NCBI GenBank assembly: GCA_036172245.1
Contig: JAYWIR010000030.1
Location: 1,240,001 to 1,304,000, forward strand
Origin: Raillietiella orientalis
Lineage: Eukaryota
Direction: 5' to 3'
Length of the DNA stretch: 64,000 bases
The notes under the pieces: generated by a model
The model's input: only the letters and a program-made list of their open reading frames with translations
Databases searched by the model: none
Told to the model about the DNA's origin: nothing
Position numbers and translations under genes: made by a program
In this document: positions 1-64,000 of the stretch, in pieces
Layout of the letters: each line of letters opens with the position of its first letter
Numbering within the stretch: the first letter of the stretch is position 1

Positions 1-904
1 ATTATGGTCTGCAAGTGACGAAACGGGAAAGAGACGGGGGAGTTTTGGGACGAAATTCGACCGGAAGGAGCGACGCGAAGACACCTTCCGGGAAACGGCT
101 GCCATCATCCCGTTCGACGGCTTCCCGGCGGCGCGCGTGCGATCCGACTGCGATCTTCCGAACACCGCGTCCCAGCCACGTTGCTTGCCGCACACGATGA
201 TTGATCCACACGGCGGTCGAGGCGTGCACAGATGTTTTGGGGTCTCGAGGAACAAAAACACTTGGGAGGAAGGGTGGAATTGCAGTTCCATTTTCCATTT
301 GATTTTGGAAGACGCGATTCACATTTCCGACGAGGGAGGAAGTAGGGCCGGGAAAACGACCTCTCTGGAAGCAGGGAGCAGCACGAGTGAATCGTAGATT
401 GAGCCATCAGGGAAGGGTGACGGTGTTTGGTCTCGCTCTCGCTTACGCAGTGGAGTGCTTTCTCATTTTGAAATTCTTCCCGTTCTCTTCCATCGGAGAA
501 AGATGGGGCAAGTAATTGCATCCAGAGTACGTCAGCGAAATCTCATTGCTCTTATGAGAGGGAAACGCGACCGGACACTTTTGTTTCGTTGGGGGCAGAA
601 TGGAACATCCGTCTTGGGCAGGAAATCCTCATTCCCTCGGTCTTCTGCCTCGACGGCAACTGTTCCGATGGAGGACACGAAGGGTGGGTGGGGCACAACC
701 GAACCCGTTTCAAGCACAGCGTTGACTGCGCATCCATCAAAAGCATTCTTGGGACAGTCTTCTCCTTCCAGCGCATCCAGACAGTGCCCGAACGAGAGGA
801 TTCGATTCCTCTCAAAGGCTACCAGCTTGAAGATCCGACTTTCCGAGGATTCGATCCGAGCACCCGAAAACGTGGTGTCGGGATGAAGAAACTTGGGTGC
901 TCAA

Positions 905-937
905 CTTTGGTTGGTCGTTAGCATGCCTTCTTGCGGT
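905..937. repeat. 33-bp direct repeat, copy 1 (copy 2 at 1629-1661)
   Basis: ctttggttggtcgttagcatgcYttcttgcggt occurs at 905-937 and 1629-1661 with 1 mismatch. Confidence 0.9.
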
Positions 938-1329
938 GATTTCTGAGGGACGCGGTGCGTGCCTTGTGATGTGCAGGTGAATGCCCGAAGACACGCTCTC
1001 AAACCGTCCTCAGCGTTCGTTCGTGCACCACCACAGAGGAGGAGTGCCAAGCTCGGGTCACCAAGCCAAAGTCGAAGCTGAAGCCGCCAGCGGGTGAGCA
1101 CCGTTCCATTGCGGCGCCAGCTGAGAAGACGCGGAACCAATAACGGAAGGGCGTTGCGAGACACGTGGAATTTCGGCGGATTCCCGACATTCACGGCTTT
1201 TCGGGTGCCTCGAAAAGGCGACGGCGAAATCGGTAGAGACGTTCTCACGACGGGTATGCGAAAGCAAGCTGGAACAGAAGTTCCGTAGCTGCGGACCGAT
1301 CTTCTGATGCGATGGGAGTTCGATGGTTG

Positions 1330-2760
1330 CAGATTTAGGTCTAAGAGGTCCCATGTCTTACCGTTCCCCTTTGATTTTCAAGTCTTCTCTTAGTTTGCCT
1401 CTCCCTGCAAGAGCCAATCGCCACTTCTGCAAAAGAAGACGTGGATTCTCCAAACGGGCGTTCAATCCCGAGGACTGTCGTTTCGTAGTATTCCTGTGAC
1501 CTCCGTTTCATCTGAAATTTCACGGGAAGCCTAAGGAAACCAAAAAAAGAACCTTCGGGGAAATTTATCAGGAGACATCGCACGCTCTTCCCGGAATCTA
1601 AAATTCAGAAAGATCATCGGAAGTGCTCCTTTGGTTGGTCGTTAGCATGCTTTCTTGCGGTATTCTTTCAGCTTCGGTGAAGATTTTGCCTACAGATATC
1701 CCTGCAGACAATGGAACTGATTAAGGAAAACTGCTTTCGGGCAAAACTCGCACAGCAGTAGCCATGTCCTTAATGCTATTCTGTGTCCTGGAATGCATTT
1801 CGCCGTTTATGCATGCTTTCTGTTGTTTTCCACAAGGAAACATGTCTTCGGCGAAGCAGCCAGGGAATAAATTCCCAGATTTCTTCCAAGTTTCGGATTA
1901 CCACGAGAGTCAGACCAGTATGGGGGAGATCCCTTTTTTGGTTCTGTGGTTGTGTGCACAACATGTTTCTCCAATCGCAGAGCATTCCACCTCGCTGTTA
2001 GCTCCTGGATCATAGCAAGGCAATCCATTACAAGCTGACTCCCTACTCTGATGAAATTCGAACCAGATAAAACCTCTGGATGCCTTGCGCACTGAGAATG
2101 CTTCAGATATGCAGCCTTGCTGGCTTCCGCTCTGTGTTTCGGGGGGAGGGGGGGAGGAGAAAAGGATTGTTTCCCTACGAAGTATGGTTTTATTCCCTCT
2201 GGAGCATGGAACAGTGCCTTGGAGGATTTTGTTTTTATCTTTTCCAGATCTTCTTACGCCATACGTTCGAAAGAGTTGGAATTATTCTTTAGTGGAAGAA
2301 CGGATGGGTACTTGCAGTGCCTTCGAAGGGCCAAAAGCGTAGTTTCGCAACAAGACGAGTGGAACTCTCTGAGTATCTGGATGCACAGTGCTGGATGTTC
2401 TCTGCAGTTCAATCAAGGGCTGGGACAAGAGAAAAAGCCCGAGATCAAGTGAACAACGTGGAAAGGAAAAGACAGCACCTTCGAAGCATGCAAGACTTTG
2501 TAACAGGTGCTGAATAACCACCGAAGCAAAGTCTTTAAAGGCACTCTAGCAATTGCTGTTGGAGAGACAGAGATCCTAGAATGGCTTTGTCTCACTTGGT
2601 CCATGATTCCTTTCTGCTTCGAAGTTGGGTGGAACCCCTTCGAGCCGATTCGGAGCAAACATGCAGTGGTTTTTGCCTTTCAGCGAGCACTTTCAGCAGT
2701 TTCATTGAGGAGGCTAACTGCCTCCTCCGTGGCCTGCCACGATCCACCATGAGTCGCCAT
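1330..2760 (-). mobile_element. Decayed Penelope-like element (RT plus GIY-YIG relic), upstream of the first visible GluCl exon
   Basis: Frameshifted minus-strand pieces occur in PLE order: 'SRISVSPTAIAR' (MGSPLSP.LAN-like), 'STVHPDTQRV' (N..HP.I.FT-like), 'KKGSPPY', 'VFLNQFHC..SVGK..KLKEYRKKH' (GIY-YIG-like) and 'YYETTVLGIE..EVAI..ENQRG'. Motif recall only. Confidence 0.4.
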
Positions 2761-3149
2761 ACCAGGTAGCCAGCTCGTCCCGTAACCCTGACGCAGCCCA
2801 CTCTTGCTGTCTCGGTGCGATCGTCTGGACGCCGCGCAAGTTGAAGAGAGTTCAAGCGCGCGTCATCTCGCGTCTGAGTGAAACTGTCAGTAGGAAGCCG
2901 CCTGCGGGAAAAAATGTCCACCTTCCTTCCTTTCTTTTAGTCCTGCTGGTTCGAAAAGATCGCTTTCCTCCCTTTCTGTTTCCAGAGTTCCTTCGTTCCC
3001 TCGGCTCTTCTCGTTGCGAAAAAAGAATTGGGCAGCCTCCCTCCATACTCCGGTCTGCTCCTTTAGACACGTGCGTCTGAGATTATTGAAAGTGATGTAG
3101 TAGCAGATTAGGTATCCACGCTCCCTCGTGCCGATGGAGCAATCCCTGG

Positions 3150-4300
3150 TGGATGCTTCGGGCGAAGAAAGTGGAACCGATCGGCGCGCGCTACCACAAG
3201 TGCGGATCTCACAGCTTCCCAAGAGATTCCTCGATCTCCGCCTCGTTCTCTAGAAAGAGCGGAAGAGCAGATGCTTTGGTTTCGGCTTCCTTTCTCAGGA
3301 GAAAGGAAAGGGGAAGAGTAAAACGGGACGCAGCCCGTCTCCAGAGGTGACGGACGAACTCATCCCCACGCCGTCGTGGGGTCGTGGGCTCAAGGAGGAG
3401 CGTGGTTTTGGTTCGAAGAGTTGCAATGTTGTACGAGGCTCAAACTCCAGCCTGGAGGTTGGACGAGGGAGGGTGAGCAGCCTGAAGGCGAATGGATGCT
3501 CGAGTTTCTTATCTGGTGGGAAGTGTGGCTCGGCAGAGCGGAGTGATCGCTGCTCTGAGCTCAAGCGGAGAACTTCCGAGCATTCGTCTTGGGCTCGAGT
3601 ATCTTGGAGTGCTCTAGTTCCATCTCCGCTGGAAAGCAAGAGGGAACGGCTTTTCCGTCTCGCAGCATCACCTAGGTGATGGAGGTGCTTCGATGAAACA
3701 GAACCAAGCTTTCAAATCAAGCGTCTTCTTCTTCCTTGAGAAATGTAGCGGAAGAATCGACTAGAGGAAGAGGGCCAAGGTCGGACACTTCGGATGCCTG
3801 TGCTGCTTGTTCGACCTCGGATGAACCAAAGTCACTTGACTTTCTGGAAGCGGAGCGAGAATCGGTCTACGGAAAGGGCGTGAATCTCTGGTCCAGGGTC
3901 GAGGAAAGGAATCGCGGCACGGGCTATAAAAAGCGACCCTTGCAGCTGACCCTGTGTCCACTGCATTCATAAGTCTGTTGTCGAAGGCCTTGCCCGACAA
4001 ATTTTAACCAGCCAAAGACGCTTAGTGCTAACAACCAGCTACGTAGAAACTTCCGGGTTTTCCCGCCCCTCTCAAGCGAAAAGTAGAGTTCGTCCGAGAA
4101 TTGGTTGTGTGGCTGCACGAAGAACCCGAAGCACCCAAATAATAGAAGGCGCTTTTTAGCTCCATCTATGCGTCTCCGTCTATCGAAATTTTCCACAGGG
4201 TGTAAGGAGGGTTCTCTGAGTCCGAAGAGGCTCCCGTTTTGCCATGTGTCAAGCATTAGGCAAGAGCAGTTTCCCATAGGGAGGAGTTGGTTCGATCGGT
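3150..4300 (-). mobile_element. Highly decayed LINE RT relic (CR1/L2-like)
   Basis: The minus ORF 3295-3639 ends 'RSSLSPRPHDGVGMSSSVTSG', resembling SYL..R.Q.V...S..VTSGVPQG. Weak. Confidence 0.25.
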
Positions 4301-4504
4301 TTCACGGCCCGCTTAGAAAGGAAGGTCAGACAGGAGCCAGCACGGCAAGCGATCTGGCATTCGACATCGGCATTTTCATTTCGTACAGGATAAATTCCCA
4401 CTTCGCCATGGGAACTCTCGATTCCCATCGCAAGTCATCGTGGCACGAATGCTTTACGTGTTGTCGTTTACTGCAGACACGCCCGGTTAACGTGAAAACA
4501 AATG

Positions 4505-4822
4505 CAGTGGTACCTCTCCACCAGTCGGTCATGCGTTCCGGAACTCGCGCCGAGTGCCGAGACCGACGAGTACCGAACGCATTTTTCATATAATCGCGAT
4601 GGACGCTTAAAATACACTAAAAGCACACAAAAAAGGAACGATTCGGTAGACACTCTTTCGAAGTGTTGGGCGCTGTTCGCGGTCTACCACGAGACTGAAG
4701 TGCTCACTTGTTTCATTACGAGAGTGGGGTGTCGAGTTCCGAGCATGCTCCGAGTGTCCACAAAATGCGACGAGTACCGAGTTTGACGAGTTCCGACACC
4801 GCCGAGTGCCGATGTACCACTG
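4505..4822. mobile_element. Tc1/mariner (pogo/Tigger-type) MITE, copy 1
   Basis: TIRs CAGTGGTACCTC ... GATGTACCACTG, flanked by TG/TA (decayed TA TSD). Subterminal CGAGTNCCGA repeats. Homologous inverted copy at 35665-35992. Confidence 0.85.
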
Positions 4823-5073
4823 TACAGCCATCGAAGAAGAACTGCTGAAGACACGTTGCTCGCGTAAACGTGTAAGCACGGTTTCGCGACCCACTCGGAT
4901 CTTCTTCGCAGCACATTCCGCAGAATATGAAAAGGGCCATTTTCCCATTCGATTTAGCTACGCTTTAGGAAGAGTACTTCCTTCCGCGATCGGCCTGCAG
5001 AGACACTACGGACGGTGACTCTCGTGTTCATTTTGCCTTGAAGCTGCTGAATGTCTCATGACCTGATTTCCAG

Positions 5074-5227
5074 GACAGCTGAAATACCTCACTCTGACGG
5101 AACAGCATAAAGTCTGGATGCCGGATCTGTTTTTTTCGAACGAGAAGATGGGGCACTTCCATGATATCCTCATCCCCAATCTGTACATACGAGTGTTCCC
5201 AAACGGCGAAGTTCTGTTTAGCATTAG
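5074..5227 (+). CDS. GluCl: GluCl subunit, internal exon (loops A/E): QLKYLTLTEQHKVWMPDLFFSNEKMGHFHDILIPNLYIRVFPNGEVLFSIR
   Basis: ttccag acceptor and gtatga donor. The WMPDLFFSNEK motif is typical of arthropod GluCl. Phase matches the next exon. Confidence 0.95.
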
Positions 5228-5337
5228 GTATGATTTCTTTGAAGCAGATAGCAAAAATTATAAAAGGCTTGCAGTAGCAACGTCTTATTTGATTTAACCT
5301 ATCATTTGATTGCAATTAGTTCAGAGTACCCTTTTAG

Positions 5338-5420
5338 GATTTCATTAACTCTGGCCTGCCCCATGGATCTCAAATTGTATCCTCTAGACAAACAGATCTG
5401 TTCTCTTCAGATGGCTAGCT
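5338..5420 (+). CDS. GluCl: GluCl Cys-loop exon: ISLTLACPMDLKLYPLDKQICSLQMAS
   Basis: ttttag / gtaagt junctions; 83-nt exon carrying the C-x13-C Cys-loop. Confidence 0.97.
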
Positions 5421-5919
5421 GTAAGTATCCTTCGGTATTATTCGGAAAGACTGAGAATTTCTGCAAAACCGAATTGCATGGGAACGCGCTATTGCATATG
5501 AATAGGCATTCCCTCGTTTTTTTTTCTTTTTCCTTTTTTTTCTTTTTTTGAAGTTCCCCGTCCCCATCCTTGGTGATTAAAATCGTGCTTATCCTGCCCC
5601 GGGCGCCATCGGTAGACGGGAAGCGTGAAATAAGAACTGATGTGAGACTTCAGCGTCTTTTTTGATGATGTCAACTTTCGGAGCTCCATGCAGCTCGGGG
5701 ACGCAAAGTGCTTATAGCAAATGTTTTAACATATAACTTACACGAATAAATTACTGCTTATTAGTCACCGTTCGTTGCACTCGCATAGAATCAACGAACC
5801 GTGTTCCTGAAAGTCTACTATTAATTATTTTCATTGATTTTTCCTTCAAGTTTAGAGAACTTTTTTTTTTTTTTTTTCAAAGCAGCACTTTCAAATTTAC
5901 GAAAGATTTCCATATTCAG

Positions 5920-6051
5920 ATGGATGGACAACGGAAGATTTAATATTCCTCTGGAAAGAAAATCCAGTCCAAGTTGTTGATAATCTACATCTACCTCGAT
6001 TTATTCTGGAACAATATAACACTAGCTATTGCAACAGCAAAACAACCACAG
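5920..6051 (+). CDS. GluCl: GluCl exon (loops B/F/C): YGWTTEDLIFLWKENPVQVVDNLHLPRFILEQYNTSYCNSKTTTG
   Basis: ttcag / gtacga junctions; contains YGWTT, LHLPRF and YCNSKT.TG motifs. Confidence 0.96.
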
Positions 6052-6849
6052 GTACGAAATTTTCCTCCTTCCTGACTCCCGGCGTTGTCTGTGAGCCTGG
6101 TTTATAAGTCGTGCGACCTAGAGGTCAAACTGGCACAGCTTTTCCTTGGGCACGAGACCATTCCGCAACCGAAATTGTTTGCTTTGTGGTTTGAACGACT
6201 CCTTAATTTCGCCTTCCCGTGTTCGGCGTCGGAGACGAAATTGCAGCAACTTCATGCCGAAGACGTACTGCTTGTTCGCTCTTCATTCGTTCGTTCTTCA
6301 AGCCCGCATCCCTCGTTGCTAGGAAATCGAAAATCAAAAATATTTCCCAGAAGGAACGGAACAATTTCCCGGGAGTAGACTGATAGAAGCTGCAGGCGCA
6401 CGACTTCCCAAGCAAAGCTGCTATCGATCTACTAGTTTTCTAGTGGTTCGCAGGGCAATATTGCGGATGATTTCCCTACCAGGCATAATTTCAAGGGCTG
6501 CTTCTAGTAATTTTGCAGCAAAGAAGACTTTCATTACCTTCGAGAATGGAGTCCAATGGGATGACCTACCCAAATCGCATCTGTCGTGTGCACTTTCTCT
6601 GCACAGTAGGAGAGAACGAAAAAAGAGAAAGAGAAGCAGTTATGTCTATCTGAAATCGCCTGCATCTGAGCGATAGCCTTCTTCATGTTTTCCTCCTCTG
6701 ATGAAAACATTGATGAAAACCTGCGCCAGGGATCAGCCACCAAGAGTTAGCAGTTTGGCGCTGCGTGACCCGTCTCCTCCTGCACCACTGCTCTGCCGAA
6801 AATCGTCCAAGAAATGCCCACCTAAGGACGTTTATAATTCACCAAGTTT

Positions 6850-7450
6850 CCCTGATTCGAGTCACTTCATTCGCTCTTCCTCAGGCGATTTTTCTGAACG
6901 TGACGGTTTGCTTCAACTTTACGGATAGTGCGATGTAGGGAGGTGCCAGTAAACTCTCCTCAGATGGCCCGTTTGGTGTAGAGATCTCTTATGGGTCCAT
7001 CACTCCGAGTTTACTGACTGCTGAGTGCACCAGGGCTGATCGAGACGCTTCAGCAACTGTTTGTCTGCTCAAACAAGATCAAATTTTCGTATGTAGACAC
7101 TTCGCTTTACTCGTCAACCGCTTGCTTGCCTTCCTCATCGAGACATTTGGACCACGAAGAAGGAAAGGAGAATCTGCTCTGACTGTGTATATATCTGTGC
7201 ATCCACATCGAGATGATCTTGTAAGCACACAGAAAGAATCTTGAGGAGTGAGATCAGATGTACTGAGGAGAATCGCGAAATGTTCTCAAACGATTTTTTC
7301 CCTTCTGCTACTCTGATACTTCCGTCTGTGGATCTTCACTTGCCAAAGTCTTCAACGGCACTGCAGTCTTCACAATAGCAACCTTCGAGCTTGCTGCGGC
7401 GATGACGTGGACCCTTCCTTTGTGTTCCTCAATGTTATCTCCACACTCCT
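6850..7450 (-). mobile_element. Decayed RTE-like RT relic in GluCl intron
   Basis: Frameshifted minus-strand similarity to RT domains 1-3 ('AVKIHRRK..EHFAILLS', 'VYIRKF..SKLGV'). Weak. Confidence 0.25.
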
Positions 7451-7995
7451 AGTTCTCAGTGAAATTTTTTTCTTGAGCTGCCACCTATCTCCGGAATCTT
7501 CTTCCTCTTACGTGCGCCATCGCCTCTGTTAGATTCCTTACTCCAACCACTTGGTCCACTTTCTAAGAGGCTCAGGGATCGAGCTTTCCCCTTCTTCGAG
7601 GCAGGATGTGCATTCCGACTGCAAAGAAGAAGCAATTCCTCGCTTCCAGTGAGTCCGCAACTAGCAGCAGAAGGAAGTTCTGGATTTCCGGTCGCCTTAA
7701 TTTCGATCAGTAGAGGATTCTGTTTCTTGTTGTTCCTCTGGGTATTCCAGCATCTCTTTGACCTCAGTTTCCTTCGTTTTCTTTCCATCCATACCGTGCG
7801 TGCTGACTCAGCATCAGGTAGCTTAGCTGCCACGAGGGAGGCAATATAAAACATTGCAAATGGAACAAGCGAAAACAGCTGATGGCTTCTCTGAAAGAGA
7901 GAGAAAGAAACAAAAAACAAATTAGAAAAAAAAGAAAAAAAAAGAAAGGAATTTTTTTCATGATCCCATGCTCTGATCAAGATCTTTCCTTCTAG

Positions 7996-8426
7996 GAGAG
8001 TACAGCTGCCTAAAGGTCAACCTAATCTTTAAGAGGGAATTCAGCTACTACCTGATCCAGATATACGTCCCGTGCTGCATGCTCGTCGTCATCTCTTGGC
8101 TTTCATTCTGGCTGGATCAGAATGCAGTGCCGGCCAGGGTGTCCCTGGGAGTCACGTCCATCCTTACCATGGCGACGCAGAACTCCGGGATCAGTTCCTC
8201 CCTCCCTCCCGTGTCCTATACGAAAGCGATCGACATCTGGACCGGGGTGTGCCTCACCTTCGTGTTCAGCGCCCTCTTGGAGTTCGCTCTTGTCAACTAC
8301 ACCTCGAGGTGGGACGTCGACGCGGAGTGCAGCAAGAAGCAGAGGAACACCTGGAAGATCGAGATGGGTGCTCCTTACGGCATGACAGGAAGCCACTTGG
8401 AGGACGGAAGCGCAGGATACTCCATG
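7996..8426 (+). CDS. GluCl: GluCl exon encoding M1-M3 and the start of the intracellular loop
   Basis: ttctag / gtaggt junctions. Reads EYSCLKVNLIFKREFSYYLIQIYVPCCML..., then PARVSLGVTSILTM (anion-selective PAR motif) and KAIDIWTGVCLTFVFSALLEFALVNY. Confidence 0.97.
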
Positions 8427-9086
8427 GTAGGTTGGCGGCAGTTGCGGATCTGCGAAGGTTCGGATGAGGGAGCAGGACGACTGCGCGGGCGGCAGAACCA
8501 CCGGTTCCCTGACCGCACGGGATCAGGGTCTATGAATCAGAGCCCGTCGCATTATCCCATCGGAGGGGGAACTTTCTTCTTAGGGGGTTCCTGCTTGACT
8601 CGAAACCCCCGGAACGCAATCAGGAATTCGCGAGAAAAGGGGGATTTCTGCCTGGCTAATGGCAGGGGAGGGAGGCTGATTTCCTGGACTCCCTTCTCCC
8701 TTCCGTTCCGCCGTGCGCCGCCTCAGTTGCGAAGGAAACTCTCGTGTAGGCTGGGGCCATGACACCGGCCTGCACGGAGACATCAGTGGGTCAGCGAGAG
8801 TGCTGGGAGGAAGACAGAAAACCTTCCTGCGAGGGTTCGGCAAGCACCTTGTACCCTACTGGGGGGAAAGGAGCTGATGTGTCCCTCCGATCCTTGGCCA
8901 CCGAATGATCAGCGTCCTTCCTTGCTTCGTGGAATCGCTTCTGCTCCCGAATCCTGTCTCATGAAAGGGACGTAAGTGAATGAGGAGAAGGGAAAGGGAA
9001 GGCAAGGTTGTCTAGGCAGCCTTTCCTACCATTCCTCTTCTAAAGGAAGCTGCTTTTCCTCCTTGGTCCTTCCCTTCTTGTTGCAG

Positions 9087-9305
9087 AAGCAGCTGAAGCA
9101 GTACGAGGACGCGTGGGATAAGAAGCTTCGCTGCGAGGTGCGCGTGCAGAAGGAGAAGGACGACAGCCAGAAGTTCTGGTTGTCGAGGATAGAGAGCAGG
9201 TCCAAGAGGATCGACGTCATATCCCGGATCCTCTTCCCCTTCGTCTTCGCCGTCTTCAACCTCATCTACTGGTCTATGTACCTGTTCCGAGGAAACTTCC
9301 AGTGA
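9087..9305 (+). CDS. GluCl: GluCl terminal exon (end of loop plus M4, stop TGA)
   Basis: Polypyrimidine tract plus ttgcag acceptor. Reads ...WLSRIESRSKRIDVISRILFPFVFAVFNLIYWSMYLFRGNFQ*, in frame with the previous exon. Confidence 0.95.
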   Translation, partial: KQLKQYEDAWDKKLRCEVRVQKEKDDSQKFWLSRIESRSKRIDVISRILFPFVFAVFNLIYWSMYLFRGNFQ

Positions 9306-12300
9306 CGAGGAGTGGACGTCCCTGCGAAAGGAAAAACCGTGTTCCCCTTCCATCCCCATCGCTCTCATCAGCCCCCTCTCCTCACATTTTCCTTCCTTTC
9401 CTCGCGTGCTTTCTTCTCCACCGAACCCAAGTGGAGGAGAAGGAGGAGGAGAAGGAAGACGCCGTCGACCGGGGAGGCGACGGGACGCTGCTCGGAAGGT
9501 TCCCTTTCCCCGTTCCCTCCCTTCCTTGTGCTTCCCTCTCCCCCTGGGAAGCCTCGCTGCTGCTCATCCCCTCGCAGGTTTCCCCGCGGCGAAGAGGGAA
9601 AGAGGGACGGGACAATTCCTCATGGCGGAGAGAGGCGGCGACAGTCGCAAGCGGCCGCCGCTTCGGTCCTCCCTGGCTGCTCCTCAGGCTCTGGTGCCAA
9701 TAACAAGTATTCTTTCTAGTTCTCCCTTTGCTTTCACTTGGAGGCTGCCGGCGTCCTCACGCTAGGTGGCCTCTGAGGTCGGCGGCACCCCATCTGACTG
9801 GGACGCTGCTCTTGACGAGCGGGCCAAGGAGGGGGCGGACGAATGGGGGAAGGGTGGAAGGAGGAAGGCGCTTTCCCGAGACCGCCTGCTTTCCTTAGCC
9901 GATGCGCTTGTGGGTGCATCAGTGACGCTACGTTCTGATGGCGTCCAGCAAATCACAGGGAGGGAGAAGGATCCAGGGATGGGTTGTCAATTCCACCGGG
10001 GATCTACCGCGGGGCAAGGGAAAATGAAGGTGAAGGGGAAGAGGAGAAGATTAGGAAGAAACATCTTGATTTCCTCACCTTTTCGAGGAAGGAACGCCAG
10101 GATGCTTCCCGATTGATCGATGCACGGGGGGGGGGGGGAAGGTAGACTCACTGCTGCTGCTGGTATCCCAGGGGGGAACAACGGCCGGCCTAGCTCGCAC
10201 GCGTTGCAGGTTTTTGGGTCTCTCTTGCCCAAGCAGCGAGGAGCGTTCATCGCGATCCGCATCCTGCCGCCATCCAGAGAGGCAGGAATCCCTTGCCAAA
10301 AGGAGTGTTCCCTGGTGCATTCCCAAAGAGATTGCCCAGCAGACCGTCCTCCTCTGCACCCTTCGCCGGCGACTGCGTGCGGTTGCACAGCCCAAATTCC
10401 CTGTCCGGGAAGCATGAGCTTCTTCCCAAAGGCTCAAGTACCCATCTCCTCTCCCCCTTCACTCGGGGTAGGTGCTGGGTGGACAGCTGTTCCTCTCGAG
10501 GGTGCAGCGATGCCAAGAGGAAGAGGTGAGCCGCCGGTTCCAAAGCCAGTTGGGAAGACCAAAGATCAAGTCTTTCCGTGCGCGATCTCCGAACTCTTGA
10601 CCTTCCCGGTGCTGACGAGAAAACCTGGAGAGGACAAGTCGCTCTCGGAGGAAGACGAAACAAAACAAAACAAAAAAAACGTTCAAAGAAACCGGGAGCA
10701 TGTGTTCCCTGAGGCGTGCAGCAGAAGGAAAGCTCTCCTCGACTTCCCTCTTCTGTTCTCTTATGATCCTGATCGAGGACTCCCAGGAACTCAATTTCCT
10801 CTAGGAGGGCACCGGGTTCTCAGCCCAACTAAGGGACGAAGAGGGTGAAAGCGAACTTGCGAGCTGAAGGCGATGTTCCCAGAAACATCATTCTCTAACG
10901 AAGCGGCTTCCCATTTTTGCCTGCAGGATTCCCTTTCATCGTTCCCTGGGAGAATGCGCGAGTAAAGGTGGAGCATGGGCAGGCGGATTGCAAGAGAAAG
11001 AGAACTGACATCCGAAGGTCCAAATTGCAGAACTGACCCTTCTGTTTCGAGAACAATGCCATTTCTCATTTTCCATCTCCCGGGGCGTCATCCGCATCGA
11101 ATCACGCTGCTATTCTTCGAGGCAGTCCATTACACTGGCTGCATTTGTGGCTCCTATCCTGTGGGGAACGTTCTTTCCCGAATCTGCGGCGGTTTCTAAC
11201 GAGGGTGAATCCCAAAGTGACGTCCTGCGGTCTTTAGAATCCTCGTTGTCTGGTCAGGTCAATCCTCTGGGGAACCTGTGAACTAAAGAGGGGGGGGGGG
11301 AAGGAACCGTCTATAATCGGGCTGAGGGCTGCAATAAGAACGTTTCCCTTTTCATTTGATGTTTTTGCACAAATACACTGTTTCTCACGTGCACGACGGC
11401 TACACGTTGCCAAGACGCTTTTTCATGATGGGGGAACTGGTTAGGAGCAGCAGGAAGCATGCAGTCCGCCAATACTAGCGACACCACACAGGGAAAGCTT
11501 AGGATAAGATTTAGACTGTGCTTTCCCATAACGAAATTTTCCAATGGTGATATGCGCGCCTAAAAGACTAAAAAATGGAAATTATCGATCCTCAGCGTGC
11601 TGACGGTGGTCATTTCCTGCGGGCTATCAGTAGATGTTTGCCATCAATGGCATACAGATGATGACTTCGAGTAGGGAGAATTATAAGATTTTGAAACTTG
11701 AGGTTATTACTAAGATCATAAGTTGAAAATTTGAAACTCGTTTCCTTCGGCAGCTAAGTGCAAAGCATCGTTGATTAGAGATGATTTTGCACCTATAGTA
11801 AAATACCCTTTCATTGGGACCAGGAACTCGAACGAAACTCTGCATGGCTCGGTACTCCGAGCAACGCCATAATAAAAATGGCAGTTAAAATACCCCTTAT
11901 TTTCTTGAGGTACGCTCGAGGGTTCAGATTGCAGCAGAGCTGCCACTTCACCACTTGAGTGGAATCATGCATTTACATAGAAGGATTTAGTAGTCCTTAG
12001 TACTAAGAAAGCAACGGGTATTTCAACTGTTTTTTTCATAAGGGGAACCGAGGAAGCAGCACCTATTTTTAATGAAGTCAGCAGATCATTTCCCATCCCT
12101 TCCACTCTTTATTCACTTCCTTCGGCACATGCAATGTTCAAATCTAGGGACTATGTGGGGGGGGGGGGGGGGAATAGAATCTTTAAGGGTAAAGGAAGAT
12201 CAGAAAAATCCTGATCCGAACCGAAAGGAGGGATCCTTGAGTACTCTGCTGTTGTCGCTTCTAAAAAACACCGAGTTTCCACAACATGGAAAAGGAAGAC

Positions 12301-15299
12301 ATGGATCCTGAAAGCGGATGGATGAATCGATTGAATGGTGGACCTTAGGAGAACAGCCACACGCGGTGCAAGAACGAAAACCCAATTTGATTCTGATTGG
12401 ATGCTACGAAACACAGACTCTTTAATGCTGATGTAGAAAGATTCATCTCTGACGTTGAGGGTTAGCAGCTGACGTCACGAGGATGCTGCGAAACGTTTCT
12501 GGTAATCGATTTCTTATTCCCCCCCCCCCTTCTTCCAAATCTTTCCACTTTCCGCGGCGAGTCCTTAAACTCCGCAATCTATCCGGAATGTGAGTACTTT
12601 GCTTCTTGTAGAGAGCTACAGAATCCAATCAAATGTACTTTGACGGAGAAAAGAAGGGAAAAAACGGAAGCAAATAAAGCTGGATCCTGGAAGATGGCTT
12701 CTGGTTACTTGAGAAACATCAGCAACGCTATCTGCTTTCTTCTCGTGATCCTTTTCTCCCCTTTTCTTAAAAAAAAAAAAAAAAAAAAAAACTTCCTTTC
12801 AAAATCCGATAAGCTCCCGGAAGAAAAGAATCTGAGGAGAAGACTTCATAATTGAAACGTTTACATGGAAGATCCAGGCCAAGCTGCAGAATCCTTGTCC
12901 TCCTTTTTCCACCTGTTCAGAAGTACCAAATAAGTACCAAATGCACCGGCGTTCCGTTACGGACGAGCAGTTGTTTATCTATCTAAAGACACAACGCTAA
13001 GCACACTTTATTGATTTTCACGCAACGGTACCCTGGTGTATTATATTTTCTACATCGTACGTACACGTGTGGGTGGCACGTGCTGCCCGGCACATATCCC
13101 CAGTGAGGGGTGTCCCGTCCTTCGCAGCACGCAGGCGCACTGCACTCCTGAAAATTGATCGCGTACCATCCGGTGCGCCCAGCGCGCGGCTGTGTGTCCG
13201 CGAAATGCACGCCGCGCGCTTCCATCACGTGCGCGAAGCACGCTGCGGGCACACGGTGCTCGCACAGCTGGGCAGTGCCCCGTGCGCGCGGCCCATCGCA
13301 TCTCCAGCGAGGCTTTGCACTGCCCGTGCGTACCCGGACCCGCACCCGCGGGACGCATCCCTCCGAGCTGCGCGGAAACCCGCCGCGCACCAGGCAACAG
13401 ATCTTCCTTTGCAGGCGGCACGCGTTTCCAGGGAGCACAGGGAACATCCCCTGGCTTGAGGTGAGGAGGCTCAAACGTTCGCTCACGCTCAGCTTGCGAG
13501 CCGGGCGCGAGGTAGGCAAGGAGATGTGCGCCTCCGCATCCGATGCGAGCTGGAGATGCAGGAGCGGCGAGGGTGGATTCTCCCTCTCCTTGAACGCTCG
13601 CCTCCATGACTCGCTCCCCCATTGGACTGCCCTGCCAGCGAGGTGCTCCACTGGGGAAAAACCCGCTCGAAATTCCGCTCGGAAGCACTTCCGACAGGCT
13701 CCCCATCTGGAAGACTCCCGCGAACTCGCACGTGTTCTTTGAATCCGCCTGTCGTGGATCGCGAGCGCAGACGAACCACGAGAGGGAGATGCTGCCAGGA
13801 TCCGTGGGTCGGCATGCCGGAGCCGTGGGGGCAGGCGTGGGGGGGGAAGGTGGAAAGCGGGGAGCCTTCCTCGTTCGGGTGCAAGTGCGCGCGTGGATCT
13901 TCGCGTCATCTTTCCGCTGGCAGATTAACGCGCGGCTCTTCTCCCACCGCACGCGCACGCGAATCGCGACGGTAGACGGAGCATCCTTTTCCGCGTTCTT
14001 CTCCAACGCACCGGATGCCCAGGGGGGCTTCTCGAAAAGGTCGAAAGACCCCATCAATCGCGGTGGGGCTGCCTCAGCATGCGCCGCCTCCCCTTTCTCG
14101 TCCGTTTGCTTCTTTCCCTCCCTGTTTGCCTGTTCCTCTCGAGGAGGTTCGCTGTTCCCTCCGTTTGGCCGCGATCGCGTCTCCCCCTCTCTCGCTTCTC
14201 CCCAGGGAACATCAAGGAGGAAAGGGCCTGTCGCTGTGGAAGCGGAGACAAGGCCTTCCCCTCCTCCCGCTCCCTTCCCCCAAAGCTTTTCGCGCGGCCT
14301 CGGAGGCGGAACGCTTAAAAGGGGTCCGCCGTTGCCAGCGAAGAATCTCCACCCTGGTCCAGCGCTGCACCCGCCCTCTGCCGGGATGGAAACGCCGTTG
14401 GCGCGCACACTCGTTCCGCGCGTATCTCCTGTGCGCACTCGAACGCGCATGCGCTTCTCTGCTCCCGAGTGCTCCAAGCGCCCCTGCATTGTGACTGAAG
14501 GCGGCTCAGAGCGGCGCCATGCTGCTGACGCCAAACTTCCAGGACGATCTGCCCATGAGCACAGACACTCGAGGATGCACCATACCAGTCCTCCTGTTCA
14601 CTGTCCCTTCCCCTGCCCTTATTCGATTGCCCCCATTATCTGACCTTCAATCATCCTTTGCGGAGGAGCCGTTTGCCGCCGTTGCTGGACGCTAGTCGCG
14701 CACTTGGGTGCCTCTTGCATTTCCGCTGCCATTTAGCCTCCCAGGAACGCCCCCGTGACCCCACATTCCTTCCCAGCACCTGACCAGCAGCGAGACGAAG
14801 ATGAGGCTGCTCTTGGGAGTTGCAAGGGACCCTAGCGGCCACCGGGAAGCATCCGGGTGCAGCATCCGGACCGGCGCATCGAAAAGCCAAAAAAGGGAAT
14901 CCCGGAAGGAAACAACTGAGCGGAGACTCGACTAGTAGGAAGGGTAAAAGGGGTAGAAAAGAGAAGGATGCTCGCTGAGGTCACTCCTTCCTGCCGCGCG
15001 CGAACGCAGTTAGCTGCAGGAGGCCCATGAACTCCACTGCAGCAAAGAGAGAGTGTGTGGGGGGGGGGGGGGAGAGCTCCATCTTCCATCGAACCTGCCC
15101 ATTTTGCTCTCCTATTTCATTCCTTTTTCCATCCAAAGAAGAGAACGATTGCGCTAAATGCTGCGTGGCCATCTGTTTCCGGAGCTCCTGGAGCGCGAAC
15201 TGGGCTGAGGTCTTTTCCTGAAAGATGCCCTCTCTTGGAGGCAGTGGAAGCAGTCAGCCTTTCGAGTCTCCGAAGAAAGACCAAAAGTCTCTCCGGAGA

Positions 15300-16500
15300 T
15301 GGCCTGTCCCCGGCAGTTACTAGGAGAGACTGCTCTTCGTCCTCTTGGTAACAGAAGTCTTCGTCACTTCCTCTTTCGATGCTGAAGCCCGTTCTGCTAA
15401 AGCATGAGGATTCTGCCTGTGAATCTCCTCAGAGACAGGAGCACCTACCCTGCATTAATGGAGGATTCCCGACCTGACTTGTGGGGAGGCTGGAAAAAGT
15501 ATATTCGTGAGATCAGCCGCTCTCGGCGCTTCCATATCCGCAGCCGAGAGCTTCCGGCTGCACAGATCTTAACAGGTTTAAGATGGATGGAATGAGTGAG
15601 TGGTGATGCTAGTAGAGCCACCAATCTCGCCGATCAATCTCGCCACCAATCAAAGGGCAGCTTGCTCTCCTTCTTAGCTAGTTGGGGCAGCGACCTTCCT
15701 TTGCGCCCACTCTTCCTTTGTTTTCCCTCCACGATGCCTACCGCCCCTCTGGTGTTGTTATTCCTGGATGATGTGACTGCCTTTCTGAGCGAGCACGTTG
15801 CCTGGAGAACGCCGTCAGAACATCGAGATGCGGTCGGTGTACCCAAGCGGAGTCGCGCCTCGTCAGACGGCGGTAGGAGCGTTTCCAGGACAAGTCGACA
15901 TCCCTTGAAAGTATTGCCGCTGTCACAACTCCCGCAAGTCTCTTCTTCATGGACCGGAAAAAAAAAAAAGGAAAACAACTTTGTATCAGCGCGAGCGTTT
16001 TCTCAGATGGAGATCGACAAGAAGACACGACACGCAAAAGTCCGGATGAGGAGAAAGTTACGATAATCTCCAGGGTGGGAAATGGTCATCTTCGGTGAGC
16101 ATTTTCGCCTCGGAGCGCTCGAAGAGTCAGTTCTCAGGAGGCAAGCATCACGGAATTCGGGATATTCCCTTAGGCGAAGGGCAGTTTGACGATGTCAGAA
16201 GAAAGTGAAAGTACCGCTTGACTGAATCATCATTTTGTGGCCAGGGGACCTGACGAATGCGAAGCAAGCAAAGTGCAGCCTCTGCTGTAATCCCTAGATG
16301 GATCCTCTGATGCGAATTGCGGAATTTCAAGCGATGGGATGGACGAAGGCCATCCTGAATAATCCTGATGGCCGCAACTTGCTCTGAAAGGTCCAATTTC
16401 AAGATTGGGAAGTGCGGCTGTCGGCACGAAGAAGTGCGGTGCTTTCGAAAAGCATCGCTTCCATCAGCCAGCAACGTCTGCGACTGGAGACCACGCGAGA
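15300..16500 (-). mobile_element. Possible decayed Penelope-like RT relic
   Basis: 'PHFPILKLDLSEQVAAIRII' (P.lpK.hK..vp.RpI-like) and downstream 'LETLLPPSD..LGTP..DGVLQATCSLRKAV' appear in PLE order. Weak. Confidence 0.25.
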
Positions 16501-17639
16501 CCTTTCTTTCGCAAGAAAAACGCCCAAAAAGGGGTCCTCAAAGAAATCGTAGTAGGGCGTTTCTTTCACTTACCATCTAAAGTAACCATTCCATGCCAGC
16601 TCCTATTCTCCATGCTGTCCCTCTGATCCCACGTTTTCCTTTCAGTCCTGTGGGCACGCAAAAGCCTCTCGTCGCCTTGGCTGCGATTCCGATCCGTTCG
16701 TATATCAGAAAGGAGGCATCGCAAGCCATCTTCTGCTGAGCATCCTCAACGCTTCAATTGCTCATCTTCTCAGCAGAACGGAGTGGAACTCCCCACCGAC
16801 TGATGGCTGCATCGCAACCGTGAAGCCACCCTTGCCTGCAGCCGGAAGCAGCAGCGGCACGATCCAACCGGCCTATTGGGTTAGCTGGAATGTCTGCATT
16901 ATTGCAACCCAAATAGGGAATCCATGAGGCGGCGTGTTCCACGTGACTCACTCTTGCTCGCCCAACGCAGTGACAACGGCCCTTCCCCTGCCGCTACTCT
17001 GACCATCACACGCGAAGCAAGAACAAACGCACTGAAACTGAAGCCACTCCTACTACTATGTACATTCTATAAGCAACTCTGAATAAAGTACATAATACGG
17101 ACTAAATAGGACTCGACGCAGAGAAGCGTCTGCTAATCCCGTAAGCATGAGGCCATCTCACCCACCGATAGGTTTCAATGGAGCTGACCTATCGGATGTC
17201 CGCAGTCCTTAATTAAGGACGCTGCCGCTATTAGATTAGAAACCAGGGTCCTGATTTTCTCGAAGGCCATCTCATGCTCCCTCGTTTTCAAAAGTGGATC
17301 CTCAGAATGCAAAGATGCGGCTCCGGCTTCAAGGATGGCAATGAAAATCACCGGTTCTTCCTCCTGCGAAACCTCTCAATCAGATTTTCCCCCTTTACGA
17401 CCCTCGCTGGAGTCTGCCCTTGCCAATCCCCCCTTTTCCATATTCATCATGTTCATCTCGGCAATCCATCTTACTCCAGGAGGCATTGGTCCGGCTGCCA
17501 CGTGAAACGAATGGATCTGCTGGACACGTTTGTCCAGTGCACATGGGCGGGCGCTTCGATGAGCACACAGAGGTTGACAGACGCACGCATGCAGTTGTGC
17601 GGCATTGGCAACAGCGGGAGGAATTCTGTTAAGGTGATT

Positions 17640-20600
17640 TTTTTTTCCTAACCAGTCCCTAGCAACCGCTGGATCAAGAGACGTCTGCAGGAGACCGAGT
17701 TGCTTAGTGATGCCACGCTCTTGTTTCCTCGCACTCATTCCTCTTACGAAAACAGAATTTCCACACAATTCCCGAGTTTTCAGTACGAAACCAAGGAGGA
17801 TTCTCAGTACTGACCAAGGAGTAGGGTCTTCAAAAGAATATGGCGGTGGTGGGTGACCGAAAAACCTCACTGACGGTGATCCAAAGATTGGAGATCGTTT
17901 TGGATCCACGTTTGCTGTTTTTCTCGGGAGAAAGACTTGAAAAGGGACTGAATTTGGGCAGGAGGAAGAGGGAAGGAAGGGAGGAAAAAGGAGGAGGATG
18001 AAGGGGGAGGAGAAGAAGGAAGGGAGCGGGAAGGGAGAAGGAAAAGGAAGAAGGGGAAAAGAGGAGGAGGAGGCAGGGAGGAGAGGGAAAACACGAGAAG
18101 GAGGACACTTCTTCTTCGCTGCTGCTGCTGCTGCTGCTGCTCCTCCGCCACTTCCCGAGATGAGACCCAAATAACTGGGAGCAAGGTCGCAGGAAGATAA
18201 GAACGGGCAAAGAAAGGGATTCCATCCAATATGGCCGGCGTCCGAGCTTTCTTCCCTGGCGTTGACCCATCCCTCAGGAGTCTGAAGAAACGGGACAGAA
18301 TGTGCAGGTCGTTACGATGATAAGGCGCAGAGTGACCTTCGAACGGATCCACTTGCCCTTCCGGAGTTCGTTTTCCTGGTGGGGGTTGCTGCCATTCCGC
18401 TTGCGCTTCGCTCGAGATCGCCTCCGGGAAAAAGGCACCCTGTGTGAGGGGGACGCGTGAGGCTTTCAAGCCTCTTTTGATGCTTCGCGGAAAGACCGCA
18501 CCACTTTAGTCCATACGCCGTTTCTCCGAGGCGAAGCCTTCATGGCCTGAAGAAACAGGAATTTGACTTCGTGACTCCGGAAATGCAATCCTCATGCAAA
18601 AAGTCGATTTGCCCGAAGTCCCTCTTGCCGCGCGGGAGAGAGCGTGCTCCTGGCGCCTGGAAGAACCCATGCGGGGTCAGAGACTGGCCAGGAGACGGGT
18701 CACTCGTCTTCAGAAGTGATCAGAAAAGCAGCTTCCCCTACTCCCCAGATGCAGACCACCAGCTTTGGACGTCAGATCTTTCCTCCCCCCCTTTACTACG
18801 GAAGTCCTGCCTCACCTGACCACCCGAGCTTGCTTCAGGCAACTCCGGAATGGCAATGCAGACGGCAGCAGGTCGAGGGTAGACGGGGAGGTCCGAACGC
18901 ACGGAAAACGTGATTGTGGAGCGAAGGGACTCGATCCGAGGGATTTATGGGTTCCCTGAACCTACCGCTAGGGCTCACTCCGTCGGGGAAGACGCGAAAG
19001 AAAGGATCGTCACGAACTGCAGGGGGATTGTGGACCGCGCTGCACCCTCTCCCAAGGACTCCATCTCTCTCCTTCCGCTCTGGAAGAACCTCATTCTTTC
19101 CGGATTTCCGCAACGCATATCGCAACTCTCTCCCCTTCAGGGTCGTGCCCTGTGCGCGTGCTCCCGGGTTGCAGAGATAACTGAGCGCACGAGCGCGCTT
19201 CGTTTGTCTTCCTCCTTCGTCCAGGGGCTTCCCTCTGATCCCTGATTGGCCCGCTCTTCACCTAGCACGGATCGTTCGTAATCCCGATAATTGCTCACTG
19301 CCTCTCAGCCTGCGACCTATTCTCCCCCTCTCCCCCCACGAAGACCTTCCCCCCACGGCCGTCCTTTCGAGGTTCAGGAGAGAGACGCCCAGAAATCCGT
19401 TTTCCAGGAGCCTCCAGGGAGCAGGGGGGGGGGAGTCCCGAGTCCGACTCGAGAAGGCACCGGGTATCGGTGGGAAGGGAGGTCTTTGATGTGCTCGCCT
19501 TTTCAGATGATCTGACCCGAGCTAGCACCGAAAACCGGAGGCGCCCCCAATTTCGGGAACCGCACCCCTGGCAACGTCAATCGTGCCAGAGGCCGATTTG
19601 GGGAGTTCTGGGACGCCTCCGGATCTGGAATGAGGCAGCGTCCCTCACGAACGTCTTCAAAGATGTAGGCAGGAAGGGCACTAAAGGCGACCCAAAGTCA
19701 GACCCCCTGGGAAGCGCCCTCGATATGACCTCGGCCCCTCTTCCCCCCCGGCTGCACACTGCAGCAGCCGGAGATGCCTACAAAGCCTCGACGGAGCCGC
19801 TCCTGACAGCGCCGGCTCTGCCCTGGAGGAGGAGCCTCAGGGATCCGTGAGGATGTGGGATCTGCCCAGGGAGAGACGCTCCTCCAGGCGGGCCTATTCG
19901 TGGTCCAGCAGCTTCGAGCTTCCGCGCCTTGGCTTCTGGGCGATTTCTCCTTGCGTCTCTGAGCGCCTTCGTGGTTCAGGGTTTCGAAGCAATTCTTTTT
20001 GCTGCTGGGGACCTTTCCCGCCGAGCCGCCCCCTCCCCTTCATCCTCCGTCTGATTGGATCTCCAGCAAGGATGCCGTTCGTTGGCGGGAGAGCTCTGTT
20101 TTCGCGCATTCTCTCAGCCCTGGACGGACCAAACCGGAAGAAAGATCCTTTTCTGGGGTCTCGGGGGGAAGGAGAGCTGGAAGGACGAAGGAGAAGGAAG
20201 GGGTTATCCTGGCAAGCTCGGTGCTGGGAGGCTTCAGAGCGGGATCGGCGCACCTAGTCTTCCAGCTTTGCGTGCCGCGGAGGTGGCTGGGGGGGGGGGG
20301 AGGGCGAGGGGGACAGAAGGTTTGTTTCCCCCCCGCAGCAGCGCCTCCTCAGAGTGGTCCCTCCCCACTGGAGAGGAAGGAAGGGAGGGTTCACGTCGCT
20401 GAAGGGCTCCTGCCAGCCCTTCAGCGACGTGAACCCTCAGTGCTGGCAGGAGCCCTATCTGGATGCGGGAGCCTGCGCAAAGATGCTTGCCTGCTGATTG
20501 CAGGAAGCTGCGGGTGATCCCACGCAGAAGCGAATGCCCGTCATGCGCTCGGCGGAAGCGCGGCGTTTCCTGCAGACATTCCGCGGTTCCCATGCTCCGG

Positions 20601-21500
20601 TTTTGGCCGTTCCAGACATCCAGCTGCGGGAGCGAAACCACTCCTGGGTGAAGGCGGGACCAGTGCTGAGACCTCGTCGTGGCGAGCCCACCTATCAGGC
20701 TTGGCCCCATCCCCGAGGAGATCCGAAAAGCTCCGAAAGGGAGGAGGGGAGGAGGGTCCTGGAAATCTGGAAGAATTCTGGAAAAGAGTTGTTCCTCGGA
20801 ACGAGATGAGAGAGGCCGCCCCCGTTTCAGCTGTCAGCCAGCACGCATGCCGGCACCAGCGGGCTTCTTGCCTTCGGAAATTCTCCGCGGCCTTTGTGAG
20901 AAGGTACCGGAGGATTGCCTTGCCTGGACCACTCTGGTAAGCCGAACCCTCTACGTGGATGGATCGAGCGCCGAATGATGATGAGAGGTTCATCGAATTC
21001 CACGATCTATGGAGTCGAAAGGTCCCGGCGGCCCGGAACAGATCGCTCCCCGGCATTCCTCTCTTGCTTCGTCTGCGTGTTTCTGGATCCGGAGGAAAAG
21101 AGTCAGGGAACATCTGGAAGGGTGCGGAGTAAGAAAACAGAAAGCCCGCAGGCAGCGAGCGAGCCCAGACGCTTCAAAGGACCTCGCCCCTTCGCTCTCC
21201 CTGTGTGACTCTTTCGAGCAGCTGCATCCTCCATGAGAAGGCCATAGTGGACGAAGGCCCTCAGAGCTGCTCCTTCGCTCAGAGCACCTGGCGCGCTTCA
21301 CTGGCGACTCCCCCCTCCTCCTCTTCCTCTCTCAACTGCCCTTTTCTGGTGCCACCGACGTGTGACTCCGGAAGCAAACTCGTCTTCTCTCGCTTCTGGT
21401 CGTCTTTCACTGCTGCAGCTGCGCTCACCTGCTGGCTGGTTTGGGTCTCTCTCTCGGTGCTCCTTTCAAAGTATCCTCTCCCTAGAGGTGAGCTCCCCAA
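17640..21500 (-). mobile_element. Internally deleted, decayed L1/Tx1-like LINE (ORF1, APE endonuclease, RT start, pyrimidine-rich 3' UTR, A-tail)
   Basis: Minus-strand order: degenerate zinc knuckle (~20480), 'GSDFG' (GGDFN-like, ~19700), 'GGSWKTD' (~19410), pre-RT and RT1-2 motifs (18600-19000). A purine tract on + at 17940-18110 and a T-run at 17638-17647 give the 3' UTR and A-tail on -. Confidence 0.5.
20385..20456. repeat. Interlocked perfect inverted repeats (24 bp and 15 bp)
   Basis: 20385-20408 is the exact reverse complement of 20415-20438, and 20403-20417 is the exact reverse complement of 20442-20456. Confidence 0.95.
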
Positions 21501-21599
21501 CTTTTTCCTATCCCTCTAGGGCGACCGGATGAAGGGTAGCAGAGTTTCCTCAGAGCGCAGACGCGTGAGAAAGGTGCACCGAAGATGGACGCGCCCCCG

Positions 21600-23390
21600 A
21601 GTCGAGCCTGCCCAACGGGGTCAATGCCTATGCTAGCATACTCCTACGGCCCATGGCTTCCGGGAAGACGGATCGCGGAGGAGGGCGCAGGGGAGCGGCA
21701 GGGGAAATTCGAAAGGGCGATTCTGCTCACCTCGTCCGGAAGAGGGGGAAGAGAAAACTTCCTCGCCCACCCCCACCTCTCGGGTGGAGAGGGGAGGAGC
21801 AGCTTCTTGTTTGCCCTCCACTCCCACCTCATGAGGCAGTTTGCAGCATCCTGGTATAACGCCCTCTGGAGCCGAGTGAAGGTGGCGGACCCCTTTCCCG
21901 AGACGAGACCCAAATAACTGGGAGTAAGCCGAGAAGACCCCCTGTGTTGGCACCGGGGCAGCGAGGAGAGGTCGCCAACGTTACTTCTCACAAGCGCTTG
22001 ACGAGTCGCGATCTCCGCGGAGACCCATAGCCTTGACGACCCCTCCTGCCTCGCGTTTCCTCCTCCGGCAGACTCCCGGGGAGCTTCTTGTGGTGCATCC
22101 CTGCATTTTTCCTTCACCCCCTCACCCCTTATTTTCATCTGGTGCACTCAGGGGGATGAGGAAAATTTCAGGAATCTGCAGGGAACCGGCCTTGCTTAGT
22201 AGAGATGGTCGGCTTGGGTGGAGAAGAGTCGGTCTTAAGAGACTGCGACAAAGTGCAGGCCGGTCCACAGAAGGTGGAAGTGCACAGTGGGTGCAGGGGC
22301 GAAAGACGGACCGAACCGCTTAGTACCTGGTTCGCTCCCGCCTTCCTCCTCGAGGTCCGGAGAGGACGCAACGACGGGAAAGCCATGCTCTTCGCATCCC
22401 AGTTTCTGCTGATTGCGTCGAGATGGGTCCACCCGAGTACGCATAAGGAAGAGCTCGCTGGCATCATGTATAGGATGACGCAGAGGGCCCTATGGAGAGG
22501 AATGTGACCCCTCCTCCCTCTTTCCCACCAGACATGGAAACCATCCTTTTTGTTTTCATTTTTTTGCTTTTTTTCCCTTTTCCTTTTCGTCCCTCATTCC
22601 CTTTCGTTCCCGTTGTTGACCTTCAGACCAGCACCCTTCAGGAATTGCTCAGCTCGGTGGCTACCCAGTCTGAGTGCCTATCGATTCATTTTTATAGCAC
22701 ATGAACAACCCGTCGCGATGGTGGAAATGCCCCTCCTCAACATCATCATCGGCATCAGCAGTAGCATCGTTGAAGTCATCACCGCTTTTTATCACCCCAC
22801 TGCGTCATCAATCTCCACCAGCTCCACCGCCATCACCGCGATGATTGATAGCAAATCTTCAGCCACCGTTATTGCCACCACCCATCATGGTCGTCGTCAT
22901 CACCGCCATCATCCCCATCTCAGGAGAGCTGGCGCCTGTCGCGGAGGGAGGAATCAGGAGCTGTCGTCCTCCGAGGCGAACGACCAGAGAGGCCTTGGGA
23001 CCTAGATGATCCCCCCCGATTCCCCCACTTCGAACGGGTAGGAAATACGGCTTTTCTAGACGCCTGGATTTCCACGGGCTTCCGCCAGCGGGCCCATTCC
23101 GGCGAGCATAGCCGGACCGCTGCGGGAGGGGCGGAACGCCCTACTGTGTAGCCATCGTCAGACCCTGCGGAAGATGGTGGCTGCCTCGGGCGGTGGGGCG
23201 GCTGACCTGTCAGTCCGAATCCGCTGGGGCGCGTGGATTTTTCCTGTCGAGGCAGCTGCATCGAGCTGAGCGCAAAGTCCACGCCCAGCATTCGTGGCAG
23301 AGCCCACCAGGTTACAGCGAGTGGAACGAAGGACGAGGACATCGGTGGTTGCAGTGGACCTTCCAGTGGGATCCCTCGAGGTCTCATGCG
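21600..23390 (-). mobile_element. L1/Tx1-like ORF2 fragments
   Basis: ttcccgagaYgagacccaaataactgggag is shared with ~18150. 22740-23130 aligns with the pre-RT/RT1 region at 33940-34220. Confidence 0.5.
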
Positions 23391-23605
23391 TAGGACCCTA
23401 GGAGGGCGTCCCCTTTGGGAGCGTTCCAGTCTCTGGGGTAATAAAAAAGCAAAACAATTTCTTTCTCCAGACCCGAATTTTCCCTTCGGTCGTCTTCAGC
23501 GGGCGCATTCCCTACCCACCTCCTGCTGAATCAGCAAACTGCGCGCATCGAGGATCCGGCCACTACCTTAAAAAGGGAACCCAAAAATTTCCTCTAAAAA
23601 TAGTT

Positions 23606-23756
23606 GCCGCTTTGGAGGACGAGTGGCTGTGGTCACCGCGTGTGGTGAGGAGCGTCGCGGGTTCGAATCCTCACGTGAAGGGTCGGCACCGAGAAGGGGT
23701 TTCAAGTTCCACCCGCAAGATGGCGCTGGTTGACCCATTCGGGTGCGGTGCACTGG
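23606..23756 (+). repeat. tRNA-like (Pol III A/B box) terminal segment of repeat X, locus A
   Basis: A-box-like GGACGAGTGG and perfect B-box GGTTCGAATCC at 23660-23670. Homologous to 48373-48538 (+) and 44704-44865 (-). No complete cloverleaf. Confidence 0.7.
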
Positions 23757-24655
23757 CTGACACCTGGTCACGCCACAGAGTTTTTTTATAATAAATAAAC
23801 TTACAAGTCTGTAGCAGGACGTTTGATCCTGCCACGTTACTTATAACTACGGGAAGGAACCTGCAGGGATCTGACATGCAGGCCAGTGGGGTTCGCCTCG
23901 GCAGCACAGGGGAAGGGGAGACAAACAAAAAGAAAAAAAAATAAAACAAAAAACATACAGTCAAAAAAATGGAGTGGTTCGGGAAGGGATCACTGTGTGC
24001 TGGAAAGCGTCCTTGCATCCTTGTAAGAATGCCGGCAAGTTCCTGTTTTATGGCTCCTAGATGGGGCCATCTTGACTCTGCCCTCATAAAGAGGACAGCC
24101 AAATAGATGGCGTCCCTGTCGTTCTGGCCTCTTCTGGAGTTGCTCCATGCAGCGACGGTCCCGCCATGTAGGCAGCAAAGTGCTGCTAGGGATGCCACCT
24201 GCCGTCGTGAGGGGATTGCTCAGGAAGAGACACTTCGAAACATCTCTGGCATTGCCGCCTGGGGTTCCAAGGGTCGCAGCAAAGCGTTCTCAAAGGAGAT
24301 GAAGGGCAACGCAGTCCACCGCCCCTGCACCCCGTGTTCAGTGTTGCCGGCGGACATTGCACGGGAAACCCAAGTGCAGCAGCATCAATGCCGACTCCTG
24401 CCACTTTAAGGGGTGGGCGAGGGTGGTTCATGAGAACCGAAGGCCATTGCAGATTTTCTTCCGGAATACGCAGTAGCACGCCCCAGAGCAAAAGTCCACG
24501 AGGTCAACCAATCATGGTCACAGCGTCGTTGAGCTAACTCGTCGTCCATTCGCCCAGTTCTTTCCTCCATCCGGAGGTTTCCATAGCAATCTCCTCCCAT
24601 CTAGCCCTAAGGCTGCTGCCCATGTGTTGCCCAAGGGAGGGCAGCGCGGCAGCGA
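23757..24655 (-). mobile_element. Tx1-like family Y, 5'-truncated copy A (ORF2 C-terminus plus 3' UTR)
   Basis: Closely colinear with 48539-49470. Contains the ORF2 C-terminal region, a T-rich 3' UTR and a structured terminus. Confidence 0.8.
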
Positions 24656-25320
24656 GAAATCGCGCGTCCCCTTGACCGGCCTGGATCGGAAATTGACCCT
24701 CTAGGATCTTTCCAGGTCTTAATCAAGGAGCCACTCGGTAACCGTGGGGGTTACCCCTCTGGTTGTGAGAATGGAGCCGCCATCCATAGCGTGCCATAGG
24801 GCTGGTTGATATTCCCTTCGGTAGGTCGCCTCACCAGTGTCAGGAGTGCACTGCTCCCTTCGGGGAGTGCCTTTCAGAGAAATCAGGAAGCGTCCCTTAG
24901 GGGTTCCCATCAGAGGAGGAAACCAAAGAGCGATTCCCTCGGTAGAAGAAACAATGGAGCAGCCTCCACGGACCGGGAGGTCTCTCTGGAGAGAATAAGG
25001 AAGAGATTCCCTTCAGGGTTCCCCTACCAGGCGAAAGAGGAACAGACTCTTTCCTCCGGAGCCTTCCTGGATTCATAGGGTGGTCCCTTCAGGGTTACCC
25101 CGCCGTAATTCTGAAATTAAACACCCTATGCGGACAGTGCCGAAAGAGCTCCGGGAGTTCCCCCCTAAGGAGGCGAACGGTTCTTCAGCACTTGGCGAAC
25201 TTACAAAGAAAAAAAGAAGAAAGAATGAAAAAAAAAATTCTCCCCAAGAAAGAAAAAAAAAATCTGAAAGAAAAACAGAAAAAGCAGAGAAGAACCCAAA
25301 GGATTCCCATAATCCCAGCC
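24656..25320 (-). repeat. Repeat X structured block (probable long 3' UTR of a second Tx1-like family), locus A
   Basis: Homologous to 32700-33545, 44150-44717 (inverted) and 50191-50830. Contains the motif aggaggcgaacggttcttcagcac at 25168-25191. Confidence 0.8.
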
Positions 25321-25329
25321 AGCCAATAG

Positions 25330-26800
25330 AATGATGATCTCCCTGCGAGGTCGCTCCTAACCTTTAAAAAAAAGAAAAATGGCTGATCGGCAGCCCTGTC
25401 GTTCGGCACAAGGTTCCGCGGGGGCAGCTTCATCACCTCTTTGTATCTTTGCTTATCCTTCTGCATCGGCTTTTCGATCTTCATCTCCCTTGCAGTCAGC
25501 TGGAGCATTGAGCCCCGTCGAAGAGTAAAGGCACATCCTCTCTGCTCCCTCCCTCGCAAGGTACCGTCGGAGGCACATATTTCAAAGAAAGACACGTTCC
25601 ATAATAGGGCTCATTTGCATGACGTCATGCATGACATTAATTTCGGAGCCGCAAACGTCGACATTGCCCTTCTCCCTGCTCGTTGTGGTGAAGGTGAAGC
25701 TGGGACCTGTTTCCAGGTGCCAGGAAAAGTAGACTCCACTTTTGAGGCGCGAGGTGCTGGAATGACGGAAAAGATCCTGGAGAACTGCATCCCTGCCTTG
25801 AATGGACCTCGATGTGTAGAGAAAGAGTGCGTCTCGAGCGTCAGCCAGAGACTGCAACGAGGAACCGCTGTTTGCCTCGCAACCCTTCTCGAGACGGACT
25901 TTCCCAGCATCGGATTGCGCCGTCTCTAAAGGCCATCTGGAGTGCACCGCACATCTGAAAGATACGAGCCTTTGGTTCGTAACTCCGGTTCCTAGGAAGA
26001 AGAGTCTGAAGAGCTAGTCGAGCTCCCTACCATAGTGCTTTGTACCAGTGATACTCCGGTCCATGACCTCCGGAGGCACTTTGATTGAATATGCAAACCA
26101 TTTCAGAATTCCAAACTTCCGAGATGGGATCGAATTGGACTCTGGAGTCATCTGTGGGCGAGGAGTCGGCCAGCGTGCGGCAGATGAAATGAGATGGTTC
26201 TTCCTCTCAGCATGCAGATTTCCGAAGAAGGTCGTGGGCGTAAATTCAGAGATGGAAGTTCAGGATGCCTGATGAAACGAGACTTCATCGCTCGCATTCG
26301 GGAGGAAAGAAGCTGACAGAAGTCGCAGTGGTGCCTTGCGAAACAGCGCCGTTCACTCTGAGGCTGCCTGCCGAAGTCATTATGGATCCAGATATTTTCC
26401 TCCTTACTGATGGTCGCGGAGCTGATTTCCACAGCTGCCCGCGGATGCCCCAGGCGCTTGATAAGGAAGGGGAAGACGGAAGTCGCGCTTTCCTGACACG
26501 CCACCACTAGAAGAATCCAATAAGGAAATAGGAAAAATTCATCTCTTCCCTTCTGGATCAGAGATCTCCTTAAGGCGTGGTGACTCTGAGGGACAAAAGC
26601 TGGAGATGCCCAGAGTCCGCATCGGGTCTGAAGTGCTCCCCTGAACTTTTGAAAACAAGAAGCATAGAGACATCCCGGTATCACAGAGACAAATGAATTT
26701 GCATCAATCTCGGCAGTTTCGGGATAGATGCTGTGAACTGTACCACGCGAGAGTGGCTTAGGGTATCGGAAAAGTCCTCCCATCCAGCGCGCCGGTGCTG
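25330..26800 (-). mobile_element. Decayed Tx1-like ORF2 (APE endonuclease plus linker) upstream of the X block
   Basis: 'IWIHNDF' (GDFN-like) and linker-like 'LFLYTSRSIQGRDAVL..SGVYF'. Frameshifted. Confidence 0.4.
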
Positions 26801-27924
26801 GGCCTCTTAATGTCGAGAAAGTCCCTTGACAAGCAGTCTCTTGACATGCGACAGGTGACAGAATTCTAGGAAAGATGCGTTGGAGATGCTGGATTTGACG
26901 AGTACTGTCAGATAATCTGATGTCTCGAGTGGCTGCTTAGAAGTGCAGTTTGCACTCGGAGCTAAAGAGGCTGGAGTGTCACCAGGGTACACTGGAGATT
27001 TCTTTCCATGGTTTCGGGGATGGTGAGCATGGACGGAGCAGTGATTGGTGAAAAAGAACCGGAGCCTTCAGTGATGCAGTGGAAGAGAAAACATGTTGGA
27101 TTTGGAATGCGCGCAGCGACTCTTTGCCACTTCTGGGAACGTGGAAAAGCGTAGGCTGAGAATCGATTTTTTTTTTGGCGTGATGGAAAGTCCATCTTTA
27201 AAAGTCAAATGTTTCTTCTAGAATCTTTTGCTGTCACCTCTTGTAGAGATTCCTCACCGCTGCTGTGTTCCGTTCGGTTAAGGTCGTTGCGAGCTTTGTC
27301 GACCACAGAAAGGACCTTAGGAGGCAGACGCTGCCGTGGCGAAGAGGAATTTCATTTTGTAAAGGGGAGAGGGAAGCATGTGACTGGATGGTACCCCGAA
27401 GGAGTGCTTAGGGAAGTGGCGACCGGGATTGGCAGCCTCGTCCGTTCGGTCGAGTGTGTCAGCAACTTCATTCTCTGCAGTTTCAGTAATTCTTACGCCG
27501 GTTGATTTTGGATGCTGCACCTCCCTTCCCCTCTGGAAAATCTGGTCACACCATCCTACTGATTATCTGCTTTTGTTTGAACTGTGTGAATTCCTTCGAC
27601 TCATACGAGCAATCCTTGCCCAGCATCTCTGTTTCTTCCTCCAATGTTGAATCCTAAAAGGGGAGTTCCCTTTCGACATTCCGTTTCCGGGCTTTGCTTT
27701 CGGCATTTTGGGTTCAATTTCGTTCGGATCAGTTTAGGTTCATTTAGGTGTGATGCAGGTCTAGTTAGGCTAGATGTGGTCAGATAAGGTCTTTTGTTTT
27801 TTAGGAGAGCTCCAGGGTTCAGTTATTCCAGAGTTCAGCAGCATCTGCCACGTGATAGAGACATCTTTCTTTCTCGAATTGGCATCTCTTCCGTGGCGTA
27901 CAGGATGCACGAGGTAGTTGAAAT

Positions 27925-28110
27925 TATCCCCTTCTCCTCCCCCTTCCTTTTCTTCATCCCTTCCTCTTCCTCTCCTTCTTCCTCCCCCTCCTCCTCCTCC
28001 CATCTTCTTTCTTCCTCTTTTCTTCCTCCTGTTCCCTTCCTCCTTTCTTCTTACTCCTCCTTACGCCTCCCTTCCTCCTCCTTTTCTTCCCTTCCTTTTC
28101 CTCCTCAACA
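27925..28110. repeat. C/T low-complexity tract
   Basis: Almost pure pyrimidine (cct/ctt)n-like run. Confidence 0.9.
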
Positions 28111-28499
28111 GGGAAGTTTGCATCGAATTTTTGAGGAGAAATACCTCAGCAATGAGAGCAGGGGGAAAATTCTGTAGCCTCCGGAACATTCCCCAAAGCG
28201 TCTCCTTCCTCGCGCAAAGTCCTCCCCTTCCCACACGCTCCTTCGTCGAAGGTTCAGGGAGAGAGGGGGAGAAAAGCGGGAAAAATCCAGCAAGGGAGGG
28301 GAAGCGGGAGGAATGTCCTGTTCACCCCACGCGAAATTTCCTGTCTCGCGCACTTTCACTCGCATCGCAGCTTCTTCCGCTCCTTCCGAGATTCTCCCCT
28401 CAGCTGAGGAGAACGGCTGTCGAGTGCCTCGCGGACCGATTCGGGAAGACCGGCGCGAGCGAAAGTCACTCCGCAGGGGGAATGGGGGAGGGGAGGAGT

Positions 28500-29780
28500 T
28501 GAGGCTGCGCATGTAGGGAAGGCGTAACGGGGATGGAGAGAGACTCATCTGCCGTTGAGGCAGCACCGACCTCGTTCACCCCTGGGCGACCTCGGGGGAC
28601 GCCCGAACCTCGTAGGGATCAGGAGACAAAAACACAAGAAAAAAGAGTAAGAAGAAGGAAGGAAAGAAAGGAGAGGGGAACACTTTCTCCCCCCTCTCCC
28701 TTTTCCACCCCAACTTCGAAACGGTGGCCTCCAGATGAGGGTCGGGAAAGCAGGGACGGCAAGGGAGACGGTTGCAGAGCCACGTCCCTTGCTCATGACC
28801 ACGGAGGCTTGCTTCGGTGGCGGGCGCACTGGTGCTCCGGGACCGGGGAGAGCAAGCTCTTTCCTTCTTTCCCCCTTTTTTTTGAGCGTCCCAAGGAAGT
28901 TCGTTCTGGAAGGAGGAGTAGCCTGCTGCCCGGGAGCGGAAGGGATCAGTGCTTTTCCTTCTCCGCGCCTCCGAGACCTTCGACAGGGCAATCCCAGCCG
29001 GTGGCTCTCGAAGCACGGATGCTCCCCAAGAGCGCTGTCCCCCCTCCTTCGAAGCCGCGCGGGCTGACCGTGGGTGCGCTCTGCCGTTCCGCCTGCTAGT
29101 AGGGTCGTCCCTTGGGACGTCCCTCCGTAGTCACCCGATTAGCTCTGGAGTCGCTCCAGGAGACGAGGGAAATCTGGGAGAGCAATCTCGCCCCCAGGGA
29201 AAGGAAGGGGTGGGTTGCACGTCTGCTTGCGCCCCAAACAAGGAAGCGTCGGAGGCGTTGGAGCGCTCCACGAGGGCGTGCAAAGGGAAGGCGAGAGAGC
29301 CGCCTTTTCACCCACGCTGGCAGAGGACGGACAGTCCCTTCCGGTCAGCGGGCCTCCAGAGAAGGCCGCGGAGACTCGCTCCGCATCCTTAGCATCCCTC
29401 TTAGCGGATGCGAGTCCTCTTCACCCTTCCTGAGCTCCGACCTTCCGTGGAGACCCTATCGATGCTCCAAAGACAAAGGGAACACGCGATCCATAAAGCT
29501 GTACGGACGCACCGCCCAGCAGCTCCAGCGTGGAGGTGAACCGCCGTGCACAGCAGCTTTCCTCTCGAGCGTCCCCGGCGCGTTGGTGGCGACTGAGAGC
29601 CACTGCGAAGGCGCGAAACGCACCCGCTGGTGAACTCATGGAGATCTCCTCGGCGACAGTCCCCCGGCGACGGTTCCGTGGTTGCCCTGAGGCAATACGA
29701 GGAGACTTCCTTTTTCTCGTGCGACCGGCGTTGGAGCCGCTGGACGAGGGGAGGAAGGTGTCCCTGAACTGAGTCCGGTG
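28500..29780 (+). mobile_element. Decayed L1/Tx1-like ORF1/endonuclease fragment (+ orientation)
   Basis: 'LESLQETR' (lQET), 'GSVGGVGAL' (SGGVaiL) and 'SSDL' (GGDF-like) occur in APE order. Confidence 0.35.
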
Positions 29781-31449
29781 TGGGAGAGGCAGAACCGCAG
29801 CTCCCGCTACTGCCTTCCGGATTGCGATTTCCCCCTCAATGGGTGGCAGCGGCTCTCTTGCACCCAGAGGACGTTCCCCGGCAGTTGCCTCTCTCTGCGC
29901 AAGGACATTCGACCGACGGCCCACTGGCTATCCTGTGCAGCATCCATGCATCCGTGGCAGCTCTCTTCGCTGCGAGCACCGGACGGAGGTCGAACACCTG
30001 TTAGCCGCCCGCCGCCTTCGATGAGAAGGGAGGCGAGATGACCTCCACCCCCATTCGGAAAGGCGAGAGGACGCCAACTGTGAAGCTGGCAGACTGAGAA
30101 GAGCTGTGACCTTGCCCTTCCCTTCCCCATTTCTGATCCTCTCCTGGCATCAAAAAAATCATCTCCTGACGACTTCCCGTGTTCATTTGACTCTGCTTTA
30201 TTGGCAAAGTTGTGGCGTTGCTCTATAGACCCTGATTTCTTCGAAGGGGCATCACGACTCTCCGGCCTCGCACGACCTCGGCGTGAGGAAGAAACGCCGC
30301 CTCCCTTTTCTTCCTTCTTAACCTGCTGTGATCACGTGTGGATTGGCACCGGTAAAAGACGACGGCAAGGTATCGCTCGATCTTTTCAGATGCTGGAGAA
30401 AACAGAAATATATATTAAAAAAAAAATGCGCATGCAGGAAATCCAAAAGATGGATTCTCGCCTCTTTCTCGCAGCGTATCGTTGGCAACCACATTGCGCT
30501 ACAAATTCCTCCCTCCTGTAGCCGTACTGCATCGGCCATCTTCGGTCACTGCCCGGTCGACTGCTGTCTCGCTAAGCTTCTTCGAAGGGGATGTGACGGC
30601 CTGCTGAGCTGGCACAGCTTCCCGTTGCGTCCCTTCGTCGTCATCGCTGTCCCCACAACCGCCCCTCTCACCCCCCTTTCCTCATGCTCGGCTGAGACCG
30701 CGGTCCGCCGAGTAGTCTAGCCATTCCCGCTTCCACCTGCTGCTCTTCCGGTCGGGTTCGTCTTTTGGCGAGTCAGCGAAGCCGTCAGCCGGGGAACGTC
30801 CATCTCCCCGGCGAAAGAAGACACTGGGATTCGGGAGCAATGATGTCCCATTCGGACGAATTCCACGGCACAGACGGTGGAGTCCGCCCGCCCCAACAGC
30901 CCCGTATTGGCGCCTTTTTTTTTGTGTGTGTGTTTCCTGTCGCAGGCAACGCAAAGTGACCAACCGAGCAAACCCTCAGTGTGATCTGGCCTCAGGGAGC
31001 GAACAGTCTGCAGCGGCGAGAGGAAAGAAAAGTCCATGGGGCAAACCAAGATGGAAAAGGAAGACCAGAAGACTTAATGGAAGTCTGGAAGAACCCAGTC
31101 CAAGGATGTGGCCAGGAGAGGAGTGCCTAGAGAGTGGCACGGTTACGTGCGATGGGAATCCTTCGGTCTGCTTTGGGGGATTCGCGGTCTTCATCCGAGG
31201 GAAAAGACGCCAGGCAGCGGTAACTCAAGGGGCAAGAGATGAAGGGCTCTTGAATCACCAGGAACTGCGGCCGGAAGGCAGCGAACTGAGAAAGCGAGGA
31301 AATGAAGGTGTTGAAGGGGCAGCCAAGGAGGGAGGCCGAAAGTCTTCCCGTCCTCTGAGGAGGTCAGCTCTGGACTCGAAGGGAAGGGTTGGTGAGGTGG
31401 AAAGAAAGGACTCCTGAACGACGCTCCTGCTTTGTTTGCTCGAGTGGTA

Positions 31450-32250
31450 CGGATCCCAGAAAGAAGAGATCTTACTGGCCACTCTATCAATCCCGTTTGC
31501 TGCTTCCTGTCATGGCCTTGATTGCCTGCCGCGCGAACCTCCTCAGCTCATCCGCAGCTGAAGCACTGGATAACAGCAAGCTATGCGGATTCTATCTGTG
31601 GCGGTTGCTTCTCGCTGCATCAATAGTGAGATACCATCTTCTCTCTACTGCCATCACCTTTTGATGGAAACGATTCGCGGATAGTCAGCTGGAAGTCCCC
31701 CGTTCGGGTTGGCCCCTTGCCTACCAGATGAGAGATTCCCCGAGGCTGAAAAGGATGTTAGGAGAGTTCCTCCTTTCTTATGGCATCCGAAACATCTGCA
31801 TCCACTTCATCAAATTCTCCAGGAGCATCTTTTTTATGGGTAGACTTCTTTGGGTTCTCAGATGCTGCGAGTCTCTCATCTGGGCGTTGACTGGAGTTCC
31901 AAACGACTCTTTGCTACCCATGGTTCCTTTCAGTCTTCGCTGGACTTCCATCAGCGCCTTGAGACGAGGATGATTTCCTTCGCAAATTCAGCCTCATCAT
32001 CAACCAGCTTCAAAATCGTTCCCAACAAGACTGCACCCAACAGTCCGGTCTACCGCTCTAGAAAACTCCTTGTCACCTGAAGATGGAAGACATCCAGATT
32101 GACTCATATCTGACTCGCTATTAAGATCCTGTAGTTTCCAGTCGAACAGACGGCTGCTGCAACTGCCGCCTGTGGGCATCCCATTTCAAACTCCTGACTT
32201 GCTATCATTGTGAGACTTCTCACGGGAGTTACGCCTTTGACCCTTGATGA
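31450..32250 (-). mobile_element. Highly decayed CR1/L2-like RT relic
   Basis: 'SGV..GCPQAAV' (GVPQGSVL-like) followed by degenerate downstream RT motifs. Weak. Confidence 0.25.
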
Positions 32251-32699
32251 CTCGTTAATTTCACCTCTGCGATCGTCTCCAATCGTGGTGGAGAGCCGGC
32301 CAGGTCTTTCTGGACAGAAACCCGATCTTCCTGATCAAGCCGCGTGTTTCTTGATCTCGACTGGTCGAGATGGATCACTTGTCAGCGTCACATAGCAACG
32401 GTATGATCGGATCGTATCCGGCTTGAGGATTTCTCCTGCGTCTCTCGAAACCGACACTGACAGTGGAGAACGGATGACATCCCACATCAAGAGGGCCGCC
32501 GGGAAACACCGGAAGTGGGCGGGCCATACCGGGGACGGGTTCGGAGCTCGTGCGCCGGGACGAAGGGAAAGCAACCCTATTGAGGCTTCATCAGCAGTTC
32601 CCGAAAAGACATGGCAGCAGAGGGAGAGCAGGCGTCTTTCCGCATGGCCTTCAGAGTCCCACGATGTCTCGCCGTAAGACGCAAGGCACAGCACGGTGT

Positions 32700-33545
32700 T
32701 GAGAGAATCGGAAATATTGAAGAGGTAGCCAAGAAATGACATTTCCTTCCCTTTGGGGAAGAAATGAGGAATGTCTCTCCTCCGAGAGATCCCTTTGAAG
32801 AGAATGAAGGAGAGGTTCCCTTCGGAGACAACCAGGCAGAGGTTCCCTTCGGGGTTTCCCGCCAAGTGTAAGAGGAACAGAGACTCCTTTCTCTGGAGCT
32901 CTTCCTGGGTTCAGAGTTATCACCCTAAATTGAAGAGTTACACACACCCTTGGGTGGGTGTAACTTCATAAACAGCCGTACCATTCCATACCCTTCTCCC
33001 CCCCTCCCCAACTTCAGTATAACCTGAGCAAGAATTATAAAACCATAAGAAATTGACTCCACATGAGCCTTTGGAAGTCACAAATGAACACCATAAAGTG
33101 GTAACTTCACAAAAAACACTCCTACCAATATTAAACTTTCTACTCCTAATCCCTCATCCCCCATTCTAACAATCAATCTATCTTCTACAAAATTCATAAC
33201 ACCAATTAAAAACCATAAAGATCTAAAAACCGTATAAATAAATATATAAACCCTAGCTCTAAATCTCTCCCTTTGATACCCTCACCATACAACAATTTAC
33301 ACTATAGGAATCACCCTACCCTCAAAAAATACATAAAATATAAAAAAATCAACTCTCGTAAATCTATAAATCACTAGCACACCTGGACAGTGTTAAAGGG
33401 CTTTGTGAGTCCCCACTAAGGAGGCGAACGGTTCTTCAGCACTTTGCGAGCCCAAAAGAAGAAAATCCAAAAAAAAAAAGAAAAGGAGGAGAAGAGAAAG
33501 GAAGGAGAGAAGCGAAAACAAAAGAACCCAAAAGGATTTCCATCA
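32700..33545 (-). repeat. Repeat X block, locus 2 (interrupted by the NUMT)
   Basis: Conserved motif at 33419-33442, shared boundary agaacccaaaagga.ttccatcat, and ggttcccttcgg hairpins. Confidence 0.75.
32967..33383 (-). pseudogene. ND4: NUMT: mitochondrial NADH dehydrogenase subunit 4 fragment
   Basis: Abrupt AT-rich, strand-skewed island. Under the invertebrate mitochondrial code it reads FYVFFEGSVIPM..WWGYQ..., FVKLPLYGVHLWLPKAHVE, MILAQVMLKLG..GYGM, with TGA at Trp positions. Stops and indels are present. Confidence 0.93.
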
Positions 33546-35450
33546 TTCCCATTTGTATCGGAGGAGATCGTCTGCAAACCGTACAAGATGCGATGGACCT
33601 CATCTACCCTCCCTTGCTCCAGTGCTGCTCTCCCTGAGGGACGCAAGGAACAGCGTAATCCCGACAAGGCGGGAAGTGACTTGCTGCATAGCAGCAAAGA
33701 GGAAAGTATTGGGGGCGTGGACAACTCGGAAAGTGACGGACGACTGCGACCCCGAGTGTCTCACCCCACGGACTTCTACAGGCTGCTGCGGGCGGCAGGA
33801 CAGTTGACTCGGAAGTCAGAGTCCGCTGAGGCTCGTGTGCAACGACTCACCTGTAGAAGCGGCTACCTCTGAGGCGCCGAGCCCACACCCCACCTCCATG
33901 ACAGAGACCCAAGCCATCCTCTTCTTCCTTCCCTTCCTCGTCAGTAGCAGCACAGCCGCCATTATCATTTTTTATCACTCCGTTGCATCATCGATCGCCA
34001 CCAACTCCACCGCCATCATCTTGATGATGGATCGTGGATCTTCAGCCACCCCATCTCAGGAGTGGGCGCTCTACGCGGAAGAGGACGACCAGAGAGGCTT
34101 TGGGGCCGAAACGATCCCTCCCGATTCCCCCACTTCGAACGGGTGGGAAATCCGGCTCTCCTGGACTCCTGGACTTCCACGGGTTCCCCAAAGGGACCGT
34201 TCTGCCGAACAGACCGGGCCTCTGAGGGATATCGGAAGTCGGAACCCGTTTTGGTGGATGCAGCAACACGGAAAGGCCCCTGGATAAAGGCGCCGTTCAC
34301 TTGGAAGGCTTGCGTTCTCTCCCAACAACGAACAACAGTGAGCACCCTCGCTATCGAGATTCTTCCTTGGTCGAATTTGTCAGAGCTGCTCCGGAAGGCT
34401 TCTGCTTCATTCATCTCGAAGAGGAATGAATCCCTGTGCTTCTGCCTTCCTTCAGACCCTTTAATCCTGCTTCTGCCGCTGCAGACGCTTCCTCCCTTCC
34501 TACTCAGCAAAGGAACTCCGCCGCACCATTGCAAGTGTGAAGGAGGAAACCTTTCCTCCTCTCCCACAGAGAGCCACTGCTGTGAAACAGAAAAGAAGTC
34601 TGCCGTCTCGAAGAAATCACTTCGGAGGAAATTTTCCGTCTTTCTCGGGAATTGGAATCTTCGGGATGTGATGGATGTGATTGCTCACGTGATGGATCGC
34701 CGAGGACTCACGGGGAAGATAAATGCTCTATCCTAGATCTTGGAAAAGCCCATGCAGAGGAAACTGGAGCCATTTCCAGATGAAGAATGAAGATGCAGAT
34801 GCAGGGGTGCACGTTCAGGTGTATTCGGTGGCAGCACGAAGATGAATGATTCCCAGCTCTCCTTCCGCGTCTCAGAGACCTCAGCGAGGAGACCTCATCA
34901 TGAGGGATCATCCCCTATGGAGTCTAACTGTTACCCAGAGATCAGAGGGGATGAATTTCCTGGAAGTGCGTGCTGAGGAGGAGTTTTCATTCCAGTTTTC
35001 TTTGCCATTTTCCTCCGAAACATGGAGACTTTCCGAGTAGGAGGGAGCAAGAAGTGCACCCTCGATTTTCCGGAATCGCCAGGTACACCACTGGCCGAGA
35101 TCAGCTGAAGGATCCTGAAAGCGGGAACCCAATCTGTTGGCCAAGGTGGAGTTTACGAAACGTTGCGAGCAGGAGTTATCTGAAGCCCTCAGCTTCCCAC
35201 GCGTCAGGAATGAATCCGCGCATGCGCGCACGTGTTTGCAGAAGCACACGAGTGCGCACGCGCCTCCGTGCTCGTGAGAGTTCCAGCTGTGGAAGGACCG
35301 CGATCGCAGACCCACCTTGGCAGCTTTGCAGGCTTGCCAAACTGACATGAAATATCCGGTCATCTGCGGGAAGTCATCCATTGGGAAGTCAGCCGTGATC
35401 TGAGAAAAGGTTTCCATCAGAGGTTTCCCCACGCTCTTACACAGTCTTCA
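33546..35450 (-). mobile_element. Decayed Tx1-like ORF2 (endonuclease, linker, RT up to FADD) joined to the X block
   Basis: 'GRSRIKG..DSFLF' linker, 'KSRSPGEPD' (KSPGPDG-like), 'VRGVRHSG' (GVRQG-like) and 'RFADDLL' at ~33562-33582. Confidence 0.65.
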
Positions 35451-35664
35451 TTTCAAGAGACGCCGTGATCGTCATCGGAAGCTCCACTTCGCGCTAGAAG
35501 ATGGAGGCAAAATACCGCAACATGTTCATCCTCGCTCGGGATGAGTCCTGAGGGAAAAAAGAAACGAAGGTTACGATGCTTGCGATTTTTGAGCTATCGA
35601 AGGACCCTTATCCTTCGATAGCTGCTCCTGCTCGAGCTCCAGAGGGGCAAAAGGAATTCCAATA

Positions 35665-35992
35665 CAATAGTACCTCGGTATTCGAAGATGTCGGAAGTCG
35701 TCAAACCCAATACTCGTCGCATTTTGTCGAAATGTTTCGACACTCGGCGCATGCTCGGAACTCGACACCCCACTCTCATGATGAAACGAATGAACGCTTC
35801 CGTCTCATAGCTGCTCGTGAACAGTGCTTAACACTTCGATAGAGTGCCTCCCGAATCCTCACTTCTTTTGTGCTTTCCGTGCATTTTAAGCGTTAATCAT
35901 GGTTATATCAAAAAAATTGTTCGGTACTCGTCGGTCTCGCTACTCGTCACGAGTTCCGGAACGAATTGCTGACTGGTAGCGAGGTACCACTG
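35665..35992. mobile_element. Tc1/mariner-type MITE, copy 2 (inverted relative to 4505-4822)
   Basis: TA-CAATAGTACCTC ... GAGGTACCACTG-TA. The body aligns to the reverse complement of copy 1. Confidence 0.85.
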
Positions 35993-38416
35993 TACTCCGA
36001 TAGCGGATCTCCAAGTAAGCAGGGAGTCATGACACTTCTAATTAGGAAACCTTTAGCGAAAATGAGTTTGTGAGGTTACGAGACTCGTTTCCACGGGTAG
36101 GTGAGGGATGTGATGCGGAGTCTGCGTGTGCGTGTGAGGGAAGGTGGGGAGACAATGCTCTCGTATCTCACCGAAAGGATGACTCGAACCTTTTAACTCT
36201 CAGGTACATCTCTACCAGTTGAGGGATCCAATGCGCAAGCACTCCGCTTGGTCCACGGTGCGGTTCTCCGCGTCCCGGCAGACGAGCTGACGTGCATTCG
36301 ATTCCGGCAGCGGGCCCACCAGCAGGAAACCCGGAATTTCCCAGCGTGTTTTGCCCGGCTCGACACTCGGAACATGTTTCAGTGTGGCGACTGCATCGTC
36401 GGGCTGACTAGTCTTTGATGTAGGAACCAGCGTTGGCAAAGCAACCAGGGAGGAAAAAAAAAAAAAAACGAAGACTTCTTGCAAAGGGTTCCTAATGAAC
36501 CGAGGATTCATTTTCCTCTCGGAATTGAGTTTGGAGTGGACCAGATGGAAGAGAAAAGGAAACTTTGGGATGCAGCTCAAGGCAAGCATGAATTTGGATA
36601 CTCAGACAGCTAAGAGCGATCCGCGTGGGACGCCAGCGTGTTTGAGGATAGACATATTTAAGCAGAGCATGTTTAAGGATCTTATTTAAGTGAATACGGG
36701 ATGGAAGCCCATCGTGTATTTTTCATTATTTGATGGACGGAGGGAAGGTTTTCTCCCTGGAAGCTCCCGTTTGGGCTGAAAACATTTTCGGTGCTTTCTA
36801 TTGGTGCTTGGCTTCAGTTGCCTCTGGGGGAAGCTTTGGGTTCCTGGTGAGCGAATCTTTCCTCCAGACCAGTGAGTTTCATGCCGACGGAGGCATTAAA
36901 AAAGAATGAACGAAGGGGAAGAATACAAAAACGGCAGCTTATTATTATTAAGGTGAAATTTCGTGCGAGAACTCCGAATCGCGGAAGAGGGCCGAGCAGG
37001 GAGCCTGCAATCCTATCCAGCTCGAAACGCGGATGCAAAACTCCACATGCGCAAACTCCCAGCCTCATAGAACGCCGTCCAATTAACCGTTCCATGAAAG
37101 TTTTCGGGACCCGCTTTCTCACTGCACAGGTCTGGACCAGGGTTCAGAGGAACTCGTTACTAATCACCTCTGTTTGATCTTAAAAAGAGGTGATTAGGGC
37201 GATTCAATAGCATTCTTTACGGTGAACGTTTGCTGCCGCCATTCGTCATTATTGGCTTCCTCGAAGGAGTTTCCAGCATCCTGGTTTTTGATTCCGGAAT
37301 CATGGCAACCACCGAAGGATATGTTCCGTAGGCGGAATTTCTTTCAGAAGGTCGCAGGTGCCCCATTGCGGACTCTGAGGTTCAAGACACTCCATTCCTC
37401 ATCACAAAAGAAAGACAAAAATTGAAAAATTTAGCAGCTTGCCTCTGGAGGCTGAAATCGAAAGCTTGCAAGAAGTCAGAACAGCTTCCGATTTCTCTAA
37501 GGAAAGTGGAATACGCAAAGGATGCTGGAAGAATCAACTCTCGCGGCTAAATCTCAAGCAATTCTCAGATGTGCGCAGGCAGAGGAGCTCGGATTTTCGA
37601 TTCCGCCCTCGCGAACCCAGGAGTGCTCTCGGGCAAATGCACTCGAATCACGGCAGAGCGTGGACAGAAGCAAGCAAGAGAAGTGCTTCATGCTGAGATC
37701 TCTTCGCACATCTTCCTGCTCCTTCGGCTAGCTCAGCGCAGCAGACAGGTCACGCAAACCTTGTCAGACCGAAGCTCTCAATTCGTCCGTTAGCAGTCAA
37801 AGCATGAAAGCACGAGTTTTGCTCTGCGAGCGCCACGAAAGTGCGGGTAACTGAAACGCCTGTGTGCCTTCACTGTGCTGCTAACAGACAGCCAATACCC
37901 AGAGGCCTCTCTCTGAACGATCTGTGGTTGATTTTCGGTGGATGCGGCAACTTCTTTCCACTCCTTAGGTGCTTCAAGGAGGTCCCTCATCGCTGGGGAG
38001 GGTCATCTCTTCTCACTAAGCAGGGAACATGCATTTTCAAAACAAAGAAACTTTCGGCCTCTGAAGAAGAAATGGCTTGCGTTCAATGAGGCCATCACTC
38101 ACGACTTGGAACTGTCGAGATTACAAAGAGATCGGCGCGTGTGGTCTGTGGACACATGCGTCATCAATCCGCTAGCCGGAAATGTTGTGCGGCTGGATTT
38201 GAACAAGGCAGTTCGTCGTGACATTTGCTGCAGCATGTATGGGACAGATTGGGAGCTTCTCCGTGCCCTCAGGACAAGCAATGACAGCAGCCAACCGGCA
38301 GGGTGGGAGTTCCGCTGCGACACCGCTGGAGTCGAAGAACTCTTGGTTGGCTGCAAGACGGCGCCACTCCTTGTTCCTGGATGGAAGGATTCCTTCAGTG
38401 GAGCGACCTGCTCGGT

Positions 38417-40070
38417 TTATCACCCAGTCATGCTGAGTTGTTTACTACAAGAACATACATATGTAGATAAACATACATGTGTGGGGCCATCGGCCCCACA
38501 TTATCCGAAAATGCTGGGAACCTGCCGAGTAACCGGCACGCAGGCCGGCGAGGTTCGCCTCGGCAGCGGAGGGGAAGGGGGCAAACAAAAAGAAAAATAA
38601 AACAAAAAAATATATGCAAAAAATTGGAAGGGTTAGGGAAAGGATCATTGGGAGCTGGAGGGCGTCCTCTGCATCCTTTCCAGGATGCCGGCAAGTTCAT
38701 CCGAGTGTGTTCCAGGTGGGACCATCTTGCTACCGTCCTCATGAAGCGCAGGGCGCAGCAGATGGCGCCGTCCTCCTCTCGCGCCCTAGCTCCAGGCCGC
38801 CACGATCCTGCGTAGGCAGCAACAAAGAGCTGATAGGGATGCGGCAGGAGAAAGGATATGGCGCACGAAGAGGCGCTTCATCACATCCCTGGGATTGTCC
38901 GTCGATGCACCAAGGCCCGTTGCGTAACGCAACCACTGGGACCGGAGGGCAACACAGTCTACAAGCAGGTGAGGGAGCTGGGATTCCCGTTCACGGCTCA
39001 GGCAACAGTTGGGGCCCACAGCCCCCCAGGATCCAGTGGGATCAGCGGGCGTTGCACGGGAGACTCCAGTGCAACATCAGAGGTGCCGACTCTTGCCACT
39101 TCAGGGGGAGGACCCGGTTGTTCTTCAGCGCTGGGGACCTCTCGAGGTCTTCCTGTAGCAGCTCACCCCAGCGCATTAATCCCTTCGGTGGGACGCTTGA
39201 GCTCACAGCGTTCGTGAGCTGGCCTGTGGTTTCCTCGTCTTCTGACTGATTTCGCAACTGGCCTCCCATTCGTCCAGCTGGTTACTGCCCAGGTGCTCCC
39301 AGAGGGAAGGCAGTGCCACGGCTAGGGAGGTTCTTTGAGCCCACGCACACGTGGTGGGCTGCACAATGACGTCCTGTAGCGAGCCGTTGCTGTAGAAGGA
39401 GTGAAGTAGTCGCTGTCGCATCTCCGTGCTCGATTCGTTGTTCTTGACCCATGTGAGAACAGCTTACTGCAGCCAGGCACTACCATTCGCAGGCCGGCAG
39501 AAGATCCAGTTGTTGGTTCCGGTCAGTTTGACCACTCGCCGGAGCTCCAGTCAGCAGCTGGACACGTTACGTCTACGCCGCCACGCCAGGAACGAAGACA
39601 GTCCCGCGTAGCCAGTAGCTGGCTTGACCAGGAATTGTGCAAGCTCCACCAGTTGGTTTTCCACATCCTCGCCACTAGGGCAGGCGTCCTCTACTGAAGG
39701 CTCCAGAGTTAAGAGGCCGAGACCTCCGTCGCGACGAGGAGCGCACAAGTCCTTCAGGCGAACTCGGGACTCCTTGCGCCCCACCGAGAGATTCTGAGGA
39801 GGTCCGCCGTCCGCCTTTTGATGCTACTCTGTGGGAGGCCAATAAAGAGCAGAGAATGAAAAAAGGGGATCACAAACATGTTCCACACCGCGGCCCGTTC
39901 CTGCAAAAGAAACTTACCATCTTGGAACGGGGTGATAGCCGACTCTGCTTTCTGGAGGCAGCTGGACCACGCCTCCTCAGGAGAATAGTCCCCCAATGGT
40001 ACACCGAGGTACTTAAAGTACCGAACCGTGGAGATCCACAATAGGATCAAGTCCAGTTTCCCTGCCCTCG
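38417..40070 (-). mobile_element. Tx1-like family Y, divergent 5'-truncated copy B
   Basis: 'RYFKYLGVPLG', 'ERAAVWNMFV', 'LCAPRRDGGLGL', CCHC-like 'CCLSRERESQLPHLLVDC', and a 3' UTR homologous to copies A and C. Confidence 0.85.
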
Positions 40071-40199
40071 AACGGACAGTTACCCGCTATTTGGTGTGCT
40101 CCCATGAAGAACTCGTGGTCCCTCACTTGTGTGTAGAGACTGTTCTCGATCCGGCGGAAATAGGATGTTATGCTGTTTCGGTACTGGAGACTTCAGCTC

Positions 40200-42900
40200 A
40201 ATCAGCTCAGACACCTGGTTTACGGAGGTTACCCTGGTTTACCTGGTCATTCCCAAAGAGTTTGAGGGCAGTGCTGACTGCAGTATCCTCGGTGACATGT
40301 GTCTGAGACTCGCTTCGGTGTTCTGCCACCTGGAGGGCACCGCTTCTGATTTGCTGCGGTGCTTCTATTTGCGCAAGGAGGGTTTACGGCAGACGCCGTG
40401 GTTTCACACCCGGATGCACCGGGGCGTCTATTTCTCTTGCAGGAGTCAATGGAGCCGAAAGGCTCACCGATGCCAATTATTACATTAGGAAAAAAGGGAC
40501 AGCCAGCGAGGCCCATCACGTCCACAAAAGGAAAGAGGGATAAAACAAAACTAGAACAAAAAGAGACAAACTATAACAAACAATAAAAACTAGCAAAAAA
40601 AAAAGATTAGATGGGGGGAAGGGAAGGGATCACATTTCGTGATGAGTGAGGTCTCCTCATCCGTTGAAGGATGAGGCGAACCCTTCCTTCTTCCTTTCCA
40701 GGTAGGGCCACCTCAAAGCTATCCGCAGGAATCGGATGGCGTGCAGGACCCTTCCTCCCCCGTCATTCCGTCTTCTTTCGGCATCGCACTTCGCCGCGGC
40801 GACCTCGCGCAAGCAGCACAGCGCTGCGATTGCGTCTGCGGAAGTCATGGCGTTTCTCACGAAGAGGGGCCTCAAAGAGTCTCTGGGATCGTCCATGGGG
40901 TCAAGAAGGGGCGCAGAGAAACATTTCCACGAGCCCCGGAGGGCGATGCACTGCATCATGAGGGGGGGAGGGGGGAATGTTTCCTCCTCCCCACACCTGG
41001 AACAGTGCCGTGATGCGCTTCCCCTCGTCCAGTGGTGCCGATGCGCATTGCACGGGAGACCCCAGTGCAGTATCAGCAGCGCCGCTTGCTGCCATTTAAG
41101 GGCATCAGCTTCCTGTATATAAACACGGGGGGCACTTCCAACTCTTCGGACTGAATGGAGAAGAGTTCGCCCCAACGTTCCAGTCCTTTGCAGACGGTTC
41201 TTGTTCTTGCCGCGTCAGCCAACCGACACGTAGTCCAGACACCGATTAGCTTCCTGCAGGCTATCTCTCAGGAAACCTCCCATTTCGCCGGTAGGAAGGT
41301 ATTATGTATCTCAATAGCGGAGGACACCGCTGTGGCGAAGGGGGTGGTTGCTGAGTAGGCCAACATAGTCGTCTCACTACCCAACGCCTCAAGTGTTCTT
41401 TCGCTGTTCTTCTGAAACTCTCGGCAGCGGGTAACTTCCGACGAAGCCCGGGTGGGCTGGACCCACGTCCTTACTTTCTCCTACCGCCACGCCGAAGTAT
41501 TTGCAGGGCGGCAGCGGATCCACGTGTTCGCTCTCACCAGAGCAGCGACACACCGGAGAGGGAAGTCGCAAGATGGGAGCCGCCGGTGGTGACACGCAAA
41601 GAGGGTTGCGAGTCCTTCGCCACCGACAGGCAGCTGGGAGAGCAAACCTGAAGGGGCGCACTAATGAGTGGCCCAGTTCTGTGCCACGAAGGCCAGTCTT
41701 CAGAAGTTCAGTTGAACTTACATGAGTTCCAAAGTCAGGAATCCAAGTCCTCCGTCGCGACGAGGAGCGCACAAGTCTTTAATCGGACTCGGGACCTCTC
41801 ATTGCCCCCTCAGCTTTTTAAAGGAGGTCCTTCGTCCCTTTCACCATAACGGGAAAGGCAGGGCAAACAAAAAGCATGGGTGCATGGGCACAAAGGTGTT
41901 CCAAATGACGGCCCGTTCCGGCAACCGGAGGTTGCCTTCTTCGAACGTGCCGAGCGCCGACTCCACCTTCTGGAGGCAACGGGACCACACTTCCGTAGGG
42001 GAAACGTCCCTCAACAGCACGCCGAGGCACTTGAAGTACCGAACCGTGGGGATTCTTAAACGGACCCAGTCCGACTGCCCAGCCCAAGTTGCGCCGACCG
42101 GACACACGCTTGACTTCTCCCTGTTCACCTCCATGCCTGTTCCTCTGCTTAGTATCTCGAAGAATTCCTCGAGTGCGTTTGCCGGGGCAGACATGGGGAG
42201 CAGCAGCAAGAGGTCATCTGCACAGGCCGAACGGCCAGTATACCGGGGCATGAGCTCGGCAAGAAAGCCAGAGTATCCCTGTACTCCCTCAGCACCAACT
42301 CGAAGTAGGGGCTGAAGAGCAAGGGACTCAGGCTGACTCCCTGCCTCATGCCGCGCCGCACAGGAATGCCGCACACGTGCCTGCCGCTGAAAAAAATGTC
42401 ACCGCCACGGAGCGCCAGCTGGAGCGCAGATAGGCCAGGAATACGGTCGGGAATTCCAAGCATTCCAGGAGCTCCAGGAAGAGCTTTTGGTCGACGCAGT
42501 CGAATGCTTTGCGCAGATCAACCGCGATAGCAAGGGCTCCCGATGCATCCATCGACAGAGGGCCTCCTTGTCACTGGGTCTTGAGGAATCGAGGATTTCC
42601 CAGGCCTGCTGTGTCATCCCGTTGTAGCAACGCGAGCCGGCTCCGCTCGAGGAACAGATTGGCTTCCACAGATCTGCCAGGAGGGGAGCTGTGATCGGAA
42701 CAATCTGCTGTATCCGCGCCATGGTGACAGCCTACCATGTATTGGAGTCACGTTCGCGGCGAAGGAAGGTCACCAGCATGGCAGCAACCATCAGCATGGT
42801 GGCCTCATCTGCCAGAAGAAGTTTCCAAAAAGGTCGCCACTGTCCAGAGCCGCCTCTAAAAGGAAAGGAGCATCTTCAACCAAAGACTCCTGTCCTGACC
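40200..42900 (-). mobile_element. Tx1-like LINE copy D with the most complete RT (frameshifted)
   Basis: 'VDLRKAFDCVD', 'RRGMRQGVSLSPLLF', 'ACADDLLL', 'VNREKS', 'YFKCLGV' and zinc-finger-like 'CSRCGEEET...C': L1/Tx1-type ORF2. Confidence 0.9.
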
Positions 42901-43899
42901 CTTCCATCTTTTTTTTTATTTATTTATTGCCCTTCCCTCCTCTCTACTTCTTGGAAGCCTACCGCGTGCCGATGGTTATCCCGAATGAACTTGTTATTTT
43001 TGTCATTTCTCGTTTTTGAGGTTTTTTTCCCCCCTAATTCTTTGTAGTTTGTTTGTTTGTTTTTTCAAAATAAAGGCTCAGGCACAACCGGGTGCGGACC
43101 CTTCAACGTTTGGTAGCGAATTCATGAGCCAGGGATTACTGATGATGAGTTTTGCCGGTCACCTCTAGTCCTTTTCACGCTTGGCCCTCGAGTATTGAAA
43201 ACGTCTTCACGGAAACGAGGACGGCTGGCAACAGCTACAGAGATGTCTTCCAAGTTCGTCTCATCAAAATCTTCAGCATTGCAGAGGATCATCCGAAATC
43301 ATGGCAGCCCTTTGAGAGAAAAGATAGGAAGGATGCATTCCCTAGTGGCTGCCATAATTCTCGAAAATCCTTTGGGTTTCTCTCTCAAGGCCTCTCGTCC
43401 TTACTTGTCGATGGTCGCAATTTCCCTCTTTAATGTTTGTTTCCTTGTCATCTGATAGAGGAGACCGGAAGGCGAAGCCGGAGCGCTAGAGAACGCCCTT
43501 ACTGCTCAAGGTACAGCTCAGTGTCGAGGCTTACATTTCCGAATCCTGTTTACCTGAAATCATCATCAAGTTATCCTTTTCCTCACTCTGGCGCATTGCT
43601 CCAAGCGGTGTACGTTGGAAGTCATTTGCCCATTGGCTAATCTGAGAGCATTTCTTTCGTGCAGTCTCACGATGATGGAAGATAGCCTATTTCCGCCCCT
43701 AAGTCTTTCCCGCTCTTCAAGGCAGCTTTCCACGGTCGATTCCTTAGACACGTCCTCCTCTGAGAATGTTCCTGCAAGAGCATAGCTAGGCAGGCTCTTG
43801 CGGAAGCATTTTCTCTTCTTCCGGTGCCCTGAGATTTTCGCCTGTGGGAGGGCTGCCGGACTGGACCTGCTTCTCGGCAAACGCTAGCTCCCGACGTTC

Positions 43900-44865
43900 T
43901 CTGACCGATGCTCGGAGATCACCTCTACCGATCCGATGTAAGTGATTGCGAATGGCCACCAGCCATGCACGAAGAGGGCTTTTCCCCGTGGTCCATTATC
44001 TTCACACAAAACGGCGATCCCGAAAAACAAAACAGACGTTCGTTTTGTTTTCCTCTGGTTCGTGGGATGTTGAGCTATTGGAATCGACTGATACGGACAG
44101 CCGCAGGAGGACTTCCCGGAGATGGACTGAACTCTTCTTCCAGCAAATCTCCATAACGCGGTTTCTTTTTCTTCCGGGCTTTCTTCTGTTTTTGGTCCAC
44201 CACGTGCTAAAGAACCGTTCATCTCCTCAGGGGGAGGTCACGAAGCTCTTTAACTCTGTCTGCGTCACTCGAGGGTGGGTATGACCCTTCAAATTATGGG
44301 GGATGGCCCCGGAGGGACCATTCTATGAATCCAGGAGGCTCCGTTACTCTTGCGCTTGGTCCGGAAACTCCAAACGAAACCTCTCCCTTATTCTCTCCGG
44401 AAGGACCCCCTAAGGGGAGGGCAGCTCTTCCATTCTTCTCCAAAGGGAACCCGGAAAAGATCCGCACCTCGTTTCCTCTGAAGAGGACCCCGAGGGGAGC
44501 TGTGTGCTTCTGATGCTCTGAAGATACAATCCCTTGAGGAGGGAGCATCAGCCAGCTCCATGGCACGCGATGAAGGGACCACTCCAGTGAGGGGGGACGG
44601 CTCCATTTTCACAACTGGAGGGGTAACTCCTGAGGGAATCGGTGCTCCTGGAAGGAGTACGGAGAGTAGACGTCCAATCCCGGCCAGTCAACGAGGGCTT
44701 CCACCAGTGCCTCACCCAACGCCTACAGGGCAACCAGCGTCATCCTGCGGGAGGAACTGGGAACCCACATCGCATTTGTCTCGGGGCCGATCCTCCTCGT
44801 GAGGGATTCGGACCTGCGATGCTGCCGATTGGTGAAACGGGAGGAGGCCGAAGCCACGCGGGAGC
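43900..44865 (+). mobile_element. Repeat X, uninterrupted (empty-site) copy preceded by a Tx1 pre-RT fragment
   Basis: 'SIIFTQNGDPEKQNRRS' (LI.K.GD...NWRP-like), then a T-rich tract and the motif at 44204-44227 (3 mismatches). The block runs directly through ccagtgcctcaccc (44704-44717) into the reverse complement of the tRNA-like segment (B-box at 44804-44814). Confidence 0.8.
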
Positions 44866-47800
44866 CGGCGCGAGCCTCGGCTTTTCCGGAGACCTCTTTG
44901 AGCCGGCGTTCGCTGGAGCGAGGCAGGCGAGTTGTGATCTTTCGTCGTCGTTGTTGTTGTTTTTTTCCTGCCCTCGTGAGTCTCTCGACCAGTTAGAGCG
45001 TTTGCTCCCTAGGAAGAGTGCTTGATCCCTACAAGTTTATGAGGATGGATTTAGCGGCAACCCATCGACGGTTTCCTTCTACTACTGCCCTTTTTTTTTT
45101 TTTTGCTCGTAAGAATGAGAATGAAAGTTGAAATGGAAGCCTCATGGAGAAGCGTGTTCCGGCGGGGATAGGTGGGAGCATCAAAATGCAACGGGAGGAG
45201 AAGATCAATTCGAGCATTCATTGGCAACGACTTTGGTTCCGACGGAGGCACGAGGATACCCACAGGAACCTGAGAAAAGGGTTCTGGAGAGTATGGGTTT
45301 CCGCATCCTGGGAACATCCTCGGGGGAAGGAGCTCGAGAGTGCGAATCTTGCGATCCGAGGGGGAGGAGGCATCAACGCAGCTCATGAAGCTGCCCCCGG
45401 CTGGGGTGCCCCGGCTAGCGCCCTCCGTTCTCGAAGAATTTAGAATTCCTGGCTCACGTCAGCCGAAAGCTGGGCATCCTGAACGTGGGGCAGGGTGCAG
45501 CAGTGGAGGGAGCGGTTGCCCGGGGGCAGTTCTTGTGGAGCGTCTGCGCACCCGGGCGCAACCGACCAAGTGCGAGACTACCGCGTCGCGCCGTGGAGGA
45601 GACCGACTCTGTGCCACCCGCCCCCACCACCGACCGTCTCTTCCGCTTAGCAGCTTCCGTCGCGCTTCTTTCCAGGATCGATTTCTATCCCAGTATGCAC
45701 AGAACTGTTACTTAGGAGAGGAAGCTATGCGCGGATCTGAACTGCGCGACAAAGACAAGCAAGCATTCATCAGACCGGTTACGTCACGCTTGCGTCTTCG
45801 AAATGCCCATTCGGGACTTCATACAGGGATAATCCGTAGCGTGTGATGACGCTCTTCCCGTCTTCTTGAGGACCTCACTTGCAGTGGACTGGAATCAGGG
45901 AAAAGGAGGCGCAAAGAGGGCACTTGGAGAGTACGCGACAATCCTTGAGGAAGAGCGGATTGAAGAGGAGGAAGAGTTTGAGCGCGGCAGTGATGAGAAG
46001 AACCAAGGTAGACCAGAACTCCATTTACTTAACAGTAATCGAAAAATGTGTCCAAGAATCGCTCGGTATCAAGATGGCGAAGTGCCTGATTCAGTCTAAG
46101 GCAGCGGAAGGAGCCCACACGCTCCCGTAGGAACGTGGCCGCCCCCGGATGCACGTGCGTGCTGAGGGGAGGGGAAGGAATGATCGGCATGGGAAATCAC
46201 GAAGCTGCTGCAAAGCACAACTGCGGAAGCCAACTCAGTAGGCGACAGACGTCAGCGTGGAGATCTGAGCATTAGGTCCACAATGGACAGTTGCACTCCA
46301 GGACTGGCCTCTTGGCTTTGGAGAAGAGCTTTGGACTGAGGGCGAGCTACTACGTTTCCAGGATTCCACTAGCAGGAAAAGGCGACTTTCCTCAAAGATG
46401 CATGTTCAAGTATGAACCCCAGATTAGAAGGGAGACGAAGGAATGTGCAATGGTCTCCTTGCAACTCACCACTGCCTAAGACTAAGCGAATCGACTGTAG
46501 CTAGGATGCCAGATTAGGGATCACAGAAGGGGAACTGTGAAAAGCTACATGGCAGTGCAAATATGGTGGTGTTCTGAGATGTGTTTGTGAATCTCCTCGA
46601 GCCAGCAACTAGAAGAAAACTCTTCGAGTGCATGCAGAGACTGCTTGTGCCTTCGTGAGGCAAAGGGGTCTTCCCGGCGGCCCTATGCCCTGAATAGAAG
46701 GCAGCTGGCTTTCTCTTGGGGTTTCACTCCCACTCCAGCAGCCAGAAGATCTGCAGACGCGCCATCTTTATTTCTGGTCACTGGAAGCGCCACTCTGCTC
46801 CATTCGGATAAATAGGTCACGACTACTGAGATCAGCGACTCCGAGACTAGCCTGCAGAATTCTTTTCTTGGGAACTTTGCTTACTGCCCGAGATCTAAAG
46901 GAAACATCCAGGAGGCAGAGCTGATGCTCGAATCGCACCCCTTTCCCTATCCTGCGATTGCATTGATCTTCGGGAAGCTTCCGTGGCTTTCATCCGAGAG
47001 AATATGGCATGGGTTTATGCATGCGACGATCTGCATGGTCATCTTGCGTGTACGTCGAAGACCCCAATGTAGGCTTGGCGATTCGATCTCACCTCATCAG
47101 ATTTAAAATTCACCGATGGGGATTAAGGATTAATTATAGGAGATTAAGAGATCTTGGAATTCATCCTGGCTACATAAGGAAGTGATCTGGAGAGGTTCAT
47201 TCTGGAAATAGGTTTGGGTTGCTGATTACCTTTCACTCGAAGGCAAGACCGGGGGCGAGAATTGCTCTCCAGAATCCCAATGTCTTGCATTTCTCAACAA
47301 ATTGCTTTAAGACTCCATGCAGGAAGAGACTGGGATGCACGTGGTTTCTCCAGCCTTCTGATGACAAATTCCCATCATCCAGAATTCATCTGGCCCCTCC
47401 AAACTGTTCGGTAAGTTTTCACGTGACCGTGCAGCACTGCATGAGATCGCTTTCAGAGTCCCCGCCACTGCCTCTTTTCACTCTGTGTTCCTTGATTTTC
47501 AATTGTTCCTCCAGAAAGGGATGAACGAGAATGACAGATCCTCATATTCTTTAACCCTGGCTTCTGTGCTAGCAGCCGGAACTTTCTCTCCGACCAAAGA
47601 CAGATTTATGTGTTCACAGATGACTCTGACACGCACTGAATTGAATACGTGTCTATCTTTTTTTTTGTGTGTGTGATCATGCACTTTCGATCTCCATTAC
47701 GATTAGAATCTTCGCTCTAATTAACTTTCTCTGAAACTGCAGCAGTCCCCAAACCCATTAAAACTCCTGCCATTCATTCCGTTCTCTTTTCAGCCACTTC

Positions 47801-48372
47801 AACGTTCTTTATCCTCATCTGCTTTGAAATCTCACTACTCTCCTCGAGCTCAAAGAAAACATAAAAGGTCCCAGAGAACTGAAGAAACAGTCCGCGAAAT
47901 CATCTTATGCAAATTTTTCCGATGAAAAATTCGGAATATTATGGTTGCTGTAACCATCAAAGGAGCCATCAGCCGTGTTTCCCTGGGCCTTCCCATGAAT
48001 GCAGGTCATCATTGCATGTTGCGAGTGGGACAAATTATCCGGGCAAGTTGGCAAACTGCGTTTTTCTCACAGTTTCCTCCTGGCAGCGTGGACGAAAATC
48101 CCAAACCTCGCAGCCAACGGGTACCAAGACGCGATTGGGCTTCCCGTTTCCTCCTGGGGAGGGTGCTTCGGTAAATTATGGACTGCATTCGTTCCCAAAC
48201 TTATTTTGGCTGCTGGAATCTGAACCCGGCGATTCCCTCTCGGATGAGACAGTCCCTTAATCTTAAAAAAAACAAATACCGGAATGGCGAACGCTTCCGT
48301 GCTTTCCCTTGCATCGGAATGATCGGGTCACGCAAACTACAGGAACTCTCTGCTCTTCCCTGAGGATTTGAT

Positions 48373-48538
48373 CGCCCGTGTTGAGCGGCTGCGGTTGGTC
48401 TCCGCGCGTGGCAGCAAGCGTTGCGGGTTCAAATCCCCACGTGAAGGATCGACGCCGGAGAAAATAGGGGTGCGTCGTGGCTTTCCAGTCCATCCCTCAG
48501 GATGACGATGGGTTGGTCCCGTTAGGGTGCAGCACCAG
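48373..48538 (+). repeat. tRNA-like terminal segment of repeat X, locus C
   Basis: B-box GGTTCAAATCC at 48426-48436; aligns with 23606-23756. Confidence 0.7.
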
Positions 48539-50190
48539 TTGACACCCGGTCACCTCAAGGAGTTTATTTATAAAAAATAAACGTCTGTGACAGGACGTTT
48601 GATCCTGCCACGTTGCTTATAACTATGGGAAGGAACCTGCCGGGAACTGTCACGCAGGCCAGCGGGGTTCGCCTAGGCAGCACAGGGAAACGGGAGACAA
48701 ACAACAAGAAAAAAAATAAAACAAAAAACATACAGTCAAAAAAATGGACGGAGTTCGGGAAGGGATCACTGTGTGCTGGAAAGCGTCCTCTGCATCCTTG
48801 TAAGGATGCCGGCTGTTTTATGGTTCCCAGATCTTGACGCTGTTCTCATAAAGAGGACAGCCAAATAGATGGCGTCCCTGTCGTTCTGACCCCCTCTGGC
48901 GTTGCTCCATGCAGCGACGGTCCCGCCGCGTAGGCAGCAAAGTGTTGCTAAGGATGCCTTCTGCCGACGTTAGGGTGCCGCGCAGGAAGAGACACTTCGA
49001 AACGTCTCTGGCATCGCCGCCTGGGGTTCCAAGGGTCGCAGCAAAGCGTTCCCAAGGGGGATGAAGGGCAACGCAGTGCACTAGGAAGTGCGGGAGGGAT
49101 TCCCTCTCCTTGCACCTGGCACAGTTCGGGTCCACCCCTCCCCACCGTGTTCAGTGATGCCGACGGGCGTTGCACGGGAGGCCCAGAGAGTGCAGCAGCA
49201 TGAATGCCGACTCCTGCCACTTTAAGGGGTGGGTGCGGGTGGCTCATGAGAACCGGGGGCCACTGCAGGTCTTCGTCCGGAATACGCAGTAGCACGCCCA
49301 GAGCAAAAGTCCACGAAGTCGACCAATCAGGGTCGCAGCGTCGTTGAGCTGACCCGTCGTCCACCCGCCCAGTCTTTTTCTCCTTCCAAAGATTTCCACA
49401 GCAACCTCCCCCCATCTAACCGTAAGGCTGCTGTCCAAGTGTTTCCTAAGGAAGGGCAGCGCGGCGGCGAGGGAGATTCTGCTTGCCCACGCACTCTTGG
49501 CGGGATATTCCAGGATTTCCCGGAGCGTGCAGTTGTTGCGCGCGTATAGAAAACGTCGCGCCTATTCCGCGCTTGGCTCCTGGATGCCCGTCCACGTGCT
49601 CACGGTTCCCTGCGACCAGGCACTACCGTTCGCGGGGCGGCACGAGATCCACCCGTTTTTCCTGTCCAGAGTGGCCACCTACCCTAGGTGCAGTCCGTTA
49701 TGGATGAGACTGCATGGACGGCGCGCAAGGAAGGACACGAGTCCCACGCTGCCGGTGGACGAGAAGACGTGCAGGTTGGCACCAGGTGGTGCTCCACAAC
49801 GTGCCACGAAAGGCAGTGTTCTAAACTGGGCCTGCAGTGCTTTCTGAAGACGGCTGGACCAGGCTTCTGAGGAGCAGAAGTCCCCCGACAGACCGGTACC
49901 TTAAGCACCGGTCTGTGGGGATCCCCAGGAGAATCCAGTCCGGCCACCCAGACCACACCACACCAACGAGAACCACGGACGACTTCGTCCTGTTCACCAG
50001 CAGGCCCGTCCCTCGTCGGAGCAACTCGAAGAAGCCTTTGAGTGCGCATGCCGGCGTGGACATGGGGAGCAGCAGCAGAAGATCGTCCGCATATGCTGAA
50101 CGGCAGGAGTGCCAGGACACACGCGCAGGTAGGAGTCAAAGTCTCCCTGTAGGCTCTCAGCACCAATTCGAAATAGGTGCTAAAGAGCAG
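48539..50190 (-). mobile_element. Tx1-like family Y, 5'-truncated copy C with a decayed 14-bp TSD
   Basis: 'PLLFSTYFELVL', 'SAYADDLLL' and 'CARCKERESLPHFLVHC'. Flanked by GGGTGCAGCACCAG (48525-48538) and GGGTGCGGCACTGG (50191-50204). Confidence 0.88.
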
Positions 50191-50830
50191 GGGTGCGGCA
50201 CTGGTGGAAGCAGGAAACCGCATGTCCCTGTTGACTGGCCGGGATTGGAAGTTGACCTCTTGGAGTCCCTCCCGGAATCATAGGGTCGGTTCCCTTTAGG
50301 GTTCCCCACCGGTTAAGCAAATGGAGCCGTCCTACCCCACGAAAGGGGGATCCTATATTGCATACCACGGAGCTGATGGATTTGATGACACCTCTCCAGA
50401 GTGTGGAGAAGCGCGCTGCTTCCTTCAGAGAAACTTGGAATCGACCCTTTGAAGTTCTCTTCAGAGGAGAAAACGGAGAAGGGATTCTTTCCAGGTTCCC
50501 TTTGGAGAAGAGTGGAAGAGTCTCCTCCCCCATGGGTTCCTTCCGGGGAGAATAAGGAAGACGTTCCCATCGGAATTCCCCGACCAAGCGCAAGAGGAAC
50601 GGAGAGTTCCTGGATTCATAGGGTGGTTCCTCCTGGATCATCCCCCATAATTTGAAGGGCCATACTCACCCTCGAGTAGAGCGGACAGGGTTAAGGAGCT
50701 TGGTGACCTCCCCCTGAGGAGGCGAACGGTTCTTCAGCACGTGGCTAACCAAAAACAAAAGAAAACTCCAAAAACAAAGCTGGAAGGAAAGCAGCGAAAG
50801 CAGAGAAGAACCCAGAGGGCTTTCCATCAT
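50191..50830 (-). repeat. Repeat X block, locus C
   Basis: Motif at 50717-50740; colinear with the reverse complement of 44150-44717. Confidence 0.82.
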
Positions 50831-52253
50831 CGTTGCCAAACTAGCAATTATTTGAAAGCTCCAGCAGGAACCCCTACGATGAACTCATAAGACTTCCTCT
50901 TTAGGTGAATATGGCTTCGAAGGGAGGAAACATCACATGCGACTGGGGAAAGCATTCCATCCCGGGCCCGAGTCCCCGCATCCGCTCATCGCGAGAAGAA
51001 TTCAGCTGACTTGCTGGTGACCCGCGGACCGCAATGTCGGAACGCTACCCAACTGAGGTTTCGGCTGAGCCGGGGGTTTCTGGCACGACTCTGCCGCAGC
51101 AGGCAACTCCATGCCCGAGATCAGACTCGGAAGTGTTCGTTCGTTCTTCAATGTTCGACCCTCCGTGCAGCAAAAAGTGTCCACCACGTTCGTCACACGA
51201 CCTCATGACAGTCTAATCGACGACGACAGATCCAGATGGAAGTTCTGATACCCCATGGAGGTACAGAAACTCAATACGATGGAATCAGGGACCCTCACAT
51301 TATGCCACTGTTACCACATCCCTACTCGAATTAAAAGCAAAGCTCTTCCTCATTCTTAAACGCCAGCGATAAGTACTTTCTGTACTCTAGTCTGAAAACA
51401 TCTTCAAAAAAAGTGTCCGAATGCTGATATTACTGATTCCTTGTAAACGTCGCCAAGCACCAGTAGAATTCATCACTCATCTTGCACGTGACACCAAATT
51501 CATTCTATTACCAAACCATTTGGCATCTTCCCGCTTAGCCAAACTCCCTGGGGACCGCATATCGTACGTGCCACCATCCTGCAGTCGGATGCAGCGTGTT
51601 TGCCTAAGGGCAGTCCCTCCTCCTCTTCCGCGCTAGGCATTCGCTTTTATCTTTCGGATGACCACCTCAATGCATGCGCAGCAGACTTGGAGTGGAACCT
51701 GCCACGTCTTTGCCAGTCTTCGGTTTTCTTCCTCATGGTCCGAGCGGCCTTACACAGGGAGGCAGCAGCATATAAGAGCTGGTGCTTTCCTGGAGCCGCT
51801 GCCGGAATTTGTGGGACACTTTGGCGAAAAGCACGTGTTTCCAGGAGGAGCGTCTCCTTGTAAGGCGGGAGTCGGTATCGTGCGGAGCGTGACGTGAGAG
51901 CCTGCGGCGCTTCCGACAGCTGGGTTTCTGATTCTTCAGGGGGAAAGAGCCTTTCGAACTGCATAGTGGTGGCAGTCAGCAGTCCGCAAGGATTTCTCAT
52001 ATGCAGCTCATGTTCCCTATGAGTTGGAGGAATCCTTTTCCAAACCCTACATCCATTTTGTGTGAATTTCCGAACGATTTTGGGAATTGCGTTTCGCTTT
52101 CACTTTCAAAAGAAAAAAAATTATCTGCAGCACAGCGGCAAACATCCTGGTAAGCTCCACGATATCCAACAAATTTTCTACATTTTCTGAGCCATCATAT
52201 GTAGAGTTTTTTTTTTTTTTGGCCAGTACAGGATTTTTTCATTCCTCTCACTG

Positions 52254-52693
52254 ATGTACCTACTGCCCACATAGGTTCCTAGGCCACGGCAAATTCACCG
52301 TATGGTGGCAAACGGTTCTTGGCATCGATATTCCGTCACTCCCTTTGCTTTCCCATGCTCATGACGTCTTCTACGATTTCACCCACGCATTGCTGCTTCT
52401 GACTCTATCTTTACTTTACCATCTATTCTTTTTAACCCTTCCAGGATGACCGAGCATCTCATAAGTCCACCCGGTTCCTCTAACATTTCCGGGTCGATTT
52501 CACCTGTGTAGGGACCGAACTTTTTGTGATGGCATTTCTGCGCCCCTATCTGTAAATACACTGTTACTCAACTTTGTGCTCTGCAATCTCGGAGGCATTC
52601 TCGTTGTTCTGGTCACCAAGTTGAACTTATAAGGTCGACGAATGAGCACTCATTGCATCCATTTCCCAATTTTCCATTTATTGAAAAGGTCAT
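52254..52693 (-). pseudogene. tpiA: Bacterial (Wolbachia/Rickettsiales-like) triosephosphate isomerase pseudogene fragment
   Basis: Reads ATG..'SFVDLI', then 'QIGAQKCHHKKFGPYTGEIDPEMLEEPG' (GAQN...G.YTGE.S.EML motif) and 'KNRLPPYGEFAVA*EPMWAVGT' (AYEPxWAIGT). Intronless, with frameshifts. Confidence 0.85.
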
Positions 52694-52717
52694 CGACTTT
52701 TCCCTTGTAGGCGAGAG

Positions 52718-52783
52718 TGCCTGCTGCCGGACTTGAACTGACAACCTGCTGGCTACAGGCTCTACCAGTTCCGCTAAGCCGGC
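52718..52783 (-). pseudogene. Degenerate bacterial-type tRNA-Thr(TGT)
   Basis: GCCGGCTTAGCGGAACTGGTAGAGC..TGTA..GGTTGTCAGTTCAAGTCCGGCAGCAGGCA: acceptor stem, D and T loops recognisable; the 5' side of the anticodon stem is deleted. Confidence 0.65.
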
Positions 52784-52852
52784 ATTAATATGCAATGATC
52801 AATGGATTTTATTCATCCGGGTTTTATCATTATCAAAATACTATATAATAAA

Positions 52853-52997
52853 ATGATCCGGGAAAACTTTCCTTGGAGCTGAAAAAAGGTTCGGAGCAAA
52901 ATTTCATCTGACAGAGTGAGATCATGAACACAGAAAAATCTCCCCTTCACCTGGCAACCTGATGAATTTTGATGCTGTCGAAATTGGACCTGGATGC
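52853..52997 (+). pseudogene. ksgA: 5' fragment of bacterial 16S rRNA dimethyltransferase, divergent from tRNA-Thr/tpiA
   Basis: 'KKGSEQNFI*QSEI' (KKSLGQNF motif) followed by 'GNLMNFDAVEIGPG' (vIEIGPG SAM-binding motif). Confidence 0.7.
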
Positions 52998-55900
52998 AAT
53001 CTTGAAGTTTCTTTCTTTACACCTCTGTGAATCTGCACTTCTCTTTTCAAGATATTGCTGATAATTCTTATGTTTCTCGAACTGAAACGAGTTAAGAAAT
53101 AAAATACCAACCAGAAAAGGTGTGTCTTCCTATGAACTTTGATGGGCCAGGTGGAAATCAGGAAATTCGCTTCTCCATTTCGTTTTCCCAGCCAGGGGTG
53201 TTAAAGCTTTTTTGCCCGCGTCCGATGCTACGGATGCTGTTCCCTCCGACGCCGCTGAAGCACTTCCTTCAGGGATATCTTTCGCCGTAAAAATCTCAGC
53301 GTGTTGCTTCGTGCAACATCCAGTTCTTCTGATAGGATATAACCAGCCACAGCTCTTTCTGCCTCGGAATCATCAGGGAATCCCTGCCTGTTGAGCCCTC
53401 CCTCCAGTTAGAACTCTCCTTCCCCCGTGAACCACTTGCCATTGCGAGAGCGGCAATGTTTGGCCACTCAACTTCCGATGCCCCCACGTCGCAGCTGTTT
53501 GCACAGGGCTTGTTCCAAGCCCTGCTAGCGCGCAGCAGCTCTGCAATCTACGAACTTCACCCACACCGGTCCCCGGAAGAGCAGCTATCGCGAAAGAGAA
53601 GACGGGAACGGAAGCACACGTCCCATACATGTGGGCATTCACGTAAACACCCACGTGGCGCTCTTCTTCATCGCCGCCTCCGAGGTGCTACGAGCAAACT
53701 ATTCTGCTGGAGCTCACGAAGAAACAGCGTCGGGCAGTCGGAAGACCTCAAGTTCTTGAGTCCTGACACCGTGATTTAGGGTGTTTTTGTCCCGACGCTC
53801 TGCAAAATGGAAAGGTGGAAGCAGCAAGAAATCCAAATATCATCAATCATGAGGACGACCAACCGACACAGGGAGAGTACCCCAAAGCTCTATTAGCGGA
53901 CCAAGCCTTCTACGGCAAGAGGGGAGGACATCGGAAGAGGAGAGCTAACCGAAACCTGAATGCCAGTTCTCGACTTTCGCTGCCGGCGAATTTCGTCTTC
54001 TTCCAAGGTACTCAGCGTCTCCCTTGATCTCGAACTGCACCTCTGCTCGTGTGAATCAATCACGTCTTCGTTTCTTGGCATCCGAAAGCATGCATGCTCT
54101 TGCTGCGATGACGGAGAATTCCATCAGAGTCTTCTTTGACGGAGGCGCAAGCTGTTCCCGAAAAGAAAAGTCCCACTCGGGAGGGCTGCATAGGAGGTCT
54201 GGAACGTTCATTCGGTACGGAAGGCTACATCGAAGAGTCAGTTCTCTCAGAAGTTCCAGACGAAAGAGGATTCTGGAGGAAACATGAAATGATGAGACAG
54301 GAGCCCGCCAACAGTCGAAAAAGAATTTATTCATTTCCGTTCCGGGCCCTCTTGTTCTTGAGAAACGCGAATTTTGCATAAACTTCACTTAATCTCTTTT
54401 AAAACTTTCTTTCGTGGAAGAGTTTTCCTCAAGCGGGGACGAGGGCGATCCTTGCACGCGAGAGCGCAGCAATCTTCTTGAAGATGGAATGTTCTCGATT
54501 TTTGCATTCTTCTTTCAATCGGAACGAAATCAAAGTATTTGTTCCATCCGACGGGATCCAGAATGGATGAATTCATAGAAGTTCCTGATACTGATACTAA
54601 GTTCTCTATGGAGCCCTTGTGGGTTCGTTAAATGAATTATCCCTTGCTGGCTCACGAAAATCGATTTCATGAAAAAAAATGGGTCAGAACAAAATGGGCC
54701 ATTCTAGTCCTTGAATATCTTCTTTCTTTATTTGGAAGGCCTCTTTCCATTCCCATACTTTTCTTAATCGTACACTTTTCTCTCGGAAACCGTGAGAGCA
54801 TACTAAGTGCTCCCCTAACTCCGTTGCAGGGAGGTCCTCAAACTATGATCAGATATGGAATTTCTGGGCTGTAAGATGGGAAACACTCGCCTTTGATCAA
54901 CGACTCGCTCCTGATTTGCTGCACGCAGACGAGTAGTCCAAACGCCGTAGTTACTACATTAATAGCAATGGCAAGAGATATTCTTTCGTCATCCTATCTG
55001 CAGCTCGTTGCGATCGAAGAAGTTTCGCTGCAATCTGCCGTCCTTCCTGAAATTGACTTCTTCCTCCCGCCGACATGACCTACTTGTTGTTGTGTGACCG
55101 TGCACTTTGAGTTTGAGCCAGGATTCACTTTTCTCCGAGTATTTTTGGGATGTCGTTGGGCGGGGAGCATCAGAAGAGCTTGCAACGGGATGTGTTTGTT
55201 TGCCTTCCCGACTTGGCCGCGCATGCGCACTGGGAGGTTACACGAGGAACACGTGTACGTGAATGAAACGAAACATCCAACTTGCAACGGTGTGATATTT
55301 ATGCAGACAGCAGCATACACGTGTGTGTGTCATGTTTGGGAACATTATTTGAACAACGAAGCCCACGTTCCCGTGATCAGATTCCTGTGAACAGCCTGCT
55401 GGCCAACACGCGGGTCATTTTTAATGGTCATCCTGAACACTTCTTCGTTCTTTCTGAATTCGTAGATCGAGATCTCAGGACGTGAGAACTGTCTCTACGG
55501 ATGCATCCATGATTCATCCAGATTTGGAACGATTCCTCTCCCAGCTGAAACGAATCCCACATGGAACAAAACTCACTTGGTCGCCGGTAGAAAGAGGCAC
55601 CACGAAGAATCACTCTGAATCTGTCGTTTGGTGTGGCTCTAGACACGATAGGGTCGGTCCAGGAATGTATCATCTTCCGCGTCCGCTGGCTCAAAATCAA
55701 TCGTCCGGTGAGGTATTCGTGAGATTTATTTATATCCTCCATCACAGCAACCAGGAAAACAAGAATCTAGGACTTTATGATGAGGACTTTTTTGCTCCCT
55801 CGGGGAAAACAGTTTTTTTTTTTTTTTTCTTCTGTCTGTGCCCCCGACAGTTCATGGGTGACTCATGGGAAAAAATAATAAGTGCCCATATACATGCAGC

Positions 55901-56649
55901 CACACAACACAAAGTGTGCATGGCCACATTGTGTGGCATCTTCGGTGTGTTTGTGACTAACGCACGAGGTGCCAGCTGTGGTGATGCTTGTGATTTCAAA
56001 CATCCAACTGACTTCGAATTGGAAATAAAGAAGTAGAGAATAAGTCAACCGTGCCACTATGGAACAGCTTCTATAATGTCATGACACATGTTGATGGACC
56101 GCCTCCAGCAACGGAGGAAAGAAAGAAACATTGCAAGAAAACACGCTCTCGCTTCGGTTATGGGAACTTGAAATGAAATATTACGTCAAGTGAATGAGAA
56201 GCTTTGACAGTAAAGCTGCATGGACCATGATGCGTCATCTCACAGAAACCCATTAGCCTCTTTCTCATCTGCGATCCGAGACCCATGACTGCTATCCAGA
56301 GCAAAACAAGTTGGGGAAAATTTTGGTCATCACTTGGTACTTGTTCCGGTGAATGACTTCCTGGAAGGTTTCTCGGATTGGCTAATCTATTAGATTCATG
56401 AATCGGAATAAGGATGGAAAAACGCTCATTTTGAAATCTTCCCAAATTATCAAACGCTGACTCAGCGATGGGCAGCTTTTCATCTTCCGGGCTGGGATCG
56501 ACTCGCATTCCTCCCGCCTTATGGCGTCAAACCTATCAAAGCAATTTTATTGGTTGCTCGCAGCCCGATGTCCGCCGTGTCTGGGACTCGGCTGCTTCGA
56601 CGGAATGCCGAGGCCTTGTTTCAGCCTCCTTTTTGATTGCGGCACCGTT

Positions 56650-56910
56650 TTAATAGCTTGTACCTCATGTGCCCTGTGTTTTTCCTTCTCATAACTCTCT
56701 GCAAGGATAAGACGACGGGATCTATAAAAATTTTCATCACCTTCATGTCATCCGTATCGTGTTACACGGTCTCAACTCGTTCCTTTCCCTGTTATAATCC
56801 AGCAAAGTTCTCTGGACCTTTTATGAGCATCTGGCGTTTTATAAACCTTTTATGAGCTTCATCTCGCTGATTATTTCTTCCCAATTGCGCTTCTAGACTA
56901 TGAAATCGTT
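56650..56910 (-). pseudogene. Possible bacterial Smr-domain protein fragment
   Basis: 'DEAHKRFIK..RELCWIITGKG..LILAESYEKEKH' resembles Smr (eA...L..Fi...vITGKG...ila...khGG). Frameshifted. Confidence 0.35.
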
Positions 56911-57480
56911 TGCTGGTATTGCAATGTGAGGGCTCTGTCCTAATAGTGCATTAGGAATCTACAGTTAATCTTTGCTTCCCATTTTCCGTGTAATTGGGAA
57001 CACGACTCCTGGTTCCTGCTTCATCTGGAAGTTTTACCGCGTCTGTCTTCGGTGGCATGCAAAATCATTAGGTTGGGCTCGGAGTTATTCGTACAGCAGA
57101 ATCCGGGAAGCAGATGATACCATGGAGTCATGAATCATCAACAAATATGCCACGAGGGTGCTTCACAGCATTTCTCATAATTAGCAAAGGTTTTCACGCA
57201 TCGGCTGGGAACTTCTCTCCCCCCTTTTCCAGAGACTCCCAGGTCCCTCTTTCGCTTATGATAACGCCATCTTTGCCCACCGAAAGTGCAGCTCCCGTTT
57301 CGGGTTCACCGGTTCTGGATTTCGCTTGGGTGCCGCGTTGCATGGAGTCTTGGAAATCCGTCACGGAGAGCGCTGCAGAAATTTCCGTTCTTCCTCGTCC
57401 ATCCAATCTTGGAATTCCGAGATTCCGCGCCATCGGGGAAACTCCAAAAGAAAGCCCCGCGTGTGGAGTCAGTCAGAACA

Positions 57481-57687
57481 GGTCACGGAACTCAAGTGAC
57501 CCAGGATCAGGCGTGTTCAATAGAAGATAGGGCAAACTCCCGAATCGGAGGAAATCTTCCCACGTCTGCAAAGGTTCAGAGCATGAATCAGGCAATAGAC
57601 GAAGGAGCTATGGCACTGTTTGGCGGAAAATATGGCGACCGAGTAGGGGTGGTAAGCATCGGAGATGCAGAGGAGTTACGTGGCGGC
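57481..57687 (+). pseudogene. alaS: Bacterial alanyl-tRNA synthetase editing-domain fragment
   Basis: [68 protein letters not shown] matches GAMALFGEKYG..VRVV.IG.S.ELCGG, with conserved residues mutated. Confidence 0.88.
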
Positions 57688-60600
57688 GCGGCATCCGATA
57701 CCATCTCCGAACGTGTTTGCCTTGGCTTCCTTCAATCCTTCGAGGAAACTGTATTCCTCATCACCTTGATTGTCATCTGTTAGTGGTCCCCATTTGTTGG
57801 ATTTTCCATTCGTTCACTTTCTCTTCCTTTCTGGGAGTATTTGCATCTTTGAAACGTTCCGACATCCACTCGCGCCGTCCCACGTCTTCCAGCAATGGAG
57901 CTCGTCGCTTACGCAACGCAGCTTGCGTTCTTCCTTCTTTCCAACGAGGACATTTTCGGAGCGGAGCTGTGTGCTCTTCAGGCGTTCCATCAGGAGCTTG
58001 CTAGACGGCAGTTTCTGCTCTTTTAGTTTCAGTGACACCCAGATTTTCTTTCTTTCCTTCTTTCCTCCCTCTCATCTGCCGTGAGAAGGTCTCGAAGTAC
58101 TTCCAATTTTGTCCCCTTGGTAATAAGTCAAAGAGCAGAAGCCATAAATGAAACCGGCATTGTTTTTCAAAGATCTTTGAAAGCCAGATAAACAAGAAAA
58201 TTCATTCTACTTTTTTTTTTTTTTCTTTATCTACCGTTCGCCTTATCTCCGTTGATTCCTTCTCAAAATGGAAATAAATCTTCACCTCCTTTTAGGTGAT
58301 CTCGCATCGGAGATCCTCTTTTTCAGATCTCCACGGGAAGAGAACTTGGATAGAAGCAAACTTGGAAAAGACAAACAGCAATAAGACTCCGACAAGAATC
58401 ACGCCATTCCCGGAACAGGGCATCTAGCGTCTGCTACATTACGAGGCTATTCTCCTGGAAAATCGGCTATAAGGAGCGAAATCAAGATGTCTACGAATAC
58501 AATTTTTAAAATTTCAAAGGCAGCACTCGGATCCTCTCTGCCTGCACACCACCATCTTGCAGTACACCTGGCGTCTTGCACACCACACCGACTGCTCTCT
58601 CTGGCATCACGCGAAGGATGAAGTCTCAAATCTCACGCGAGCATGGATACGGGTCAAGTCGACTACGTGCGATTACTGCGCTGGAAGATGCTGCTGATTT
58701 GGAGCAGTTCGGTGAGCAGTCTTTCACCTGCGATGAACTTCTCAAGGCACTGCTTCATTTTGAAAATCGCACTCGAATCGCTGAAGCCACGGTTACTGGT
58801 GCGGGTGACTCGCTGCCATTCGGGGAATCTTGTGTTGTTGCTCAGATGCTGCTACTACGTCAGATAATTGCATTTCATGCCAAAAGATGAGGATGCTGCT
58901 GTTGATCATCACTAAGAAAGGCAAAACCCTAGCAGAAGAGCCAATGCAACAAAATAGGAGAGGAGCTGCAGTTTCTCATCTTTCTACACCCGACATTCCC
59001 ATGGAGTTCCACATGCAACTCTCGAATCTTTGGGCGTCAGTCGAAGAGTAGGAGGTGCCCTGCATACGACTATCTTGGCAAAAACTGTCCCGGTTTCGAA
59101 ACTTCCGGGAATCAGACGAACCTCCCCTTTGGAGTGATCACAAGATCAGTAACCGGGGACTTTTCAAGAGGTTGTTGCCAAAAAGCACTTCGGTTCTTCG
59201 GTGGTCACGAATTCAGTTCTGTACCAAGGAAGGACTTCTGCGGCGTTGATGTTTTCTCTCGGAAGACAGAACAGGGGGAATGATGGCTCTGCCGGGAAGC
59301 TTGAGGAAACGATCGGAATGCGAACGATATCTGCTGCGAGTGATCGTTGGATACGGCCGGGAAGGTCACGAGCAGGTCGAAAGACCGAAAGAGCCTCGGG
59401 GGTGATCCGAACTTGGATTCGCGACTTTGCCATCGTCTGCCTCAACGGACAAAACGAAAGATGCCAAGGGACATCCCTCCTCGGCTCACGTCAGGACAGA
59501 GGGAGGCAGTTCGATCTCTCTCACTGCTGAATGTAGGGAAGTTCCGCACAGCTCCCGAGGGGGGTGCTAAGGTGAGGGGTATGGAGGTCTCCCTAATTGT
59601 ACGTGGGCCCACTGACAGCCCTGCTGCTCGAATCACCGCGTCTTGTGACGCCTCGGGGGTTTCCTCCCCGGCGTGACGATCAGTTCCGGACGGGTGTATG
59701 CTCCGCCGGGGCTCTGTAATTCGGGGGCGCATGCAAATGGGCGCAGATACGTCTCCAAGTAAACGGTAATTAGCCGCGAGCCATGACAGGCTCCAAGCCC
59801 CAATCCCGTAAGGACGTTGGGGTGCCGACCGAAGGGTTCCCGGAGGAGGCAATCGATTTTCGATTCTCCGCTCTCAAGTGCACCAAGGTCTTCCCTGCCC
59901 CACTCCGCTTCTCTGCTTTCCGGATCGCTGGTGACCAGCTGGCAGTCGCATCCGAGGTTTCAGCACCCGTGTCCACTCAGAGTGCTCGGCCGAGACGTAT
60001 GCTTATAGAAGACAAATAAACAAACAAATTGGGGACCGAGTTCAAGGAACGAAAACGAAAAGAAGCTCATGGGGAGGGTTCACCGGCACGCACAGGCGGG
60101 GTTCTGAGATTCCGGAGAAGGAGGGAGGCGGCAGCAAACCGATGAAAAAGGACAGGGAGGGTAAAGATGGGGAGCCTGTGGTTTCAACCGCTCTCTTCTT
60201 CCCAGAATCGTCGCGGAACGCTGACCATCTCCCCGGAGATACTTAGGTGAGGTCCCACCGCAGCCGCCCTCGCGTAGGTAGCTGTCGTGCGGGCGACCTC
60301 CCTTGGCGGCGTCCCGAGACTCCAGTCCATGGCCCACCGCGAGCGAAGAATCGCCGCAGCAAGTCCACGGCTCTATCTTCCGGATGCAGCAGCCTCCGTC
60401 AGACTTTCCGGGGACCATCGCAGTCTTGCCAGATCACAAAGACTCTGATAAAGCTTCTGATATGCCTTTTCGTTAACCACTCTTGTTCTGGTTGATATTC
60501 AGGACAAGGGAAGAACTTTCAGCAGCTCGTTGTTGGAACCGCTCCGGATCAGTCTTTCATTCTTACGGTCAAGTGGAGGTACCAGATCCGACGGAAGCCG

Positions 60601-61365
60601 CGAGAGTCCCATGCGAGCCTGGTAAAAAGCCTGTTCAGGAAATGAGACAAAGGAAAGGTTCCAGCTAAGGCAAAGGATTCTCAAAGCATGGGGATGAAAG
60701 CACGTGTAGGGTGTTTGCTGGTCGATGGCAAATAAGTGAATAACGAGTGGGACAGCTGCTTCTTCGTCTGGTGGCCGCTCCATCACCGTCTGACTTGCTT
60801 CAAATCTCCACCTGCATCTTCAATGTGCTTTTTCGAATTGAAAAGGTCAGACTCAGTCCTAGTAAGCAGCGACCCACATCTAGGTGACGGGAACGGTTCG
60901 ATTTCCCGCACCTTAAACAGTTTGGAAAGGGATGACACTCTCCCCCGTAAGCGAGGTGACGAGGCTGACTGCAGTGGGAACCCTGGTGACAATTGGCGGA
61001 AGTAAAAGGCACAATTCCTCCTCGATCCACGTCAAAGTTTGCTTTCCCTCAGCCATCGTCACTTGCAGGTCGCTCGGCGCATTATTCCCAAACTGACTCC
61101 GAGCCCGGGCGCCAGCCCCAAATCATCTTTGACGACAGGGAATGCTTGGAACGCTTCCGCTTCACAGAGTGACGCGTCCGACAGGTCGACGTGGAACCCG
61201 CTGAGAGGAGTGGCTCGTCCTGCTCAGGGACTCGCAACGCGGATTCTCGGATCAGATGCTTGCACCGCGGTTTGCTTTTCTGGGTTAAGGTCAGCTCCTA
61301 TTTCGAGAAGTACATTGCAGATACACAAAAAAAAAATTGAGCTAGACGGCTCCGCCGTACTCCGG

Positions 61366-61761
61366 CTTTCTTGGGATAACAGAATGCTCAGTCTTCATCA
61401 GCTCAATGAGACTCGCTTCCTCTTTCGCGTGACAGATGAGACAGAAAAGAAGACAACGATGATTTGATTTTTCACAGGAGCCAAAAATATACAGTAGTAG
61501 CGACACGAAGTCTTTGAGAAAGCATCTAAGAATAAGAACGAAGCACTAACAAGTTGATAAGAACCGACTCCACCCTTCGGGTTGTTGCTCAAACACACAC
61601 GCCACACTTTGAATTGAAAGATTACGCAACGCGATGACACTGATTAAGCCCACGAGAGCAGATTTTATTTCCCCAACTGCATTGCAGATATGCGAAGAAA
61701 TTGAACCGGATGGCTCCTCCGAGTCTCTCTTTCGTGGGCTAACAGAGTGCTCAGTCTTCAT
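61366..61761. repeat. 33-bp imperfect direct repeats bracketing ~330 bp; possible Penelope 3' relic
   Basis: ctttcKtgggMtaacagaRtgctcagtcttcat at 61366-61398 and 61729-61761 (3 mismatches). Confidence 0.7.
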
Positions 61762-62479
61762 GTGCTGAGAGAAGGACTCTCTTCTTCTTCCGCTGCTGTT
61801 CCCTTACGCAGATTGATAGGGTCATCTGGGAGGTGTCCGAAACGGTGTGTCCAGCAGATATCCCTGTCTCATGGATACATCAAGCGACGCATTGTTTCCT
61901 CATACCGGTTCGTTTCGTGGGTCCCCCTATGCTGGCGCACCTGCAAGAAACGTACGCAGGTGAGCCTGAAGACCTTTTCTCGTGAGCAGCAAGGCGATCT
62001 CCCGGTGCTTCTTTTCCGTTTCCGATCCTGTGAGGCTGAAAGGGACAGGGGACTTCGAGGGTGCACATCCGATTCGCTTTCCGTATCACCAGATCCGGTC
62101 TAGGGACAGTCTTGTTGGCCGACAACGACCTCCATCCTGCAAGGTTCTTCGGCGCTGCCGATGGCCTTCCGACTATGACGGCGTCCCGAGCTGTGTATAG
62201 GGGAGAACCAGGAGAATCTCCCTGCAGGGGCGCATCCCGGAAGCTATGCAAAAGATGCCTGGCTTCTGTGGCATCATGCGGGCAGGATATGGCATCCTTC
62301 CCGGCGGCAGAGACAGCTGCCTCCAGAGCCTCGCTTCCTCCCAAGAGCGGGTTCCAAGCAGCGTCCTTTTAGAGAGAAAACGGGTAGAGAACCATGGAAA
62401 GCACATTCGCTTCCAGAATGGACACTGGGATTCCTCTCATCCCGCCCAGATGAAAAACAACAGGGGAGTCGAGAAATCT

Positions 62480-62850
62480 TCTAATGTTGCGCAGATCAAG
62501 TCAGCGAAATAAAGACGGATCGAGAAACTTCAGCAAGGTTCCCAATGTATCGAGGAAAAGGATCCTCAGAATAGACAGATGAACAAGAGACTTCAGAAGC
62601 ACAGATTAACAAAATGGGAAATCCCTCAAGCTGAACGATTTGTATAAGCGAGCAAGGCCCGCCGGTGCTGTCAGAGCGTAGTCCTTTGAGTTGGACTCCT
62701 ATGGGAAGAGCAGGGAGTAAGCAAGCCATGCAAGTAACGGGCGCAGTCGGAGGATCAATACTTCAGAGGGATGTATTTGCTAATCACATGTGAAAAGAGA
62801 ATCAGTTGAGAGATCAGGATGGAACAGAAGTTGCATGATAAGCATCCAGA
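62480..62850 (+). mobile_element. Possible decayed RTE-clade ORF 3' end
   Basis: 'LSWTPMGRAG' (L.W.P.G.R..GRP-like) followed by a DR..W-like segment. Weak. Confidence 0.2.
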
Positions 62851-64000
62851 CTTTGGTGCGTTTTGTGAAATAATCTTTGCCTGAGCCTATAAGAGATCAA
62901 GCAAACGAGTGCAATATCTCCCGGAGACGGATGAGGAATACAAAGTGAAAAGGACATTTTAATTTAGGCATTCTGTCCGGGAAGAAGAAGGCAGTGGCCA
63001 CCCGACGGTTTTTTGATTTTTCATTTTTTTTTCGCACGGAAAAATATTCCACCAGAGATGGAACTGCATCCAGATCGAACCGCCAGGCAGGTCCACTTGA
63101 GTACCAGAAAAGGACGAAATTGGACTTTATTTGATTCGCCTTGCCGCAAATTTGCTGCTTTGATGAAACTGCTTTTTCCTGAGATCAGAATCACTTCGGA
63201 AATACCGAGAAGGGAGAGAGAGAGAGAGAGAATTCTCTACCGGAAGGTTTTTAGTTCTTGAGACGTTTCCGGCGAAGACGACAAGCACCCTTTTATAGGG
63301 AGGACCGTTCCCCATCGGTAGCTCTTTGGTGTTCACGCAGCAACAGGAATGTTTTCATCGCCTTAGTGAGCTCCGATCCGAGTTTATGAAGTAAGCAACC
63401 CGACGGAAAACGTGTGAAAGCAGCACATGAGCACATGTGAGCATTTGTGTGGGTCTCCGAGGCATACCGATGCGTGCACACACCCTCGAACATGTTTCTC
63501 CGTGTATACACATTCGTAATGAACGCGAACTTTCTCGACGTTTTTCTCCCCCTTTTTGCGCCATATTTTACTCTCCTCGTTCCAAAATATCCGCGAGGAG
63601 TTGAGATTTGATGATGAAGTGGTCACGTTTCACATTTGCAGGAGCGCGTGTCATTTTCCCATGTGGCTCTTAGTCATCTGGAAGCAAGGGCGCGCATCTC
63701 GTGCTGGAGGAACTTTTCGAAAGTCTGCAGAAGGCTCCGCCAAGTCTTCGCCTTTGTGCTCTGACCAACTTTCCTCCGCGAACAAGAGGGCGTTTATTGG
63801 ATCGAGCAGGCGAATGCTTAATTGGATTGAATTCGTCCCACCAATGTCCCATGTGAAGTCAGCAGCTTAGTAGCTTTGATGTCTTTCTTCTATAGCTTGT
63901 GCTCTGGTGTCGGCTTTACGTGGAACACTCTCACTGGACACACACTTTGGAGAACGCATAACTACCGTGTTTATACCGCTTGCACTGATTCCAACGGAGG

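Follow-up and report, generated by a model that had tools for sequence, protein, structure and literature searches.

A LINE with a strong insertion preference for one site in a SINE of Raillietiella orientalis

The 64-kb stretch of Raillietiella orientalis DNA that we analysed (the window) holds three copies of a SINE, X, two of them associated with a LINE, Y. The features below are given in window coordinates; TSD denotes target-site duplication.

Locus A, 23604..23757, plus strand: 5′ head of SINE X (tRNA-like, with B box), ending in the target
Locus A, 23741..23757: target, carrying a 2-nt insertion
Locus A, 23758..24656 (upper limit approximate), minus strand: LINE Y, 5′-truncated, about 0.9 kb, comprising the 3′ UTR and the end of ORF2; antisense to X
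Locus A, 24657..25379, plus strand: X body and tail, terminating in the conserved tail and poly(A)
Locus B, 44150..44876, minus strand: empty SINE X, unbroken, without the full tail
Locus B, 44703..44717, minus strand: 15-nt target in one copy, with X continuous across it
Locus C, 48373..48539, plus strand: X 5′ head
Locus C, 48525..48539, plus strand: TSD copy at the 3′ end of Y, identical to the other copy at 12 of 15 positions
Locus C, 48540..50190, minus strand: LINE Y, 5′-truncated, 1,651 bp, antisense to X
Locus C, 50191..50205, plus strand: TSD copy at the 5′ end of Y
Locus C, 50206..50831, plus strand: X body

As originally predicted, X is continuous at locus B, which ends at 44876, and is split by Y at loci A and C, where X lies in plus orientation with Y antisense to it. 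The first nick at B would fall between 44703 and 44702. The two inserts have a common 3′ end and different 5′ truncation points, as had been claimed. The insert at C, reported as 1 bp longer, runs from a decayed RT (AYADD motif) to the 3′ UTR and lacks about 240 bp internally relative to other Y copies; its decayed TSD is present but is 15 bp long, not 14 bp with 11 matches. The short target deletion proposed at A stands: X restarts about 9 nt beyond the site, with no clear duplication. The 'tRNA-like segment' of the original prediction is a real part of X and can be specified as its 5′ head. Aligning filled with empty loci over their whole length told little about the X head, and local alignments were used. 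Between A and C, Y is 89% identical, the X head 80% and the X body 77%, confirming the earlier impression by eye that the tRNA-like halves are more diverged than Y. ARAGORN and Rfam returned no matches over the window, and Pfam found no RT in its decayed fragments.

X is a dispersed repeat of 0.76–1.13 kb with a sharp 5′ start and a poly(A) tail; 1,163 candidates were seen at first look. Twenty loci picked by their tails have the tail and the poly(A) in common; at L271 the sequence continues into a Y copy. Eighteen tail-picked copies reach the head (760–1,129 nt), and nine of these 18 loci have credible TSDs, two of the nine being duplicates. Many older copies are without the full tail. The head has a clear B box and, in a comparison using 40 of the 62 genomic tRNA matches, scored best against the genome's tRNA-Arg(CCT) (47.5, with tRNA-Asp at 46.5; the best-of-80 score of shuffled sequences reached at most 45 in 200). 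From its sequence, X appears to be a SINE that ends in poly(A) and whose head weakly resembles a tRNA. The tail-less older copies and an inverted extension in 9 of 102 heads had prompted another reading, a reversed Penelope- or Helitron-like element, which we rejected once poly(A) tails and TSDs were seen. The X tail bears no resemblance to the Y 3′ end; Y is therefore probably not the mobiliser of X, and we rejected that candidate.

Y is an APE-type non-LTR retrotransposon of the L1/Tx1 group. It spans about 5.2 kb and has a zinc-knuckle ORF1, an APE endonuclease and an RT, without LTRs, and its copies display 5′ truncation, a fixed 3′ end and TSDs. All copies seen are broken. The CCHC knuckles of ORF1 were read across frames in L121 and L123. 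Exo_endo_phos matches in Y frames (E values of 2.5e-4 and 4.8e-4) lie under the curated cut-off, as does a zf-RVT match (0.083), and catalytic motifs can be read. The 3′ end is a hairpin and lacks poly(A). Tx1 elements share this combination of an ORF1 with CCHC knuckles, a C-terminal zinc motif and no poly(A). A first homologue search returned one protein. The public relative P0001, 65% identical, has RVT_1, and its match to human L1 ORF2 (1e-39) is stronger than that to R2 (7e-17). In a quick RT tree of 55 rows, in which Y is represented by its sisters and which is free of curated Tx1 or mammalian L1 references, the lineage forms a single clade (SH-aLRT 100) whose branch is long (1.36). It sits within a 29-row group (support 86) that contains an alligator protein carrying the name TX1 in its source record and that is separate from plant and fungal groups and from one frog group. 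Rows named R1 and jockey fall outside a 46-row group containing the lineage. We rejected membership of the R1 clade: the tree is weak alone, the R1 row being a long branch, and PDB matches favour L1. Y likely belongs to the Tx1 clade; the earlier label 'Tx1-like' holds for the L1/Tx1 group, with weak support from the RT tree for the Tx1 clade itself.

A 31-nt pattern from the Y 3′ end matched 536 times in the genome and a control pattern not once. We sampled 84 Y 3′ ends by Y sequence alone, without regard to their flanks: 54 lie on the exact X site, 5 at site remnants and 25 elsewhere. The 54 adjoin the X head at the identical base (alignment scores of at least 60; shuffled maximum 38), the opposite of what is expected if Y ends mostly lay beside unrelated sequence. 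Pooling both samples places 73 of 109 distinct Y loci on site, and 11 of the 13 copies that retain the 5′ terminus adjoin X at the target. The target, CACTGGT^GGAAG on the SINE-sense strand, lies about 170 nt into X and about 105 nt past the B box, with Y antisense to it and a duplication of about 15 bp; among old-type X copies whose site is intact, roughly one-third to one-half carry an insert. These figures exceed the threshold for target preference of more than 20% of flanks alike, as given in PMC4494074. Because 25 of the 84 ends lie off site, the specificity is a strong preference and not strict, and with that qualification the original prediction of a site-specific element parasitising X is supported.

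On-site duplications measure 7–22 nt at 45 of 59 loci (mode 15); the other 14 have 5′ junctions with 0–6 nt, which may reflect target deletions, decay or misregistration. Insert lengths fall into 46 classes across the 59 loci, from 138 to 3,239 nt. Off-site insertions have G at −4 in 33 of 33 cases, random positions from −7 to −12 and a core consensus of GG(T)^RR, with the same stagger of about 15 bp. Thirteen have credible duplications (7–18 nt by script, several perfect at 14–16), and two purines then follow. Three of the 25 off-site ends lie within the X head (L143, L164 and L174).

The varied insert lengths, the greater age of X and the off-site duplications of about 15 bp with a GGT^RR core together indicate independent insertions and no amplified composite. 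Non-CpG divergence is 17.9% for the X head versus 10.8% for Y, with X greater at 46 of 54 loci, and X and Y distances are uncorrelated (Mantel rho 0.07; 69 of 500 permutations equally high). It is very improbable that one ancestral X+Y composite multiplied as a whole, or was propagated through gene conversion, and lost internal pieces later: inserts truncated to 46 different lengths are followed by X restarting at the duplicated target, and Y also occurs off site with duplications of its own. Some observations do speak for such a history. Locus C and L126, 60 kb away, are about 99% identical over a conversion-like tract of about 860 bp that includes about 35 nt of X, while their remaining X is only 72–80% identical, and a few loci are segmental duplicates (L006/L007/L021). 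We rejected this near-identity as proof of a recent independent insertion; conversion is likelier, since the tract includes X bases. Nor is locus B a deletion between TSDs, given how frequent unbroken copies of X are (30 of 30 in one sample and 18 of 18 in another).

Sister families, with ORF2s about 60–70% identical, have other targets. In related LINEs, family Z occupies a single position of the RT motif L-x-K-A-F-D, in antisense orientation and with a 15-bp duplication (16 loci in 14 host clusters); this target is devoid of any Pol III promoter. Z and its sisters nest inside LINE copies, often at contig ends. Family V is inserted in ORF1 of Z at four loci, two of them nearly identical over 8.6 kb. 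We rejected site specificity for V, as the four may represent one or two events. All 10 lineage endonucleases examined lack about 18 residues in the region of the hairpin with which the endonucleases of other LINEs act on their target DNA. Their GDFN-to-IDH spacing is 37–39 aa in 10 of 10, against a median of 59 in 150 public sequences; in L1, D145 to S202 spans 57 residues (PMC1950540). A predicted model of the Z endonuclease aligns with the L1 endonuclease over 211 residues (Z score of 25.0, r.m.s.d. 2.3).

We consider it likely that Y, an APE-type LINE in the L1/Tx1 group, uses target-primed reverse transcription to insert at a single site in X. The junctions fix the 3′ end of Y at ...CACTGGT^GGAAG; they place the second cut about 15 nt off, at the duplication mode, with 5′ ends truncated at many points. 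The endonuclease would make the first nick and read beyond the core, preferring this site roughly a thousandfold over ordinary GGTRR sites, and the last few RNA nucleotides may pair with the nicked primer and aid the choice. With the βB6–βB5 hairpin region lost in the lineage, the read-out would lie elsewhere. The most plausible place would be the loop that follows NxYAP and varies between sisters with different targets, judging from sequence comparison and the one predicted model of the Z enzyme. An abundant, dispersed SINE would provide a harmless landing site, and since insertion parts head from tail, it should inactivate that SINE copy.

Pol III-linked tethering is known from the TRE3 elements of Dictyostelium and from Ty3. 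Y could likewise be drawn to the RNA polymerase III apparatus at the head of the SINE, where a weakly specific endonuclease would cut the best GGT^RR downstream of the B box; the distance of the site from the B box, the short off-site consensus, the three off-site ends within the X head and the missing hairpin region all fit. We nevertheless judge this improbable, because the junction keeps the same base despite head lengths that vary by indels, and sister Z hits a protein-coding motif with an equal 15-bp stagger. An informal look also noticed no tRNA gene beside any of the 84 sampled ends. Tandem insertions (L064/L186, L071 and L019) fit either order of events and stay compatible with tethering; we rejected them as an argument against it.

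Somewhat less unlikely is that RNA from on-site donors carries downstream X and anneals to the nicked target, making the preference self-reinforcing and not enzyme-encoded. Such read-through guidance is known for R1 and R2 (PMC2718515 and PMC6530143). At three off-site loci (L086, L144 and L160) the 3′-junction copy reads GGT versus GGG or GGA in the other copy, which would fit a T supplied by the RNA. However, RNA pairing cannot supply the purines that follow the nick off site, positions −7 to −12 are random there, and the 13 off-site duplications show no longer X carry-over. No carry-over of X beyond GGT was seen at off-site Y insertions, which leaves long read-through pairing without support.

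More speculatively, a radiation of closely related LINEs in this genome may have re-aimed a hairpin-less endonuclease, with Y directed at SINE X, Z in antisense at the catalytic RT motif of sister LINEs and V at ORF1 of Z, and with a young SINE escaping; we hold this as a tentative possibility. In the youngest X subfamily the Y site is changed and unoccupied. Young X has about 9% divergence and the closest unconverted Y pairs are about 9–10% apart; with ages so similar, escape is inseparable from timing, and we rejected it as established. If true, the radiation would amount to a food web whose elements target one another and whose prey can escape, in which the RT motif hit by Z is a site that its victims cannot easily mutate, and would offer a natural series for locating the target-setting loop of an APE endonuclease.

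Few LINEs are sequence-specific, and those that are mostly target host RNA genes, microsatellites, or DNA or LTR transposons. A SINE target for Y and an RT motif of its own kin for Z widen this list to other non-LTR elements. The literature searched, mostly open-access and with Repbase Reports (a frequent Tx1 record) outside it, yielded no LINE that specifically targets a SINE or an RT gene; Tx1 elements aimed at other transposons are already known (PMC4494074). Loop grafts in L1 gave partial target changes only (PMC1950540). The lineage supplies close relatives with different mapped sites and the same 15-bp stagger, making direct swaps possible, and its enzyme is of interest as one without the loop to which probing of the minor groove is attributed. 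Both points bear on tools for site-specific gene insertion and on how elements limit each other.

Tx1L of Xenopus laevis is, like Y, an APE-type LINE that occupies a fixed position within a different mobile element, Tx1D (PMC4494074 and PMC1950540). Its target is a DNA transposon, whereas that of Y is a SINE with about 30% of Y copies off site, and its endonuclease has the long βB6–βB5 hairpin whose region the Y lineage lacks. The crocodilian families Tx1-Mar, Tx1-9_AMi and Tx1-8_Crp share with Y a non-absolute preference, in their case inside Mariner, Harbinger or LTR elements; section 15 of PMC4494074 names no SINE or LINE-RT target for them. Dewa (tRNA-Leu spacer), Keno (U2) and Mutsu (5S) are Tx1-group elements at small-RNA gene repeats, but their targets are host genes or spacers, whereas the Y site falls in sequence specific to the SINE, about 100 nt past its tRNA-like part. 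R1 of Drosophila resembles Y in its fixed first nick, a second cut about 14 bp away, occasional target deletions and full-length 5′ ends with a few untemplated bases (PMC2718515). It differs in belonging to the R1 clade and targeting 28S rDNA, whereas the Y-lineage RT groups with L1/Tx1-like proteins. Zepp of Chlorella, an L1-group LINE that forms nested arrays, parallels Z and its sisters in nesting inside LINE copies, but it inserts into itself, whereas Z inserts in antisense into a number of different sister families, at an RT motif that is conserved.

Self-comparison of the window upheld the three loci originally noticed, at which a SINE (X) is twice filled by a LINE (Y) lying antisense within it and once empty. 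The features recognised are:

7977-8430 and ~9122-9300: Cys-loop ligand-gated channel exons (PF02932), from the sole host gene recognised in the window
22786-23127 and 33969-34229: two-copy repeat, ~82% identical, close to X copies
23604-25379: locus A, filled X
32747-32957 and 33384-33550: headless X fragment, its halves parted by a ~430-bp AT-rich insert
38417-40067 and 40490-42560, minus strand: two older Y-like LINE copies, 66-71% identical to Y
44150-44876: locus B, empty X
48373-50831: locus C, filled X

The ion-channel exon at 7977-8430 marks the host as an animal (assembly size 210 Mb). X runs head first on the plus strand at A and C and is uninterrupted across the target site at B. 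At A, the Y insert is ~0.9 kb and X continues ~9 nt beyond the site. Locus C carries the insert and target-site duplication (TSD) first noted, with corrected dimensions: the insert measures 1651 bp rather than 1652, and the TSD 15 bp (48525-48539 / 50191-50205, 12/15 identical) rather than 14 bp with 11/14. The X parts of A and C are more diverged (head 80%, body 77% identity) than Y (89%), in line with the original judgement by eye of the tRNA-like halves. The Y-like copy at 38417-40067 ends at a GGT outside X, and the sequence beyond the tail of the X fragment at 32747-33550 also trails X tails at three other genomic loci (L061, L141 and L178).

Genome-wide, a 31-nt pattern from the Y 3′ end gave 536 matches and its control none. 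We examined 84 Y ends among 100 matches listed of the 536, leaving out 16 that were partly apparent duplicates. The predicted targeting of one X site was borne out, with 54/84 ends adjoining the X head at the identical base (CACTGGT^GGAAG); 5 more carry the target or X body, and 25 lie elsewhere. With the 30 best DNA hits added and 5 duplicate rows removed, 73/109 Y copies are on-site. Among 17 loci found by the Y 5′ end, 13 keep the terminus, and 11 of these adjoin X; of the other two, one sits after another Y, at a target that had been regenerated, and the second is off-site. Tandem Y insertions at TSD-regenerated targets occur at L064/L186, L071 and L019. Two 25-nt junction patterns counted 185 filled junctions against 373 empty sites plus 5′ junctions, and therefore one third to one half of the old-type X copies that retain an intact site contain Y. 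Extrapolation from the window puts GGTRR at about 1.3 million occurrences per genome, and X sites number an estimated one to a few thousand, for an estimated preference of roughly a thousandfold over the GGTRR background. Insertion of Y into X is real and genome-wide.

X body was in view at 61 of the 73 on-site loci, 59 of which could be anchored. TSDs span 7-22 nt in 45/59 (mode 15, 11 cases) and 0-6 nt in 14/59, and the inserts fall into 46 length classes, extending to the genome the differing 5′ truncations first noticed in the window. Across 54 filled loci, non-CpG divergence from consensus is 17.9% for the X head and 10.8% for Y, with the X head more diverged in 46, and the residual distances of X and Y are uncorrelated (rho 0.07; 69/500 permutations as high). 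Descent from a single ancestral X+Y composite, an alternative set out beforehand, is contradicted by this unequal divergence, the uncorrelated distances and the 46 length classes. On-site copies are independent insertions, with the exception of C and L126 (G000:C30:1349187), filled sites 60 kb apart that are ~99% identical over ~860 bp (window 48505-49370). Because this tract spans the X/Y junction and includes X bases, it likely reflects ectopic gene conversion.

A genome query built on the empty site turned up 1163 first-look candidates, of which 40 were scored and 30 fetched; all 30 are continuous at the site, in a sample that the query skews to empties. All begin sharply at a common 5′ start, and a B box follows. 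Compared with 40 of the genome's 62 tRNA hits, the X head is weakly tRNA-like, scoring best at 47.5 with tRNA-Arg(CCT) (shuffled maximum 45 in 200) and with tRNA-Asp a close second. The same conserved 3′ end, with poly(A), is present in all twenty X loci picked by their tails; 18 extend to the head (760-1129 nt), 9 of these with credible TSDs. Since it combines this tail, poly(A), head and TSDs, X is a SINE. The tail of X differs from the end of Y and, judged from sequence, X is therefore probably mobilised by another LINE. In 9/102 X heads (for example, L040, L048 and L178), the first ~20-35 nt are repeated in inverted orientation just upstream, forming a terminal hairpin. The tail-picked copies (L272-L290) constitute a young subfamily, ~91% alike, with an altered Y site, poly(A), TSDs and a longer body. 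All 18 of 18 young copies are empty, and a young-type head was found in 0/77 filled loci; either escape from Y or timing alone may account for this vacancy.

At L121 (~4249-9400), the two halves of X flank a near-full Y copy. Stops or frameshifts interrupt each of its recognisable parts: a zinc-knuckle ORF1, the APE endonuclease, the RT and a zinc motif at the C terminus. The closest public protein, the metagenome record P0001 (65% identity), matches human L1 ORF2 at 1e-39 versus R2 at 7e-17; of the other relatives, none exceeds 38% identity save P0127 (70%), a short fragment. In a quick RT tree representing the lineage by five sister frames of this genome, P0001 and one more (two intended rows were dropped for short coverage), the lineage forms a long branch grouped weakly with an alligator protein named TX1. 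Membership of the Tx1 clade, which the tree backs weakly, is probable.

The Y 5′ query also recovered a sister family, Z, 69-71% identical to Y and 88-98% among its own copies (L211-L229, including L213, L221 and L222). At 16/17 fetched loci the Z 5′ end adjoins, on the antisense strand, the L-x-K-A-F-D motif in the RT of related LINEs; the seventeenth, L219, has the 15-nt motif, lacks the adjoining host sequence and was excluded from the identity count. Identity is 76% among host flanks, which fall into 14 clusters at 90%, as against 94% for Z itself. Three full copies (~5.55 kb), with 15-nt TSDs matching at 11, 14 and 12 of 15, occupy three different hosts that are 70% alike. A further family, V, lies in sense within Z ORF1 at one position ~1340-1400 nt into Z (L216, L217, L228 and L214) with TSDs of 10-12 bp; these four loci may represent few events.

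All 33 off-site Y ends carry G at −4, mostly as GGT. Automated calling gave 15 off-site TSDs; without L064 (target copy in tandem) and L175 (local repeat), purines occupy both post-junction positions in 13/13 as counted, or in 12 when the register of L161 is shifted by one base. The enzyme therefore contributes no less than GG(T)^RR together with a stagger of ~15 nt; the T at three off-site junctions seems RNA-derived. The longer site preference probably reflects read-out by the enzyme, to which tethering and read-through pairing are rival explanations. GDFN and IDH are 37-39 residues apart in 10/10 lineage endonuclease frames, versus a median of 59 across 150 public sequences; the equivalent L1 span, as described in PMC1950540, is 57 residues and includes the betaB6-betaB5 hairpin. 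The predicted Z enzyme (pLDDT 92) retains the L1 fold (structural-match score Z 25.0, rmsd 2.3, 211 aligned to 1vyb_A), and the model places a single short strand and coil where L1 has the hairpin span. The most variable loop among sister endonucleases follows NxYAP and, by analogy, may equate to betaB4-alphaB2, the predicted read-out loop of R1Bm (PMC1950540).

Zepp, TRE3 and Ty3 are comparison systems. Tx1 targets described in PMC4494074 include Tx1D, U2, microsatellites, Mariner, Harbinger and LTR elements. Parts of PMC1950540, PMC4640811, PMC6530143, PMC3747384, PMC3706591, PMC8869645 and PMC2718515 were also consulted, and figures and supplements of these papers may name further targets. 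Searches of the accessible literature listed no LINE specific for a SINE or for an RT gene, in keeping with the original view of the Y/X pairing as one not recognised as described. Y works in like manner to Tx1L and Tx1-Mar; new beside them are the SINE target, a sister aimed at the RT motif of its kin and the shortened endonuclease.

Many nests of Z- and V-type insertions lie near contig ends. L225 (G000:C149) and L226 (G000:C81) hold another young sister family, its copies arranged in tandem, head to tail, with a period of ~5.6 kb; its ORF2 retains long open frames. At L198/L230 (G000:C2:3857400), a sister LINE 5′ end directly follows the X tail in sense, possibly marking a second site in X.
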